This document shows positions 1-64,000 of a stretch of 64,000 nt of DNA, one piece after another. This DNA comes from a virus: the IMG/VR virus record IMGVR_UViG_3300027848_000009, positions 64,001-128,000 of that record. One strand, written 5' to 3'. Each line of letters starts with the position of its first letter. Positions within the stretch are counted from its first letter, which is position 1. The notes beneath the pieces were generated by a model. That model worked only from the letters and a program-made list of their open reading frames with translations, did no database searches and was not told the origin of the DNA. The translations under genes and the position numbers were made by a program.

Positions 1-140
1 TCGCTACCAAACTCAATTTTGCGGAAAGCACCAATAATTTGGTCGCGCGACAAAACCTTTTCGGCCTGCGATCGGGTCACGCCAAGCACTTTTTCCACTT
101 TCTCGTTCCAGTCAATTAACCACTTTGGTTCTGAACCCAT
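1..140 (-). CDS. Hypothetical protein, N-terminal part (runs off window)
   Basis: ATG at 140 (minus) after GAGGA; reads MGSEPKWLIDWNEKVEKVLG... open to position 1; not in ORF track. Confidence 0.7.
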   Translation of the reverse strand, partial: MGSEPKWLIDWNEKVEKVLGVTRSQAEKVLSRDQIIGAFRKIEFGS

Positions 141-147
141 AAAATCC

Positions 148-2646
148 TCAATTAATCCTCATGTCGGCGTCCGGGAAAAGCCACTTCTGTACCTTCGCTA
201 CCACCGCCAGCTCTTCGTCGTTCAGGCCGCGGGTGCTATCTCCCCACTTAATAAATATTTCGTTGCCAAGAGCGTTCGCTGCCCCAAGTTCAGCAAACAA
301 CTCCATGTCATGAAAGTCAAACAATATATCCGCGTCGCGGGCTATGTGCGCAGCCATATAGCTGGCCCATGGACCTTGTGATCCAAGTTTTGCGATCATT
401 CGAACGAGTTCCCGCTCCCGTTCTGTCAGGTCATCGAAACGTTTTGTCCCAGCAAAGAATTGTTCGAGCAATGCGCGTAGCGCTGCTAGGTCGCCTATGC
501 TCATCTTTCCCTGTAGATCACTTAGGATGATCGCCAGATCGTCGTACGCCGCTTTGGTAAGAGCTTCTCGAACGTTGATCGAACCGAGGCTGGAATCCAG
601 AAGTTGCCGAACCGTAATGGCACCATCTGTTCCGGGTACCCGAAGTGGCCTAACGGTGTCAACTTCTCCCCGCTGTTTGGCCATGTCGCCGAGTCGTATC
701 ATTGCTTCGACGATTGGCTTTACATCCTCAGCGGTAACAGCTGGCGTATCCTTGGTTTTGGGCAGGCCATGTTCGAGCATCAACGCCAAGTCGGGCACGG
801 GGATTGGGGTCCCGTCCGAGAGTTTTAGGATTGGTGCAACGACCCTGCCATTCCATGGCGTCTTACTCATGTAAGACATTGGGGTTGAAAATAACTCGCT
901 ATTTTGACCCACCAGTTTAGCGAAAAACATTTGGTGGATTTGATCCCACGCGATTGGATCGCCAGCCTTCCACGAGTGGCCAGTTGGGTTGGGGAAAACC
1001 CGACGACCCAGTGCGTTAAAAAAGTCTGCGATCCCCTGCGACGCTCCAATTTTCTGACCGCTCCCATCGGCTTTCGCGATCGGATTGTTCCAGAGGCCAT
1101 CGAGGCGGGGATTCTCGGAGTCCATCCCGGCCAACAAATGCTGCATAACGGCGTAATCCCCATACTTTCGCACCAATATTTGTTCTCTGAGCGCCCGTTT
1201 TACTTCCGTGTCCGACATCGATTTTTCGATATGTTCTTTTACTCTGTTGTGTACGTCTAGAACGGTTAGTCCTTCATCTCGATCGAAGCCCGCAGCAGAA
1301 AGAGCGTCATCCATCGACATTGTCATGTGGGCAACGTGCGTCATTTCATGACTGGTGATAGCGCGTTGAGCCATAGCCCGGGCCTCCTGCCATGCTTGCA
1401 CCGATTCAGCGTCGCCGAAGTCGCCGGGAGTGTCTTCCAGCATGGTGAAAAACATTTTGTTTACTTCCAACTGGAAATTGCCGAAATCATCCAAATTCCC
1501 GCGTTTGTCGTAACTCGTCTCCTCTTGATATTTTACCTTAAACATCATCGATGGTGTGTCATCGGGTCCGACCGGGACGAAGTCGAAGCCATTGGTGAAT
1601 TTCGCGAGCCTCTGCCTTCCCTTATACTCGATCGATCCATCGGCGGTATTGAATCCGGGCTGATTTAGACTATAAGCGGAAATGTCGAATCTCATGTCGT
1701 TGAGTCGCTGGTTCCAACTCAATGCCAACATGAAGCCCATCGCGTGCTCGTAATGCGCTGGAAGAAGCTCATTATTGGCTAACTTGTCAGCAAAATAGTC
1801 TGCTTTTGAAACTCCGCTAATAAAGTTTGGGTGCGCTTGGTTCATCGCTGAACGAAGGTCTCCGTACGTTTTGATTGGTTTTCCGCCATGGAACATGTCG
1901 AGAACGCGCTTCGTATCCTTCTCGTAAATGTTACTGTAATGCTCCTTTGATCGCTGCACCCAACGGTCACTCGGAGTACTAGGCAGATAATTCCGAATAG
2001 AGGCCATTCCGGTTACTTGCCGTGCCTCAATACGGTTTTGTGCCCGCCGAAACTTTTTTGCTCGCCTCACCTGACGAGAGGAAACGTCCGCAACCGCACC
2101 CGAAACGCGTCGAGCAAACTGTGTTCCCTCCTGCACGAAACCGTCACCGTCCGCATCTCCCGAATCGGGATCGAACGTTGCCCCACGAACGAAACCGCGA
2201 ACGGCGCCCGTCGCCCGATCACCAATGCGCCCTGCTCCGCGCCTAAGCGCCCGACCGAGGGCTTTCTCGTGATTGCCGCTGGACATCAGCGACTTCAACT
2301 CGCTCGCGCGCACTTCCTTTTCTTCGATGATCTCTTCTGCCGATTTCGAGTTTGTCTTGGGAAACTTTAAAATGGTTTCAGTTCCAGCCAGCATGCTGTC
2401 GGGGATTGGCTGCACTCGGCTTTCGATGATGTTCCGCCAACGATCATTAGGGGAATCGACACCAGACCACAGGAATTCGTGAAAATCTGACGTCAAGATG
2501 CGCTTTACCGGCTTGTGCGCGATGAAGGATAAAAAATTTACGTTATGGGTTTTCCGTTCCTTGTCGACGAGCACACCATCTGACTCTCCATCGATAACAA
2601 AATAAAGTGTTCCTACACTGGTTCTACCTACGGGGATCGCTTTCAT
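148..2646 (-). CDS. Large head-associated protein with zincin metallopeptidase domain
   Basis: 832 aa; HEMTH motif (1336-1350) with downstream ELFAE; DPDSGDADGDGFVQEG motif; in head operon. Confidence 0.65.
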   Translation of the reverse strand: MKAIPVGRTSVGTLYFVIDGESDGVLVDKERKTHNVNFLSFIAHKPVKRILTSDFHEFLWSGVDSPNDRWRNIIESRVQPIPDSMLAGTETILKFPKTNSKSAEEIIEEKEVRASELKSLMSSGNHEKALGRALRRGAGRIGDRATGAVRGFVRGATFDPDSGDADGDGFVQEGTQFARRVSGAVADVSSRQVRRAKKFRRAQNRIEARQVTGMASIRNYLPSTPSDRWVQRSKEHYSNIYEKDTKRVLDMFHGGKPIKTYGDLRSAMNQAHPNFISGVSKADYFADKLANNELLPAHYEHAMGFMLALSWNQRLNDMRFDISAYSLNQPGFNTADGSIEYKGRQRLAKFTNGFDFVPVGPDDTPSMMFKVKYQEETSYDKRGNLDDFGNFQLEVNKMFFTMLEDTPGDFGDAESVQAWQEARAMAQRAITSHEMTHVAHMTMSMDDALSAAGFDRDEGLTVLDVHNRVKEHIEKSMSDTEVKRALREQILVRKYGDYAVMQHLLAGMDSENPRLDGLWNNPIAKADGSGQKIGASQGIADFFNALGRRVFPNPTGHSWKAGDPIAWDQIHQMFFAKLVGQNSELFSTPMSYMSKTPWNGRVVAPILKLSDGTPIPVPDLALMLEHGLPKTKDTPAVTAEDVKPIVEAMIRLGDMAKQRGEVDTVRPLRVPGTDGAITVRQLLDSSLGSINVREALTKAAYDDLAIILSDLQGKMSIGDLAALRALLEQFFAGTKRFDDLTERERELVRMIAKLGSQGPWASYMAAHIARDADILFDFHDMELFAELGAANALGNEIFIKWGDSTRGLNDEELAVVAKVQKWLFPDADMRIN

Positions 2647-5600
2647 TCGCCAACCTCACGTAATGCCGCTTCGTACACTGGGCTATGACTATCTAAGGAT
2701 TTGGAACCACGCATGTTTCGCATCCCCTGTTGAACGATGGGTCGGAGGGTGGCTTGGCGTGCGGAAACTTCATCGTCCAAGCGAACAAGCAGTGCTTCCT
2801 CGACGTTACGGACACGACCGATTCGTGCGCCAGAATCCGTTGAGGAGGTGAGGTCTCTTCTACTGAAGAGATCGATGCCATCCGCGTTCGTGTACCTGAC
2901 GTTTACGCCCGCACGATCAAATCGAATCCGATCGGCATTTGCGGCGCGATGCTGGCGAAGCAGGTTTGCGCTTTTGATGTTTGGTAGGCGACCGTTTGAA
3001 AGCGACTCTAACAAGAAGTCGATTTCTGCATCGGACCATCCTGCTCTTTTTAGATTCTGTGCGGTTCCGCTCGCTTGGAAGTCGATATCTCCGCGACGCA
3101 ATTCGAGCCTCTTCCAGCCAAGGGAATCGATCGGAACATCAATCCGCTCGATGTCCGCAATGTCGAATCCGCCAGCGATTGCTGTTTCCATTGGAATGTC
3201 TGCCGAACCAAAACTTCTTGGAAGACGTGTCATCATCCCGTTTTGTTCGACTTCGGGCGGCATGTCACGCATCTGCACGCCACGAAAATCGCCGGTAAGT
3301 CCAGCGTGTAAAAGATTTCCCATCCGTAAGGCTGTATCGCCTTCGCCTCGTCTAGAAACTGCCAACTGGGAAGCGTAGCGACGAGGGTCGGTGTCGTTCA
3401 GGCGGGTCATCGCGGCGGGATCTCGGAGAATGTCGCCAAGAGCGTATGCCGACCTCATCGACACTTCCGGTCGGAGAACGATGTCTGACTCCCCATACGG
3501 GGAAAGAGGTCCATGTGGAGAGTCGCCACTGTGGTCGAAGAAGCCGGAGCGACGCAATGCGGGGAATCCGCCACGTCCGCTTCGCTCTAGGAGGTCGTCG
3601 ACAATATTATCGTGTACGGCATGGGTGGCGTGTCCAATGAGTGGTCGACTATCGGGTGGCGCACCCGTCGGCCAGCCATTGTTCCGTTCGAATTCGGCCA
3701 TCATCATTGAACGATCCGCCCGCGTTGGACTTCCTGTTTCAAGCAGGTCATTCAACTCGTCGGAAGAAACGCGGCTGCGAACCCGGCGGTCAACGCCCTC
3801 ATGCCATTGCTCTGCCGCCTCGGCAACCTTTTTGGTGACAGCGTCGCTTCCTGATCGCTCGATGAAATCGCGAGTTTCCGGCGTCATCGAAAATTCACGA
3901 CCATCTGCGGTGCGTAGGTTGTCGCTGAGGTCGCCGTCTGCAAGTCTGTCGGCGGTGAGGATCATGCTTGTCGCGGTGGAGCGGTCGAGCGTCTGGTCGC
4001 GGGCCGAAAAGTCTGGGTTGAACGGCTCGATGGAGTTGTCCGCAAAGCCTCGATCCATGTCATTGCGACGCTTGATCATTTTTGTTCGGACAGCAGAATC
4101 TTGGCTGAAGTGAGACCTGACGTGACGGGGTTGTTCAACCTGCCGACCACGAAGGACTCTTTCTAGGTCAGAGCGTTCACGCATTTCGGCGACGCTTCCC
4201 GGATTGCCCCATTCGGACATGTCTCCGAGTAGCCGACCAGCGAAGTCGGAGGATGATTCCTGACGCGAAGGAATCATGGTTTGGACTCCGTCGACGTCTT
4301 CGACGACGTCGAACGAGCCGGGGGGCAGGGTGAGTTTAGAATTTTCTCCGTCCTCATTTTCGCGCCACATTCCACGCGATCCCTTCGGCACAACTATTTT
4401 TGTGCGGTTTCCGGAATTCGCGTAGTCGATGTTGCTTTCCTCGCGGGAAGAAACTACTTGCAGTTCTACGAAACCTCTGGACCTCTTTGACCGCAGTCCA
4501 TCGAGTAGGAGTTGGAAACTCCGTCCGTCCTCCGCTTCGATGTAGGTGTCGATCGGGATCAGGTCGTCGCCGTCGTCAAATATGACGTATCCTTCAACAG
4601 TTTCAGATACTGGGTTCCGTTCCATCGCATCCAAAACAGGAAGAATGGTTTCGGCAATTTCTTTTGAAGGAGATGGATGTGGGCCAGTGTTGTCCACTTC
4701 CTGCCCGCGAACCTCTGCCGCTCGCTTAACCGCATCTTCGAGGTCGGTTCCACCATGAACGTAACTTTTGTTCCGTTCCTTTAGGTCTTTGGTCATTGCG
4801 GCTTGTTCGACATTGTTCATGGAGCGCATCGCTTCCATCGACTGCTCCGAACCGTGCCCTGCTGGATCCTCTGTCCACGATTTTGGCGCATCCGGGTAGC
4901 GTCCGGGAATGCTTTGTTCGGTTTGGATCATCGCCTGCCGATAGCGGTCATCGTCGTAAATTTCGTCGTCGTCGCCAGCATTCTTTTTGTAAGGCTTCTT
5001 CGACTTGCGGAAAATTTTTCCAGAATCGTTCCGTTCAAATTTGCTGGAACGTTCTTGCCTGATTTTATCGCTGGCGTTACGGCGTCGAGCATTCTCGTCG
5101 GCGATCTGCGCCATTCCCTTTGACGCCATCCACAGGCGTGCGGTGTCGTCGTCGTCTAATTGCTCTCCGGCGTCAATTCGTTCGAGCAGTTGATCGGCGT
5201 CAGTCTGTAAGACCTTAAATCTGCCATCTAGGCCGTCGGCGCCCAACTGACTGTAAGGGACGTCAGGCCATCCCCATGTTCTGGCAATTGATTTGCGTGG
5301 AATCTCTTGGTTGCCGCCTCTCTTGTCATCAGGTCGACCGCCGTGGCGGGCAATGAAGTAACGCTCCATGAGATCCCATGGTCCCTGAGTCGAAAGAATT
5401 TCTCCCGTTTCCTTATCAACCATCCATGTAATTTCACTTGGAATGATGCTCAGTTCCGTGTCGTCCGGAACGGGTGAGCCCGGAGGGCTGTTCGGTGGAT
5501 TCGTGGCAGGGATGTTGGGTGGGGTTGGCGGGGGTGTATTTCCCGGAGGTGCAGGCGACCATTTCGGAGGTCCGGATGGAGTTACGGGCGAGTTGATATC

Positions 5601-7685
5601 CGACTTCCCATTCATCCACTCGATTTGCTGATCAATCAGATCACTGTCGATGACGCCCATTTTCTGAAGAGCACGAAGTTCGGTCATGCCCTCCATGAGC
5701 ATGACTGCAAGGGTGATCCCTGATTCTTGTCTGAGCGGGCCCTCTCCGTTTTCTCCCCAGAATTCCTTGACTTTGTCTTGGTAGTATTTACCGGACAGGA
5801 TGTGAAGCATGCTTCCTTCGAAGGCATGGATGCCGACGGGAGGAAAACCCTCCGGCAGGTATTCCGCTGGAAGGAGACCCTGTATGACGCTGTTCAATGC
5901 CTCCCCCCACTGCTCGTTACTCCACTGATCAGGTGGATCCGTCAAAGCCACCACCCCATTTTTACCCACCGCATAGGTGACACCACGATTGTTCCAATCG
6001 TCAATGACCAGTTTCTGAACAGCGGCGTACTGCTGCAGATGGCCCATTTCGTGGTAACCAATATGTCGCGCCTGCGCTTGGAGCGATCCATGCCGCGCGG
6101 CAGAAAGGTCAGACGCGTACCTGTCCTTCCAACGCTCTAGATCGATCTCGCCCTGAAAGAATTCTTGAAGCGCCTGCCATTGCTGACCCTCGCTGCCGGT
6201 TCCATCCGTTGAGACGATCCTGATCTTTCCGTCGTCCAGATAGAAGGCTCCATCATCATCGATCATTGGTCGCAGAACTTGGACGAGCGGGTTGACCTCC
6301 ATGGTCATGCCGAAACCAGTAGTGTTTTGGTAACTAATTGGAGAGAGTTCCGCTTCGGTCAACCAGTAATTTTCGAGATTCCCATTTTCGCGACCGGCAT
6401 CGTATGGCCTGAAAGTTATTTTTTTGAGGAGGCGCACTGATTCAGGGTCGTCATGGAACTCGTGGAGGATGGACTCAAGAGTCCCTCTGAGTACATCGTG
6501 ATGTCGATCAACGAGGATCTCCACCATCTTTGCCGCGTCCGCTGGGTCAACTGACGGATCAACGTAGTCGAGGTAATCCTGACGAAGCCTCGCATCCAGA
6601 TTCTGGAGATTCTCCAAAAGAGTTTTGTTCGGGTCGTAGACGGAATCTCCAAAAATGCCGGAGAACAAGCCTTCGAATTCGACATCCCACATGCCGTTGT
6701 TCCTCAGACCCAAAATGGTGTCCCACAAGTCTGCGTTTAGGTCGGTATCACCAGTTGCAGACACCATCTTTCGCAACGTGTCCAGCGCTGCATCTTTTTC
6801 CGCAAGCCGTTGATCGAAAACGCTTTTTGGGGCAAGCATCTGCGAGGCCGCTTCCATTGCGCGCCTGTTGGAAGCAAAACGCGGATCATCCGCATCAGCT
6901 TCCAGCATCTCCATGTACCGCCCCATCGCTACATGGTTGTTGAACCAACTACCTACACGACCAAGCCGTCGGATGGCGGATACTGGGGCCACGAAACAGT
7001 TGGTCCCGAACTCGTCCGTGAACTGGTTTGCTGCCGGAGTTCCGGGAGGACAACGGAATTTTCCTAGTTCGTCGACGATGACACCAATTGCTCTCGCTGA
7101 GCGGGAACCGAGACTGCCGCCGGGGACAACTGAGCCGATGCTCCTACCGAGAGCTTTCGTTTCCACTCCGTCAGGAAGAGACTTGACGTTTACCGTTCGC
7201 TTCGAATCTTCGATCCTTGCGCCAGTTCTTGGGTCCGCTTCGTATTCGTTGACAATAATTTTCGGCGTCTTTTTTTTGAAGGCAAGCGCCTCCATCATCC
7301 CCAATCGCCGCTCGTCTGGTCGAAGTTCCTTGGGGGGAGAAACCCACCCGAAGTTTGGTTCATCGCCCTTGCGGAGCATATCCTTTGCGGTCACATGCAA
7401 TTTTAGAACATCGCCGGGTTGACGCGTCTTGTTCGGCGCAAACCTTACTTCTGGTATGGTCTCCTTGACACCGGAACCGGCGGTCCTCTTCTGGGACTCC
7501 TTGTCGTTCCCGCCGACGGCGTCGCCGATGAGCGCTTTGACGGACCACTCTGCATCAATCTCTGATCTGGTGCTGGAGATTGCAGCGTGAATACGGAACT
7601 GTTGGCCTAGCCACTCGTAATCACGACGGTGGGTGCCTAAAACTCGTTCCGAATGTATATATCTGGTGGCTCGGGTTAGGGCCAT
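2643..7685 (-). CDS. Giant multidomain (polyvalent-type) head-associated protein: zincin + degenerate ADP-ribosyltransferase-like + DUF3626-like regions
   Basis: 1680 aa; FRCPPGTPAANQFTD motif; HEMGH (6039-6053); Pro-rich linker; KIVVPKGSRG...LTLPPGSFDV; RPLIG...SPYGESDIVLRPEV..RSAYALGD...METAIAGGFDIADIE. Confidence 0.6.
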   Translation of the reverse strand: MALTRATRYIHSERVLGTHRRDYEWLGQQFRIHAAISSTRSEIDAEWSVKALIGDAVGGNDKESQKRTAGSGVKETIPEVRFAPNKTRQPGDVLKLHVTAKDMLRKGDEPNFGWVSPPKELRPDERRLGMMEALAFKKKTPKIIVNEYEADPRTGARIEDSKRTVNVKSLPDGVETKALGRSIGSVVPGGSLGSRSARAIGVIVDELGKFRCPPGTPAANQFTDEFGTNCFVAPVSAIRRLGRVGSWFNNHVAMGRYMEMLEADADDPRFASNRRAMEAASQMLAPKSVFDQRLAEKDAALDTLRKMVSATGDTDLNADLWDTILGLRNNGMWDVEFEGLFSGIFGDSVYDPNKTLLENLQNLDARLRQDYLDYVDPSVDPADAAKMVEILVDRHHDVLRGTLESILHEFHDDPESVRLLKKITFRPYDAGRENGNLENYWLTEAELSPISYQNTTGFGMTMEVNPLVQVLRPMIDDDGAFYLDDGKIRIVSTDGTGSEGQQWQALQEFFQGEIDLERWKDRYASDLSAARHGSLQAQARHIGYHEMGHLQQYAAVQKLVIDDWNNRGVTYAVGKNGVVALTDPPDQWSNEQWGEALNSVIQGLLPAEYLPEGFPPVGIHAFEGSMLHILSGKYYQDKVKEFWGENGEGPLRQESGITLAVMLMEGMTELRALQKMGVIDSDLIDQQIEWMNGKSDINSPVTPSGPPKWSPAPPGNTPPPTPPNIPATNPPNSPPGSPVPDDTELSIIPSEITWMVDKETGEILSTQGPWDLMERYFIARHGGRPDDKRGGNQEIPRKSIARTWGWPDVPYSQLGADGLDGRFKVLQTDADQLLERIDAGEQLDDDDTARLWMASKGMAQIADENARRRNASDKIRQERSSKFERNDSGKIFRKSKKPYKKNAGDDDEIYDDDRYRQAMIQTEQSIPGRYPDAPKSWTEDPAGHGSEQSMEAMRSMNNVEQAAMTKDLKERNKSYVHGGTDLEDAVKRAAEVRGQEVDNTGPHPSPSKEIAETILPVLDAMERNPVSETVEGYVIFDDGDDLIPIDTYIEAEDGRSFQLLLDGLRSKRSRGFVELQVVSSREESNIDYANSGNRTKIVVPKGSRGMWRENEDGENSKLTLPPGSFDVVEDVDGVQTMIPSRQESSSDFAGRLLGDMSEWGNPGSVAEMRERSDLERVLRGRQVEQPRHVRSHFSQDSAVRTKMIKRRNDMDRGFADNSIEPFNPDFSARDQTLDRSTATSMILTADRLADGDLSDNLRTADGREFSMTPETRDFIERSGSDAVTKKVAEAAEQWHEGVDRRVRSRVSSDELNDLLETGSPTRADRSMMMAEFERNNGWPTGAPPDSRPLIGHATHAVHDNIVDDLLERSGRGGFPALRRSGFFDHSGDSPHGPLSPYGESDIVLRPEVSMRSAYALGDILRDPAAMTRLNDTDPRRYASQLAVSRRGEGDTALRMGNLLHAGLTGDFRGVQMRDMPPEVEQNGMMTRLPRSFGSADIPMETAIAGGFDIADIERIDVPIDSLGWKRLELRRGDIDFQASGTAQNLKRAGWSDAEIDFLLESLSNGRLPNIKSANLLRQHRAANADRIRFDRAGVNVRYTNADGIDLFSRRDLTSSTDSGARIGRVRNVEEALLVRLDDEVSARQATLRPIVQQGMRNMRGSKSLDSHSPVYEAALREVGE

Positions 7686-7708
7686 TGGGACCCACTCTTT
7701 CCCGGCGC

Positions 7709-9061
7709 TCAGGCGAGACCGTCGACGTCGCCGTCCTCGTTGGTTAGCATTTCGAACTCCGCAATCGACTGCATGAACGCGGCATCAACGTCCGAAAGGA
7801 CATCTGCCTTCTTTGAGGCCGACCAGTTGGCGGGAAGCATGTCTTCCTTGCCCATTTCACGAGCGCGCTTCATGATGTGCTTCTTCGCCGTCTCCTTGTC
7901 GGCTGCGCGACCGTGGGCCATGATGGCGTTACGGAGATCGTCGACGTTGGAGATAGGGAACGAACCGTCAGACATGGCGAGGCCCTCTTTGGCCATCTCC
8001 TCACGCTGTTCCTCGTTGAAGGCGCGCTTGAGGGCGATCTCTGCGGCTTCCGCCTCGATTTCTTCTGCCTCGTCCGGCTCGTAAGCGTCGTATCCAAGAA
8101 CCTCGCCGTCGAGGGCGACGAACACGTCGTACGACTTTCCGTCAATTCCATCAATCTCGACTGCGTAGCAGTCAAAACCTTCGAAGGTGTCTGGTTCGAC
8201 CGCCATCACTGAACCATCGAGCCCGTCGAGGCTTTTCACTGCGATATCGCATGCCTCGGTGAAGCCGATAAGTTCCGTTTCCTCGTACAAAGACTTCTGC
8301 TCGAAAACTGAATCGTCGAGGCGATGGAAGGCGAGAACTTCGCCCGTAGTTCCTTCCATGTAGACCTCGATCGCTCGCCCATCCTTGACTTGAAGATCGA
8401 CGATGTAGACGTCGCTGCTCTGGGCGTAGCCGGAATCAATAACCGTTCCGTCGAACTCGGCCTCCGCTTTGCCTTCAATCTCGATGAGACCCGGCATCCC
8501 CTTCTCCGACATGCACCCGCCCGGGCAGTCGTCGCACATGCCGCTGCTTCCGGAGTAAACCTTGCGATCGATTGCGCAAAGGAATCCGGATTTACCGACG
8601 TTTGCTGTTTTCTTGCCCATCGTATTCAGGCGACGCTTGCGGGCATCACCCATCCAGCGCTTGGCGACGGGGGCGTCCTCTTCGTCTTCGTCGTCTTCGT
8701 CGTCTTCGTCGTCTACGGCGGTGTCGTCGTCGGTCTCGGGATCTGACTCGACGTCGGTGGCGTCTTCCTCGTCGGCCTCGGGATCAACGTCGGGGGCGTC
8801 CTCGTCTTCCTCTTCTTCGTCGTCAATTTCAGAGCCAACGGCGGCGAGTGCCTTTTCCACCAACTCGTCCTCGTCGTCGATTTCTTCCATTTCCTCATCG
8901 GAAACTGGAACCATCTTCATGGAAACGGGTATTGCTCCGCACTTTCCACAGACTTTCGCGCCCGCCGTGTATCCGCACTCATCTCCACTGAGACCTTTTG
9001 CGCACTTAAGAACACCACCGTCAGCGTCAATCTTGACAACTGCTTTCTCGTCGTAACTCAT
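7709..9061 (-). CDS. Cys-motif / acidic / tandem PepSY-like protein with C-terminal GSFPI domain
   Basis: Start at 9061 after AAGGAG; CGKC and C..CDDC..C clusters; D/E tract; two PepSY-like units (ACDIAVKSLDG..V..VEPD...YAVEIDGIDGKSYDVFVALDGEVL); C-terminal MSDGSFPISNVDDLRNAI..HI.KRA. Confidence 0.6.
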   Translation of the reverse strand: MSYDEKAVVKIDADGGVLKCAKGLSGDECGYTAGAKVCGKCGAIPVSMKMVPVSDEEMEEIDDEDELVEKALAAVGSEIDDEEEEDEDAPDVDPEADEEDATDVESDPETDDDTAVDDEDDEDDEDEEDAPVAKRWMGDARKRRLNTMGKKTANVGKSGFLCAIDRKVYSGSSGMCDDCPGGCMSEKGMPGLIEIEGKAEAEFDGTVIDSGYAQSSDVYIVDLQVKDGRAIEVYMEGTTGEVLAFHRLDDSVFEQKSLYEETELIGFTEACDIAVKSLDGLDGSVMAVEPDTFEGFDCYAVEIDGIDGKSYDVFVALDGEVLGYDAYEPDEAEEIEAEAAEIALKRAFNEEQREEMAKEGLAMSDGSFPISNVDDLRNAIMAHGRAADKETAKKHIMKRAREMGKEDMLPANWSASKKADVLSDVDAAFMQSIAEFEMLTNEDGDVDGLA

Positions 9062-9245
9062 CGTTGCTGGCTCCTTACAGTGCATGTTCTTGAGTAGACA
9101 ATCATTTTGAAAATACTACACCTTCACATGGCATCATAGCCTTAAGGCGTGGAGACCACGCAGAAGTATTTGGGGTAATTTTCACTAAGACCGTTTGTCA
9201 AATTGTACCCTAGATTGGTGTTGGTTGAGGGGAAAGCCCAAATAA

Positions 9246-12200
9246 TCAATTGTTCGGGATGCTGACAGTCCTTCCTTGAGAGTTTGTCCTCTCCTGTGTC
9301 CGGCTAGTTATTTCTTCAGTTGTCCCCGTTATGAATGTTCCCATCGCTGCTTCAGCAAAAATATCAAGGAGCCTCGTGAAAATGTCTACCCTTGATCCGC
9401 CTGTTTCCATTTGTCGATCGACCACGACCATGAGGGCGTCCATTATCTGGTCTACCTCGTCTTGGGTGACCGTAACTGTTCCGACGTTCGTCCTGCGGTC
9501 ACCAAGTTTTCCGGAGTCTTGACGGCCCATAATGCCCTGCAAGAGTCTAAGCGCGTCAGATGTTTGTCTGTCGCTGCTTGAGCGTGCTTCTCTAATTTCC
9601 TTGTCGAGAGAATCTTCAATCTTTTTGAAGAATGTTGCCTCTTCAATAATCTGGGTGCGACCCTTTTTCTCGGAGCGAAGGCCGCCAACGCTTCTCGAAT
9701 TCGCATATTCCTGAACAGATTCACTTGGCTTATAGTTGCGCATTGAGCGCATGCCAGCCTCTGAAAGGAAACGCGCAGCCCCCGTTCCGGTATTAGGGAT
9801 ATCGTCTTCATCAATCCCGCCGACCCGGAGGGCAGCGGCCGAGTCGCCCTGCTCGATGGCGCCATTACGTTGGTAGCCGTCGACCATCTCGCCAATAACC
9901 GTATTCAACGATCGTGCCGCTTGCATACTCGCAGACTCTTTTGCTGTGAGTTCCCTGCCTTGGAACTGCTCCATGTATTCATCGAGCGTGGCTTGCATTG
10001 ATTCGAGCATCGTCATCGTGACCTCGTCGCCCTCGTTGGTAAGATCAGAAAGAGCATCCCAAACCTCTTGATGATCCTCTGATGCATCACCGTCAGCAAC
10101 GGCGTCGGCGAGACGTGTTTGGTTCCCTGAGACACGTTTGTCAACTTTAGATAGATCCCGTTTGCGTTGTTCCGTCCATTGGGCCGGGGAGATTTCTGGC
10201 GACTGTTCCTCTGGAACTGCGTCTCCAGTGGGCTGTTCGGGTGGAGCGGATGGACTTGGTGCTGGCGGAGTATTGGCCAATTCCTGAGTGATTTGACGTC
10301 GCCGAGACTGGCGTTCTTCCCTGCGCTCCTGCTCCTCTATCTTCTTGCCTATTTCTGTGGAAAGGCGCCGGAAATCGACTTCCTTCATGCCGCTCTTCTT
10401 GGGAGAATAAAAAGCATAGAGTTCGTCAAACTGCTGATCTGGGGGTAGTTCATCCCATCCTTCGGGTTTGATTTCTTCCCACTTTTTGCCCACATTTTGG
10501 CTGTTTGCAATTCTGGTACCCATTGGGCGCCCGGGCCGGTTGGCTGTTTCTGCTACAGCCGACGAACGCTCCTCCGGGCCGGGTCGCTTACTGGAACGGA
10601 GACCGCTTCCGCGCGCCGACTGCGCTCCGTCAAGAATTGACCACCCCTTGGGGGAGATGTCGTCAACTTCTAGACCAGCAAACCGATCCCTGATGGGCGG
10701 CTCGGATTCAGACTGGCCCCATTCCAGAAGGCTGGACATGTTGCGCTTTGTCATGCCGGGAGGTGTTGGTCTTTTACCAGCAAAACCACCGCCCTTCTTG
10801 AGATTGGGTGATTCGTATGTCCCATTTGGCGACAGGGCGGCAAAGTCGATTATGTCTTTTGCCGCACGCATGGGGGCTGGGACTTCGCTGGACTCGTTCC
10901 GCTTTGCGTACTCGTTGAACCCTGACTGAATTCTTTGAGCCAAATCTTGAGGCATCTTTTCAGAGTTGCCTTGGAGCCATTTGTCGAGTTCGGAAAACGC
11001 TGTAATTCCCTGAGCATTTTTCTGCTCCCGTTCCAATGAGCGACGAATGTCGCCGCGCTCATCAGCGTTGAGTTTCAGGGAGACGCCGTTTTCTGGAATC
11101 CGAGAGTTGCTCCGGGGTCCCATGGAGTTCATTTTCTGACGGTCCGGGTCGAGATTGCCGTCAACCCATTTTCCGTTCCTTGCTCCACCCTTCATCCGTG
11201 AAAGAAAGTCCGACAGTTCAAGGATGGAACCCGAATCATCGTCGCCAATGCGAGAGTTCAGGGTGTCGATAGCAATCTGCAAATTTGAACGATCAATTAT
11301 CGACGGTCCTGTTTTGGGGTCGATCTGAGATGCGAGCGATCGCAGCGTATCTGCTACCGGTCGGTCAAGTGATGCGTTGTCGACAAAATCCTGAAGCGTC
11401 TCAGCGTAGGAGATACGATCACGTGCAGGCGCCGCCAATTCGATCTGATCGCTGTTCTTCCGCGACCTCATTCCACGTCCACGATTTTTCCGAGTAAACC
11501 ACTCTGCCGCCTCGTTCACTCCGTCGCGAAGTTTTTTGCTTTTATCTCTAGTGCTGTAAGGGCTATTGTTTGCGGCGCCGGTCAAGGTTGGTTGTTGGAC
11601 GAATTCTCTCGCCTCGTCAGCCGACGGGATTCTTTCATTGATCCAACTGATGTCCTCTTCAAGAATGGACCGCTCGACTCGATTGTCATCAAGATCGTTG
11701 ATCGCCTCAAGCGTCTGATCCATGTAGTAGGCGTAGTCGCCCTCTTCGATCACGTCGGCGTCGAAGTTGTCTTTTAGCCACTTTTCTGCCGCCGCCTCCG
11801 GATTACTTGAGTTGCGGATCTCATCAAGTTCATATTTGTTCATTGACAGAGAGCGAGTAGCGGAACGCAGTTGATCGCGCATATCGCTTTCGTCTTTATT
11901 CAGATCACTGAGTTTCTCCTCGACCTGCTCTGCGTAATCAGCCAAGTCGTCAACGTGATTGCTGATTGAAGAAATTCGATCTTCGGATTCCCCAAGTTCG
12001 GACAAGTCGTCTAGGAACCATGATTCGTAATTATCTGAAAGGCGTTGAGCGTCTTCTGGGGTGAACTTGTCTGCTCCACCCAATCGATTTGCCAATATGG
12101 CTGTCGCCAGTTCCGTATTGGAACGACCTTGTTCTGTTTCAAGAATAGACATTGCCCATAAGTCGTCGTACGACTTTCCGGCACGCTTCTTCATGGCTTC

Positions 12201-14177
12201 GACTTGTGAAGAAACGATCTCTTTAGCTTCGTCAAGCTCGTCCTTGATTTCGGCGAAATCCATTTTTTCAAGACGATTCTTATATGTGTTTTTACGCATA
12301 GACCGAAGACCTTCATCTCCGGTTCCAGTGTTTGCGGATGGCGCCTGCGGAAGGTTCGGTAACTTTGGTGTTGACGGCGTGGCTGGGCGCTCAAAGGGCG
12401 AGCCCTCCTGAACCAAGCCATCGTTGTCGCCGTCTATTGCGTTTGGATCGAACCGTTGCGTTACGGCCCGCAGGGACCTAAGTGCTTTTTTTGAACCACC
12501 CCCAAAGATGTTCTTGCTGGCATTATAGATTGCCTGCATGAACTCTTCGGTTGTCCCTGAGAGCACTTTGATTCCGTGCTCGGTCACCTCGACTTCGGTT
12601 TTGTGATACTCGAAGATTGGATCGAGGGCTTCTTTGACCCTGAAAACCTGCGAGGGGTCGCACTCAATGATGACGTTTTGCTGTTCCTCATTGAAACCCG
12701 ACATTTCTGACATGTATTCGAGTGACTTCTCGTCGTCGTCGTGATGCTTCTCTCGCTGACGGAAAATGTCGGCCATCGTCGGCTCGGGCGTTTCCTGAGC
12801 GTAAGCCCTACTCGTGGAATGATTCGGCTTTGTCCGCATAGAGATCGCTGGCATCCGGGGAGGGACAACGGCACTCATGGGCTGGAAGGTCATCTGAGGA
12901 ACGACCCTTTCCGGCTTTCCGAACATGTACTGCTGCGTTTCCCGGTCCCAATGATACGGAAGGCGGTAGTACTTCTTCATTCCTTCTTTCATCTTCGCAA
13001 AGACGACGAGGTTCCCGGTTGCGGTCATCAATTGGATTGGAGCCTGAACCCGTGAAGCGATCTCTATTTCAAGAGAATTTCGCTTTTCTGGGCTAAGAGG
13101 CTGAGCCGCTCCGTCGGAGAAGATGTCACGATTCGGTTCCGGCTTCCTTGCCGAAATCATCTGCATCATCATGTGATTCTTCTCGGAGACATCCGTGATC
13201 TCGTCATCAAAATCGATTTCGTCGCCCCAGACGCTCTTCACTTGCTCAAGTACGTGATCGAGAGCAATTTCCTCAAACTCTTCCTCGAAAAATGATTCGT
13301 AATCAGAGAAATCGAACTCTTGTTTCCATTCAGCATCTTTTTTCTTTGAGCTTTCGTAGCGCTCAAGGAGTCGGCGACCCTTTGCGGCAAGTTTTGCGGC
13401 ATCGCTACGGTCCTGAGGGGATGGTTCTCCCCATGCTGCAGCAGAAAGCGCTAGTCGGGTCGGCTTGCCGTCCGGTTTCTTCATTGGGCCCGAAGGATTC
13501 GTGAAGAATCGCGTCAAGAAAGAGCCCTTCCTGCACATCTTCTGCGGCGTGTTTGCGGCTCCGCGAACTCCCGGCTTCAGGTTTGCGCCATCCGTCTGAG
13601 CGAAGTGACTGCGCCCCTCGGCGGTCAGACCACCCTCAGGGTCTTTGAGTTTGGCTTGCTTGATTGAGATCGTTCCAGTCAACTGGTTCGCTCCGTGGAG
13701 AACCGGGCTGACCTCGTAAAGTTCGACTTCCTTTAGGACGTTCGCCTGCTTTGAAGGGTCGAAAACTGCGTCGAGCGTTTTGTATCCAATTGACCATTCC
13801 TGCTCAAGGCCGAAGAATTGGACATTGGAAAACGCCTCGCGACCTTTTTCTGAGTTCAGGTTGAACTGAACCTTCGCGTACAGTCCGCCAATTCCTGCCC
13901 TTTTCATCTTTTCTGGGAGACGAGGGTCGGAGGCTGGAACCTCATAAATCTCAAGGATTTTCCCGATTGGGTCGTTCCAGTTGTGTCCCCATACGACGCG
14001 CGGCTTCCTGCGCTTCAGGCTTCCGTCGAACACTCCGGGTGCGCAAATATCACCGACGGAGTCCTTGTTGCCGATTCCGGCGACGAAACACTCCACGATG
14101 CCCTTGGCATCATTTACGGAAACTTGACCGGCGGGTGCCGCTTTGAACTCGATATCATCGAATTGTGAATCAGGCAT
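9246..14177 (-). CDS. HK97-family prohead protease (S78) fused to a ~1450-aa C-terminal extension
   Basis: GIGNKDSVGD, WGHNWNDPIGK, WSIGY, LYEVSPVLHGAN motifs; then DUF6321-like GGLTAEGR..NLKPGV..RKGSFL; ATG 14177 follows AAAGGGAG. Confidence 0.9.
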   Translation of the reverse strand: MPDSQFDDIEFKAAPAGQVSVNDAKGIVECFVAGIGNKDSVGDICAPGVFDGSLKRRKPRVVWGHNWNDPIGKILEIYEVPASDPRLPEKMKRAGIGGLYAKVQFNLNSEKGREAFSNVQFFGLEQEWSIGYKTLDAVFDPSKQANVLKEVELYEVSPVLHGANQLTGTISIKQAKLKDPEGGLTAEGRSHFAQTDGANLKPGVRGAANTPQKMCRKGSFLTRFFTNPSGPMKKPDGKPTRLALSAAAWGEPSPQDRSDAAKLAAKGRRLLERYESSKKKDAEWKQEFDFSDYESFFEEEFEEIALDHVLEQVKSVWGDEIDFDDEITDVSEKNHMMMQMISARKPEPNRDIFSDGAAQPLSPEKRNSLEIEIASRVQAPIQLMTATGNLVVFAKMKEGMKKYYRLPYHWDRETQQYMFGKPERVVPQMTFQPMSAVVPPRMPAISMRTKPNHSTSRAYAQETPEPTMADIFRQREKHHDDDEKSLEYMSEMSGFNEEQQNVIIECDPSQVFRVKEALDPIFEYHKTEVEVTEHGIKVLSGTTEEFMQAIYNASKNIFGGGSKKALRSLRAVTQRFDPNAIDGDNDGLVQEGSPFERPATPSTPKLPNLPQAPSANTGTGDEGLRSMRKNTYKNRLEKMDFAEIKDELDEAKEIVSSQVEAMKKRAGKSYDDLWAMSILETEQGRSNTELATAILANRLGGADKFTPEDAQRLSDNYESWFLDDLSELGESEDRISSISNHVDDLADYAEQVEEKLSDLNKDESDMRDQLRSATRSLSMNKYELDEIRNSSNPEAAAEKWLKDNFDADVIEEGDYAYYMDQTLEAINDLDDNRVERSILEEDISWINERIPSADEAREFVQQPTLTGAANNSPYSTRDKSKKLRDGVNEAAEWFTRKNRGRGMRSRKNSDQIELAAPARDRISYAETLQDFVDNASLDRPVADTLRSLASQIDPKTGPSIIDRSNLQIAIDTLNSRIGDDDSGSILELSDFLSRMKGGARNGKWVDGNLDPDRQKMNSMGPRSNSRIPENGVSLKLNADERGDIRRSLEREQKNAQGITAFSELDKWLQGNSEKMPQDLAQRIQSGFNEYAKRNESSEVPAPMRAAKDIIDFAALSPNGTYESPNLKKGGGFAGKRPTPPGMTKRNMSSLLEWGQSESEPPIRDRFAGLEVDDISPKGWSILDGAQSARGSGLRSSKRPGPEERSSAVAETANRPGRPMGTRIANSQNVGKKWEEIKPEGWDELPPDQQFDELYAFYSPKKSGMKEVDFRRLSTEIGKKIEEQERREERQSRRRQITQELANTPPAPSPSAPPEQPTGDAVPEEQSPEISPAQWTEQRKRDLSKVDKRVSGNQTRLADAVADGDASEDHQEVWDALSDLTNEGDEVTMTMLESMQATLDEYMEQFQGRELTAKESASMQAARSLNTVIGEMVDGYQRNGAIEQGDSAAALRVGGIDEDDIPNTGTGAARFLSEAGMRSMRNYKPSESVQEYANSRSVGGLRSEKKGRTQIIEEATFFKKIEDSLDKEIREARSSSDRQTSDALRLLQGIMGRQDSGKLGDRRTNVGTVTVTQDEVDQIMDALMVVVDRQMETGGSRVDIFTRLLDIFAEAAMGTFITGTTEEITSRTQERTNSQGRTVSIPNN

Positions 14178-14275
14178 GGTTTCTCTCCCTTTGATCATTA
14201 TCAATGATAAACGACTGGAGAGTAGGCTGATGCAACTACGGCATTGTAATTATTCTGTTTACGGAAACAGGGGTG

Positions 14276-16273
14276 CTATTTACGTAAACGCCATGCCCGT
14301 CGTGCCTCGGCTTCAGCGACCTTGGAAGGAGAATTAGCCAGAAGATTTACAAAATGGCTAGTGACGGATGCTTTTACAACCGTATTCCTGATCTCGGGAG
14401 AAGAAATTCCGTACGAGGAACGAATTTCCATTGTCAATTCTTCTCGCGACTGATCGACGATTGACCTGATTCGACCAAGAGCGGCATTCGCTGCCACGAC
14501 CATTTCTTCGCTGAAGTTGACAGACTTGCCTTCCATATTTTCCTTCATGATCGCCATAAGTACAGGACGAATGTCTTCGTCATATTGCTTGTACCAAACA
14601 TCTGCTGGCATGAACATGTCGACATCGAGAGTTCCTTCGAGCAACGCCTTCCTGCACTTCGACCCGGAAGCCTTCTCGATGACCACCCTTTGCTGACGCT
14701 CCATCAACCGCTCAATGCTTCGTTCAAGAATCTGAGTCCAACGCTCAAGCCCTTGTTCTTCCGCGACCTTGATTTCAATATTTTTGAATGCCGGGTCCGC
14801 CAATTGACCGTCCGGCTGTGCGGCAACAGCCGCTTGAGGTGACCCCTGCTCCGACGCCATTGATCCCTGCATCGTATTTGGATCCAATGGCGGCTGGTTC
14901 TGTGCAGCGACTTCACCCACCCCGCCCATCTCTGGGTCGCCGGACTGTTCTCCGCCCGGGTCGGCACCCGGAGGCATCCCGGGAACTCCCGGCTGAGGCC
15001 CGCCCATCTGCATCTCTGGCTTGGGCATTTCCTTTTCGGTATTGGCAACTGGCGTCAAGTTGGGGTTCATGAGCAGCGAGTCAGCAAGATCAGACTTGAC
15101 CTTCTTCTTCCCTGTTGCCGTGCGGTATTCGTTGGGGCTAATGAGGCCCTGCTGGAGTTCCTGAAGCAAATACTGCTCTCGCTCCTGCTTGTAGATCACG
15201 AGGATCGGCACTTCACTGGTGTCGAAATCGATGTAATGCTCATCGTCGAGTTCATCCAGCGACCGGGCAAGCGGCTCCAAGTGCGGCATCATGGTTTCGA
15301 TCCAGAAGACGCGGATTTCCTCTGCGGCATTCGAGAAAGTCCTGCCAGAAGCATTACCGATAACGGACTCCGGCACGCCGAAGGAGGCAAGGATCTCCTC
15401 CTTGGTTATTTGGCGCATCTGGATATAGGAAGCATCACGAGGGTTCGAAGATGTGTCCACGTAATCGACGCCATCTTCGGACGCGATTACCGTGGTTCCA
15501 CCAACGCGACCAAGGTTTCCGCGGAAGCGGTTCGCAAGTTCTGCCTTGTCGTCCTCGTCAATGTCCCCCTTGAGGACCAGCAGGCCACCCGGACGTCCAT
15601 CGTTGAGCAGGTAGTTCCGGTTGTAAAGTTTCGCCAAGTTCTCAATCTCGATAGCAACACCAGCGGATTCCATCGGAGTCAAGGAAAGGTATGGGTCAAG
15701 TGGGTGCGGTTTCCTGACCCAAATAACTTCACTAGGGGGAAGTATGATCTTGTCACCGCTTGGCATCGAAACCTCGTACCCGGAGACGAATGTCTTCGGG
15801 TCGGGGATGGGTGCCGTGTGCTGTGGCGGCAGGAGGTTGATGCCAATAATTCGCCCATCACGACCGCGAACTTTTTCGATAAAGGCCCCACGGCTACTCA
15901 TCAGCAATTGCGACGACAAGCGGTAACGGAAAGCGAACGAATTTTCACCAATATTGCTCTTGACGTTCAGTAAATCAAGGACCGAGGAGTTTTTCGCCTT
16001 AGATTTGGTGACGATTTCGCCTTCGGGGTCATTGTTTTTACGTAGCACTACCGGCAGCCGGGCTTGGTTTCCGGCGATCGCATCAATACACCGAGACACC
16101 CATACGACTTTCGCCATACCTTCTCGGTACGCCCGCTCGATGTCCCACGAATCTCGATACGCCCTGCCTGCAAAGTTGACGTTATTGGCGACAGGTGCCC
16201 CCACGCCAACTTTGGCAGCCTTGCTCGCCGAGTTTCCACCAAGCGACTTATTCTCCGTTGAGTTCCATGCCAT
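14276..16273 (-). CDS. Portal protein (HK97-like) with Pro/Gly linker and C-terminal extension
   Basis: VSRCIDAIA, YNRNYLLNDGRPGGLL, EEILASFGVPESVIG, ISPNEYR. Confidence 0.92.
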   Translation of the reverse strand: MAWNSTENKSLGGNSASKAAKVGVGAPVANNVNFAGRAYRDSWDIERAYREGMAKVVWVSRCIDAIAGNQARLPVVLRKNNDPEGEIVTKSKAKNSSVLDLLNVKSNIGENSFAFRYRLSSQLLMSSRGAFIEKVRGRDGRIIGINLLPPQHTAPIPDPKTFVSGYEVSMPSGDKIILPPSEVIWVRKPHPLDPYLSLTPMESAGVAIEIENLAKLYNRNYLLNDGRPGGLLVLKGDIDEDDKAELANRFRGNLGRVGGTTVIASEDGVDYVDTSSNPRDASYIQMRQITKEEILASFGVPESVIGNASGRTFSNAAEEIRVFWIETMMPHLEPLARSLDELDDEHYIDFDTSEVPILVIYKQEREQYLLQELQQGLISPNEYRTATGKKKVKSDLADSLLMNPNLTPVANTEKEMPKPEMQMGGPQPGVPGMPPGADPGGEQSGDPEMGGVGEVAAQNQPPLDPNTMQGSMASEQGSPQAAVAAQPDGQLADPAFKNIEIKVAEEQGLERWTQILERSIERLMERQQRVVIEKASGSKCRKALLEGTLDVDMFMPADVWYKQYDEDIRPVLMAIMKENMEGKSVNFSEEMVVAANAALGRIRSIVDQSREELTMEIRSSYGISSPEIRNTVVKASVTSHFVNLLANSPSKVAEAEARRAWRLRK

Positions 16274-16275
16274 AC

Positions 16276-16494
16276 TTACTCAAGTCCTAGTAACAGGCCA
16301 AATGCGCCGCTCGCAACTCCAGCGACAACAAGCCCCCATCCCGTAGAAATGGAGATGGCGACACCTGCGCTGGTAAGCACTATAAATGATAGCATCAAGA
16401 GGTTGGCGGCATTCTTTCTAGTGAATAATCTTCGAAAAAAAATTGCCAGCCGCATTCTAATTATCGCGACCTTCTTCGGTCCTTCTTTAGGCAT
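16276..16494 (-). CDS. Small membrane protein upstream of portal
   Basis: 72 aa, two hydrophobic segments, abuts portal start. Confidence 0.7.
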   Translation of the reverse strand: MPKEGPKKVAIIRMRLAIFFRRLFTRKNAANLLMLSFIVLTSAGVAISISTGWGLVVAGVASGAFGLLLGLE

Positions 16495-16554
16495 GGGTCA
16501 CAACTTAGCGCATCTTCCTACAGTATGGTAGGAACAACCACGAAGAGGTAAGCA

Positions 16555-18987
16555 ATGGCCGAACCAGACTGGGGCAAGGTTCTGGAATACCTAGAACCCA
16601 AGAAGCCCCAATACTGCCCAGAAGAAGCATCGTTGACACAGAAGGTGTTCCTGCGGACATACGCCCTTGAGGCGTTTTTTGGCGGAGCAGCTGGTGGTGG
16701 GAAAGCTGTTTCGGTAGACACACCCATACCCACACCCGAAGGTTTCAAACCAATCAAGGACATCCACCCCGGCGACGAAATCTTTGGCCTAGACGGTAAA
16801 CCATACTACGTCCTAGCCGAGTCTGAGATACACAAGAAGCCGACGTACCGTCTAACCTTTGACGACGGGTCCAGTGTCGCCGCCGCTGACGACCATGAAT
16901 GGCTCACATACGACGCCAAAGACATGGAAAGGCTCACCAAAGGAACCGACGAATACAGAGCTACCCGTAGAGCTACAAGAGAATCACGGGCCACTATGTC
17001 CCAAGGCCCCCGTAAATCGCTAGCCGTAGCCGAACGAAACAGGGTGGAATCCGCTAAGAATATCAAACCGCAACCTACCGGCAGCATCCGTACCACACAA
17101 GAAATTGTGGACACGCTCACGGTCCGCGGCGGGCGAGCTAACCACGCTATCCCTGTAGCCGCAGCTATCCAAACCCCACACGTAGACCTACCCATCGACC
17201 CCTACACGCTAGGGGCGTGGCTTGGAGACGGCTACTCTTCTGCTGGATCGATATGTGGCGAAGACCCTGAAATATGGGATGAGTGCCCATACGCAATCAA
17301 GTCTGTACGCCACCCCATTACAGACAACGCCAACTATGCCATAGTCCTGTTTGACGGCTTAAGAACACTTCTACGAACTAATAACCTCCTCAACAACAAG
17401 CATATTCCTCACGCTTACCTGTGGGCCTCTGAAGAACAACGTGTCGCAATACTCCAAGGCCTCATGGACACTGACGGAAACGTGAATGGAGCTAGCGTCG
17501 AATTCGTAAACACAAACAAAAACTTGGTAGAAGGCGTGGCGCATCTTGCACGCTCACTCGGAATGAAAGTTAATGTTCGAGAAGGACAGTCCACCCTTTA
17601 CGGTATTGTAAAGGGACTCAAATGGACGGTAAAGTTTGCTGCCAACAGGACTGTGTTCAAACTGGCACGAAAGGCCAACACGCAGAAAATTGCTGCACGC
17701 CGCACAAACAGGTTCCGCTACATCAAGGGTGTCGAACTTCTTGGGGACACCAACGTCAAATGTATCAAAGTTTCGTCCCCCGACAACCTGTTCCTATGCG
17801 ACGAGCACTTTATCCCAACACACAATTCGTCGGCCCTTCTGATGGCTGCCCTTCAGTACGTCGACGTTCCGGGCTACAGCGCGATTCTCTTCCGTCGAAC
17901 GTACGCCGACCTCGCTCTCCCCGGAGCCATCATGGACCGTTTTCAGTCGTGGCTCGCGAATGAAGAGGATGTCAGGTGGAACGCCAACAATTACACGGCG
18001 ACCTTTCCTAGTGGTGCCCGCATCACCTTCGGCTATCTAAACAATGTGAACGATTATTTACGCTATAAGGGATCAGAGTTTCAGTTTATTGGGGTGGACG
18101 AGGTGACGGAAATCAGGGAATCTGATTACCGGTACCTATTCTCTCGCCTCCGTCGCCCGGCGAGCGGCCCGCTGGCAAAGGTTCCGCTGAGGATGAGGGC
18201 GGCATCAAACCCTGCTCCCAACTGGGTCCGTCAACGGTTCATCGTTGAGGGAATGGCAGCTGGGAGAATTTTTGTCCCATCGAAACTTACCGACAACCCG
18301 GGAATTGACGCAGAGTCGTACCGTCAGTCACTGAGTGAGCTTGATCCCGTCGAGCGACGTCGGCTAGAAGAGGGCGATTGGTGGTCGACGACCCTTGGCT
18401 CGCTGTTCGAGAGGGAGAGTATCGTCCTGCTGGACCCTCACGAAGTGCCAGAAATTACGTCGGCGGCAAGGGCTGTTCGTTTTTGGGACTTGGCGGCATC
18501 GGAGCCATCTCCCTCTTATCCTGATCCGGACTGGACGGTCGGAACCTTGATGCTTTTCGATAAAGGGATCGCCCATATTTTGGATGTCCAGAGGGCGAGG
18601 GTGAAGGGCGAGAAGGTCGAGCAGCTGATCGCCCAGACCGCATACGAGGATGGTCACGCCGTTGCGATCAGGATGGAGCAGGAGCCGGGTTCGGCGGGCA
18701 AGGCGCTGGTGGATCAGTACGCCCGATATGTGCTTTCCGGTTTCGACTTTGGGGGGATTCGCTCGACGGGAGATAAATTGACTCGCGCTCGTCCGTTTGC
18801 TGCCGCGGTTGCAAATGGGAACGTGCGCTGTGTAAGATCAGTGTGGCTGACGGATTGGCTTGACGAATTGTCATCCTTTCCTGAAGCCGCGAACCACGAC
18901 GACCAAGTCGACTCCGCTGTCGGCGCTTTTACATTTTTAACCGGATTGGGTTTGCCTCAGCGGAAAAGAATCGCTATAGTCGTCTAG
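16555..18987 (+). CDS. terL: Terminase large subunit (intein-containing)
   Basis: GGAAGGGK|S Walker A, FIGVDE Walker B, ASNP motif III, RNase H-like WDLA..DWTV..HDDQVD. Confidence 0.95.
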   Translation: MAEPDWGKVLEYLEPKKPQYCPEEASLTQKVFLRTYALEAFFGGAAGGGKAVSVDTPIPTPEGFKPIKDIHPGDEIFGLDGKPYYVLAESEIHKKPTYRLTFDDGSSVAAADDHEWLTYDAKDMERLTKGTDEYRATRRATRESRATMSQGPRKSLAVAERNRVESAKNIKPQPTGSIRTTQEIVDTLTVRGGRANHAIPVAAAIQTPHVDLPIDPYTLGAWLGDGYSSAGSICGEDPEIWDECPYAIKSVRHPITDNANYAIVLFDGLRTLLRTNNLLNNKHIPHAYLWASEEQRVAILQGLMDTDGNVNGASVEFVNTNKNLVEGVAHLARSLGMKVNVREGQSTLYGIVKGLKWTVKFAANRTVFKLARKANTQKIAARRTNRFRYIKGVELLGDTNVKCIKVSSPDNLFLCDEHFIPTHNSSALLMAALQYVDVPGYSAILFRRTYADLALPGAIMDRFQSWLANEEDVRWNANNYTATFPSGARITFGYLNNVNDYLRYKGSEFQFIGVDEVTEIRESDYRYLFSRLRRPASGPLAKVPLRMRAASNPAPNWVRQRFIVEGMAAGRIFVPSKLTDNPGIDAESYRQSLSELDPVERRRLEEGDWWSTTLGSLFERESIVLLDPHEVPEITSAARAVRFWDLAASEPSPSYPDPDWTVGTLMLFDKGIAHILDVQRARVKGEKVEQLIAQTAYEDGHAVAIRMEQEPGSAGKALVDQYARYVLSGFDFGGIRSTGDKLTRARPFAAAVANGNVRCVRSVWLTDWLDELSSFPEAANHDDQVDSAVGAFTFLTGLGLPQRKRIAIVV
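16705..17826 (+). mobile_element. Intein with LAGLIDADG homing endonuclease (374 aa), Ala1, class-3-like
   Basis: AVSVDTPI start, DHEW block B, LGAWLGDG and LQGLMDTDG, VKCIKV block F, PTHN|S end. Confidence 0.92.
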
Positions 18988-19022
18988 TAATCCACCCACT
19001 CCAACTACTACCGGAGACATAA

Positions 19023-19523
19023 ATGACTACTAACCCGATTGAGGACGTGAAGACTCTTCGTCGCCTCATCATGACACTTGACAAAATCGTCACCGATTAC
19101 ATCGAGGGAGATCCGGACCCAGCCGAAGCAGCCGGTCTGTTCCTTGAAATGAACCTCGCAAAGCTCGACGTTTCATACCTGTATTCGTCCGTCGAGGGTC
19201 GATTGATCTCTCTCTTGAAGGACGACATCATGACGTTGCGTGACGGAGCCATAATCGAGCGCAGGACCGCTTCGTCTCGAACCAAATGGCAGCACAAAGA
19301 GATTGCGTCAGCCGTAGTTGACCGCATCATCCGCTCGTCCGTCGACGTCGATACCGGTGAAGTGATGCTCGCTCCGACGGATATCGCCATGAAAATTCTG
19401 GACTATGTCCAGCCTTCGTACTGGCGTGCAAAAAAACTCGGAGAAATTGGGATCAACCCAGACATGTACTGCGAGTCCGAACACAAAACCAACATCGTCG
19501 TTCGAAAGGGGAACGCAGAATGA
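19023..19523 (+). CDS. Hypothetical phage protein
   Basis: 166 aa, GGAG RBS, coupled to next gene. Confidence 0.75.
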   Translation: MTTNPIEDVKTLRRLIMTLDKIVTDYIEGDPDPAEAAGLFLEMNLAKLDVSYLYSSVEGRLISLLKDDIMTLRDGAIIERRTASSRTKWQHKEIASAVVDRIIRSSVDVDTGEVMLAPTDIAMKILDYVQPSYWRAKKLGEIGINPDMYCESEHKTNIVVRKGNAE

Positions 19524-20185
19524 CCGTCAGTCACCTACTCCAACAATTTTCGGAACCATTTCCGAAAGAAGTTGAACGAAGCCTCAAAAAGGGTGGAGTC
19601 AACCTCATCTACATCCCAGTCAGCGAAGTGATCACTCGCCTCAATAATGTTCTGGGTCCTGACAACTGGACCTCGGAAATCATCCGTTGCGAACGCGATT
19701 CGCTTGATCCCGAGTTCGTCGTCGCCCATGTCCGACTTGTCATAACATTCGAGGGCGAAGACGGCTTCCAGAAAATGGTTGCAAAGGATGGCGTCGGAGG
19801 TCAGAAGATTAAGCGCACGAAGCAGGGCGACATTGTCGACCTTGGTGACGAATTCAAGGGCGCTGTTTCCGATGCTCTCAAAAAAACCGCCCAGCAGTTA
19901 GGCATCGGTCTCTACCTTGCTCGCACCGGCGAGTCTCTAGCCATCGAAGTCGAAGCGTCGCGTCCTGTTATCGACGAAGCAACAGTTGAGTTGTGGACCA
20001 AATTCTTGGGCTACACGAAAGAGATGAACGCTGACCAAAAGGCCGAGTTGGGTAACGTTTGGTCGGAGTTCTCTGACGGAGCACCAAAACCGACCCTCGA
20101 TACGGCTACGGCAGAAGATTTGGAGTTCCTGATCGTTGAGTCCACCCGCATCTCGCTTGGGGGCGAATGGACTGAACAGGAATGA
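19520..20185 (+). CDS. Rad52/Sak-family single-strand annealing protein
   Basis: LIYIP..VITRLNNVLGPDNW, KGAVSDALKKTAQQLGIGLYL. Confidence 0.88.
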   Translation: MTVSHLLQQFSEPFPKEVERSLKKGGVNLIYIPVSEVITRLNNVLGPDNWTSEIIRCERDSLDPEFVVAHVRLVITFEGEDGFQKMVAKDGVGGQKIKRTKQGDIVDLGDEFKGAVSDALKKTAQQLGIGLYLARTGESLAIEVEASRPVIDEATVELWTKFLGYTKEMNADQKAELGNVWSEFSDGAPKPTLDTATAEDLEFLIVESTRISLGGEWTEQE

Positions 20186-20967
20186 CGAATTTGGTGGTCG
20201 AGCCACTCGTTCCCCCTCCGCATCTTTCTCCATCGTCAATGGGGACGTTCAATCAGTGCCCGCAGAAATTTAGGTACAGCAAGATTGAACAAATATCCGA
20301 TGAGCCAACTTCTGCAACCCTGATGGGCAACTTCGTACACGAAGTCCTCGAATATTTTTACGCCGCCCAAAGCGAACACAGGACAATCGGAACGCTTAAG
20401 ACTTTGGCGAGTACAACGTGGGAGAAGAGCGATTGGCTGGATCGAGTCACCCCTTGGATCGGCAATGACGCTGAAGTGATCAGAATGTTCCGTTGGAACT
20501 CTTGGTGGTGTCTGGAAAACATCTTCAAGGTCGAACAACCAGAGACCGTAGATCCAACCTATATCGAATACGAACTGAATGGCGATCTCGCAGGGGTGAG
20601 GTTGAAGGGATTCATTGACCGTCTGACGATCAACGACACAGAGACGGTCATCGCCGATTACAAGACAGGCAAAACTCCGCAACCGAAGTGGGTTGCCGAC
20701 AAGTTTTTGCAGTTGAAGATTTATGGTTCCCTAACTGTCGAACTTGGTGTTGGGCGACCCGATTATCTTTCCCTGTTGTATCTAAAAGACGGAACCCTTT
20801 TCCGTCACGAATTCACGGATGACGACATCGAGGAGACTCGCGTCTACGTCAGGACAACAAAAGATGCCATCGATAAGGCGTGCGCCACTCACGAGTTCGA
20901 AACCCGAAAGTCACGATTGTGTGACTGGTGCGCATACAAGCGCATCTGCCCAGCATGGAGACGTTAA
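20182..20967 (+). CDS. Cas4/RecB-like PD-(D/E)xK exonuclease
   Basis: LSPSS...CP, GNFVHEVLE, GFIDRL, IADYKTG, QLKIY, CDWCAYKRIC. Confidence 0.9.
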   Translation: MTNLVVEPLVPPPHLSPSSMGTFNQCPQKFRYSKIEQISDEPTSATLMGNFVHEVLEYFYAAQSEHRTIGTLKTLASTTWEKSDWLDRVTPWIGNDAEVIRMFRWNSWWCLENIFKVEQPETVDPTYIEYELNGDLAGVRLKGFIDRLTINDTETVIADYKTGKTPQPKWVADKFLQLKIYGSLTVELGVGRPDYLSLLYLKDGTLFRHEFTDDDIEETRVYVRTTKDAIDKACATHEFETRKSRLCDWCAYKRICPAWRR

Positions 20968-21470
20968 TGCTTACCGATGACATTTTTGCGCAGATGGTCG
21001 CCGAGGAAGTGAAGAACAAACTTACACCATCGCGAAGATCAGAGTTGATGCAAAAAGAGAATTGGGACAGGTGGAAGCGCGCCCTAGGAGGTCTCATGAA
21101 CAACATCAACGAACAGATCGACTCCCTAAAAATTGACGCCGAGGCGGACCATTCCCGCTATCGGGCAATGGGTAGCGATGGCAAGAATCTTGTGGAGATG
21201 GCGGAGGCTGCATATTCGCAGCGGTTAAAGAAAATCAATCGCTTTAGATTCCATGTAGAGAATCGTCTCGCTCAAGTTGACAGCATGATTCAGGGTAAGG
21301 GATTGGTTGAGGAGGCGTCATCTAATGATGTCGAGTTCTACAGGAACGCGATTGAAGAGCATCGAAAGCTGCTAGACCAGCACGACATAGAGGCAACGGC
21401 GGTGGATAAAGCCCTGTGGGCGGCTCTTGAGCGCAGATGGGAATTCGATCAGATTAAGGTGGATTGGTAA
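20967..21470 (+). CDS. Hypothetical helical protein
   Basis: ATG at 20967 overlaps previous TAA. Confidence 0.75.
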   Translation: MLTDDIFAQMVAEEVKNKLTPSRRSELMQKENWDRWKRALGGLMNNINEQIDSLKIDAEADHSRYRAMGSDGKNLVEMAEAAYSQRLKKINRFRFHVENRLAQVDSMIQGKGLVEEASSNDVEFYRNAIEEHRKLLDQHDIEATAVDKALWAALERRWEFDQIKVDW

Positions 21471-21823
21471 TGAAAAGAACTCCCTTGAATAAGAAATCCT
21501 CCCTAAAGCGAAGTGGCTTTTCTCGCCGCCGGAGCAAGAAAATGGAGGAGACTTACAAGGAGCGTCGAAAGCTGGTGGAACGCATGTTGGGCGAGCAGCC
21601 GTATTGCCAAGCGTGCCCTGTTTTCGCCAGACATGATGGAGTTGCTACATATGTCAGGAATGGGAGCGTTGACATCCATGAACTTGTTCGACGAAGTCAG
21701 GGTGGATCGATCTTGGATGAGTCGAACTGTATGGCTGTGTGTCGGCCTTGTCATATGCGTATTGGAAATAACCCACAACTTGCTTTCGATTTAGGTCTCG
21801 CTAAAAAGAGTTGGGAAAGATGA
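21470..21823 (+). CDS. HNH endonuclease
   Basis: CQAC, DIHE..RRSQGG, N...VCRPCH. Confidence 0.85.
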   Translation: MKRTPLNKKSSLKRSGFSRRRSKKMEETYKERRKLVERMLGEQPYCQACPVFARHDGVATYVRNGSVDIHELVRRSQGGSILDESNCMAVCRPCHMRIGNNPQLAFDLGLAKKSWER

Positions 21824-22332
21824 TTCCTTTAGGTATCGATCCTTCGCTTACGTCATCTGGTTTCTGTGTTGGGGACAAGATGTTTAGCTATAACCCTAAA
21901 ACGAAAGGCGTGGAGAGACTTATCGAGATCCGGGATTTGATGATTTCGCTGATCGAAGATGAATCTGTTGATGCCGTAGTAATCGAAGGTTACGCCTTTG
22001 GCGCACGCAACTCTCATGCGCATGGGCTTGGAGAACTTGGCGGAGTGCTGCGGGTTGCTGTACGCGAAGCAGATATTTGCTTGGTGGACGTCCCACCCAC
22101 TCTTCGCGCGAAGTTTGCTACTGGTAGAGGAAACGCAAGTAAATCTGAGGTCGTCAGCGCCGTTTCTGCTCGAACCGGAATCCTTTTCGAGGGCAGAGGC
22201 GCTGATGACATGTGTGACGCTTGGCTGTTTAGGGAGATGGCGTGGGCGGCGAAGGGTAGAAGCAAATATGAGTGGCCAAAACTGAACTTGGACGCTTTGG
22301 AAAAAATTGACTGGACCGAACTTCCATTTTAA
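21820..22332 (+). CDS. RuvC-like Holliday junction resolvase
   Basis: LGIDPSLTSSG, VVIEG, FATGRGNASK, DDMCDA. Confidence 0.9.
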   Translation: MIPLGIDPSLTSSGFCVGDKMFSYNPKTKGVERLIEIRDLMISLIEDESVDAVVIEGYAFGARNSHAHGLGELGGVLRVAVREADICLVDVPPTLRAKFATGRGNASKSEVVSAVSARTGILFEGRGADDMCDAWLFREMAWAAKGRSKYEWPKLNLDALEKIDWTELPF

Positions 22333-22340
22333 GGAGCATT

Positions 22341-22685
22341 ATGAACAGGCGATCACAACCTATTAGTCAAGTTGAGATTGAAGAAAGTCTTTTGCGTCTC
22401 GTAGACGATCTGGAAGATGAGACTGAAGCATTCGAAGTCCTCTCAGAAGATCTCGCAAAGAAAGAGTCGCTCTACAAAGCAAATTGGGCGAAAGAGTACC
22501 TTGGTGCAAAAGGCTCCATCAAGGAACGCGAGTCATGGGCTGATTACAAAATGGCTGACGCTCACTACGACTACAAGATTGCCGAGGCTCTACTGAAGGC
22601 AAAGCGTGAAAAATTGTTGTCGTTGCGGACGGCTATCGACGCCATGAGAACACTGAATGCAAATGTTCGCGCTCAGGTTGTGTGA
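22341..22685 (+). CDS. Hypothetical coiled-coil protein (weak resemblance to recombination mediators)
   Basis: 114 aa, AAGGAG RBS, helical. Confidence 0.65.
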   Translation: MNRRSQPISQVEIEESLLRLVDDLEDETEAFEVLSEDLAKKESLYKANWAKEYLGAKGSIKERESWADYKMADAHYDYKIAEALLKAKREKLLSLRTAIDAMRTLNANVRAQVV

Positions 22686-23302
22686 TGAGTTCTGATCGTT
22701 ACAACTCGTTCCCTATAGTGTCGCTGAATGGGTACGTTGCAGATTTAAGTTCCGGCTACGGCATCAAAAATGACGTAATTGTTTCTCAGATCATCGACTA
22801 TGACCAAGTGGTTGATCCAACCGGAAAGATGTCGCTAGAGAACAACCACACCTATTACGAGGACAACCTTCTCCCTGACACCGAAGAAATAGAGCATCTG
22901 AAGAGTGTCATCGTTGAAATCATGTCGGACATAACCGGGCGAGATTATCTGATCACCGAAAGTTGGTCGATCATTCTCGAATCGGGCCAATCGATATCCG
23001 CTCACTCTCATAACGTCCACGCCGCGGTCGACCTGAACGAATATTTCGCTTTTGCATACTATCCGTTCGCTCCCGCCGGGTCGTGCTCCCTGCAGTTTCT
23101 TTCGACCCACAGCAACACGATCAGCACGACTGTTTCAGCGGGAATCAAAACTGGGACTTTGTTGATCTTCAACTCCTACCTCCTCCACTGGACCAACCGT
23201 CAAATGGGTGGATCGGACAGGGTCAGCGTGAGTGGCAATCTTGCTCCAGTTTCCCCGACTACGGTGCCAATGGACGACTGGTCGAAATACTCTAAAGGAT
23301 AA
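22682..23302 (+). CDS. 2OG-Fe(II) oxygenase-like protein (HxH type)
   Basis: WSIILESGQSISAHSH, GTLLIFNSYLLHW, RVSVSGN. Confidence 0.8.
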   Translation: MMSSDRYNSFPIVSLNGYVADLSSGYGIKNDVIVSQIIDYDQVVDPTGKMSLENNHTYYEDNLLPDTEEIEHLKSVIVEIMSDITGRDYLITESWSIILESGQSISAHSHNVHAAVDLNEYFAFAYYPFAPAGSCSLQFLSTHSNTISTTVSAGIKTGTLLIFNSYLLHWTNRQMGGSDRVSVSGNLAPVSPTTVPMDDWSKYSKG

Positions 23303-23312
23303 ATACTTAGCC

Positions 23313-24098
23313 ATGATTGAAAACATCGATAAATCTCTCAAAAGTTTACTCGTCGACATCGACGGCCTTCGCCCCTTGGAAGGTAATCCTCGAAAGGGAA
23401 ACGTGGATGCGATCATGGCGTCGTACCGAGAGTTCGGTCAGATGAAACCCATCGTGATTCACGTAAGTGACGATGGTTCCAAAACCGTGAAAACCGTGAT
23501 TGCGGGCAACCATCAGTTGGAGGCGGCGCGACGACTGGGCTGGACGCAAATAGCGGCCGTCCAAATGGATGTCGATCCAGAAAAAGCCGTAGCGTTTGCT
23601 CTTGCTGACAATAGGACGACGGAAATGGGTCACAGCGATTCCGCTCTCGTCTACGATTTGATGCAGACGATTCAAGAGTCCGACTACGATGATCTTTTTG
23701 AAAATCTTGGGTGGGACGAATTCGAAATTGCTGTTCTCGAAGAATTTTCCTACAGCCAGTCAGGCGATGTTGCTTCCTCTGGCGGTTTCACGCCGCCGGT
23801 AATCACTGTTCCGGATCCCTTCCAGTTCAACGTTGAGCCCGCCGTTGACGGCGAGGAAGCGCGAATCGTTGCTGGCCCAGACGTCGACCACAAGCAGGTC
23901 GCGATTCAAGGGAGTACCGTGGCATCGCCGGGCTCTGCACCTCAAGCGGTCGTTCAATACACACTTGTTTTTGATGACCCGGCCCAGCAGCGACGATGGT
24001 ACGACTTTATTCGTTGGCTGCGGAACGACGTTGGTTACGACGGTGACACTACGGCTCAAAAAATAATTTCGTTCATCGATGCGCACTCGGAAGTGTGA
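23313..24098 (+). CDS. ParB/Srx-like N-terminal domain protein
   Basis: NPRKGNVDAI..S..EFGQMKPIV, IAGNHQLEAA, ALADNR. Confidence 0.88.
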   Translation: MIENIDKSLKSLLVDIDGLRPLEGNPRKGNVDAIMASYREFGQMKPIVIHVSDDGSKTVKTVIAGNHQLEAARRLGWTQIAAVQMDVDPEKAVAFALADNRTTEMGHSDSALVYDLMQTIQESDYDDLFENLGWDEFEIAVLEEFSYSQSGDVASSGGFTPPVITVPDPFQFNVEPAVDGEEARIVAGPDVDHKQVAIQGSTVASPGSAPQAVVQYTLVFDDPAQQRRWYDFIRWLRNDVGYDGDTTAQKIISFIDAHSEV

Positions 24099-24099
24099 T

Positions 24100-24219
24100 G
24101 TGGTTTACGAATATGGATTTGTTGAACTCGATGACGCGATGGCAGATGAAGCATTCTTCAAGAAAAAAACTCCGGTAACATTTGCATCTTGGGTGGGAAA
24201 CGGTACAGTTGGTCCATGA
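24100..24219 (+). CDS. Possible 39-aa small protein
   Basis: GTG..TGA fills the gap; stop overlaps next ATG (ATGA). Confidence 0.35.
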   Translation: MVYEYGFVELDDAMADEAFFKKKTPVTFASWVGNGTVGP

Positions 24220-25364
24220 CTCGACAGAGAATGTTCTTAGACATGAGTTGCGTAGACGCCGCTCGCGAGCGCATCCGTCACGTCTACGACACGTTCGACA
24301 CTGTCTGCGTCCAGTTTTCCGGAGGCAAAGATTCGACGGCTGTCCTGTACCTTGCCAAGGAGCTTCACGAAGAGCGTGGCCTCGGTCCGGTCAAGGTTAT
24401 TTTTAGAGACGAGGAGATGGTCTCGCCCGTCGTCCTTGATTACGTCGAAAAGGTACGCAACTTCGACTGGATTGACATGGAGTGGTACTGCCTCCCATAC
24501 GGAGCAGAGATCTGGGTTCTGGGCCGTCGCGAACCAATCCTTCTCTGGGACGAAAAACGCCGCAAAAACGGGCGCCTCGTGCGGGATTTCCCCGAAGGTG
24601 CAATTACTGGATACCACTTCGGTATTGATCACACCGAGGGCTTGCCTGAGTCGGTTGACTATTACACGATGCAGGGCAAAAAGGGTTCAACCGCATTCAT
24701 TACTGGCGTTCGCGCCGCGGAGTCAATGGTTCGCTATAGATCATGTGTTCAGAAGTTGCATGAAAATTACATCGTGAAGCCGTATCGGATGAAGAGCAGC
24801 ATTCCGATGAAATTTGCAAAGATTATCTACGACTGGAACACGAACGACGTTTTTAAATTCATCTCGGAAGAGCATGACGCCCCCTATTGTGAGTACTACG
24901 ACTTGGCGGCGATTACGGGGTCGAACACCAGAGTTGGCATCCCACTCCACTCCGTGGCAATCAGGAGAATCGGTGATCTCGTAGCGACTGAGCCAGATTT
25001 CTACGATCGGCTATGGGAGTGCTTCCCCCAGATCGACGCTCAGCGCAGATGGTGGAAGGATTATGACATCGAGGCTGTTATTGAGAACTATTCCCAGATG
25101 GGCTGGGATGGGGTCAAGCAGGTTATCGATACGTTAATGCTTGGATCCGCCGAGCGTTCGCGGGCGCAGGCGTATACGGCTGATTTTCGTCGCAAGCACG
25201 CTAAGGACCCATATTCGTATCCAATGAACTGGCTAATACGAAACCTGATACTGAATGAAATTACAGTTGCTGCTGCAGCGCCAGTAGGACCGGGGACGAG
25301 GGCCGATACCCTGCGTAAGAAGGCTCGTCAAAAACTAGCGGAAGAGCAAATTAATGCAAATTGA
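24216..25364 (+). CDS. PAPS reductase-like (PP-loop) protein, IbrA-like
   Basis: FSGGKDS, FRDEE, ITGVRAAESMVRY, IYDWNTNDVF. Confidence 0.88.
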   Translation: MTRQRMFLDMSCVDAARERIRHVYDTFDTVCVQFSGGKDSTAVLYLAKELHEERGLGPVKVIFRDEEMVSPVVLDYVEKVRNFDWIDMEWYCLPYGAEIWVLGRREPILLWDEKRRKNGRLVRDFPEGAITGYHFGIDHTEGLPESVDYYTMQGKKGSTAFITGVRAAESMVRYRSCVQKLHENYIVKPYRMKSSIPMKFAKIIYDWNTNDVFKFISEEHDAPYCEYYDLAAITGSNTRVGIPLHSVAIRRIGDLVATEPDFYDRLWECFPQIDAQRRWWKDYDIEAVIENYSQMGWDGVKQVIDTLMLGSAERSRAQAYTADFRRKHAKDPYSYPMNWLIRNLILNEITVAAAAPVGPGTRADTLRKKARQKLAEEQINAN

Positions 25365-25905
25365 AATGGTTCCAACCGAAGAGTTGAACATTCCATCTTG
25401 GAACGCAACACATATTCTTAGACCGGATCTTCTGGTTTTAGCGGAGTCGATGGCCACTGACGGAGCGCTTTCGCCCTTGATCGTTCAGCGTTCTGGCTCG
25501 AACATCATTGATGGCTCTCAACGGCTAAAGTTGATTCTTGGCAACAAGCACCTTTTAGAGATGTTTCCTGAGGTTCCGGTTCTCTGGAAAGATGTTTCAG
25601 ACACAAAGGCCATGGTTATGCACGTCCAACTCAATCGCGGTCGCGGTTCAGTTGTGGCGAAACGATTGTCGGCGATTGTTCGGACCTTGTTTCGCAGCCG
25701 GGCCATGAATGTTGTCGACTTTAAAAATAGTTTTTGCATGAAGGGCGATGAATTGGAACTGCTGCTTGATGGAACAATTCTCAAGCAGCGGAAAGTCGCA
25801 AACCATAGATATTCTCGTGCTTGGGTTCCCGTCGAAGCACCTCCGGGGACGATTGAGTCGGAAGGGTCCTTTAGGGCCGAGGTGCCTCCAAATCAGGACC
25901 GGTAA
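25354..25905 (+). CDS. ParB-like protein, IbrB-like
   Basis: WNA, PLIV, IIDGSQR, HVQLNRGRG, YSRAWVP. Confidence 0.8.
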   Translation: MQIEMVPTEELNIPSWNATHILRPDLLVLAESMATDGALSPLIVQRSGSNIIDGSQRLKLILGNKHLLEMFPEVPVLWKDVSDTKAMVMHVQLNRGRGSVVAKRLSAIVRTLFRSRAMNVVDFKNSFCMKGDELELLLDGTILKQRKVANHRYSRAWVPVEAPPGTIESEGSFRAEVPPNQDR

Positions 25906-25928
25906 AAACCCGACGAAGTCTTTATTGG

Positions 25929-25937
25929 TGCTACAAT
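25929..25937 (+). promoter_or_regulatory. Extended -10 promoter TGCTACAAT (start of neck/tail operon)
   Basis: TGn+TACAAT in intergenic gap; same 9-mer on the minus strand at 57984-57992. Confidence 0.65.
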
Positions 25938-25973
25938 TGGCATGTAACAACCACTTTTCGAAAGGGGTGCAAC

Positions 25974-26126
25974 ATGAATCAACCGAAGAAAAGAAGTCGA
26001 GCCTTTAGACGTTCTGGTAAAAAGCGTCGTGTAGCCCGCTCAATTCGTCAGCTTCTAACACGCAAGCTGACACGAGATAAACGGATTCGAGATATCGTCA
26101 AAAAACGTCGTTTGAAGATAGTCTAA
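25974..26126 (+). CDS. Very basic 50-aa protamine-like protein
   Basis: MNQPKKRSRAFRRSGKKRRVARSIRQLLTRKLTRDKRIRDIVKKRRLKIV; 23/50 K+R; GAAAGGGG RBS; not in ORF track. Confidence 0.7.
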   Translation: MNQPKKRSRAFRRSGKKRRVARSIRQLLTRKLTRDKRIRDIVKKRRLKIV

Positions 26127-26129
26127 TTT

Positions 26130-26756
26130 GTGCTCGTTTCAATTTACGATTTGACGACTTATATGGACATCACGTTTTCGCTGCGTCAACAAGATGCGGC
26201 GGAAATGGTGTTGGATGGTCTTCAGAGTGAAATGGAGACCTATCTTCGTCGCCCAATCGAGGCATCCAGTTCTGTAGAGGAGCACACGCTCGACAACAAC
26301 CATGTTGGCGTTCCGATGTCGTCGTTTTTCTACAATACGTCTCTTGGTGCGACGATGTCGCCGATCAGTTATACCCAGCCGCCCACCACCCTCTACCTTG
26401 CGAACACTCCGATTGTTGGCGTTTCTCAAGTTCGGATCAAGCAGAATCTCCAAACTGAGTGGGTTGTAATGGAGAACGAACGTGACTATGTCGTCCGGCG
26501 TTATGGTCTAGATTTATACAGAGGCTGGGCAGATGATCGCGTCGAGATCACCTACAGCGCCGGTCTAGATGGTGAAAATATCAAGGTTTTCAAGTTGATG
26601 ATCTTGCGTGCCGCTACTCGGGAAATGCAAAACATGCATGACGATGTCGTGGGCGTCAAAGATCTCGAACCAAGAAATGTTGCAGTCGCAGAAACTGGCT
26701 TCCTTGACAGAGAACTTATGATCTTGAAGAAGTATCGACGTGTGCGAGTTGGCTGA
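26130..26756 (+). CDS. Head-tail adaptor/neck protein
   Basis: METYLRR, VEITYSAG, ILKKYRR; position before tail genes. Confidence 0.7.
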   Translation: MLVSIYDLTTYMDITFSLRQQDAAEMVLDGLQSEMETYLRRPIEASSSVEEHTLDNNHVGVPMSSFFYNTSLGATMSPISYTQPPTTLYLANTPIVGVSQVRIKQNLQTEWVVMENERDYVVRRYGLDLYRGWADDRVEITYSAGLDGENIKVFKLMILRAATREMQNMHDDVVGVKDLEPRNVAVAETGFLDRELMILKKYRRVRVG

Positions 26757-27214
26757 TGGGTAAAATCCACATCGATCTCGATTGGGATCCGACGGACATG
26801 CGAGATCAGGTCACCGACATGGATGACAGATCTGACGAATTCAAACCTATTTTCCGAAAAATGCAGCGATACTTTGAAAACGAATGGTCTGAGAATATAA
26901 TGGCGAACGGCCTAAAAGTCGGTGGGTGGAAACCTCTCGATGCAGAATATGCTGCATGGAAATCTAAGCATGTTCCCGGCGCTCCACCCATGATCAGATC
27001 TGGATCCCTTTTCTCAAGCCTTCGAGACCTTCGCGGAGCCCCAAACGAAATAAACAAAACCTCAGCCACGTTCGGGACAAACATAAAATACGCCAAGTTC
27101 CATCAATACGGTACAACCAAAATGTCGAAGCGTGAAATTGTTTACGAACCAGTCGAGTTCCGCAGAGACTGGGGAGACAAGATCGCTAGATACATCGCGG
27201 ACGGGCAAGTCTAA
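26756..27214 (+). CDS. Virion morphogenesis / tail completion protein (Mu gpG-like)
   Basis: WKPL, IRSGSL, GTNIKYAKFHQYGT..MSKR. Confidence 0.85.
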   Translation: MGKIHIDLDWDPTDMRDQVTDMDDRSDEFKPIFRKMQRYFENEWSENIMANGLKVGGWKPLDAEYAAWKSKHVPGAPPMIRSGSLFSSLRDLRGAPNEINKTSATFGTNIKYAKFHQYGTTKMSKREIVYEPVEFRRDWGDKIARYIADGQV

Positions 27215-27813
27215 TGTTTCTCATGCATGGCGCACATTTCGCCAAATCCTATGTTTCAACATATCTTAATAACGATATTCCGACACGGATCGTCTCCTAT
27301 CGGAACGGATGGAACTTGGATAGCGAACAACTTCCTTCTCCGGAAAAATACCTCACGTACGAGCCGATAGCACTGGATGCGTGGCCAACGATTATCACGG
27401 TCGCAATCTCAATGTCTGGGATGGAGAGGGACGGCTGGTATAAAGGCAACCCTGAGTATCGGGTCAAATACAGTATGCGTACATACGTATGGGTGCGTGA
27501 CGAGGGCTCCGATGCAGCAACAATGATGCGCGACAGGTTGACGACAGTTGTTCGTTCTGCTCTTCTTGATCGCCCGTGCTTGAAGGCCACCGATCCTAGA
27601 GAAACTTTCATGGCGTTGATTGACGAGGGAACCTTGCGGGAGGAGTACTCGGACCTCACGCTCCTGAAGGGTGACAGGGTTCTCGCTGGGGCGTATCTTT
27701 CTTACGATCTTGAAATCAATGAGATCGTTGCTCGCGAGGACGTTGGGACCGTCTCCGAATTCCAGTTGATGGAAGTTGTTGCTGGCCCGACTGGGGGGGC
27801 GTTTGATTTATGA
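27214..27813 (+). CDS. Probable tail terminator/completion protein
   Basis: 199 aa between gpG-like gene and sheath. Confidence 0.5.
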   Translation: MFLMHGAHFAKSYVSTYLNNDIPTRIVSYRNGWNLDSEQLPSPEKYLTYEPIALDAWPTIITVAISMSGMERDGWYKGNPEYRVKYSMRTYVWVRDEGSDAATMMRDRLTTVVRSALLDRPCLKATDPRETFMALIDEGTLREEYSDLTLLKGDRVLAGAYLSYDLEINEIVAREDVGTVSEFQLMEVVAGPTGGAFDL

Positions 27814-28067
27814 GTGACTGTTCGTGCATCAAGTTGATGAATGGGCTTTCTGACGTGTTTGGCTTCGATCACGCACGACAGAATTGTTTCGTCATCGCAA
27901 ATTCAAGTCAAAACCCTGTTGAACTCTGCGGCGGTGGCCATAGCGCCGCACCCGGTGACATTTGGCTGATTTTTAAAGACGACTACGTATCTGGGGTTTC
28001 GAGTTCGAACTCGAAGGTGAAGGTTTTAGCAAAATTTGGCGCAAAATCCCAATTGCTCAAGTCCTAG
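27810..28067 (+). CDS. Hypothetical protein
   Basis: 85 aa, ATGA coupling. Confidence 0.55.
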   Translation: MSDCSCIKLMNGLSDVFGFDHARQNCFVIANSSQNPVELCGGGHSAAPGDIWLIFKDDYVSGVSSSNSKVKVLAKFGAKSQLLKS

Positions 28068-28084
28068 TACGGTACAATAAATAG

Positions 28085-28432
28085 ATGGCGAAAAATATTT
28101 TCAAACAGGTCTCTAAAGCTGAGTGCCTTGCAGCAGCAGCAGAGGGAAATATTGGTATCTGCAATTTGACGTCACAAAAAGTCGAAATCGACGATGAAGG
28201 CCATTTCGTCGAGGCGCGAGGTCACGCAATCGTTGGCAAAACGAACCCGATGATTGAAGTTCTTTCCGCTAGGGGAACCATCGCAGTCAACGAAAAGAAG
28301 GCCGAGGATTCGAAAAAAGTCTTCAAGTCTTCCAAGCGGACTGATACAAAGGAATTGGAAGTAGAAAGTGCGGTTGAAGACGATCCCGCAATTTCCGAGG
28401 AAGAAGTATCGTCAAAGATCGATAACGTCTGA
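28085..28432 (+). CDS. Hypothetical protein (leaderless start)
   Basis: TACAAT 6 nt before ATG; N-terminal half resembles the preceding ORF. Confidence 0.65.
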   Translation: MAKNIFKQVSKAECLAAAAEGNIGICNLTSQKVEIDDEGHFVEARGHAIVGKTNPMIEVLSARGTIAVNEKKAEDSKKVFKSSKRTDTKELEVESAVEDDPAISEEEVSSKIDNV

Positions 28433-28517
28433 TAATCTATAAGTGACAGTTCAGTTTCAGAGCATAAAGTTCTGAAACTTAAATCAGTCGCCAGCAAACG
28501 GAAGAAAAGGAAGCCCT

Positions 28518-29993
28518 ATGCCGGGAGTCGTAATCAGCACAGCAGTCCGCACGGGTCCCGCCGGGAACACCGTTCGGGAAACATCGCAGGCCTTCTTCGT
28601 CGGCTTGTCCGATCGTGGATCCTCGACGCGGGCGGTGAAAGTAACCAGCACCGAGGAATTTCAGAACGTCTATGGCGGATATGTCAGTTATGCATATCTC
28701 CATGACACTGTTCAGACTTTCTTCGAAGAGGGCGGAACACAGTGCTACATCGGTCGCGCTGTCGGCCCTGGTGCCACTACCGGCTTCCTGACGCTCGAAG
28801 ACGACGCGCAGACAGATTCCCTCACCATCACCGCAAATGGTGCTGGTGCATGGAGCGCCAATGTCAGGGTGGCCGTCATCGCTGGCCTCGCCGCTGGATC
28901 CCGTCAGCTTCAGTTGACCTACGCCAACGTCATCATCTTCAACACTGGCGATATTCTCACCGTTGCGGAAATGGCCGGAAAGATCAACCGAGACACGACC
29001 GCGTCCCACTACATCACAGCAGAAGTCGTCGGTGCAAACCTTCCCGCAATTCTCACGGCCACGGCGATTTCGACCGGCGATGATGATCGCGCGAATGTGA
29101 CACACGCCGAGTACAACAGCGCGCTCACGCTTTTCCTTGACTCATACGGCGCTGGCGTTGTAGCCAACCCTGAGAGCACGGTCGATCAGGTCAAGGCCGG
29201 ATTGATTACGCACGCGAATTCATACAACCGAATCTGCTACATCCACCTCCCGGCCGGAACGCCGGTCGCGGACGACGGGGCAGACAATGTCGCAGATGTG
29301 GCGCGTTCGCTGACGGCTTCGACGGAAAACGCCGAGCATGCTCAGCTGATTTTCCCTTGGGTATACAAGCCGACAGACATCGCTGGCGTCAACCGTATGA
29401 TCCCGCCGGTCGGCTATGCCGCCGGTTGTCGGTCACGGGCACACAACCAGATTGGTGCCCAGCAGGCCGGTGCAGGAATCATTTCAAGCGCCCGCTACAT
29501 CAACGGACTTGAGTATGACCTCGACAAGGCGAATGGCGATCGACTCGATAGCGCAAACGTTGTCGCTATCCGCCGAATCAACAATGCGATTCGCATCTAC
29601 GGGGCTCGCACACTGTCTTCCGACACGTCGAACTTCCGGTACATCACCGGACAAGACTTGGTCAACCATGTGGTCGTTGAGGCCAACCGTTCGCTTGAGG
29701 ATCTCCTGTTCAGTGTGATCGACGGGCGGAACAACATTTTTGCCAGCGTCGAAGCCAAGATGATCGCAATTCTTGAGCCTCTTCGTCTCGCTGGAGCACT
29801 GTATGAGGCGTTCGACCTCTACGGGAAGCGGATCGACTACGGATACACCGTCAAGTGTGACAAATCCCTGAACCCAGTCACCCAGTTGGCTGATGGTCTC
29901 GTTAAAGCTAAGGTCGGAATCCGCGTGTCAAGCGTCGGAGACAAGATCGAGGTCGACATCGTCAAGAGCAACTTGACGGCGTCGGTCGTCTAA
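28518..29993 (+). CDS. Contractile tail sheath protein
   Basis: MPGVVIS, FFEEGG..CYIGR, IPPVGYAAG, IRIYGARTLS. Confidence 0.95.
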   Translation: MPGVVISTAVRTGPAGNTVRETSQAFFVGLSDRGSSTRAVKVTSTEEFQNVYGGYVSYAYLHDTVQTFFEEGGTQCYIGRAVGPGATTGFLTLEDDAQTDSLTITANGAGAWSANVRVAVIAGLAAGSRQLQLTYANVIIFNTGDILTVAEMAGKINRDTTASHYITAEVVGANLPAILTATAISTGDDDRANVTHAEYNSALTLFLDSYGAGVVANPESTVDQVKAGLITHANSYNRICYIHLPAGTPVADDGADNVADVARSLTASTENAEHAQLIFPWVYKPTDIAGVNRMIPPVGYAAGCRSRAHNQIGAQQAGAGIISSARYINGLEYDLDKANGDRLDSANVVAIRRINNAIRIYGARTLSSDTSNFRYITGQDLVNHVVVEANRSLEDLLFSVIDGRNNIFASVEAKMIAILEPLRLAGALYEAFDLYGKRIDYGYTVKCDKSLNPVTQLADGLVKAKVGIRVSSVGDKIEVDIVKSNLTASVV

Positions 29994-30008
29994 TCGGAGG
30001 AATAACAA

Positions 30009-30473
30009 ATGTCTAAGACTTCACAGCGACAGATTCTCGCCGACATCGCGCCGGTGGACAGCAATCATCCCAAGTGGGAGGGCTTCCGCTTCGCTCAAGT
30101 TTCGGGTGGAGAGATCACCGCTTCAGTTGAGAAGATCTATGAGGGGGGTGCGAAGTTCCCATCCGTGCTTTGCGCGCCTTTCGAGATTGGTGACATCACG
30201 CTGACGGCTCACTTCGACGACGATTACACTGAGAGCGACGGAGCCAGCGGAATTGCCAGAAAGTTGGCTTCGCTCCGCCCTCTCGTTGGTCAGGCGTACT
30301 ACAACGTCAACATCAAGACGTACGACTGCGACATCGAGGTGCTTGGCACCGACCGGGTGTACACCAGCGCCCTGCTTGTTGGGCTCACCGAGCCAGAAGG
30401 TGACTCGTCCTCTGGGGCGCCAGCGACATTCGCGCTGACGTTTGCAATCCAGAGCGTCAACTCCACCACCTGA
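30009..30473 (+). CDS. Tail tube protein
   Basis: 154 aa after sheath; FAQVSGGE, GDITLT, DSSSG..ATFALTF. Confidence 0.85.
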   Translation: MSKTSQRQILADIAPVDSNHPKWEGFRFAQVSGGEITASVEKIYEGGAKFPSVLCAPFEIGDITLTAHFDDDYTESDGASGIARKLASLRPLVGQAYYNVNIKTYDCDIEVLGTDRVYTSALLVGLTEPEGDSSSGAPATFALTFAIQSVNSTT

Positions 30474-30505
30474 TTTATCCGCGTCTGGCTTCGGCCTAGC
30501 ACTTT

Positions 30506-30547
30506 AGAGACCCTTTTCCTTCGCTGGAGAGGGGTCTCTTTATTTTA
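30506..30547 (+). terminator. Rho-independent terminator after tail tube
   Basis: AGAGACCCTTTTCC-ttcgct-GGAGAGGGGTCTCT stem (with G-U pairs) followed by T-rich run. Confidence 0.8.
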
Positions 30548-30592
30548 TGAGGAGTTCCGTTCGGGGTAACTCCGATGTGCTAATTTTTCAGC

Positions 30593-31111
30593 ATGACCGA
30601 AAGCCTTTACATCGAAGAAAATGAGCCCTCCGCTGAGCCCGCAAAGGCCTCAAAAGCGAAGGCTTCCATCGTTTCCCCTCTCTCCCGTTTGAAGGAAACC
30701 ATTTCAAAGAAGGTGGAGCGATCAGTGATCCACCTTGAGGTGCCGGACCGCAAGGGGGTTTACCTCATTATCAGCCCCAACGTAGCGCAGAATCAGATGA
30801 AGAGCTGGCGGCGCAACGCTGGCGAAGATTCCAAAAAGGGCATGGATCCAACGAAGTTTGCCGCTTACGTCGTTGGCCATACGACCACCGGAATCATTAT
30901 GGATGGCGAGGAAGTGTTTGATGCGGACGGCAATTCTCTGAACTTTGCATCCAAAGACGTTTTGGAGTCGACGGACACAACGAGGCCTGTACCTGACGCC
31001 GTTTTGGCATTTTTCAATCTTGACCCACACGTCGAGCAGGGTGCTCTAGCGATTCTGGAGGCAGCTGGCTACGGTGACACCGTTGAAGCGGTGGACCCTA
31101 CGAAGGACTGA
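30593..31111 (+). CDS. Tail assembly chaperone (G-like)
   Basis: Between tube and tape measure; ends VDPTKD. Confidence 0.8.
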   Translation: MTESLYIEENEPSAEPAKASKAKASIVSPLSRLKETISKKVERSVIHLEVPDRKGVYLIISPNVAQNQMKSWRRNAGEDSKKGMDPTKFAAYVVGHTTTGIIMDGEEVFDADGNSLNFASKDVLESTDTTRPVPDAVLAFFNLDPHVEQGALAILEAAGYGDTVEAVDPTKD

Positions 31112-31296
31112 TTGACGATTTAGCCGATGATGGCTACGTAATCAGTGCTGCGCGACTAGCGGAATTGTGGGGAACTAGCCCTATCGACTTGTTATCTGTA
31201 GATGATGACGAATGGTTGGTACTTATGGCATGTGCTAAAGTGGTAGAGCGCGATCGTGAAGAATCGGAGCGTAAGCGCAAGCATAATAATCGCTAA
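31096..31296 (+). CDS. Tail assembly chaperone C-terminal (T-like) segment, -1 frame
   Basis: Open -1 frame from GAC-CCT-ACG: PYEGLIDDLADDGYVISAARLAELWGTSPIDLL...KHNNR; no early ATG. Confidence 0.7.
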   Translation, partial: PYEGLIDDLADDGYVISAARLAELWGTSPIDLLSVDDDEWLVLMACAKVVERDREESERKRKHNNR

Positions 31297-31313
31297 CCTG
31301 AGGGTTGAGACCT

Positions 31314-34300
31314 ATGGCTGATGCAAGTCTAGTAATCAAGATTAGTGCGACTGGTGAACGCAACCTCAAGTCGATCCGTAGAGACCTTGACAGGATTAGC
31401 GCCTCCGCTGTAACTACTTCTGCAGCCCTGCAGGCTTTCGCCCGGAGTTACAACGACGCTTGGGACAAACACCTCAAGAACGTCGAAAAGAACTTCACAC
31501 GGCACTTCGACGACCTCGATCGGATGGTCTCAATGGCCGGTGGCACGCTGCTGAAAGGGCTCGGCTTGGCGCTCAAGGCAACCGCTGCCGAGTTTGTCCT
31601 AATGGGCGCATCAATGCTTGGTGTTCACGCACTGTTTGCTACCGGCAACTGGTTGATGAAGGGTTACCGGGGGGCAATGGCCCTGTTGGCTGGAGCGGCA
31701 GCGTCGACTGCCGTGGCTCTTGCTTCTGTGGCGGCCGCAATCCGCGAACAGAGCGCCGCAATGTACGCTTACAAGGCGACCGGATACAAGCAGTTTGGAG
31801 ACAACCTGAATCGCGTCCGTGTAGTTATGCGCGGTCTAGAAACAGATACCCGTTTCGCTTCCGTTGGGGTGGAGAACTTAAACGCAGCGTACGCAGCAGT
31901 CTCCCAGAGGTCGACGTTCACGGCAGGTTCTCAGGGCCTACTGAGTGGTCTTATGGACTTTGCTTCAGCAGGTCAGCCATTAGAGCAAGGGGTCAAGGCC
32001 GCTGGCCAATTGATCGGCATTCTCCAAGATCCAAAAGCATCGTTTAGCGAGATAACCAAATCCGCTGAAGCGCTTGGTCCAGCCATGCAGAAGGCGATGA
32101 AGGAAGCTGAGAAGCAAGGCATCAACACCGCAACTGAACTGAAGAAAGCAATCAACGACGGCACGCTCGTTTCGATGGGTGGCGTTGAAGGCCAGTTCGA
32201 TGCAGTAAACGGAACTCTCGTGAGCATCATGAAGGGCGGCTTCAACCAAATTCGCTCAATGTTTGCTGATATGGGTCAACCTTTCCTCAAGCCGTTGAAG
32301 GAGGCTGCTGACGAGATCCTTGTCATCTTCAAGCGCACGTTCATGCGGCTACGGGGTGACCTTGGCAAGTTCGGCACGGGATCGTTTATCACCTCGCTTG
32401 TGAGTATGTCCGAGAAACTCGAAAATGTGTTCGTGAAGTTGATCCGTGATTACTTGCCTCAGGTTATCGGAATGTTCGGCAGGTGGTCCGATAAGTGGGA
32501 TTCTTTCACAAATGGATGGAACAGGCTTCTCGACGGGATGCGGCCACTTATAGATGGGGCGAAAGTTCTTGAAGGTGTTCTAAAGAACATCTTCGGTCCT
32601 GTCTGGACCCAAATTAAAGAAAAGTTTGGCTCTTTCAACGACCAGCTTAAGGAGAACGAACCTCAACTTTTATCATTCGGTACTGCTCTGGGTGACATGC
32701 TTGTCTCCTTTAGCAAAGTGACCGACAAGATGCGCGAGCTTTTCTTCACGGCGCTTCCATTCATCACCAAAATGCTTGAAGGCGTCAAGCAGATCACGGA
32801 TCTCCTCGGCACGATGCTCGGTTCTATGGGGAAAATTTTTGGTGGTAAGGGTGACGGTTTTGGTGCTTTTGGAATGTTGATGGGCCTCGGCCTTATCGGC
32901 CGTTCAATGAAAAACACTAAAGGCGGATTTGTTCAGAAATCGATGGTTTCGAGCATGAACGTTCAAGCAAATCAAGTTACCGTCACGGGCGCAACTGCAG
33001 GTGGGCAAATGTATCCGGGTGCAGCAACATCTCAGCAAGCGTTTAATACACCCTATGGTCCGGGTCGCACTGTTGGCGGGCTGGGTGGTGGTGCTGGATC
33101 TGGATTTTTGTCCGCAAGAAATGGTCCGACATCTAATTATTACCCACCCGGATCTTTAGGTGGACCTATTAGTCACCGCGCTGGAGTGGCTCAGGGTATG
33201 TCCTCGGGGCAAGTTGCTGCCTATAACAAAGGTACCCGTGCGGCAGCGGCGGCACAGGCTCCGATGACCTCTTCCGGCATGACGGGTTTGCCAAGCCGAT
33301 TGCAACAGTTCAGTGGCTCTAGAGGCCCCCGGGCCATGCGCAACAACTCTAAAATGTACGGCAATTTTAGTAAATACAATAACTCTGCAAGTGGAAAAAT
33401 GGGAACGATGGTTGGTCTCGGCCTGCTCAGTTCCGTAATGCCGGAAGAGACACAAGGCGCAATGTCCTTAGGGGCCAGTCTTGCAGTGATCAATCCTGCC
33501 CTCGGTCTTGGCGTTGCAGGCATCGGTACCGCCATGACTTCAAAGAATGCAGCTGTCGGCGTCGGCGGCGGTGTTGTTGGTGGAGCAGCATTGGGGATGA
33601 TGGTCGCTGGCCCTGTGGGTGCTGCTGTTGGTGGAATTCTTGGTGGAGTACTCGGCGGGATTAAGGCCAACAGCAACAAGCACAATGCTATGAGGGAAGA
33701 GGCTCGCGAACAGGGTCGTAGCGCAAGTAAGCAAATTCTTGAAGGGCTGATGACGGGTATAAGCGATGCGTCTAAAAACGACGACATCAAAGCGTTCACA
33801 TCGGAAAATTTGGGCGAGACGCTCGGTTTGAATCTGCTGGATGATGCGGTGAAGGATTCGTTCGACTTCCAGAAGCAGAATGGTTTGAGATCGCATGAGC
33901 AGCGTCAGGCTCTTGTTGAAAAACTTTACGCGCAACGCGACGTTCTCGGATTCGAGATGTCTGAAGAAGAAAAGAAAAAAGCACTTGAGAAGCCAAACGA
34001 ATTTTTGGAAACGATCAATAAAGAGTTGGCTCCGACGTTTGAAGCGGCAACTGAAATCACCAACAAATTCGAGTCACGAATGGACTTGTTCACGTCTTCT
34101 CTTCGCATGACAGAAGAGGAAGTGATGAGGCTTGCTCAGACCACTGGCGTGAACCTTTACGATGCCGCACAAAATACCGGAGACATGATAAAGCAACTTG
34201 CTGACGGGCTGATTACTTCAAAAGAAAAGATGGATCAAGCGATGGCAGATATCGGCGCCAGAGGGATGTCGAAGCTATCTGTAGAGAAGAGGCGCCTTGA

Positions 34301-35429
34301 AGCCCCACATGTCATGGACGAAGCAGCCCAAAACATCTTGGATATGTCACGATCTGGAAACTTCGATACCGCTAATGCGGTTGGGCTGACGGAGGACATC
34401 TATGGAGGCCTAATTGACTTTTACGAAGGTGACACTACGAAGGCGATGCTCACTTTTCTGGATCAGTTTGCGGATGGTAAAGCGTTCGAAGAGGGGAACA
34501 CGCTGTCAGCCATGAAACCTGCAGACATAGCAACTTTTCTGGCGGCTATTCAACCTGCATTGGACGAGATGCAAAGCGGTAGGGATAAAATAGGTTTCGA
34601 TCTGTTCTCTGGCATTTTTGCTGACTCTGGACTTTCTGTCGTACTCAAAGACCCTGAATACTTTTCTAAACTGACTGACAAGCAACTTATCGCATTTGGC
34701 GATAAATTTACAGCTGAAAACATTAAGGACAAGTCAGGCATCGAACTGAAAGATATGTTGGCAGAATTGTTCCCAGATATGCAAGCGAAGTTTGAAGTGG
34801 TGGAGGACATCATTGCGGGGGCGGCGCTAGATCTAGAAACAAAGTCCGCTGAGTTCGTGGCAGCATTGACCGGCATGATTACCGCACTGAGCAATGGTTT
34901 GAGCAATCTCAATATCCCGGATCCGCCAGCACCGGTTCCCGACACCGGCGTCGATCCCGATACGTCGACTCCTCGTGGGGACACGCTTTCATCGAGATAC
35001 TCGCGAACAATGTCAGCGCACAGTCAACTAGATTCGATGGCGTCGGGTAAACGATTTGTTACTTCCGGCTGGCGTAACTTCGATCTTGGCAGCCCAAGTT
35101 CAGACCACGTCAATGGCCGCGCATATGATTTGACCGGACAGAATCTTGGTGCGTACAAGTCCCTCGTTGACGCCAGCGGAGGGTTTGGGGAGTTCCATGG
35201 TTCCGCTGGAAGCCGCCATCTTCACGTTGTTCCTAATACGTCTGGTGGGGCGCCGATGGGCGATTCATCGTCACCTGCGACACTCGGTGGTGGCGGCGGC
35301 GGCGGGATGACCAACAATAATAACTACACGATAAATATTAACGGATCTGATCAGTCGCCGGAACAAATTGCTGAGGCTGTAATGCAACGGATAAAGAGCG
35401 ACGAGATGTCAATGAGTGAGCGTCGCTGA
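31314..35429 (+). CDS. Tape measure protein with C-terminal M15/LAS-like peptidase motif
   Basis: Long Ala/Gly-rich helical protein; C-terminal VTSGWR..SDHVNGRAYD..HLHV. Confidence 0.9.
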   Translation: MADASLVIKISATGERNLKSIRRDLDRISASAVTTSAALQAFARSYNDAWDKHLKNVEKNFTRHFDDLDRMVSMAGGTLLKGLGLALKATAAEFVLMGASMLGVHALFATGNWLMKGYRGAMALLAGAAASTAVALASVAAAIREQSAAMYAYKATGYKQFGDNLNRVRVVMRGLETDTRFASVGVENLNAAYAAVSQRSTFTAGSQGLLSGLMDFASAGQPLEQGVKAAGQLIGILQDPKASFSEITKSAEALGPAMQKAMKEAEKQGINTATELKKAINDGTLVSMGGVEGQFDAVNGTLVSIMKGGFNQIRSMFADMGQPFLKPLKEAADEILVIFKRTFMRLRGDLGKFGTGSFITSLVSMSEKLENVFVKLIRDYLPQVIGMFGRWSDKWDSFTNGWNRLLDGMRPLIDGAKVLEGVLKNIFGPVWTQIKEKFGSFNDQLKENEPQLLSFGTALGDMLVSFSKVTDKMRELFFTALPFITKMLEGVKQITDLLGTMLGSMGKIFGGKGDGFGAFGMLMGLGLIGRSMKNTKGGFVQKSMVSSMNVQANQVTVTGATAGGQMYPGAATSQQAFNTPYGPGRTVGGLGGGAGSGFLSARNGPTSNYYPPGSLGGPISHRAGVAQGMSSGQVAAYNKGTRAAAAAQAPMTSSGMTGLPSRLQQFSGSRGPRAMRNNSKMYGNFSKYNNSASGKMGTMVGLGLLSSVMPEETQGAMSLGASLAVINPALGLGVAGIGTAMTSKNAAVGVGGGVVGGAALGMMVAGPVGAAVGGILGGVLGGIKANSNKHNAMREEAREQGRSASKQILEGLMTGISDASKNDDIKAFTSENLGETLGLNLLDDAVKDSFDFQKQNGLRSHEQRQALVEKLYAQRDVLGFEMSEEEKKKALEKPNEFLETINKELAPTFEAATEITNKFESRMDLFTSSLRMTEEEVMRLAQTTGVNLYDAAQNTGDMIKQLADGLITSKEKMDQAMADIGARGMSKLSVEKRRLEAPHVMDEAAQNILDMSRSGNFDTANAVGLTEDIYGGLIDFYEGDTTKAMLTFLDQFADGKAFEEGNTLSAMKPADIATFLAAIQPALDEMQSGRDKIGFDLFSGIFADSGLSVVLKDPEYFSKLTDKQLIAFGDKFTAENIKDKSGIELKDMLAELFPDMQAKFEVVEDIIAGAALDLETKSAEFVAALTGMITALSNGLSNLNIPDPPAPVPDTGVDPDTSTPRGDTLSSRYSRTMSAHSQLDSMASGKRFVTSGWRNFDLGSPSSDHVNGRAYDLTGQNLGAYKSLVDASGGFGEFHGSAGSRHLHVVPNTSGGAPMGDSSSPATLGGGGGGGMTNNNNYTININGSDQSPEQIAEAVMQRIKSDEMSMSERR

Positions 35430-36877
35430 TGGCTGTTGGCGACTGGCCAAGTTTCAGCGGGGGCGCAGATATTTCTTTTGTCGACCGCACGCCGCCCGGA
35501 ACAATCGTCACAGCAGCGGGCGGCCCTGGGAGACGCTCTGGTGTCAAGTATATGGCGACCACCCGATTTGGACTCATCAAGATAAACGCCTTCAAGTATC
35601 AGATTGTTACAGCTTACGTCAGAGAGTCGCAGTCATTTAACGGAGCAAAAGAAAAACTTTATGACTGGCTCCCCCTTCGGGGAGGTTGTTACTTGACTGT
35701 TGCCCGACCTATCACTGGGATACATTATTATGGAACAAACTTTGGTACTGCTTCTCGTGATCGGAATTCTTATCATTTTTTAGATGGGTCAAAAAGTAGT
35801 GGCGGAGTAAGTTGCGTGAAAGAATCAGACGGGTCGTACTTATACGCCGTTAAAGCTCCGCAAGCAAAATGGATTTCGGGCACTTATTACTACCGTCAGA
35901 ATGTAGGTGTGTACATGCCCCTTTTTTCTTTTGCTACCAAAGAAGGCTCGGAGGCAAGCGGTTGGGCGTTTACGAACAGGCCGCAGGGGGGCACCCCCAA
36001 CGCAGTTGCTCCGTTGGGTCCCAATGTCGGCCCCTTGCTGCCGTTTATGCCAGCCCCACAAACAAAACTACCGTCAAGTGGCGGAGGCGGAGGCGGAGGC
36101 GGTGGAGGAGGCGGTGGAGGAGGCGGTGGCGGACAGCCATCTGCAAACGTCGCCCCAACCCCAGCAGAAACCAAAGTTGTTGTTCGCGTCCCATACGGAT
36201 ACACCAAACCACCAACCAAAGGAATCGAGAACCGTCCTCGAATCGTCCAAAACTACGTCGAATACATCAAAGACTCTTCCACCAAACTCGGATACAAACA
36301 GATCACCGGTCAAGAAACGTTCCACTTCCCGTACGTCCCCAACAACATCTCATATTCCGGTCTAGGTTCAGAGTGGACCAATATTGATAGGCAAGGAAAT
36401 TATCCCCTTGTCGAATGGTCGAAGTGGCAATTGATGAGGGTCGAGATGGAATTCTTGTTGGCCGAAGACCGTGCTGTCGGTGGGGGAATTTTAGTTCCTG
36501 ACGGCATTTTTGTTAGCGTTAAGAACCGGATCAATACCCTGCGGAAGATGGCTCAAAGGCAGGCACCAGTTTCTGTTTTCAATCTCGATGATCTTTTCCG
36601 GATTCAGGTGCGACGTGCGGCAGCAACCAGAAAGCCGATGCAGTTTGTGATTGCGGACATTAACGTCTCTTCAAGTAGAAGGTCGATGGACTCGAACGAG
36701 AAGGAGATTACAGCAGCGACAGTCAAACTGACGTTGCAGGAAATCTTGATCGAGAATGTCACTATCGTAAAAATGTCACCTCCGCAGTTTTCGGAACCAA
36801 TTTTGGCGAATCGGAGAGGGTCGGATACGACTTCTAGCGATGGTTTCAATGATCCCCTGTTCCATTGGGGCTTCTGA
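35429..36877 (+). CDS. Tail tube initiator/baseplate-associated protein with poly-Gly linker
   Basis: Follows tape measure; C-terminal FPYVPNNISY..IDRQG.YPLV..ATVKLTLQE. Confidence 0.6.
   Translation: MAVGDWPSFSGGADISFVDRTPPGTIVTAAGGPGRRSGVKYMATTRFGLIKINAFKYQIVTAYVRESQSFNGAKEKLYDWLPLRGGCYLTVARPITGIHYYGTNFGTASRDRNSYHFLDGSKSSGGVSCVKESDGSYLYAVKAPQAKWISGTYYYRQNVGVYMPLFSFATKEGSEASGWAFTNRPQGGTPNAVAPLGPNVGPLLPFMPAPQTKLPSSGGGGGGGGGGGGGGGGGGQPSANVAPTPAETKVVVRVPYGYTKPPTKGIENRPRIVQNYVEYIKDSSTKLGYKQITGQETFHFPYVPNNISYSGLGSEWTNIDRQGNYPLVEWSKWQLMRVEMEFLLAEDRAVGGGILVPDGIFVSVKNRINTLRKMAQRQAPVSVFNLDDLFRIQVRRAAATRKPMQFVIADINVSSSRRSMDSNEKEITAATVKLTLQEILIENVTIVKMSPPQFSEPILANRRGSDTTSSDGFNDPLFHWGF
36079..36133 (+). 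repeat. GGN trinucleotide tract encoding a poly-Gly linker
   Basis: ggcggaggcggaggcggaggcggtggagga... Confidence 0.85.
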
Positions 36878-37929
36878 TGGCTGCCGAAACAAATTCGGCT
36901 CCGCTCAACGAGCGCAGGAAATACATTGTTTTTGATGATCCATCACTACTCGGTGCCGAAACAGACATAACAAATAGTTTAATATCTGCAAAATTTAGTT
37001 CAGGAATTGATCTTGCCACACAGCTAACTTTAGAAATAGTTGACCCAAATTTTAGTTTTGCAAGATCAAATTACTTCTCCATAACGAGAGATGTTTACTT
37101 TAAAAGCAACTCTCTCGGATCAATCAACGAGTCATTGAAAGTATCAGGACAAATTGCGTTAGAACGACTCAAATATCACCATCTTGAGGTGTCTGCAGTT
37201 ACCTGCAGTGGAGGACCGGGAACTTCTCCAATTTGGACAATAGAATGCAGAACTAAAGCGATCCAACAGATGAGACGGGATCGCAACCCCGGAGCAATTG
37301 AGGGCGCCTCTCAGAACTATGTGATCACGGCTGGCCGAAAGTACGGAATGAACACAGTTGCCGAAACGACGTCGAAATCGAAGAATATCAACAAGGCATC
37401 AAACGACAGGCGCTCCGACTCCGCATGGGATGTCGTCAAGAGCCTCGCTAGTGAGGCCAAATTTATAACGTTCGAATCGGATGGGATTCTATTTTTTGCT
37501 TCACAAAAATGGATGCTTGGCCTATGGGGTTCAACTCGGACCAATTTTGATGCGGATTTGATTACACGTTACGGCGGACTTCTCCGAAATGGGTACAACG
37601 TCATTCCTGTTCGCTACCCCTCAAAAGAATCCGACATTATTAGGGTTCATCAAATGCCTCAGATGAGAAGATCCGATAACAATCCGCTGCTTGTTGAGGG
37701 TTCAATGGTGGTTGACTCTATTGCCGGGTCGATTCTCAGGCCGGGAATGACCATTCAACTCACCAACTACCCAACATTTGAGGGCCTGTACCTAATAAGT
37801 CAGGTTGACTACAATGTTCTTACCAACGATCCAGCGACAATCACTTTCCGCTCACCAGAACGCGAAGATAAAGACATCATAGACTACGTAGTCGGCGCAA
37901 CGAGTCCTTCGACGGCCTACTCAAACTGA
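36877..37929 (+). CDS. Baseplate hub protein (gpD/gp27-like)
   Basis: LTLEIVD, SAWDVVKSLASE..FESDGILFF, LRPGMTIQL..FEGLYLISQV. Confidence 0.75.
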   Translation: MAAETNSAPLNERRKYIVFDDPSLLGAETDITNSLISAKFSSGIDLATQLTLEIVDPNFSFARSNYFSITRDVYFKSNSLGSINESLKVSGQIALERLKYHHLEVSAVTCSGGPGTSPIWTIECRTKAIQQMRRDRNPGAIEGASQNYVITAGRKYGMNTVAETTSKSKNINKASNDRRSDSAWDVVKSLASEAKFITFESDGILFFASQKWMLGLWGSTRTNFDADLITRYGGLLRNGYNVIPVRYPSKESDIIRVHQMPQMRRSDNNPLLVEGSMVVDSIAGSILRPGMTIQLTNYPTFEGLYLISQVDYNVLTNDPATITFRSPEREDKDIIDYVVGATSPSTAYSN

Positions 37930-37943
37930 GAGGATGAGTACTG

Positions 37944-38324
37944 ATGGCTGGACAATCATATTCTACTGTCGTTGGCGGTTCGTCGAATCCTGAACCGGGC
38001 GGACTACTCTATTTCGCCACAGTTCATTCGATTTCCAACGGAAAACTTCGAGTAAATGTGCCAATGCTTGGTTTCATTAGCAGTCCGTGCGATCACCTAA
38101 ATTCCTATGGGAACGACAGGTATGCAGTCGGCGATCGGGTCGTTGTCGGTTTTCTTGAAGGCGGAAAACAGTATCTGGTGCTGTTCGGTCGCGTGAACCA
38201 CACTCGGACCGCTTTCCCCACATACGGACAGTACTTGGCACTTGCCGGTCGAGTTTCTGCACTCGAATCTACCGTAGCAACACTACAAGCTGCCGTCACG
38301 GCACTCCAAGGACACACCCATTAA
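37944..38324 (+). CDS. Baseplate spike-like protein (OB-fold, coiled coil, terminal HxH)
   Basis: LRVNVP, VGDRVVVGFLEG..LVLFGR, ends GHTH. Confidence 0.7.
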   Translation: MAGQSYSTVVGGSSNPEPGGLLYFATVHSISNGKLRVNVPMLGFISSPCDHLNSYGNDRYAVGDRVVVGFLEGGKQYLVLFGRVNHTRTAFPTYGQYLALAGRVSALESTVATLQAAVTALQGHTH

Positions 38325-38374
38325 TAAGAGCACATGCTAACGTCGTGTAAACTGGAGTTTGTAAGGAGATCAAC

Positions 38375-38671
38375 ATGGACGCAATCAAATTTCCGCTAAA
38401 ATTCAGCAAGGCCGGTATCGACCGCTTAACAGACGGAACAACCGACTACTACAAGCAACTACTCGCTCTTTCCATAATCACCGAACCCCACTCACTCCCA
38501 ATCACACCAGATTTTGGGATTTGGGACCCAACATTCAACACCGTGGAAAAAGGTCAATTTGTCCTGCACGCGGCAAGATTTGTGCCGGAGGTCGAGATCG
38601 GTGAGATCGACTCCAGCGTTGACGACAGCGGACAGAACATCGTATCTTTCTCATTCACGGTTAGGGGCTAA
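38375..38671 (+). CDS. Baseplate wedge gp25/gpW-like
   Basis: IKFPLKF, TEPHSLPITPDFG, FVPEVEI. Confidence 0.8.
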   Translation: MDAIKFPLKFSKAGIDRLTDGTTDYYKQLLALSIITEPHSLPITPDFGIWDPTFNTVEKGQFVLHAARFVPEVEIGEIDSSVDDSGQNIVSFSFTVRG

Positions 38672-38676
38672 TCGCC

Positions 38677-39906
38677 ATGCCTGCAGATTTTTCTCAGTAC
38701 GTCGATCTGATACCATACGATCTATCCCCGACCGACGTTTATCTGGGGGCGATCGAGTTGGGTCGTGTCGTCCTGCCTGAATTCGAGATCCGCCAAGGAA
38801 CACCAGACGACGCGATGTTGCAAGCGTTCTCCTATATTACGGCACTCAACGTTGGAGCAATCAACCGGATACCACCAAGACTCATGGAGGGAATCGCCGC
38901 CCTGATGGGGGTGCCGCGGAACTATGGCCAAAAGGCTACGGTTTCGGCGACGATAACACTAAACGACTATGAGTCTTTCGTGTTGCCTATAGGGACTATT
39001 TTTATTCACTCGACTTCGACAGTCGTTGGGGTGATGACGACTCAATACGAAACGACAGAGGCGGTGAGCGTTGACCAGTCTGACGCGGAAGATGGCTCGG
39101 GAAACCCAAATCCTGTCCCAACCGTAGATGTTCAGTTGGCGGCTTCCTACGTTGGAATCAGCCCACACATTAATGCCGGAGACAATCTTCAGGTGGAAAC
39201 GATCCTCCCTCAAATTGCGTCCACCATTTATTTAGGAGACTTTTTGAATGGAAGCAATCCGGAGGACGGTTCTTATTACCTGTCACGGGCAAGAACCTAT
39301 CTTGAAAGCCTGTCGTCCAATACGGCAACCGCACGACAGGTGGAAGCGCACGTTCTGACAACTTTCAATTACGCTACGCGTTGCAAGGTGTACGATCTGA
39401 CCGATAGTGATAGTTCGGTTTTGTTCACCGCAACCGACGCTCCGGGTAATGCAGCGATATTTGTTTGGGGTGTTGAGGCCGCCGTCACCTCAAGTCGTCT
39501 TTACGATATTCTCGTTTCCGTCACAACCAAATCAACCGCAGGCCTGTACTTTACGGCTTCCAACTTTACAACGGTGAATGTGGGAGTTCAGGCCAGTGTC
39601 GCCTACAACTCTTCTTACGTTGCTGCAGATGTTGAAGATGCCATTACTGTTGCGTTGCTAGGGTTCCTGTCCCCCAATGGGTTCACTAGCAAGGCCGAGA
39701 AGATCAAAGTGACTGAACTTCAATCAATCGTTTCCAGTGTTGATGGTGTCGATTTTGTCGACAGTTTGACAATTTCCGATGCCAGCAACCTTCCTAGCGG
39801 CATTATTCAGCTGAATGCAAATGGGGACATTGAATTCTTGAGGAAAGGCCTTCTCGCCACGAGTAATGAGTTAAACATTTCAATTTCATTGTTCAGTCAA
39901 TCATGA
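38677..39906 (+). CDS. Baseplate J-like protein
   Basis: GVPR..G.KA, LPIGT, NGSNPED..YLSR, SVDGVDFV. Confidence 0.85.
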   Translation: MPADFSQYVDLIPYDLSPTDVYLGAIELGRVVLPEFEIRQGTPDDAMLQAFSYITALNVGAINRIPPRLMEGIAALMGVPRNYGQKATVSATITLNDYESFVLPIGTIFIHSTSTVVGVMTTQYETTEAVSVDQSDAEDGSGNPNPVPTVDVQLAASYVGISPHINAGDNLQVETILPQIASTIYLGDFLNGSNPEDGSYYLSRARTYLESLSSNTATARQVEAHVLTTFNYATRCKVYDLTDSDSSVLFTATDAPGNAAIFVWGVEAAVTSSRLYDILVSVTTKSTAGLYFTASNFTTVNVGVQASVAYNSSYVAADVEDAITVALLGFLSPNGFTSKAEKIKVTELQSIVSSVDGVDFVDSLTISDASNLPSGIIQLNANGDIEFLRKGLLATSNELNISISLFSQS

Positions 39907-42900
39907 CAGTCGAAGACGCAAACCTCTTAAACGGGTATGATGCCCTTGAGGCGTTCCGACGTACCGACTTGAGTGTTCGACCGGTTTCTGAAGTGACTTC
40001 GAATCACACTTGGACCAGTAACAATGCGTCGATGGTTGTTTCAGAGGAGGAGTCGCAGCGGTACGTTGCTAACTATTTTTCACTTGCGGTTACCCCTAAT
40101 AACACAAACACTGTAACCGTGTCGCTGCCGAGTATTGCACTTCCGGCTGATAGACCCAAAAATTTTGTTTCAGAGTTGCATATTTCGGTGTACAGCAATT
40201 CCAGCATGTCAGTTTCTGCTCGCATCGCCCCAAGCGGCGAAAGCCTCCCAAGTTGGGGAGCCACAACAACGCGTCCGACGGCATGGGAGGTTGTTCGGTC
40301 AAATACATTCAGCGTGCCGACAGATGCTGGTTACACGCACGCGAAGACTTCCATTACGTTCTCCGGACATGACGGGCAACCTTTTTACATAACAATGCCG
40401 GTTTTTAGCAATGACCTCTTTTTCCGCGAAAGCGGTTTTGTGAATGTGGCTCGCCGGTTCATGCCTTCATACTACTGGGACATCGACTCTCAGCAGGAAA
40501 ATCCCAGCAACCCGATGTACCGTTTGTTCGATATTTTCACTCGCCACGCGAACGAAACATCTGTGACGTACGAAAAGTACTTCAGCTTTGAGCCAGACGA
40601 GCGTTTAGCCACCGACGTCGACGGCGAACTTACACTCAGCACTTTGGTGAACCCAAGTGTGATCGATCCGGCAAACCGGTCTTGGCTGTCCCAGTTCACG
40701 GGGGCGGCGTTGCGCTCCAACGCTGATGCAATCAACTTCGAATACGATGTGTTCACGAAAGAAACCAACGTTTCCGGCAATTCTGTAAACGCAGGTGCCC
40801 TCTGGTCTGTTGTTGACTTGCATGCCGATATGGGCGAACTTGCTACAAACGGAATTTCATCAGATGACACTCTAAGGGACATCGTTGACCAGTTCGTCAC
40901 AAGTGGATCTGCTGTTACTTGGGACATGGTAAAGGGTTCTGCCGGATCTAACAAAACTGAACTAACAACTATTACGTATACGGCGGCTACGACGTCTCCT
41001 GCATTGGCATACACTTACGAGGGTCCGTTCAGTCTGCCCGTCACTGATCCGGTCTCGTTGCGTCAATCCGATCTTCATGGCATTATCACTGCGGCTGACG
41101 ACCTTTCCAGTTCTTCGCTAACCCTGAAAAGTAGATTCTCTGACCCTGTGCTCAAAAGCAGGGTGGAAGGAAACTTTGTTTTTTCTGTAGCAAATCAATT
41201 AACCGGTGAAGACACTACGAGAATTTATGAATCATTATACGATTCTCCATCTTCGGAATTTGTCTACAGCGTGGATGCAAATTTCAGTGGCTACACAGTA
41301 GCTGGATCGACGGATGATAACTATTCAACCGACTGTGATGCTTTAGGTAAAGTGGTTGCCACCGGTCGTATTTCATATACGTCGGGAGGTTCGGACACCG
41401 GTATTTTAGAAATATTTGAAAAGCCTGACGCAGATTCTGTTTACGGTTCCCCCACAACTTTTTCGCATTCTGAAGATGCGGGCAACTCTTCTCTCGGGTT
41501 CAATCATCGCGTCAGAGTGTCCTACGACGGAACCGCCGTCGGGTCGATGCGTGGCGTCACCAATGATCTCATCCGAGTTTACGGCAAAGATCCTTCCACT
41601 GGGAACTGGGCTATTCGTGGGAGCAGCATTACTGTTGACGTATCCGATTTTTGGCTCAACTCGGATGGAACAAAATTGTTGGTCATCGGAACCAATAACA
41701 CTGTCCGATTTTTTGAATTCGATATCACCGACGGATGGGCTGAAACACGCGCACAGATAACGCCAACGTGGACAGTCACTGGACCTAATTCTTCTTCCGC
41801 CAGATGCTCCATGAATAGTGACGGATCAATAATCGCTATTTCTCACCCGTATGCAACGTTCAATGGGTTTGACGACGACGGAAACGCACTGTCGTATGCA
41901 TCCGCTGGCATTGTTGAAACTTATATGTGGTTGAATTCGGCGTGGATAGCAATAGAAACACCACAGATTGGCGTCGCATCAGATCTTTCTGGAATCGAAA
42001 TTAGACTTGATAGTTACGGGAGAACGCTTGCCGTTGGAGTTCCAAACTACGACAGTGGAGTTGGATGCGTTTTCGTTCTCGAACTATTGAAATTTGAGCC
42101 AGTTGATTCGTTTACCACACATGTGTGGAACATTAAATCGTCCATATATGATGCAAATCTTTCCAACTTTGGTCACTCGTTCGACATGAGTGACAACGGT
42201 GAAGTTCTTTTTATTCGACATCACTTGGCGAGTACAACGAGGGCGACTGCTTATCGATACGACTCGTCCACATCGCTGTATAGCAGTTCGTTTCATATCG
42301 AAATCAGTGATGCATCCGCTAACGACTCTACCCTTCAGGTTGCATGCGCCAAGGCTGCATGTCTTTGGGACCATGAAGAAATGTCTGAAAGAGTTTTGGG
42401 ATCTTCTGTTTTTGTATCGTCCGAGCAACCGGCTGACCCTTATGTCGTTGGTCAAAAAGCGGTAAGAGTTATTTTTCAAGATGCAAATGGTGCGGTCACA
42501 TCTTCATCCACCAATGCGGGTTTCGACGCTGCACTCAATTCTCTTGTAGCAGGCGACAAGATATTTATTGGAAATTCTTTAACTGATGGGTTTGGATATT
42601 TTCTTGAATATGCCGGAACGTGGTCGTTTGGCGACCCTTGGGGTGGCGTCAACTACGGGTACGTAATTGACTACAAAGATAGGCCGACTATCGCGTATGG
42701 CCAATCTTCCTCTTACCCGCAGACGGATACTTTTTATGACGCCACCACCAGTGTTCTTTCTGGTGAACTCGATAGCGTTGTAGGAACATTTTTTGCTGCA
42801 CAGTCAGCTTCTTCTTTGTCTCCCGTTTTTACGTCTTTGTCTGAGCAGGATGATTACATGAGTTGGCAGTTCTCTAACAGCTATTACGGTTTGAAGGCCG

Positions 42901-43190
42901 GTTCCAGAGAATCGATGACAGAGGCAGCAAAATTGGTTTTGTCCGCCTCTAAGGTTGTTGCCGTTTCACCAAATTACAGTGGTTTCAGAAATCGCATCCA
43001 TATCAGGACGCTGACGAGTGAAACACCCAATATCGACTCAGTGACATACGCGTCGTCTGACGTATTGTCGGTTATTGCACCAACACGTCCTGTTGGGTAT
43101 TACTTTACTCATGAAACAGTTGATAAACTGTTCTTTACACTCAACAATATCGGAATTGGGCGGCTAGGCATCTCCGTCCTCGGGAACTAA
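39903..43190 (+). CDS. Baseplate wedge (gpI-like) with large inserted beta-propeller-like region
   Basis: MPSYYW..PMYRLF..WLSQFTG, then ~700 aa insert with S.DG..LAVG repeats, then KAGSRESMTEAAK..RPVGY. Confidence 0.6.
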   Translation: MTVEDANLLNGYDALEAFRRTDLSVRPVSEVTSNHTWTSNNASMVVSEEESQRYVANYFSLAVTPNNTNTVTVSLPSIALPADRPKNFVSELHISVYSNSSMSVSARIAPSGESLPSWGATTTRPTAWEVVRSNTFSVPTDAGYTHAKTSITFSGHDGQPFYITMPVFSNDLFFRESGFVNVARRFMPSYYWDIDSQQENPSNPMYRLFDIFTRHANETSVTYEKYFSFEPDERLATDVDGELTLSTLVNPSVIDPANRSWLSQFTGAALRSNADAINFEYDVFTKETNVSGNSVNAGALWSVVDLHADMGELATNGISSDDTLRDIVDQFVTSGSAVTWDMVKGSAGSNKTELTTITYTAATTSPALAYTYEGPFSLPVTDPVSLRQSDLHGIITAADDLSSSSLTLKSRFSDPVLKSRVEGNFVFSVANQLTGEDTTRIYESLYDSPSSEFVYSVDANFSGYTVAGSTDDNYSTDCDALGKVVATGRISYTSGGSDTGILEIFEKPDADSVYGSPTTFSHSEDAGNSSLGFNHRVRVSYDGTAVGSMRGVTNDLIRVYGKDPSTGNWAIRGSSITVDVSDFWLNSDGTKLLVIGTNNTVRFFEFDITDGWAETRAQITPTWTVTGPNSSSARCSMNSDGSIIAISHPYATFNGFDDDGNALSYASAGIVETYMWLNSAWIAIETPQIGVASDLSGIEIRLDSYGRTLAVGVPNYDSGVGCVFVLELLKFEPVDSFTTHVWNIKSSIYDANLSNFGHSFDMSDNGEVLFIRHHLASTTRATAYRYDSSTSLYSSSFHIEISDASANDSTLQVACAKAACLWDHEEMSERVLGSSVFVSSEQPADPYVVGQKAVRVIFQDANGAVTSSSTNAGFDAALNSLVAGDKIFIGNSLTDGFGYFLEYAGTWSFGDPWGGVNYGYVIDYKDRPTIAYGQSSSYPQTDTFYDATTSVLSGELDSVVGTFFAAQSASSLSPVFTSLSEQDDYMSWQFSNSYYGLKAGSRESMTEAAKLVLSASKVVAVSPNYSGFRNRIHIRTLTSETPNIDSVTYASSDVLSVIAPTRPVGYYFTHETVDKLFFTLNNIGIGRLGISVLGN

Positions 43191-43202
43191 GAGGTATTTC
43201 TA

Positions 43203-43502
43203 ATGGCTGGACTCGGATATTACGAATTTCAGGGGGAAGCCGTTCTTACGGCGTCTCAGGTAAACGGATACCTAATGCAGCAGTCAGTGATGGTTCAAAC
43301 CACTGAGGCAGCTCTCAACAATGACTTGGGGGTAGTTAAGTCTGCAGGCATGATGGGCTACTTCATCGGCGGTAGCGACCTCGTTAGTAGACCTCACTTT
43401 TATGACGGGTCAGTCTGGAACAGAATCGCAACACAAGCAGAAGTTGAAGCTCAGGAAAACCGTACCGGTCAGGTGCTTTTGTACATGGAAGTTATCAATT
43501 AG
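43203..43502 (+). CDS. Small virion/tail protein
   Basis: VLTASQVNGYLMQQSV, FYDGSVW. Confidence 0.6.
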   Translation: MAGLGYYEFQGEAVLTASQVNGYLMQQSVMVQTTEAALNNDLGVVKSAGMMGYFIGGSDLVSRPHFYDGSVWNRIATQAEVEAQENRTGQVLLYMEVIN

Positions 43503-43511
43503 CATCTTATT

Positions 43512-43520
43512 TGATATAAT
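43512..43520 (+). promoter_or_regulatory. Extended -10 promoter TGATATAAT before holin
   Basis: Perfect TATAAT with TG; GGAGGG RBS downstream. Confidence 0.65.
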
Positions 43521-43553
43521 GGTCAATACTCACTCGTATTCCTTGGAGGGAAA

Positions 43554-43769
43554 ATGCACACAACATTTCTGAAAGATGCAATCGAACGTGCAGGCAAGAC
43601 GTTCGTTCAGGCTTACCTTGCCGTCTGGATGGCCACTGGAGCCAACTTTGACAGCCTGACGAGCGGTTCGAACCTGAAGGCTGGCGTCGTCGCTGTTGCC
43701 CTCTCCGTGGCCATGAGCATGGGGCTCAAGAACGTCGGGCCGAACAAGGGTTCCGCCTCAATCGTCTGA
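43554..43769 (+). CDS. Holin (r1t-like)
   Basis: FLKDAIERAGKTFVQA, two TM segments, GPNKGSAS ending. Confidence 0.85.
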   Translation: MHTTFLKDAIERAGKTFVQAYLAVWMATGANFDSLTSGSNLKAGVVAVALSVAMSMGLKNVGPNKGSASIV

Positions 43770-43842
43770 GTCTCATCATTACCCCGAGAAATTGGGGATT
43801 TTGATCTACAATAAGTAGTAGGTCTGAAGAGAGGAGGCGTCC

Positions 43843-44220
43843 ATGATCGCAGGTACATACAACATCGTTTGCGAACAGGGAGCCACTCTCCTTCGGGTTA
43901 TCCAAGTAAGGGTACCTGATCCCACTGACACTACTGGCACCACGTACATTGATTATGACCTAGCAGGGCACACTGCCCGCATGCAGGTTCGCCGAACTCG
44001 TGATTCTGCAACGTTTCAAGTTGAGTTGACCACGGAGAATGGCGGCATCGTCCTTGAACCCGCCAGCCAGCAGGGCATGGTTCACTTGATAATGAGTGAC
44101 ACCACCACTTCTGCGCTTACCACTGATGGCGTTTATGACTTAGAAATTATCTCTTCGATCGGAGTGGTAAATCGCTTAATTCAGGGAACATTTACCCTCA
44201 ATCTTGAGGTCACACGATGA
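43843..44220 (+). CDS. Virion structural protein (BppU-N-like)
   Basis: EQGAT, DLAGHTARMQVR, GVYDLEI, RLIQG. Confidence 0.65.
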   Translation: MIAGTYNIVCEQGATLLRVIQVRVPDPTDTTGTTYIDYDLAGHTARMQVRRTRDSATFQVELTTENGGIVLEPASQQGMVHLIMSDTTTSALTTDGVYDLEIISSIGVVNRLIQGTFTLNLEVTR

Positions 44221-44525
44221 GTGCCGCCAACAACGTCTACGTTTATCAGGATTCCCCCAATCAGGTGGTCGTGGACGAGAGTGCCCCCACGGTCATCAAT
44301 GTCATGCTGACCGGCTCGGCTGGCGTTAACACCCGCAGGACCGTTCACTCTCAGGCATCCCCGTCAATCACGTGGACAGCCACCCACGCTCTGGGCGGAA
44401 AACCGTCTGTAATGGTTGTTGATACTGCAGACACCGTAGTCGTAGGTGATGTAACATATATAAGTAGCACGGAAATAAGGATCCAGTTCACTGCTCCTTT
44501 TTCCGGATACGCATATCTCACGTAA
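44217..44525 (+). CDS. Small virion protein
   Basis: HSQASPSITW..THALG.KPSVMVVD..FSGYAYL. Confidence 0.65.
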   Translation: MSAANNVYVYQDSPNQVVVDESAPTVINVMLTGSAGVNTRRTVHSQASPSITWTATHALGGKPSVMVVDTADTVVVGDVTYISSTEIRIQFTAPFSGYAYLT

Positions 44526-44537
44526 CAGGGGTCTTCG

Positions 44538-45884
44538 ATGGCGCTAAAGTTTATAACAAATCTAGATCTAAATCAGAATCAACTTCTGAATAGCAGGTTT
44601 GAGAGCGTTGCCACCGACCCCACGGCCAACAATTTTGAAGGCCGACTTATCTACAACAGTACCGAAAAGGTACTGAAACTGTACACTGGGAACGCATGGC
44701 GGAAAGCCATTCATTCACTTGCGTCCACCACCACAGCCCTCGTAATCTCGGAGTCCAACGGTTCGGTCTCCTTCTTGATTGCCGACGCCGTACAATCTGG
44801 GGCATCCGGACTCCTAAATGGGACCGACAAGCAGGCGCTCGACAACAAGACATCGCAAAACACCGGCTCGACAATTGCCATCCGCGATGCTGGCGGCCGA
44901 ATTCAGGTCTCCGCCCCAGTCAACGATCTGGATGCAGCCAACAAATCATACGTCGATGCCGCCCGTACGGGCCTTGACGTCAAAGCCTCCGTTCGCGCCG
45001 CCACCACCGGAGCACTGAGTATCACCACCGATCTTGAAAACGGTGACACTGTCGACGGAATCGTCCTCGCTACAGGAGATCGTGTCCTTGTCAAAGATCA
45101 GACAAGCGGTGCAGAAAACGGTATTTACGTCGTTCAGGCGTCCGGCGCAGCCGTTCGTGCAACAGATGCCGACAGTGATGCTGAAGTCACCCCCGGGATG
45201 TTCACCTTCATCGAAGAGGGCACCGCCAACGCCGACGAAGGCTGGGTACTCACCAACAACGGTTCGGTAACAGTCGGTACGACAGCACTCGACTTTGCCA
45301 TCTTCTCCGTCGCTGGGGGAATCCTCGCTGGAGCAGGCCTCTCCAAGACCGGCGACACTTTTGATGCCAACGTAGCCAGCGATGGTGGCATCGAGATTGC
45401 CTCCGACAACCTGAAAATCAAGGTTGACGCAAACGTTGACGGACTGACCACCACCACCGACGGTCTCGCCCTCGCTTCGAACATCGCCGGTGCCGGTATC
45501 ACGTTTACCAGTGGCGTCCTCTCCGCTGACACCATCGACCTGACCAGCAACGTCAGCGGCCTACTTCCGATTGCCAATGGCGGCACCAACGCCAGCACCG
45601 AAGCAGACGCCCGCAACACAATCGCCGCGACCTCGGCTACCGGGCTCACTACCAGCACCCCCACTCTGGCCCGCGTCTCGGCTCAGACTGTCGGCAACGC
45701 AACTGACACCTCGTTCTCTTTAGTCCACAACTTTGGGACTCGCGACGTCACGGTCCAAGTATATGACGCGACCACCCATGACACCGTGTTCGCCGACGTC
45801 GTGCGAACAAACACCAATCAGGTTGACGTTTCATTCTCGGCTGCTCCCGCCTCGGGCGCATACCGGGTTGTCGTCAGCGGTTAA
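44538..45884 (+). CDS. Tail fibre/accessory fibre protein
   Basis: DAANKSYVD, GDRVLVKDQ..ENGIY, GLLPIANGGT, C-terminal HNFGTRDV.VQVYD. Confidence 0.8.
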   Translation: MALKFITNLDLNQNQLLNSRFESVATDPTANNFEGRLIYNSTEKVLKLYTGNAWRKAIHSLASTTTALVISESNGSVSFLIADAVQSGASGLLNGTDKQALDNKTSQNTGSTIAIRDAGGRIQVSAPVNDLDAANKSYVDAARTGLDVKASVRAATTGALSITTDLENGDTVDGIVLATGDRVLVKDQTSGAENGIYVVQASGAAVRATDADSDAEVTPGMFTFIEEGTANADEGWVLTNNGSVTVGTTALDFAIFSVAGGILAGAGLSKTGDTFDANVASDGGIEIASDNLKIKVDANVDGLTTTTDGLALASNIAGAGITFTSGVLSADTIDLTSNVSGLLPIANGGTNASTEADARNTIAATSATGLTTSTPTLARVSAQTVGNATDTSFSLVHNFGTRDVTVQVYDATTHDTVFADVVRTNTNQVDVSFSAAPASGAYRVVVSG

Positions 45885-45934
45885 CACATAGCCCTGAGGG
45901 GTAGCGCAAGCGAAACAGTTGAGGCTGATTCACC

Positions 45935-48475
45935 ATGACACGATTTGTAGGGACACCTGTAAAAGGTGTTGAGTTTGCGAATGCCGGAGATGAAGCGATC
46001 TCGGCACGTGTCAGTGGTGATTCAAACGCCAGAATTCGCATTGATGCGGGTGGGCGACTGACGTGGGGTGATGGGGCTACGGCCGGAGATGCCAATCTCT
46101 ACCGCTCCGATGCTAATACCCTGAAAACCGACGACACGCTTTATGCCGTCAACGGAGTAATAACCCTGACGACTGTCGGAGCCCCCACGGCGAACCTGCC
46201 CGATGGGGCGATCGCGATCGACACGTCCGCCGACAGCCTCTACCTGCGAAGCCAGAGCGCGTGGGTCAAGGCCGGAGGCGTCGAACTTTCCACTACTGCC
46301 CCAACAGCGAATGTTTCTGATGGGGACATGTGGTTCGACACCGATGACGGCTTTCTCTATGTGAGGAACAGCGGGTCGTGGGTATCGGTTACAGCGACTT
46401 TAGCGCTGAACGGTATTTCTGATGTCACGATCACGTCTGCCACAACCGGCGACTTCCTCACGTGGAACGGTACTGCGTGGGTAAACGGTGCCGGTGACGT
46501 CGCATTCAATTCCGTGACGCTTGGCTCTGCCCCAACTCAAGCCAGTCATGCAGCAACGAAGTCATATGTAGACAATCTCGCTGCCGGAATCGATTGGCAC
46601 GAGGCCGCTCGACTGGGAACGACCTCGGCACTGCCCAATGCGCCGACATATGGCAATGGGAGCAGTGGCGAAGGCGCAACACTGACAGCCGGAACCCAGA
46701 ACCGACTTGTTGTCGATGGCGCAAACGCCAATACTGGCGACAGAATCCTTGTCAAGACTCAAGCCGTAGGTTACGAAGATGGCGTATATTCGGTAACCAA
46801 TCAAGGTGCATCTGGTTCTGCTGCATGGGTCCTCACCCGTGCCGACGATTTTGATGGAACCCAGCCCGGAGGAATCCAGCCCGGTGAAGCGGTGTTTGTT
46901 CTTAATGGATCGGTAAACGCAAACCAAGGCTTCGTCGTTACCTCAACAAATGATCCTCATACGGTCGGAACTGATTCGATCACGTTCACTCAGTTTACTG
47001 GGGCGCAGGCATTCTCCGCTGGTGCTGGCTTGACAAAGACCGGCAACACCATTGACGTAGTCACAGCAGACTCTGGTCGGATTGTGGTTAGTGCCGACAG
47101 CGTCGATCTTGGGTCGGTATCGGTTGGCGCAACCTCTGGTTCGGCGACTCAGTCTTTTGTTTCCTCGGTAGCCACTGACGCGTATGGTCGAGTCACGGGT
47201 GTGGAAACGTCAAGCCTGATTCAGGGCCTCGGAACCGCCGACTCGCCGTCGTTCACCGCAGTCACCAGTGATGTAACTGGAACGGTTTCCGATATCTCGA
47301 ATCACAACCTGAACGGCATTTCTGACGTCACGATCGCGTCGGCCGCAACTGGTGAATTCCTCAAGTGGAACGGAACTGCTTGGGTAAATGCCGCGATCAC
47401 TGGGGTCACTGGGATCGCTGCGCTCAACGATATTGGTGACGTGACGATCGCTTCCGCAACTTCAGGCGAAATTCTGTTTTGGAACGGCACTGCGTGGGTG
47501 AACGACACGATCGCTTCGGTAAATCAGATTGACGACGTAACCATTACAAGCGCCATCTCTGGGAACATTCTCACGCACAATGGAACCAATTGGATCAATT
47601 CACCATTCACTATCCAAAATGCCGGAGGAGTATCGGTTTCTGGAGAAACCTCTGGCGACGTCCTTCTGTTCAACGGATCGAATTATGTGAATACCGCCCA
47701 CACGTTGGCGAACATCACAAATGTCACTTTGACGACCGAGGCTAATGGAGAGTTCCTCAAGTACAACGGTAGCGCTTGGATCAATGCTTCCATTCCAGAA
47801 ATCAACACTTTGAACGACGTGGGGAACGTCGCAATTACCTCCGCAACTTCAGGTGATGTTCTGAAATGGAGCGGCACCCAATGGATCAATTCCGATATTT
47901 TGGCTAGTCCGGGTCTAACCGGAGTTCCGACTGCCGCGACTGCATCTACGACTACAAGCACGACCCAAATTGCGACAACCGCTTTCGTCCAGCAGGAACT
48001 TGCCGCACTGGTTGAGTCGGCGCCCGCCACACTCGACACGTTAAACGAGTTGGCTGCCGCTCTCGGTGATGACGCCAACTTCTCCACCACTGTCACCAAC
48101 TCTTTGGCGCTGAAGGCTCCGCTGGAAAGCCCGACTTTCACGGGAACGGTCACGCTTCCGGCAGGCACGAGCTTTCTTCACGACTATGACGCGTATGGTG
48201 CAAGCCATACTCTGGTTGTGGGCAACGGAGGACAGACGCTCGAATTTTCGGCTACCGGAACTCTTACCGTACCCCCCGATGCGACCGTGAACTTCACAAT
48301 CGGAACACAGGTCATGGCTATTCAGACAGGAAACGGCAATGTCACTGTCGCTGGCGGTGCCGGAGTGACCATTAACTACGCTGTGGGTCTCAAAACTCGT
48401 AAGCAGTGGTCTGCTATTGTTCTTCACAAACGTGCAGCTAATACTTGGCTCATGACTGGCGACGCAAAGGTTTGA
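45935..48475 (+). CDS. Tail fibre protein with seven L..I.DV.I....G..L.WNGT.W.N repeats
   Basis: HAATKSYVD, GDRILVK, LTGVPTA..TQIATTAFV, APATLDTLNELAAALGDD, ends WLMTGD. Confidence 0.85.
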   Translation: MTRFVGTPVKGVEFANAGDEAISARVSGDSNARIRIDAGGRLTWGDGATAGDANLYRSDANTLKTDDTLYAVNGVITLTTVGAPTANLPDGAIAIDTSADSLYLRSQSAWVKAGGVELSTTAPTANVSDGDMWFDTDDGFLYVRNSGSWVSVTATLALNGISDVTITSATTGDFLTWNGTAWVNGAGDVAFNSVTLGSAPTQASHAATKSYVDNLAAGIDWHEAARLGTTSALPNAPTYGNGSSGEGATLTAGTQNRLVVDGANANTGDRILVKTQAVGYEDGVYSVTNQGASGSAAWVLTRADDFDGTQPGGIQPGEAVFVLNGSVNANQGFVVTSTNDPHTVGTDSITFTQFTGAQAFSAGAGLTKTGNTIDVVTADSGRIVVSADSVDLGSVSVGATSGSATQSFVSSVATDAYGRVTGVETSSLIQGLGTADSPSFTAVTSDVTGTVSDISNHNLNGISDVTIASAATGEFLKWNGTAWVNAAITGVTGIAALNDIGDVTIASATSGEILFWNGTAWVNDTIASVNQIDDVTITSAISGNILTHNGTNWINSPFTIQNAGGVSVSGETSGDVLLFNGSNYVNTAHTLANITNVTLTTEANGEFLKYNGSAWINASIPEINTLNDVGNVAITSATSGDVLKWSGTQWINSDILASPGLTGVPTAATASTTTSTTQIATTAFVQQELAALVESAPATLDTLNELAAALGDDANFSTTVTNSLALKAPLESPTFTGTVTLPAGTSFLHDYDAYGASHTLVVGNGGQTLEFSATGTLTVPPDATVNFTIGTQVMAIQTGNGNVTVAGGAGVTINYAVGLKTRKQWSAIVLHKRAANTWLMTGDAKV

Positions 48476-48481
48476 TGAATA

Positions 48482-48961
48482 ATGGCTCTAGATAGGTCTG
48501 GTGTTGAACTTCCGAGGAAGGGTTTCACATATCCCGATTTGGCTAACGCTTCAATCCTCGCCTCGTCGCTTGTGGGGCTTGGATTCGAGAATGCTACTGT
48601 CGCTTCAAACACTCTCAACACGACGGTGTGGTACGATGTCGGCAAGGCTCATGAAATTGTCGTAGACGGGGTCACCTCCACGGCAACCAGTTCTTACACG
48701 GATATACCTATGGGTATTGTCATTACTGTCCGGGCAATCGGACCGTTTTTCCCGCCACATTTCCCGCCCCACTTCCCGCCGTTCTTCCCGCCCCACTTCC
48801 CGCCACATTTCCCGCCGTTCTTCCCGCCCCACTTCCCGCCACATTTCCCGCCGTTCTTCCCGCCCCACTTCCCGCCACATTTCCCGCCGTTCTTCCCGCC
48901 GTTCTTCCCGCCACATTTCCCGCCACATTTCCCGCCGTTCTTCCCGCCATCGTTTAAGTGA
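48482..48961 (+). CDS. Protein with C-terminal (FPPH/FPPF)n repeat; N-terminus weakly PASTA-like
   Basis: 159 aa; aa 90-157 are 17 FPP(H/F/S) units. Confidence 0.8.
   Translation: MALDRSGVELPRKGFTYPDLANASILASSLVGLGFENATVASNTLNTTVWYDVGKAHEIVVDGVTSTATSSYTDIPMGIVITVRAIGPFFPPHFPPHFPPFFPPHFPPHFPPFFPPHFPPHFPPFFPPHFPPHFPPFFPPFFPPHFPPHFPPFFPPSFK
48749..48952 (+). repeat. 17 x 12-bp tandem repeat TTCCCGCC(a/c/g)NNN with 36-bp higher-order period
   Basis: 10 FPPH, 6 FPPF, 1 FPPS counted directly. Confidence 0.95.
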
Positions 48962-48967
48962 TTTCCG

Positions 48968-49243
48968 ATGATCAAGCGGTTCATAAGGTGGTATCTCAGG
49001 CCGATTGACCTAACTCGCGACGAACGAATCACCGGCGCTATTGGCTGGATGCTTCTGATAGTGGGCATTCTCGCCTACGACATTTTTGCTATTAGGACGC
49101 GGAAAATCGAAACGCTTTCTAGGTACTTTTGGCGATCCGCAGAGCGGACTGTATTTGGAAACACCCTGAGGTGCATCTGGGTCTGGCTAACATTTCATCT
49201 ACTTTTTGAAACAAAAGTAAGAAAAACCCTGCACCGAAGATAA
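48968..49243 (+). CDS. Small membrane protein
   Basis: GWMLLIVGILAYD, ETLS, W.WLTFHL. Confidence 0.7.
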   Translation: MIKRFIRWYLRPIDLTRDERITGAIGWMLLIVGILAYDIFAIRTRKIETLSRYFWRSAERTVFGNTLRCIWVWLTFHLLFETKVRKTLHRR

Positions 49244-49265
49244 CCGATCACGCTAATATACGGGC

Positions 49266-49898
49266 ATGGAAGAAACAGACGACGTCTCGTTGATCCACCC
49301 CGGACACTTTGGGGCATCAACAGACAACATCGTCCTCATCGAAGACTTTGTAGATGCAGATGATCTAATCACTCTCCAGAATTTTTTCCCCACTATCGAC
49401 GAATGGGAGAATCCCCTTGAGGATGAGTTCAACGAAGACGGAACTTGCATTTACGACGCTTCATACTGGTGGGACAGGATGTGCAGCGGAGCAATCCTTC
49501 AAAGGACCGCACCAGAAATCCACGACCTGATCGACTTCTACATCAAGAAAATGAAGAACGTCCTCGATCAAAAGTTCAACGTCTCTCTGTACCAGCGACC
49601 GCCAGTGCTAATTAGATGGATGCCCGGAAACGAGCAGCAGCCACACGCCGACAAGCAACTCAATGATGGCACCCCGAACCCTTTCCCGTTGTACGACATC
49701 AACTCGATCATCTACTGGAACGACGATTTCAACGGCGGCGATTTCTACTATCCGGAATACGACATACATCTTCCAATCAAAGCCGGTATGGCCGTCGCCC
49801 ATCCGGGAGATATTCACTACCGGCATGGTGTGAAGCCAATCATTTCCGGCGAACGCTGGACAACACCTTCTTTTTACACGATCACGGAACTGAGATAA
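49266..49898 (+). CDS. Prolyl-4-hydroxylase-like 2OG-Fe(II) oxygenase
   Basis: PHAD, IIYWNDDFNGG, HGV..ISGERW. Confidence 0.9.
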   Translation: MEETDDVSLIHPGHFGASTDNIVLIEDFVDADDLITLQNFFPTIDEWENPLEDEFNEDGTCIYDASYWWDRMCSGAILQRTAPEIHDLIDFYIKKMKNVLDQKFNVSLYQRPPVLIRWMPGNEQQPHADKQLNDGTPNPFPLYDINSIIYWNDDFNGGDFYYPEYDIHLPIKAGMAVAHPGDIHYRHGVKPIISGERWTTPSFYTITELR

Positions 49899-49901
49899 AT
49901 A

Positions 49902-50612
49902 ATGCGCATCGGCGGCTACCTAGGAAACCCCACTGATGGAATTCTTCTCTACAAGGACGTTTGGCCAAAGGAATCAAACTTTGTTGAACGCTTAGAGCGT
50001 GGCCTTGAGCAAAGTTCGAGCGAATATTTTTCGTGGCAGCAGGCAACAGTCGGCGACTACGAAATAATGAAGGACTATCGAGACTGTTTTGATTTCAAAC
50101 TTCGCCAAGCCGACATTCCTGTGTCCGACGAATTTGCCGACCTTGGTCGAGTCTATGAAGAGGTTATTGAGGGAGTGCGTGAATGCGTTCTCCACTACTC
50201 GTCTCTTTACAACCTGCAACTCGACTACGAGGAAGCAACAAACTTTGTGAAGTACGGAGTTGGGCAGCACTTCTCAATCCATCCAGATTCTGGCTTTTCC
50301 TACTCGTGCGCCGTATCGTGCGTCGGATACATCAACGACGACTACGAAGGCGGTGAATATGTGATGCCGTTCAAGAACCTCAAGTTCATCCCCGAGGCCG
50401 GAGATGTAATTGTCCACCCCAGCGACTTCATCTACGCACACGCATCTCAACCAGTCTCATCTGGAATCAAGTACTCAGCAGTGACGATGTACGACTACAA
50501 CGACCGCAATCACCAAGCCCATTCTTCCGCCAAGTCGCCGGAGCCCGCCGTGACAATAAACAGCATTCCCGTCGCAAGTAATCAAACGTCAGCGTACAAC
50601 CCCGGTCCGTAA
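49902..50612 (+). CDS. Prolyl-4-hydroxylase-like 2OG-Fe(II) oxygenase
   Basis: HPD, YINDDYEGGE, HASQPVSSGIKYS. Confidence 0.9.
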   Translation: MRIGGYLGNPTDGILLYKDVWPKESNFVERLERGLEQSSSEYFSWQQATVGDYEIMKDYRDCFDFKLRQADIPVSDEFADLGRVYEEVIEGVRECVLHYSSLYNLQLDYEEATNFVKYGVGQHFSIHPDSGFSYSCAVSCVGYINDDYEGGEYVMPFKNLKFIPEAGDVIVHPSDFIYAHASQPVSSGIKYSAVTMYDYNDRNHQAHSSAKSPEPAVTINSIPVASNQTSAYNPGP

Positions 50613-50615
50613 CCT

Positions 50616-51338
50616 GTGAAAGTTTCGTTAACTAGAACACATCAGAATCCGCCCGAGATCCGTCAGGCTGCAGTACGACGCGACTGGATGGACGACACTT
50701 ACAAGAAGCACGCATACAAGTGTCTGCCACTCACCGAAGCAAACGTAAACGGTTGGGACATGATCCTCCAGCAGGACGTTGTCATCCAGTGGGATGGCGG
50801 ATTGACCGTGCCGAGAGTGCTCAGCGGCGAGAAAATGACGTTTGAGACAAATGGACAAACCTACGAACGCAACATCGTCATGCCGAGCATCGTTGGGATT
50901 ATGTCATTCACGGTTGGATGGTCTTTTTCCACTCCGCCCGGTACCGCCACGTGGATCAGTGGATCACCAAACTATTTCGTTGACGGAGCAGTTCCTCTCA
51001 CTGCCCACATCCCATCCGACTGGTGGCCGGACGAGTTCAACATGAATTGGAAAATCACCAAGATTGGAGAGCCGGTCACATTCCCGGCTGGATCTCCTTT
51101 CATGTTTTTTCAGTTCTACGACACATCCTTGATGCCAAGCGTCGAGTTCGAAGTCGAGAACTACTGGGACAAGCCAGAACTTTCTGCCGCTCGCCAGTCG
51201 TATGGCGATGCGAAAATGAAGAAACTCGAAGAGCAGCCTTGGACATGGATGGGTGGCATCAGGACTGGCCTTGACGAAAACGGAAATCAGGTCGGTCCAC
51301 GATTCGACGGGCACGTTCATTTAAAGGAACCACAGTGA
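50616..51338 (+). CDS. DUF6065-like protein
   Basis: RRDWMD.T..HAYKCLPL.EAN..GW, GSPN, DWWP..F.MNWK. Confidence 0.75.
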   Translation: MKVSLTRTHQNPPEIRQAAVRRDWMDDTYKKHAYKCLPLTEANVNGWDMILQQDVVIQWDGGLTVPRVLSGEKMTFETNGQTYERNIVMPSIVGIMSFTVGWSFSTPPGTATWISGSPNYFVDGAVPLTAHIPSDWWPDEFNMNWKITKIGEPVTFPAGSPFMFFQFYDTSLMPSVEFEVENYWDKPELSAARQSYGDAKMKKLEEQPWTWMGGIRTGLDENGNQVGPRFDGHVHLKEPQ

Positions 51339-52909
51339 GAAAATTTGGCGGGATTGCCTTAGGGCTTAAACTTGGAAACCTTGGCTTCAAGATCAAGGGA
51401 GTTACCCCTCAACAAGTGTTTGACGACCCCTCCTACTTCAGGGAGATTTTCAAACGCAACAAGGTGATCGGCTTTATAGGCATGCATCCCACCGACATCG
51501 AACACATGCAGTTGGTGGACTGTATCTACAAAGGTGTCAGCGATCCAGACTTTCGCACAGGACTTCTTGCCGACCAGCGACATGAAACAATTTCGGATGT
51601 CGAGGACAAATCCGATCCTGAAGGATTCCTGAAACGAAACTGGCATGTCGATAATCCATTCATGCCAGAGCCCCCATGCCTCCTCTCTATCCATATGACC
51701 ACCTACAAAGTGGATCCAGACTATGGGCACACTTTTTTTGTCAGCCTCGCCAACCTGTATGACGAATGCCCCTCCCACCTGAAAGAGCATTTGAGTGACG
51801 CTCACTTCGTGTGCCAGACGGGAGCAATCGATCAGGATATCTCGACACACCCGGCCTTGCGCACCCACCCCGACACAGGGGAAACGATGCTGTACTGGAC
51901 AGGGCCCGGAACGGCTCTTGCCGGGGGCAACACTCCATGGTTTGAAGAACTGTACGGTTGGGTGACGAAATACTGCGCAAACGAAGCGAATCGCTTCAAA
52001 TGGGTTTGGTCAGAAGGAGACGTGATCATCTGGGACAATCGGGCGGTCATGCACGGCTTCTACAATGGATGGGATCGGTCGGAACGCATCTTCCAACGCG
52101 TCGAAGTTGGACATGAGCAACCTTTCTTTGACCCCGACCATGTCGGCAACTGCGATCCGGACTTCGGTGACACCAATGAATACAAGGGTGTCGATAAAGA
52201 TAAATCGAAGGGACCCAATCCGGACCACATACCCCTCGTTTTCACGAAGGGCATCTACGCCCTCGAAGGCTTGGATCATCTTTTCCAGACAGTGACGCTC
52301 TTCGTGTTCTCGAAAGACGGTTCGATACCTGACAACGTTCGCGAGTTCAAAGAATTAATTGATGAGACTGACGACCTTTCCGACGACTTCAACGTTGTCG
52401 GAGTTCCCATCGATGAGTCCAATCGATTGTTTGCAAACTTGATGAGGTACAGCAAACACCACAATCTAGAGGACCCGGTAGAAGGACAGATGTTCCTTTT
52501 CTCTCGCAATGGAGACACACACGGTGGCTCAATGCCCGCCAGAGAAGATCTGATGAGGACAGCCCCATACGAGGGTGGGAAGTTGACGCCGATCGAAACA
52601 GTTCGCGCATATCTCCGCTGGCACCCAGAAATGAGGCATGCTGGCCACGCTTGGCACTATCCGGATTGGTTCCCTCATCAGCCTCTCCAGTTCAGGCCTT
52701 GGGATTTCCAGAACCTTTTCTTCATGACGTACGAGGGTTTTAGTGGAAAAAATCCGCCAGAAGATTTTCTGGTACAGTTCGCCATTGACACGATCTTCGG
52801 TTGCTTCAACCACCTAAGAGACAATGGCGAGCGCAGGCAGATCATCGAGCGAATCAACGATTACGTCTCATACATGCTGGAGTTGGATGAACATGAGTTC
52901 GAGCGATAA
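51335..52909 (+). CDS. TauD/TfdA-family dioxygenase with C-terminal extension
   Basis: WHVD, HPALRTHPDTGE, WSEGDVIIWDNRAVMH, R..R. Confidence 0.88.
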   Translation: MRKFGGIALGLKLGNLGFKIKGVTPQQVFDDPSYFREIFKRNKVIGFIGMHPTDIEHMQLVDCIYKGVSDPDFRTGLLADQRHETISDVEDKSDPEGFLKRNWHVDNPFMPEPPCLLSIHMTTYKVDPDYGHTFFVSLANLYDECPSHLKEHLSDAHFVCQTGAIDQDISTHPALRTHPDTGETMLYWTGPGTALAGGNTPWFEELYGWVTKYCANEANRFKWVWSEGDVIIWDNRAVMHGFYNGWDRSERIFQRVEVGHEQPFFDPDHVGNCDPDFGDTNEYKGVDKDKSKGPNPDHIPLVFTKGIYALEGLDHLFQTVTLFVFSKDGSIPDNVREFKELIDETDDLSDDFNVVGVPIDESNRLFANLMRYSKHHNLEDPVEGQMFLFSRNGDTHGGSMPAREDLMRTAPYEGGKLTPIETVRAYLRWHPEMRHAGHAWHYPDWFPHQPLQFRPWDFQNLFFMTYEGFSGKNPPEDFLVQFAIDTIFGCFNHLRDNGERRQIIERINDYVSYMLELDEHEFER

Positions 52910-53729
52910 ACAACTTCCCGTCGGCAAACACCTTGGTGGTGGAGTAGTCCTATTCGAACAAGTGTTCGATCTTGACTGGGATTGGATGAGAACGTACTGC
53001 AAAGATGTTTTGCAGCGCGAGCGCGCCACCATGTACGAGCCGGGCATCGACCCGATTACTGGCGACGATGGATACATCAACAGAAGTGGATACTTCTTCA
53101 AGAAAGATTCTCTCGACGAGATGCCATGGCGCGGCAGTTTTGTTCATCAAGACAGCAGGTCCGACGTTATCGAAACCCTTGATTACATCGAAGAACGAAG
53201 AGATGCATGCCTGTTGACGTATCTCGGAATGTTCCCAATTGCGGGAAAATGTATTTGGTGGAAAATCAAGAGCCACATCGTCGCCTACCCGATTGGTGGA
53301 TTCCTCGGGATGCACGCCGACATCAGTACCGATTATGAATACGGCAAACCTCACCCCCGTGACCAACTCGCGACAAGGAACACCGTCTCAGTTGTCGCGT
53401 ACCTCAACGATTCAGTTAAATCTGCGGACGAGTTGGATGGAACCAACTTTACCGGAGGGGCGCACAACTTCACCTACCTCGACATCAATCATGAGGATAT
53501 AAAGAAGGGCGACATGCTCTTCTTCCCCTCGAACTACGTAGCGGCACATGAGGTACAGCCAGTAACTGGCGGTTGGCGCTACTCCTACTTGGGGTGGTAT
53601 TGTCAGGGAACACCGAATCCGGCGGTGTGTGAAAATGTAATGGACCCGAGCGACAACCCGGAACTCGCCAAAATCTCGACGAATGTGTACATGAAACATG
53701 GCTACTCACTCCTGCCCCCAGTCGGCTAG
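52893..53729 (+). CDS. 2OG-Fe(II) oxygenase (P4H-like)
   Basis: GMHAD, YLND, GDMLFFPSNY..AHEV..GGWRYS. Confidence 0.88.
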   Translation: MSSSDKQLPVGKHLGGGVVLFEQVFDLDWDWMRTYCKDVLQRERATMYEPGIDPITGDDGYINRSGYFFKKDSLDEMPWRGSFVHQDSRSDVIETLDYIEERRDACLLTYLGMFPIAGKCIWWKIKSHIVAYPIGGFLGMHADISTDYEYGKPHPRDQLATRNTVSVVAYLNDSVKSADELDGTNFTGGAHNFTYLDINHEDIKKGDMLFFPSNYVAAHEVQPVTGGWRYSYLGWYCQGTPNPAVCENVMDPSDNPELAKISTNVYMKHGYSLLPPVG

Positions 53730-54279
53730 AACAATCGGAATTGTCCACCCCGGCAGGATGGGTGGCACTTTGGCGTACGATCTCAAGAAAAGTGGCCACA
53801 TCGTCTACTGGGCATCGTCAGGTCGCTCCGAAGCAACCGAAGAGCGAGCCAACGAGTTTGATCTTGTCGACCTCGTCGACGTCGACACCGTCCTTGCCAA
53901 AAGCGAAATCGTGTTCTGCATTGCCTTTGGTGGAGCACCACTTGAAATCGCCAAGCACGTCGCCACAGTTGGCTACGACGGTATCTACGTCGACGCCAAT
54001 GGCCTGTGGGGCGAAGAGTCGGAGAAAGAGATTGCGTCCATCATCAACGATGCTGGGATCACCTACGTCGAAGCCGGTCTGTACGGTTGGCCACACCCGG
54101 GTCGCGAAGGATACACGGACGAGCACACCCTGTACCTGTCAGGAGAGAAGGCTGATGAAATTGCCAATCTTTTCTCATCGGGGTATTGGACTACCGAAGT
54201 ACACCCGACGTCAGCAAAAGAAGTAAAACGCCTGAGGAACGATCGGGAACGAGGAACAGAGTTCCCCGAACAAGAGTAA
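53698..54279 (+). CDS. NAD(P)-binding Rossmann protein (6PGDH/3-hydroxyisobutyrate dehydrogenase N-domain-like)
   Basis: IGIVHPGRMG, IYVDAN, YVEAGLYGWP; lacks C-terminal helical domain. Confidence 0.75.
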   Translation: MATHSCPQSARTIGIVHPGRMGGTLAYDLKKSGHIVYWASSGRSEATEERANEFDLVDLVDVDTVLAKSEIVFCIAFGGAPLEIAKHVATVGYDGIYVDANGLWGEESEKEIASIINDAGITYVEAGLYGWPHPGREGYTDEHTLYLSGEKADEIANLFSSGYWTTEVHPTSAKEVKRLRNDRERGTEFPEQE

Positions 54280-54950
54280 TGAAAGCAACTCACTACGGAT
54301 TTGGAATCGTCGAGTACGAGAACGTAGCCGACATCGATTCCGATTATCTGGAAGGCTGGCTAGAGAGGCGACGTCTTCAAGAACCTAACGACTACACGCT
54401 TCAGAGCGACGGCACCTACATGAACAGGGGTGGGTACGTCTTCACGGAAGATCAAGTGAACGCTTCGCCCGGTCGTCTACTCCGGTTGAAGGTCAACTGC
54501 AGTGATGAAGATCTCGCCTTCGCAGAAAAACTCGAAAATGTCACCGCACTCTGCATTTCCGAATATTTTAATATCTTCCCAGAGGCGCAACGAAGTGTCT
54601 GGTGGAGGGCGGATCCCCATGTGGCAACCTACAAGCCCGGAGGATACATGGGGTACCACCACGACAATCTTGTTGGGGCTGGATCGGAAAGCGAAAAAGC
54701 GATCTACAGCGTCCTCACTGCATCTATAATCCTGAAAGATCAATGTAGCGGCGGAGATTTAGGGTTCAAATACATTGACAAGCATTTTGCGCCCAAGGCT
54801 GGAACTGCTTTTGTTTACCCTGCGGGTTTTCTAGGAACACACGAAGTGTGTCCGGTAACTTCCGGTGAACGTATTTCTTATTTGGAGTTCTTTGGGCACG
54901 GAACGCTGATGGGAGCCAACCCTTTCACTCCTCCTCGTACGGAATCCTAG
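54279..54950 (+). CDS. 2OG-Fe(II) oxygenase (P4H-like)
   Basis: GYHHD, GGDL.F, THEV.PVTSGER. Confidence 0.88.
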   Translation: MKATHYGFGIVEYENVADIDSDYLEGWLERRRLQEPNDYTLQSDGTYMNRGGYVFTEDQVNASPGRLLRLKVNCSDEDLAFAEKLENVTALCISEYFNIFPEAQRSVWWRADPHVATYKPGGYMGYHHDNLVGAGSESEKAIYSVLTASIILKDQCSGGDLGFKYIDKHFAPKAGTAFVYPAGFLGTHEVCPVTSGERISYLEFFGHGTLMGANPFTPPRTES

Positions 54951-55923
54951 TTCCGCTGGGGCCACCCTCTTTGGAGCGTTGCTGCGTCTCGATTGTAGAG
55001 GCGTGGAACCCGAGAGCGGAGTCTTTTGATGTATCGAGATGCGAGTGCCCCGACTTCGAGAACTTCACATGATCTTGGTAAAGGTAAGGGACGTAAACCG
55101 GAGCAAGCCACATGTCGCTTTCTTGCGGTTCTGAAACTTCGGCCATGTGCTCGCCGCCATGGCCAAACTGGGTGAGGTAGCTGTAGCGCGGCGTTTCGCC
55201 TGTAACCTGCGTCACCCCATGAGTGCCAACGTAGTTTGCTGGGAAGAGAATCATGTCCCCAGTCTTGGGTTTGATGGTGACATCCAAATAGGGGAAGTGC
55301 ATTTCCCCACCCTCGTAATCGTCGTTAAAGTAGGCTAACCCGTTGACGACTTGGTACATGGCAATCTCACGACCGCTGTAGTAACGCTGGCCATCAACAA
55401 CGAACGTGTTCGTGTCATTATCGTTGTGTAGACCGAGGTTAGCCCCCGGCATGAATTTCAGGCAGTGCCCCCTCATTCGCCACCAAACCGAGTTGACCAT
55501 GAGCGGGTAGAGATCGCAATACCGGATCAAGGCGTGGTAGAACGATTCTTCGACGTGCTCGAAAAACGCCCTCACGTCGTGCCTCGTTTCCGGGCTGACC
55601 GGTTCAGGCATTCCGTGACCACCAACTCGCATTGGCAGGGCTAGAAGGTCTTTGATGTCAACGACTCTCCCGTCAAAAGTTTCGCCACGGATCATGTTGC
55701 CTTCTTCGTCCCTGATGATCTCAAGGCCACATGATGGGACGTAAGCCAACTCGTCGATGTGGGGGAGCACGACGCTTTGGTCTATGTCGAACACGTTATG
55801 AAAGTGAATGACGCCACCGGTGTGATGGGTGTATTCGATCTCGTTTACGCGTTTGCAGTCATTTTCGTCAAGACTGTAATATGCGTATTTGTTGCGATCC
55901 GGAGGGCCAAGTCGTGCGGGCAT
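54925..55923 (-). CDS. 2OG-Fe(II) oxygenase (P4H-like)
   Basis: GLHND, YFNDDYEGGE, FPANY..THGV..PRYS. Confidence 0.88.
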   Translation of the reverse strand: MPARLGPPDRNKYAYYSLDENDCKRVNEIEYTHHTGGVIHFHNVFDIDQSVVLPHIDELAYVPSCGLEIIRDEEGNMIRGETFDGRVVDIKDLLALPMRVGGHGMPEPVSPETRHDVRAFFEHVEESFYHALIRYCDLYPLMVNSVWWRMRGHCLKFMPGANLGLHNDNDTNTFVVDGQRYYSGREIAMYQVVNGLAYFNDDYEGGEMHFPYLDVTIKPKTGDMILFPANYVGTHGVTQVTGETPRYSYLTQFGHGGEHMAEVSEPQESDMWLAPVYVPYLYQDHVKFSKSGHSHLDTSKDSALGFHASTIETQQRSKEGGPSGTRIPYEEE

Positions 55924-55933
55924 ATCTACTATA

Positions 55934-56707
55934 TTATCTTACTTTGTAAGCAATAGCAGTGCCGATTTCGTCGTGCGCTAAGTGAAACACGTTGAAGTCG
56001 TCGCGCTGCAAAATTCTCCTGTTGATCCGGTGCATGTGATGTTCGTGCGCCTTTAGTCCGTCCTCGTAGAGCGACCCAAACTCGGCGAGGTCATAGATCA
56101 TCATGATTCCGCCAACTTTGATGGAGTCAAGTAGACGATCTACGATGTTCAAGTTTGGGGTAAGGAAGTCATGGGTGTGCAGTCGAGCGGAGTCGAAATA
56201 GTTGACAACGTTTCCGTCTTCGAAATCCTGAAGGTCGATTACGTTGTATTTGCATTCTGAATGATTTGGAACGGTTCCATTTTCGTCAAGCGTTTCTTCC
56301 ATAATTCTGGTTTCAAAAGTATTGATCCAGTAATAGTCCTTGGTACCTTCAGACATGGCGGGGAAGTGAGTGTTGACTGGAAAGGATCCGGAAATTAGAA
56401 TTTTTTCCGGCGTGGTCGGATCGACGGGTTTAAGGATGCCAAAAAGCGACTTGACGGCAATGTAGTTTCGCCACGCGTATTCGAGCCAAGTATTATCCTG
56501 CTCGCCAAGCCACGTAGAGTACTTCCAGAAGTACCAGTCGCGACCCATGGCCGCTTGTCGCTTGTCAGCGTTTGCTTCCGCGATTCCGGCATCAGCAAGT
56601 CTTGAGTAGTCGCGAACAAGGCTCAGTTCGTCATCCCATGTTGCGCCAGTCTGATTAGTGGAGAGGCTTCTAGCGACAATGCCTTTATGGAAAATGCTGC
56701 TAGACAT
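55934..56707 (-). CDS. Class I SAM methyltransferase-like fold protein (divergent)
   Basis: PEKILISG, YFDSARL, LLDSIKVGGIMMIYD, terminal G.AIAYK strand. Confidence 0.5.
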   Translation of the reverse strand: MSSSIFHKGIVARSLSTNQTGATWDDELSLVRDYSRLADAGIAEANADKRQAAMGRDWYFWKYSTWLGEQDNTWLEYAWRNYIAVKSLFGILKPVDPTTPEKILISGSFPVNTHFPAMSEGTKDYYWINTFETRIMEETLDENGTVPNHSECKYNVIDLQDFEDGNVVNYFDSARLHTHDFLTPNLNIVDRLLDSIKVGGIMMIYDLAEFGSLYEDGLKAHEHHMHRINRRILQRDDFNVFHLAHDEIGTAIAYKVR

Positions 56708-57035
56708 TGTTCTCTACCTCGAACGACGAAATGTGACGACGACGCCAAAACCTGCGCGATAGCAGCATCATCCAACTTTTTTGTTTACGTCCAAACGAGA
56801 ATCCGGGATCGCAGGAACGTTGCTTGTCCCCGACCGGCAGGTAGGGCTCCATTGGATGTGGTTCGAACATCCACCCACATCGATCAATCAGATCGTCGAT
56901 TGTGTACGTGTTCATGTCTTCTTCGTTCAAACCAAGAATGTAGAAGCAGGACAACAGGTGCTTGGATGACCACCCCAATTCCGAGTGCGGGCTGTAAATC
57001 TTTCCAGATGTTGGGCTTACTTGCCTAATTGTCAT
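56700..57035 (-). CDS. Hypothetical protein (apparent paralog of 62779-63063)
   Basis: ILGLNEED...TIDDLI pattern. Confidence 0.65.
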   Translation of the reverse strand: MTIRQVSPTSGKIYSPHSELGWSSKHLLSCFYILGLNEEDMNTYTIDDLIDRCGWMFEPHPMEPYLPVGDKQRSCDPGFSFGRKQKSWMMLLSRRFWRRRHISSFEVENNV

Positions 57036-57265
57036 TACTGATCTTCTTTGAGTTTTTCACAGAGCACAAGCATCCCTTCTTCTGGGAACTCAAGCGCTCC
57101 GATCGCCGGATTGAAGACAAGCGTTTTTTCCATTCGGTTTCCAAATGGATCGACCTCCGTTGTGACGTCCTCTAACATCGACATACCGGCCGCTGCGGCA
57201 ATCTCTCGTGGATGACGATCGTCTCCACCGATTACCGAGAGAAGATGAGGTGAAGAGAATTTCAT
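57035..57265 (-). CDS. Small hypothetical protein
   Basis: 76 aa, coupled start/stop. Confidence 0.65.
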   Translation of the reverse strand: MKFSSPHLLSVIGGDDRHPREIAAAAGMSMLEDVTTEVDPFGNRMEKTLVFNPAIGALEFPEEGMLVLCEKLKEDQ

Positions 57266-57492
57266 AACAAGAGACTTTCAAGGGCCGACAACTGCCGCTT
57301 TAGTGAAAGATAGTTGGAGTAATTGAGATCCTCCTCAGTGACAGGGATCACCATATCCGAGGATGCCGTTTCAACGTCAACTTCTAGGAAAGAGCATAAA
57401 ATGTAAATGGAGTATTCCAAAAAATCTTGTGCTTCCAGTTTCGCCTGAGCAACAACTTCTGAAGTTAGTGACATTTCTCGTCCTTGAGTCAA
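57262..57492 (-). CDS. Small helical hypothetical protein
   Basis: 76 aa, coupled. Confidence 0.65.
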   Translation of the reverse strand: MTQGREMSLTSEVVAQAKLEAQDFLEYSIYILCSFLEVDVETASSDMVIPVTEEDLNYSNYLSLKRQLSALESLLL

Positions 57493-57710
57493 GATGCCTG
57501 AATTGTCGCAAGATATGACTTCGCGAGATTCAAGGTCTGCATTGATCGCAGAAGCTCTGCGTCGCTGGGGTCATCTGATGTGAAATCGTCCGCAACAGAT
57601 GATACATCAAAACCCCTGCCGAGGCAGGCGATGAGAACGTCTTCCTCAATCGCCGTGAGTGCAGTCTCTGCGGCTTCAATTTTCTGATCTTTGGTGATTG
57701 TGAAAATCAT
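57489..57710 (-). CDS. Small helical hypothetical protein
   Basis: 73 aa, coupled. Confidence 0.65.
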   Translation of the reverse strand: MIFTITKDQKIEAAETALTAIEEDVLIACLGRGFDVSSVADDFTSDDPSDAELLRSMQTLNLAKSYLATIQAS

Positions 57711-57712
57711 CT

Positions 57713-57946
57713 TCAGAGCCTTTCGAGAGCGATTTTTAGCCGGTTGTAAGATGCCACTCGCTCAGCCAGACCGATTTCAAGAACGCCTTCGCACTCTTCT
57801 GGCGTTGGATGACTTCCCGGGTCGATGCTGTCGGGGAGAATTCCGGCATGAAGCGCGGCGGCGATCACCAATTTCTCCTGCTCTTGCAGGACATTCCCTA
57901 GATGCCGTCGCTTTGCGTCGTTGCTAACCCTGTTAAGCGCTACCAT
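57713..57946 (-). CDS. Small helical hypothetical protein
   Basis: 77 aa, GGAGA RBS. Confidence 0.65.
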   Translation of the reverse strand: MVALNRVSNDAKRRHLGNVLQEQEKLVIAAALHAGILPDSIDPGSHPTPEECEGVLEIGLAERVASYNRLKIALERL

Positions 57947-57983
57947 AATTTATCTCCAGAGACTGAGGTGACAACCACTATTT

Positions 57984-58028
57984 ATTGTAGCATGCGAAGA
58001 TGTTGCAAAGGTTGTGTGATGATACTAT
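57984..58028. promoter_or_regulatory. Back-to-back extended -10 promoters (minus TGCTACAAT 57984-57992; plus TGATACTAT 58020-58028)
   Basis: In the 88-bp gap between divergent genes. Confidence 0.65.
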
Positions 58029-58034
58029 GTAGGC

Positions 58035-58682
58035 ATGATTGATCTTGTTAAACCTTCACAAACGCTGATTGAAACATTGGTCGCCGAACATCACCTCGGA
58101 CCAACACCTGACGGAGAAAGCGTGTACGACATCCCCGTTGGATCGATCGATGGTTCCGTCTCCCGAATGCTCGAAAAGCGTAAAGATAACGTCACAATGA
58201 TGGTGAACGTCACCGGGGGGTGCGGCAACTCGATGCAGTACCCGATGCTGCAAGTTCTTGAGTACGACTACGCCGACTATGGATTCAAAATAATTTGCAT
58301 CCCAACAAACGACTACTGCGAATACGGGTATGGCGACTTCAAGGACAACTCAACCAGCACAGCCCAAGAAGCACACGACTACGCCTACTACAATTACAGG
58401 GTCAGGATGGACTTTACCGAACTCCTTATCTCCCGCCACAACCGGGAAGACGAAGATAGCAAAACCCCACACCGCCTCTACGCCAGACTCGGAATTGACG
58501 AAGGTCCAATTAGAGGAAATTTTGAGAAGTGGATAGTCTCTAGAGACGGCAAGCGTCGCGCCCGGTTCACCAACGGCTCCCTCCTCCCTGCGAATTTTGA
58601 GAGCGGCAACGACAACTACGCACCGCAGGAAGCACTGCGACGCATCCGTGGAGCAATCGAATATTTCCTAACAGAGGACTAA
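58035..58682 (+). CDS. Glutathione peroxidase-like (Cys-type) thioredoxin-fold protein
   Basis: VNVTGGCGNSMQY..LQ.L, IPTNDYC, NFEKWIVSRDG. Confidence 0.8.
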   Translation: MIDLVKPSQTLIETLVAEHHLGPTPDGESVYDIPVGSIDGSVSRMLEKRKDNVTMMVNVTGGCGNSMQYPMLQVLEYDYADYGFKIICIPTNDYCEYGYGDFKDNSTSTAQEAHDYAYYNYRVRMDFTELLISRHNREDEDSKTPHRLYARLGIDEGPIRGNFEKWIVSRDGKRRARFTNGSLLPANFESGNDNYAPQEALRRIRGAIEYFLTED

Positions 58683-58720
58683 CATCCGACGGCACGCCAA
58701 TTTGAGAGTAGTATCAAGCA

Positions 58721-58861
58721 ATGGATCCGCAACCATTCAACGCAAACGATGTCATCGCTGATCTTGCAGAACAAGTGAAGCAACTGTCACTAAACAACAC
58801 AATTCTGCGGGCGATGCTCAAGAAGACACAAGAGGAACCTGAAGCAAACCAAACAAACTAA
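58721..58861 (+). CDS. 46-aa coiled-coil protein
   Basis: MDPQPFNANDVIADLAEQVKQLSLNNTILRAML...; TAGTAT 6 nt upstream; stop overlaps next ATG. Confidence 0.6.
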   Translation: MDPQPFNANDVIADLAEQVKQLSLNNTILRAMLKKTQEEPEANQTN

Positions 58862-59283
58862 TGGAACGCGTAATCTACTCTCCAAGCGAAGACGAACTGG
58901 AAGAAGCACAGTCGATTGCCGAATCCAATGGACTGCTCATCCAAGTCGGCGACTCCGAAGCGACGAAAAACATGGACTTCGATCGCTCGAAAGTCCAAAT
59001 AATTAGCATCCCGAGCGTTCAGGAATTGCGCCTTTCCAACACCTTTTTCAAGTTGGGTCAGCTTTTGCGCGTCGAGTACATCGACGAGTTCGACAGCGTC
59101 AACGGACTGGAAATGCGCCTGAGACACGAAACGGGCCTAGTTGAGGATTCCAACGGGAAAGTTTCACCATGCGGTTCGATCATCGTTTTTCCCATCAGGC
59201 CAGCGAACAGTGGCAAATACGCTGGCGAAATTTTCGACAACGATGGCGTCATCGCTACATTCACATGCGAGGTGAGAGCGTGA
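58861..59283 (+). CDS. Hypothetical protein
   Basis: 140 aa, beta-rich C-terminal half. Confidence 0.65.
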   Translation: MERVIYSPSEDELEEAQSIAESNGLLIQVGDSEATKNMDFDRSKVQIISIPSVQELRLSNTFFKLGQLLRVEYIDEFDSVNGLEMRLRHETGLVEDSNGKVSPCGSIIVFPIRPANSGKYAGEIFDNDGVIATFTCEVRA

Positions 59284-59843
59284 AGTCCGACCACATCAAC
59301 GTAAGTCACATTGACGTCGACTTTTCCAATTTCATAGAGGCTTTAGAAAACTGGTCAAAAATGCCAGACATCCCGATTGACTGGAAGAAGGCCAAGGTTG
59401 GCAATGGGGACGTGAGTGACGGGAGATCCAATAGCGTCATCGATCTTATGCCAGTCCTTGAAAATGAAACCTTTTCAGGACATCCCGTATCTGTCGAGTT
59501 CAAACGTTTACATGTACTGATAGACGAAATTGTTACCGAATACAAGGAACGATTCGGCATCCCTCTCCGCTTCGACAACGGATGGGCAGTAAATCGATAC
59601 GAAATTAGTCAGGAATACGTCCCCCACTATGACTGGGCACCACTCGAAGACAGGGTGGTCAGCGTCGTCGTGATGGCTAATACCCCCACTTCCGGCGGAG
59701 AACTAATTTTCCCCGACCACGATCTCACGGTACCTGCAGCAGCAGGCACGGTCGTCGTTTTCCCGTCGTCCTTTCCTTACAGGCATGCATCAATGCCTGT
59801 GAAAGAAGGAACGAAATACTCGATTGTTTCTTGGTTGGGTTAA
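59280..59843 (+). CDS. Prolyl-4-hydroxylase-like 2OG-Fe(II) oxygenase
   Basis: YVPHYD, RVVS, GGELIF, FPSSFPYRH..PVKEGTKYS; GTG start overlaps previous TGA. Confidence 0.9.
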   Translation: MKSDHINVSHIDVDFSNFIEALENWSKMPDIPIDWKKAKVGNGDVSDGRSNSVIDLMPVLENETFSGHPVSVEFKRLHVLIDEIVTEYKERFGIPLRFDNGWAVNRYEISQEYVPHYDWAPLEDRVVSVVVMANTPTSGGELIFPDHDLTVPAAAGTVVVFPSSFPYRHASMPVKEGTKYSIVSWLG

Positions 59844-59845
59844 TC

Positions 59846-60409
59846 ATGTTTCCAAAAATCTACGAAGACTACATTTACGTCTACGAAAAATCCGTTGTCA
59901 TTGAAGAAGGCATGGAGGACGTGATCAGGAGGGGGACTGCCTCGGATTGGTCTTTCGTGAGTTTTACGACAGTCGTGCCGGAATCAGCCGATGTCGCGCT
60001 CTCGGAGATCGCCTCTCTCAATCCACTATCGACCCAAGTCGACGACGTTTTCCTAAATTACTTGAGAGAGAAAATTACTTCAATAGATTTTATTTCATTA
60101 GAAAATTTCCAAGATTACTGTCTATCCCATGACATTTCTGCTAAACAATTTTCTTCTTACGACATGATTAGAATTTCTTCTACAAGCAACAATGGGTTCT
60201 CTGCAATTGTAGGAGGACTGCTGCAAGACGGAATTATATCCGAGGTTGTATCTATCTCTCCGAATGATACAAAACTTGACTTTCCCCACCTCGGAATAGA
60301 AGTACCCATTTCGCAGGGTGACACAGTTTTTATTCCGGGCGGATTCCCATACTCTTTCCGATGTTTAGCAAACCCATCCAATATCTTCCTAAAACGTTCT
60401 TGTCGGTAA
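59846..60409 (+). CDS. Degenerate 2OG-Fe(II) oxygenase-fold protein (metal ligands apparently lost)
   Basis: LDFP...GDTVFIPGGFPYSF aligns with neighbour but no HxD/H. Confidence 0.5.
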   Translation: MFPKIYEDYIYVYEKSVVIEEGMEDVIRRGTASDWSFVSFTTVVPESADVALSEIASLNPLSTQVDDVFLNYLREKITSIDFISLENFQDYCLSHDISAKQFSSYDMIRISSTSNNGFSAIVGGLLQDGIISEVVSISPNDTKLDFPHLGIEVPISQGDTVFIPGGFPYSFRCLANPSNIFLKRSCR

Positions 60410-60412
60410 AAA

Positions 60413-61897
60413 TTGGGAGTTTCAAAAATCGTCATAGTCGGATCTGGCACTGCCGGACTTGTTAACGCCCTCGTTCTTAAAAAAGTGTTGAGCAAGTTAG
60501 ATGTCACCGTCGTTTCATCTGAATCAATCGGCATTATTGGTGTAGGTGAAGGAAGCACCGAGCACTGGACAACATTCGAAAAATTGACAAATATTGATCG
60601 ATCTGAGATGGTACGAGAAACCGGAGCCACCTTCAAATTTGGAATTAGATTTCTCGACTGGACAACACACACACCCGACTACTTCCATAGCATCAGTGGC
60701 GGACAGGCCACACAGGCGACCTTCAACGGAACCTACAACTGGGCGGTCGCTCAAGAAAAGCAGTTGACTCCAACATTCGGAACACCGTCGATCATCCACA
60801 ATCTGGTCAGAGAAACCGAAGAAAACATATTAGACCAAACAAACCAGTTTCATTTCGATACGTTTCTCCTGAACAAATATCTGAAAAGCAAGTGTTCAGA
60901 TGCTGGTGTCAACTTCATTGAGGGAACAGTCGTAGGGATTCGCCGCGATCCAATCACTGGAGACGTTTCAGGGATACATCTTGAGGACCGCGAAGATGTG
61001 ATCGAAGCAGACTTCGTCGTTGACGCTTCAGGTTTCCGTCGTGAGGTCATTTCCAGACTAGGGGATGCAAGGTGGGAGTCATTCGAGGATTACCTCCCTA
61101 CCGACAGCGCTGTCGTTTTCCAAACACCAGAAGACACCGTCAACGGCATAAAGCCTTACACGTTGGCAACCGCGATGAGTTCTGGCTGGATGTGGGAAAT
61201 TCCAACTATCAGTCGCCGCGGCAATGGTTACGTTTTCTCTTCATCACATATCTCTGACGAGGATGCAGTAGATGAGGCGTCGAGAGTGAGTGGCTTCGAT
61301 GTTCCAGATACCGCTCGTATCATTAGGTACAATTCTGGATACCTGAAAGAAACATGGAAGCACAACTGCGTCGCTGTCGGTCTTTCTTCCAACTTTATTG
61401 AGCCGCTTGAAGCAACATCAATTTCCGCCTCCATAAATCAGGCGATACTTTTGACGAGTTACATTCCTGCGTACTCCCCCGATGCAAGCATTATCAGGTC
61501 TGAATATTGCCGCATTTTTGATTCCATGATGGAAAACTTATTGACAATGATTTCGCTTCACTATGTTTCCAATAGGGACGATACAAGCATGTGGGCGGAT
61601 CAGAAACATCGGCCACTACCGCCCACCCTTTCCACGATTATCGAGATTATGAAGTATCGCGGTCTGGAAGAACACGACATACCAGACTGCGGATTTGATC
61701 TATTTAGATCCTTCCATTTTTGGCACGTTGCTCAGGGGCAGGGTTTGATTTCGAAAGATGTCTGCGCCAGCAATATCTCGATGCGTGGCACCAATGACCT
61801 ACTCGAACGCAGCGTTTCAGATAGCATTTCCGGAAGCCGACACGGCAAATTGATCGGACACAAAGAAGCACTCATGAAAGGTTGCAGTCGTGGCTAA
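60413..61897 (+). CDS. Flavin-dependent (tryptophan-halogenase family) halogenase
   Basis: GSGTAG, IGVGEGST, ATFKFGI (catalytic Lys position), DASGF, GWMWEIP, FIEPLEATSI. Confidence 0.92.
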   Translation: MGVSKIVIVGSGTAGLVNALVLKKVLSKLDVTVVSSESIGIIGVGEGSTEHWTTFEKLTNIDRSEMVRETGATFKFGIRFLDWTTHTPDYFHSISGGQATQATFNGTYNWAVAQEKQLTPTFGTPSIIHNLVRETEENILDQTNQFHFDTFLLNKYLKSKCSDAGVNFIEGTVVGIRRDPITGDVSGIHLEDREDVIEADFVVDASGFRREVISRLGDARWESFEDYLPTDSAVVFQTPEDTVNGIKPYTLATAMSSGWMWEIPTISRRGNGYVFSSSHISDEDAVDEASRVSGFDVPDTARIIRYNSGYLKETWKHNCVAVGLSSNFIEPLEATSISASINQAILLTSYIPAYSPDASIIRSEYCRIFDSMMENLLTMISLHYVSNRDDTSMWADQKHRPLPPTLSTIIEIMKYRGLEEHDIPDCGFDLFRSFHFWHVAQGQGLISKDVCASNISMRGTNDLLERSVSDSISGSRHGKLIGHKEALMKGCSRG

Positions 61898-62600
61898 GAA
61901 TCCAAGTTTTCACTTTCCGACCGGAAAGATTGGTCAAATCATGTATGGGGATAACTTGATCCCAAAACGAATATGTGAAGGATTGATAGATGAAAGCAGT
62001 CGCTACTTCGACAGGCTTTTCAAGCCCGGGATAACTATTAGTGGATCGAACCCCCTTGTCAAGTCGTCAAGTGACTTCAACTTTTCTAAAAAGATGATTG
62101 ATGAGGTCGGTGTCGACTCAAGCAATTTTGCATTTTACGAGAACGAAGTTTCAGTTGGTTTGTACTCGGCTATCGCCCACTACATTCAAGAATATGAAGA
62201 ATTGTGGAATTGGCCGGGCGTTCAGGATACGGGCTACCGGATGCAAAGATACTTCCGCAATCACGGTTACTACAGGGCCCACGTCGACGGCAATCCATGG
62301 GAGTCCATATCGGGTGGCGAGAAACCACGAGTACTAGGCGTGATCATCTACCTCAATGATGTCGAAGTTGGTGGAAGTACATATTTCCCCAGCCATGACG
62401 TTCATGTCCCAGCAAAAGCAGGTCGAATCAGTGTTTTCCCAACGAATTGGACCCACCCCCACATGGGGCAGGTACCGATTACTTCAGATAAGTGGATAAT
62501 CAGTACTTTTATGACCGCCGACATTTACGATCGGACACCAGCACAAGAGCCCGAAACGTACGCCAAGGATAACGAATCCTCCGAAACAGATGGCTCGTGA
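61890..62600 (+). CDS. Prolyl-4-hydroxylase-like 2OG-Fe(II) oxygenase
   Basis: YRAHVD, IIYLNDVEVGG.T.F, FPTNWTHPH.G, KWI. Confidence 0.9.
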   Translation: MAKNPSFHFPTGKIGQIMYGDNLIPKRICEGLIDESSRYFDRLFKPGITISGSNPLVKSSSDFNFSKKMIDEVGVDSSNFAFYENEVSVGLYSAIAHYIQEYEELWNWPGVQDTGYRMQRYFRNHGYYRAHVDGNPWESISGGEKPRVLGVIIYLNDVEVGGSTYFPSHDVHVPAKAGRISVFPTNWTHPHMGQVPITSDKWIISTFMTADIYDRTPAQEPETYAKDNESSETDGS

Positions 62601-62632
62601 TGGTAAAATAAGGTTTAAGGTTGGAGGTAACC

Positions 62633-62779
62633 ATGGCTGAACCAGAGGAAGACTACGTCCCAGAAGGGTGGGACCCCGAACTTCAGAGATTTGTTCGTGA
62701 CGACGGAGCAGCCGATCCCGTTGTCACCTGTTTCGTTTTTGAAAACAACCCGATTTACGAGAATGAGGAATCAGAATAA
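62633..62779 (+). CDS. 48-aa acidic peptide
   Basis: MAEPEEDYVPEGWDPELQRFVRDDG...ENEESE; GGAGG RBS; TGGTAAAAT promoter at 62601; stop overlaps next ATG. Confidence 0.65.
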   Translation: MAEPEEDYVPEGWDPELQRFVRDDGAADPVVTCFVFENNPIYENEESE

Positions 62780-63063
62780 TGGGAAAGTACGACATCGATG
62801 ACGATTATGGCTTTCGCATCACACAGATCGCTCGACTCATCTCACTTTGCGGTGAAGACGAGACGCGGGCCACAGAAATTACCGTCGACGAACTGACGGG
62901 CCTGCTGGCCGGGCACTACTACCCAAACGCGAGCCCGACGTCGCCTATGAACACAAACGCCGAGAAGGTGTTGTATCGAGTTTTCTACAGAACAAAAGAG
63001 CAAGCAAGAACGAACTGCTATTACCGCGACATTCTGAAAGCAAGGATGTTTGGAGATGTCTAA
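62779..63063 (+). CDS. Hypothetical protein (apparent paralog of 56700-57035)
   Basis: LCGEDE...ITVDEL pattern. Confidence 0.65.
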   Translation: MGKYDIDDDYGFRITQIARLISLCGEDETRATEITVDELTGLLAGHYYPNASPTSPMNTNAEKVLYRVFYRTKEQARTNCYYRDILKARMFGDV

Positions 63064-63763
63064 CATGACCCCAATCCAACTCTATTCGGTGACCGAGGCG
63101 CTTTCGAATCCCAGCCACCACACCACAGACACAATCGAAAACCGCAAGGCTTTTGGACAAGCGGTCAAAAAAGAAGAAATCCAGCTTGGCGCCCAGCAAG
63201 ACAGGAACTCCACTGGATGGTCCACCGAGATCGCGCATTACGAGATGCTCTCACTGGGGTCGTTCAACTTCAACGTCATCCTCTCTGGGTATCTCACCGC
63301 CCTAGAGGGAATTATCAGGTCAGCGAACCCCAGTAAACTCTTTTGTAGCGGTGGCGCATCTCTGCGTGTCGTCAGTCAGGGCGATTTTGGAGCGGAACTT
63401 TTCGTTGAAAACTCCATCCACCTCGACTACATCGAGCGGCACATCGGCATTCCTGATGACGTCACTTATAATATAATTACGCATACAGATGTCGAGTCCG
63501 GAACATTCCCGGCTCAACTCGACTGCGCCATCCTAGATACTGTGACGGCATCAAGAAATATTCATATTCTTGACTCGTTGATTAACAACATTCCTTCAGG
63601 GAAGACGATAATCCTGACAGTCTCTCTGGATCAAGGCTTTCTGGCCCAATACGGGGATAATCATGACTTCTGGCCAATGTTCAGAGACCTCGCTAGTCGT
63701 GATGACATCCGAGTCCACCACATCCCCCTATCGCTTGGTCTAACTATCATCACAAAACGTTGA
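63056..63763 (+). CDS. Class I SAM methyltransferase-like fold protein (divergent; apparent paralog of 55934-56707)
   Basis: NPSKLFCSG, LDCAILD, LINNIPSGKTIIL, RDDIRVHHIP..LGLTIITK. Confidence 0.5.
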   Translation: MSNMTPIQLYSVTEALSNPSHHTTDTIENRKAFGQAVKKEEIQLGAQQDRNSTGWSTEIAHYEMLSLGSFNFNVILSGYLTALEGIIRSANPSKLFCSGGASLRVVSQGDFGAELFVENSIHLDYIERHIGIPDDVTYNIITHTDVESGTFPAQLDCAILDTVTASRNIHILDSLINNIPSGKTIILTVSLDQGFLAQYGDNHDFWPMFRDLASRDDIRVHHIPLSLGLTIITKR

Positions 63764-63782
63764 AATAGTGTAGGCTGCAGCA

Positions 63783-64000
63783 ATGGCCGACCTGAACAGC
63801 GATAAAATTATTACCGCTCGATTTCTGGGCGATATTCCAGAGGTGAAGCCGGGCCAAATTCTGGTTGCACCGTCTAGTAATAGGATGTACGACGAGAGAA
63901 TTCATCCAGTCGATAACTTTCTTAACTTCCCTCAGTGGTTCAAAGATCTGGATTCCGAGCAGCAAACGCTCAAGAGGTGTCAAGGTACTCAAGACTATTT
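63783..64000 (+). CDS. Partial protein with P.WFK...T.KRC..DY motif (DUF6065-related phage family)
   Basis: ATG 63783, TAGGCT 6 nt upstream; open to window end; not in ORF track. Confidence 0.65.
   Translation, partial: MADLNSDKIITARFLGDIPEVKPGQILVAPSSNRMYDERIHPVDNFLNFPQWFKDLDSEQQTLKRCQGTQDY

What the first reader, a model, noticed from the sequence alone, without database searches (positions are those of the whole stretch)
48482..64000. Candidate phage protein-tailoring system: (FPPH/FPPF)17 repeat protein followed by a 15-kb island of modifying enzymes
Seen: directly after the last tail fibre is a 159-aa protein whose C-terminal 68 residues are almost only Phe, Pro and His. Downstream are 7 P4H-like 2OG-Fe(II) oxygenases, a degenerate eighth, a TauD-like dioxygenase, a flavin-dependent halogenase, two methyltransferase-like proteins, a GPx-like protein, an NAD-binding protein and two DUF6065-like proteins. 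Known: P4H-type enzymes hydroxylate Pro in polyproline-II repeats (collagen, extensin); flavin halogenases act on aromatic rings; RiPP clusters place a repetitive precursor next to tailoring enzymes. Inference: the repeat is the substrate (Pro hydroxylation, His/Phe hydroxylation, methylation or halogenation), giving either a decorated, possibly metal-binding virion appendage or a RiPP-like product. The match between enzyme chemistries and the three repeat residues is the main signal; no substrate link is shown by the sequence itself.
Basis: partly seen in the sequence, partly recalled or inferred. Interest (0 to 1): 0.92.

Follow-up and report, generated by a model that had tools for sequence, protein, structure and literature searches.

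The report
Aromatic-proline rod protein beside phage hydroxylases
An uncultured freshwater phage of actinobacteria encodes, right after its tail fibre, a small protein whose tail is 17 repeats of (His/Phe)-Phe-Pro-Pro. In three unrelated phage lineages such aromatic-proline rods sit directly upstream of a bank of prolyl-hydroxylase-like enzymes, so the rod is the best candidate substrate, though no chemistry has been shown.

Summary
Window 48482-48961 encodes a 159-aa protein: a PASTA-like head plus 17 x (H/F)-F-P-P, ending SFK. The enzyme list downstream is confirmed almost item by item:
- seven intact P4H/P3H-type 2OG oxygenases and one degenerate copy
- a TauD-like enzyme and a flavin halogenase
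- two COMT-like methyltransferase folds
- a GPx-like and a Rossmann protein
- DUF6065 and a remote DUF6065 relative

Refinements:
- DUF6065 models as a dUTPase-like fold, not an oxygenase.
- TauD is closest to small-molecule enzymes.
- The halogenase is accessory, found in 2 of 5 genomes.

The substrate link is unproven, but the proposed genomic test favours it:
- All 27 DUF6065-seeded loci with at least 9 kb upstream carry the repeat on the same strand.
- All 6 distant family members examined lie within 10 kb of oxygenase banks.
- The module is shared with about 200-kb phages that show no detectable terminase or sheath similarity.
- Four complete ~115-kb phages of a third lineage have variant rods (FFxPPx) immediately upstream of 8-10 oxygenases.

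The rod also forms an internal linker in tail-region proteins of about 1000-1480 aa. That favours a structural rod over a RiPP.

This scan noted the same family earlier on other DNA (e1-3484603). Interest 0.7; the mechanism is inferred.

The parts
45935..48475 (+). Last tail-fibre gene (846 aa); stops 6 bases before the repeat gene
   Evidence: PHROG tail-fibre families, best E 7e-35. Homologues precede the repeat gene in related loci.
48482..48745 (+). Head of the repeat protein (residues 1-88): PASTA-like globular domain
   Evidence: AlphaFold2 pLDDT is about 90 over residues 10-88. The top 12 Foldseek PDB hits are all PASTA domains, but weak (E 0.07-1.3). Other family members carry PF03793 or fn3 heads. 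There is no Pfam hit for this head itself.
48746..48961 (+). Rod: 17 x (H/F)-F-P-P, then S-F-K and the stop codon
   Evidence: Predicted as disordered or extended, pLDDT 44-55.
48968..49243 (+). 91-aa protein with hydrophobic (putative membrane) stretches, DUF7427-like
   Evidence: PF24202 E 1.5e-5, below cut-off. Sequence. Conserved at this position in close relatives.
49266..49898 (+). 2OG-Fe(II) oxygenase a (210 aa), P3H/P4H-like
   Evidence: PF13640 at 19.8 bits, below cut-off. Profile against PDB: prolyl 3-hydroxylase 1 E 1.7e-6, B. anthracis P4H E 1e-3. HxD...H present.
49902..50612 (+). 2OG-Fe(II) oxygenase b (236 aa)
   Evidence: PF13640 E 6.8e-8; triad present.
50616..51338 (+). DUF6065 protein (240 aa), dUTPase-like fold
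   Evidence: PF19541 E 1.3e-42. Model pLDDT 79, pTM 0.77. VIA-align Z 9.5-10.2 to dUTPases; 13 chains at Z >= 8, all dUTPase-like. Foldseek agrees.
51335..52909 (+). TauD/TfdA-family dioxygenase (residues 35-254) plus a conserved C-terminal domain of about 270 aa and unknown type
   Evidence: PF02668 E 4.7e-24. Nearest solved relatives act on small molecules: TauD, AtsK, SdpA. The C-terminal half has many invariant columns.
52824..53729 (+). 2OG-Fe(II) oxygenase c (301 aa)
   Evidence: PF13640 E 1.9e-10. Profile against PDB: P4H E 0.005-0.01, PiuC E 0.02.
53698..54279 (+). NAD(P)-binding Rossmann-like protein (193 aa)
   Evidence: PF10727 E 1.7e-5.
54186..54950 (+). 2OG-Fe(II) oxygenase d (254 aa)
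   Evidence: PF13640 E 1.7e-9.
54925..55923 (-). 2OG-Fe(II) oxygenase e (332 aa)
   Evidence: PF13640 E 5.8e-8.
55934..56707 (-). Catechol-O-methyltransferase-like fold (257 aa)
   Evidence: No Pfam hit. ESM Atlas: Methyltransf_3 clusters, features 0.90, TM 0.59-0.62. Present in all 14 His-type loci and in none of 12 non-His loci.
56700..57946 (-). Five small genes of unknown function (111, 76, 76, 73 and 77 aa)
   Evidence: ORF list. Conserved in close relatives. No Pfam hit for the 111-aa one.
58035..58682 (+). Glutathione-peroxidase-like protein (215 aa)
   Evidence: PF00255 E 5.9e-9. Relatives sit next to the repeat gene in PASTA-type loci.
59169..59843 (+). 2OG-Fe(II) oxygenase f (224 aa)
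   Evidence: PF13640 E 5.1e-13.
59831..60409 (+). Degenerate oxygenase relative (192 aa), lacking HxD
   Evidence: hhalign to the oxygenase alignments, 81-94% over about 34 columns. No Pfam hit.
60413..61897 (+). Flavin-dependent halogenase (494 aa); accessory to the module
   Evidence: PF04820 E 2.2e-101. GSGTAG and WMWEIP motifs. Present in only 2 of 5 related genomes.
61890..62600 (+). 2OG-Fe(II) oxygenase g (236 aa)
   Evidence: PF13640 E 2.6e-8.
63050..63763 (+). Second catechol-O-methyltransferase-like fold (237 aa)
   Evidence: ESM Atlas: features 0.91-0.93, TM 0.64-0.66 to Methyltransf_3 clusters. No Pfam hit.
63783..64000 (+). Start of a 281-aa remote DUF6065 relative that runs about 630 bases past the window end
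   Evidence: Full ORF at L020:783-1628. hhalign to the DUF6065 alignment: 92.7%, E 4.3e-7, 132 columns.

Best explanation
The 159-aa protein is a late, tail-associated structural protein of an actinobacterial phage. It has a PASTA-like head that may bind cell wall, and an extended aromatic/proline rod. The adjacent bank of P3H/P4H-type 2OG-Fe(II) oxygenases hydroxylates the Pro-Pro pairs of this rod after translation, and possibly other residues. This would be comparable to prolyl hydroxylation in collagen, plant extensins and mussel foot protein, and would stiffen or functionalise a rod displayed at the tail.

Shown:
- the anatomy of the protein and its family
- the enzyme families
- the tight, same-strand linkage of rod gene and oxygenase bank in three phage lineages
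- the use of the same rod as a linker inside large tail-region proteins

Inferred:
- that the rod adopts polyproline-II geometry. The 12-residue H-H-F super-repeat equals four turns of a three-residue helix, which would give faces of constant composition.
- that the protein is in the virion
- that any oxygenase acts on it

Some island genes are probably not part of this chemistry: the halogenase, TauD and perhaps DUF6065.
For: (1) Linkage seeded from the enzyme side. All 27 of 27 DUF6065-seeded viral loci with at least 9 kb of upstream sequence carry an xFPP array upstream on the same strand. The 22 loci without one all have less than 6 kb upstream.

(2) Linkage seeded from the repeat side. 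All 15 of the 17 close loci with downstream sequence carry the oxygenase/DUF6065 genes downstream of the repeat, 13 of them in the window's gene order; the other two end at the repeat. All 6 distant family members examined, with fn3 or PASTA heads, lie within 10 kb of PF13640 banks, 5 of them with DUF6065.

(3) Not simple vertical inheritance. The complete about 200-kb phages G003 and G004 show no terminase or sheath match to this phage at E <= 1. In a whole-genome tblastn against G003, the best-conserved shared genes are the module enzymes: DUF6065 68%, oxygenase a 62%, oxygenase c 55%. The few other shared genes of comparable length are 24-46% identical.

(4) Third lineage. Four complete ~115-kb genomes carry 8-10 PF13640 genes each. 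Each has, immediately upstream of the main bank on the same strand, an fn3-headed protein whose rod has drifted to FFxPPx or FFPFFPP units. The sequence changes while the aromatic-aromatic-Pro-Pro make-up and the position stay.

(5) Chemistry. Oxygenase profiles hit prolyl 3-hydroxylase 1 (E 1.7e-6), bacterial P4H and lysyl hydroxylase. All seven copies keep the iron triad. The rod is the most proline-dense real ORF in the genome, with 20 Pro in 40 residues.

(6) Position. The module is embedded among tail-fibre and other structural genes in every lineage examined.

(7) Collagen-like Pro-containing fibres, the obvious alternative substrate, occur in only 7 of 26 module loci.

(8) Precedent. 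Chlorella virus PBCV-1 encodes a P4H that hydroxylates Pro-containing peptides sequence-specifically (PMC7019647, citing Eriksson 1999).
Against: - No direct evidence of modification exists.
- All three lineages probably infect Actinobacteria: WhiB is present in G000, in a relative of G007, and a WhiB-like match is in G003. Shared ecology and cassette exchange of tail modules could therefore keep genes together without an enzyme-substrate relation.
- P4H-like oxygenases occur singly in cyanophages that have no such repeat (S-RIM50, S-SKS1). The enzyme family does not need the rod.
- In the third lineage several PF13640 genes lie far from the rod gene, and a rod-bearing 1070-aa tail protein lies about 28 kb from the bank.
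- TauD's nearest solved relatives act on small molecules, and DUF6065 has a nucleotide-enzyme fold.
- For PBCV-1, hydroxyproline was not found in virions (PMC7019647).
- Seven to ten paralogues are more than one tetrapeptide obviously needs.
Confidence: 0.5

Rival explanations
1. The rod protein is a purely structural tail accessory: a spacer carrying a binding head. The neighbouring enzymes are auxiliary metabolic or host-takeover genes acting on small molecules or host proteins, as proposed for cyanophage 2OG oxygenases and halogenases. On this view the two are neighbours only because accessory genes accumulate next to the exchangeable tail-fibre cassette.
For: - TauD is closest to taurine, alkylsulfate and phenoxypropionate dioxygenases.
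- The genome also has a PAPS-reductase-like gene.
- The halogenase is accessory.
- DUF6065 has a dUTPase-like fold.
- Cyanomyoviruses carry several 2OG oxygenases and PrnA-like halogenases with proposed metabolic or repair roles (PMC3037559), and two of them have no repeat.
- G000 has a further oxygenase outside the island.
Against: This does not explain why the rod gene sits directly upstream of the bank on the same strand in three lineages with different backbones, while the rod sequence itself drifts. It also does not explain why the module enzymes are the best-conserved genes shared with G003.
Confidence: 0.28
2. The oxygenases modify other virion proteins, and the aromatic-proline rod is only a bystander in the same structural block. 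Candidate substrates are collagen-like or Thr/Pro-rich fibres, or the tail fibres themselves.
For: - A 518-aa protein with (G-N-P)n collagen-like repeats and a 595-aa Thr/Pro-rich protein lie just downstream of the island.
- G003 and some relatives have (G-P-T)n fibres next to the rod gene.
- The closest solved relatives of the oxygenases are collagen hydroxylases.
Against: Pro-containing collagen-like repeats are present in only 7 of 26 distinct module loci, whereas the rod is in all of them. The rod is the only proline-rich element that is universal and adjacent.
Confidence: 0.12
3. The protein is a RiPP-like precursor. The folded head acts as a leader, the repeat holds multiple core peptides, and the island holds the tailoring enzymes for a released product.
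For: - A repetitive C-terminal region lies next to oxygenases, methyltransferase-like proteins and a halogenase.
- Some family members end in Cys-rich tails reminiscent of RiPP cores.
Against: - The same rod is an internal linker between large N-terminal bodies and fn3 or Hint domains in tail-region proteins of about 1000-1480 aa.
- The heads are fn3 or PASTA modules; by general knowledge such modules are common on surface proteins.
- No recognised RiPP recognition element, leader protease or exporter appeared in the Pfam scans of the island.
- The gene lies inside the tail-fibre block.
Confidence: 0.05

Closest known systems
Chlorella virus PBCV-1 prolyl 4-hydroxylase with viral proline-rich repeat proteins
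   Same: A virus encodes a small P4H-type 2OG oxygenase together with proteins carrying short proline-rich tandem repeats that are plausible substrates. The enzyme hydroxylates Pro-containing peptides sequence-specifically in vitro (PMC7019647).
   Different: PBCV-1 is a eukaryotic giant virus with a single enzyme. Here a bacteriophage carries 7-10 paralogues in a bank. The repeat is aromatic-aromatic-Pro-Pro rather than the Pro-Ala-Pro-Lys type (the latter from my own knowledge of Eriksson 1999). The candidate substrate gene is physically linked to the enzymes. In PBCV-1, hydroxyproline was not detected in virions.
Collagen P4H/P3H, and plant or algal P4H acting on extensin-type hydroxyproline-rich glycoproteins
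   Same: The enzymes share the family (PF13640, HxD...H triad). The best solved-structure matches are P3H1 and bacterial P4H. In both cases the substrates are extended polyproline-II repeats (established knowledge).
   Different: The rod has no Gly-X-Y or Ser-Pro4 motif. No glycosyltransferases were seen in the island. Identity to the characterised enzymes is low and confined to the C-terminal half of the fold.
2OG-Fe(II) oxygenases and PrnA-like halogenases of T4-like cyanophages
   Same: These are phage-borne oxygenases of the same Pfam family, with a flavin halogenase as sporadic accessory genes of unknown role (PMC3037559). The closest cultured-phage homologues of oxygenase a are cyanophage genes at about 30% identity.
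   Different: Cyanophage copies are scattered in non-structural regions, and the two genomes checked have no xFPP repeat. Here the copies form a bank tied to a rod protein inside the tail module of actinophages.
Gamma-zein (VHLPPP)8 and mussel foot protein 1 (AKPSYPPTYK)n
   Same: These are short tandem repeats with Pro-Pro next to aromatic or His residues. Gamma-zein forms an amphipathic polyproline-II rod, and Mfp-1 carries hydroxylated Pro and Tyr. Both points come from my own knowledge and were not tested here.
   Different: They are eukaryotic proteins with no sequence relationship. The resemblance is in composition and proposed chemistry only.

Membership tests
P4H/P3H-type 2OG-Fe(II) oxygenases (Pfam 2OG-FeII_Oxy_3) | Match to the family profile above its curated cut-off | tested here: met
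   Six of the seven copies score 33.8-50.2 bits against a cut-off of 27. Oxygenase a scores 19.8 bits, but its ortholog profile hits prolyl 3-hydroxylase 1 at E 1.7e-6.
P4H/P3H-type 2OG-Fe(II) oxygenases (Pfam 2OG-FeII_Oxy_3) | Iron-binding HxD...H triad and a basic residue for 2-oxoglutarate after the distal His | tested here: met
   Present in all seven aligned paralogues. Absent from the degenerate eighth.
P4H/P3H-type 2OG-Fe(II) oxygenases (Pfam 2OG-FeII_Oxy_3) | Hydroxylation of peptidyl proline | not testable with these tools
   Needs an enzyme assay or mass spectrometry.
Flavin-dependent (tryptophan-type) halogenases | Family profile, GxGxxG flavin motif and WxWxIP motif | tested here: met
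   PF04820 E 2.2e-101 over the full length. GSGTAG at residue 10 and WMWEIP at residue 259. A Lys lies in an ATFK context near residue 74; I place it by memory of RebH and did not align it.
TauD/TfdA dioxygenases | Family profile, and the nature of the nearest characterised relatives | tested here: met
   PF02668 E 4.7e-24. The ortholog profile hits TauD, AtsK and SdpA at E 1e-19 to 1e-16, all acting on small molecules. The C-terminal 270 aa are unassigned.
DUF6065 | Family profile above cut-off | tested here: met
   PF19541 at 146 bits against a cut-off of 26.6. The fold is dUTPase-like, Z about 10.
Trimeric dUTPases | The five conserved dUTPase sequence motifs | not tested
   Only the fold was compared; identity to dUTPases is 7-16%. 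The invariant residues of the DUF6065 alignment were not mapped onto dUTPase motifs.
PASTA domain (head of the repeat protein) | Match to the PASTA profile or fold | tested here: inconclusive
   No Pfam hit for this head at E 0.01. hhalign to the PASTA-type heads of relatives gives E 0.0023 but only 12.7% probability. The top 12 Foldseek hits are all PASTA domains at E 0.07-1.3, with TM about 0.56-0.60 by target.
RiPP precursor with tailoring cluster | A recognised RiPP maturase, leader protease or exporter next to a short precursor | tested here: not met
   None was found in the Pfam scans of all island ORFs. The rod also occurs inside structural proteins of about 1000-1480 aa.
Catechol-O-methyltransferase-like class I methyltransferases (Methyltransf_3) | Family profile or fold | tested here: inconclusive
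   No Pfam hit at E 5. The Atlas feature score of 0.90-0.93 and TM of 0.59-0.66 come from low-confidence Atlas models, pLDDT 0.52-0.59.

The most novel reading that the evidence does not exclude
Freshwater actinophages build a post-translationally hydroxylated tail appendage, possibly further O-methylated. An aromatic/proline polyproline-II rod would be decorated by a dedicated bank of 7-10 specialised oxygenases. This would be the first hydroxyproline-type modified structural protein in a bacteriophage, and would give a function to the long-unexplained phage 2OG oxygenases. In some lineages the rod end would be processed by a C-terminal Hint domain.
Probability: 0.35. Interest if true: 0.88.

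Novelty: new variant of a known kind. Interest (0 to 1): 0.7.

Why it matters
Phage-encoded 2OG-Fe(II) oxygenases have been catalogued for more than 15 years without a known substrate. Here they have a specific and cheap-to-test candidate: a small protein, or even a synthetic (HFPP)n peptide, encoded next to them in abundant uncultured freshwater phages.

If the link holds, it would show enzymatic maturation of phage tail structures by hydroxylation. It would also define a new repeat class (aromatic-aromatic-Pro-Pro rods) with possible use as a rigid, modifiable spacer, and give a marker for a widespread actinophage tail module.

If it fails, the rods remain an undescribed family of phage structural linkers.

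Tried and rejected
- Complex prediction of oxygenase a with the rod (residues 85-159) gave no verdict: score 0.02 against a mark of 0.32. This is not evidence either way.
- The look-up of sequencing runs listed no RNA holder, only freshwater DNA runs.
- Read laying showed only that contigs break inside the repeat, giving no information on copy-number variation.
- Megablast and tblastn of the island, the repeat protein, a PASTA-type relative and DUF6065 against about 50,000 cultured-phage records found nothing.
- The promoter and terminator scan of 44500-64000 was at shuffle level, so it gave no operon evidence.
- A degenerate xFPP DNA pattern in bacterial genomes hit many loci, but with x = V, P, L, S or R, mostly as out-of-frame or non-coding artefacts. 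Only one true family member appeared among the 80 loci, on a low-coverage contig binned with a Verrucomicrobiales MAG that carries tail-fibre and oxygenase homologues.
- Covariation of rod composition with enzyme content was tested and set aside. His-type and non-His rods split on a single branch of the DUF6065 tree, and the methyltransferase-like gene follows it (14/14 against 0/12). That is one evolutionary event, so it has no statistical weight.
- My first guess, that this was a T4-like cyanophage island, was rejected. The terminase is closest to Gordonia phages and the genome carries WhiB.
- DUF6065 as a cupin or oxygenase was rejected on the fold search.
- Literature searches for DUF6065 and for the repeat strings found no paper.

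Full report
**What the window is.** The window is bases 64001-128000 of a 155,887-bp IMG/VR virus record judged 98% complete.
- It encodes a large terminase, a tail sheath and tail fibres.
- No cultured phage is close. The terminase is at most about 43% identical to any, and the best matches are Gordonia phages.
- The genome carries a WhiB gene at G000:138723-138914. That family rang only in Corynebacterium among 14 control genomes. WhiB is the accepted marker of actinobacterial phages (PMC6802176).
- The DNA is held by freshwater metagenome runs.

I therefore read it as a freshwater actinophage, not a cyanophage as the enzyme list first suggested.

**The repeat protein.** The ORF at 48482-48961 starts 6 bases after the stop of an 846-aa tail-fibre gene. 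It gives 159 aa: 88 residues of ordinary sequence, then 17 units of x-F-P-P, then S-F-K.
- The order at x is F HH F HH F HH F HH F F HH F.
- At the DNA level the second Phe is always TTC and the first Pro always CCG. The second Pro and the His codons vary, giving a 36-bp super-period: 92% matches, against 78% for the 12-bp period.
- A near-identical database variant (P0002) has exactly one 12-residue super-unit fewer. Copy number therefore changes in frame.
- AlphaFold2 folds residues 10-88 confidently (pLDDT about 90) as a beta-alpha-beta3 module. Its 12 best Foldseek matches are all PASTA domains, though at weak E-values.
- The rod is predicted without regular structure, pLDDT 44-55.
- Geometric inference only: a 12-residue super-repeat equals four turns of a polyproline-II helix. 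That would put P-F-F-P on one face and H/F/P/P on the other two, giving an amphipathic rod.

**The family.** A search of 5.8 billion proteins found 60 relatives of similar length and 47 longer ones.
- The rod is the constant part.
- The heads are the local PASTA-like type, bona fide PASTA (PF03793) or fn3 (PF00041).
- The tails end in x-F-K, in Cys-rich stretches of 20-50 residues, in a further fn3 domain, or in a Hint-like domain of the form C-[IV]-x-E-x-T-L....
- In 54 distinct relatives the x position is F 424, H 292, Y 162, W 11, other 4, with 4-34 units.
- In proteins of about 1000-1480 aa the rod is an internal linker. It follows a large N-terminal body and precedes an fn3 or Hint domain. 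Those genes lie just after tape-measure and distal-tail genes.
- A degenerate DNA pattern scan of bacterial genomes returned mostly artefacts with aliphatic x. The one true member sat on a phage-like contig.

I found no paper containing the repeat strings or naming DUF6065.

**The enzymes.** Pfam confirms seven 2OG-FeII_Oxy_3 genes, TauD, Trp_halogenase, GSHPx, a Rossmann protein and DUF6065.
- All seven oxygenases keep HxD...H and the following Lys or Arg.
- 59831-60409 is a degenerate copy.
- Ortholog profiles of oxygenase a and of the c/d/e group hit prolyl 3-hydroxylase 1 (E 1.7e-6), Bacillus anthracis P4H, PiuC-type hydroxylases and lysyl hydroxylase 3, and nothing else of note. 'P4H-like' is correct at family level.
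- The halogenase has GSGTAG and WMWEIP.
- The two proposed methyltransferases have no Pfam match. They resemble catechol-O-methyltransferase-type clusters in the ESM Atlas by features and by structure. This is a lead, not a proof.
- The ORF that starts at 63783 is a remote DUF6065 relative.

Three results change the picture:
- DUF6065 models well (pLDDT 79) and has a dUTPase-like fold, with Z about 10 and 13 chains at Z >= 8, all dUTPase-like. It is not an oxygenase.
- The TauD domain is nearest to enzymes of small molecules, and it carries a strongly conserved unknown C-terminal domain.
- The halogenase is present in only 2 of 5 related genomes.

- *From the repeat side.* 17 IMG/VR loci were found. 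All 15 with downstream sequence carry the oxygenase/DUF6065 genes downstream of the repeat, 13 of them in the order tail fibre, rod protein, small protein, oxygenase a, oxygenase b, DUF6065, TauD and so on. The other two end at the repeat.
- *From distant family members.* Six relatives with other heads all lie within 10 kb of PF13640 banks, five of them with DUF6065.
- *From the enzyme side.* Of 80 DUF6065-seeded loci, all 27 with at least 9 kb upstream have the array upstream on the same strand. The distance is 1.2-8.5 kb, median 3.9 kb. The 22 loci without it all have less than 6 kb of upstream sequence.

Shared ancestry could produce this pattern, so I looked for independence.
- G003 and G004 are complete 202-210-kb phages carrying the Tyr-type module. 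They have no terminase or sheath match to this phage at E <= 1.
- In a whole-genome tblastn against G003, the best-conserved shared genes are DUF6065 (68%), oxygenase a (62%) and oxygenase c (55%). The few other shared genes of comparable length are 24-46% identical.
- A third lineage consists of abundant ~115-kb phages with DNA polymerase III alpha. It first looked like a counter-example: complete genomes with 8-10 PF13640 genes and no strict xFPP match.
- Reading those genomes resolved this. Each has, immediately upstream of the main oxygenase bank and on the same strand, an fn3-headed protein whose rod has drifted to (G/S)FF(S/A)PP hexamers or FFPFFPP units. Three of the four are followed by a Hint-like domain.

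So the rod sequence evolves, while its aromatic-aromatic-Pro-Pro make-up and its place in front of the bank persist.

Controls and limits:
- Two cyanophages with the closest cultured homologues of oxygenase a have single, scattered oxygenase genes and no repeat.
- Pro-containing collagen-like repeats, the classical P4H substrate, are present in only 7 of 26 distinct module loci.
- Within this genome the rod is the most proline-dense real ORF.

**What remains against the substrate reading.**
- Nothing here shows a modification.
- All three lineages probably infect Actinobacteria, and tail modules are exchanged as cassettes. Linkage could reflect co-transfer of a host-specific block.
- Some oxygenase genes in the third lineage are dispersed, and a rod-bearing tail protein there lies about 28 kb from the bank.
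- TauD, DUF6065 and the halogenase do not fit a simple proline-hydroxylation scheme.
- In the one studied viral precedent, PBCV-1, hydroxyproline was not found in virions (PMC7019647).
- The correlation between His-containing rods and the methyltransferase-like gene is perfect (14/14 against 0/12) but rests on a single branch.
- The complex prediction gave no verdict.

The rod protein and a bank of P3H/P4H-type oxygenases form a conserved, mobile module of actinophage tail regions, and the rod is the best candidate substrate (my odds about 0.5).
- The RiPP alternative is unlikely (about 0.05).
- Not all island genes belong to the module.
- The same family was noted earlier in this scan on another genome (e1-3484603), with the same reading.
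- New here: the third lineage with drifted rods, the dUTPase-like fold of DUF6065, the PASTA-like head, the accessory status of the halogenase, the linker and Hint-domain forms, and the lack of detectable terminase or sheath similarity between the phage lineages that carry the module.

Noticed in passing
window 16555-18987 (+): The large terminase is 810 aa. Orthologues in G001 and G002 match only residues 1-51 and 425-810, at 75-86% identity. About 370 residues are therefore an insertion in this phage, possibly an intein or homing element. A PHROG 'DnaC-like helicase loader' hit falls at residues 41-122.
   Followed up: partly
G000:C1:138723-138914 (outside the window): A WhiB-family gene (E 2.3e-14) points to an actinobacterial host.
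   Followed up: partly
L020:2730-4286 and L020:4597-6384 (genome 129730-131286 and 131597-133384, just past the window end): Two unusual proteins follow the island. One is a 518-aa protein with collagen-like (G-N-P)n repeats and a long His/Asn-rich stretch. The other is a 595-aa protein with long Thr/Pro runs. Both are further possible hydroxylase substrates or fibre components.
   Followed up: partly
G012:C1:107944-109272 (-), G016:C1:83856-85190 (-), G019:C1:88104-89411 (+); proteins P0080, P0085, P0087, P0097, P0109: In several relatives the rod is followed directly by a Hint (Hedgehog/intein-like) N-terminal motif, C-[IV]-x-E-x-T-L...G-D-x-V. This suggests autoprocessing at the rod's C-terminal end.
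   Followed up: no
proteins P0004, P0008, P0033, P0059, P0061, P0063, P0067: Many fn3- and PASTA-headed family members end in Cys-rich tails of 20-50 residues, for example runs such as CSCCCCSG. Their function is unknown.
   Followed up: no
window 24189-25364 (+): A PAPS-reductase-like gene (PHROG 2302, E 4e-73). Together with the TauD-like gene it may reflect sulfur metabolism rather than protein tailoring.
   Followed up: no
G000:C1:46178-46924 (-) and 47900-48625 (-) (upstream of the window): A further 2OG-FeII_Oxy_3 gene and a 241-aa gene lie outside the island in this phage. Their homologues in G003 lie inside the oxygenase module (159.3-165.0 kb).
   Followed up: partly
protein P0002 against window 48482-48961: A near-identical variant of the repeat protein has 14 units instead of 17, exactly one H-H-F super-unit fewer. 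This is in-frame copy-number variation between strains.
   Followed up: partly
window 51335-52909, residues about 260-524: The C-terminal half of the TauD-like protein is strongly conserved, with many invariant Trp, His and Pro residues (for example RHAGHAWHYPDWFPHQP). It matches no Pfam family and no solved structure by sequence.
   Followed up: no
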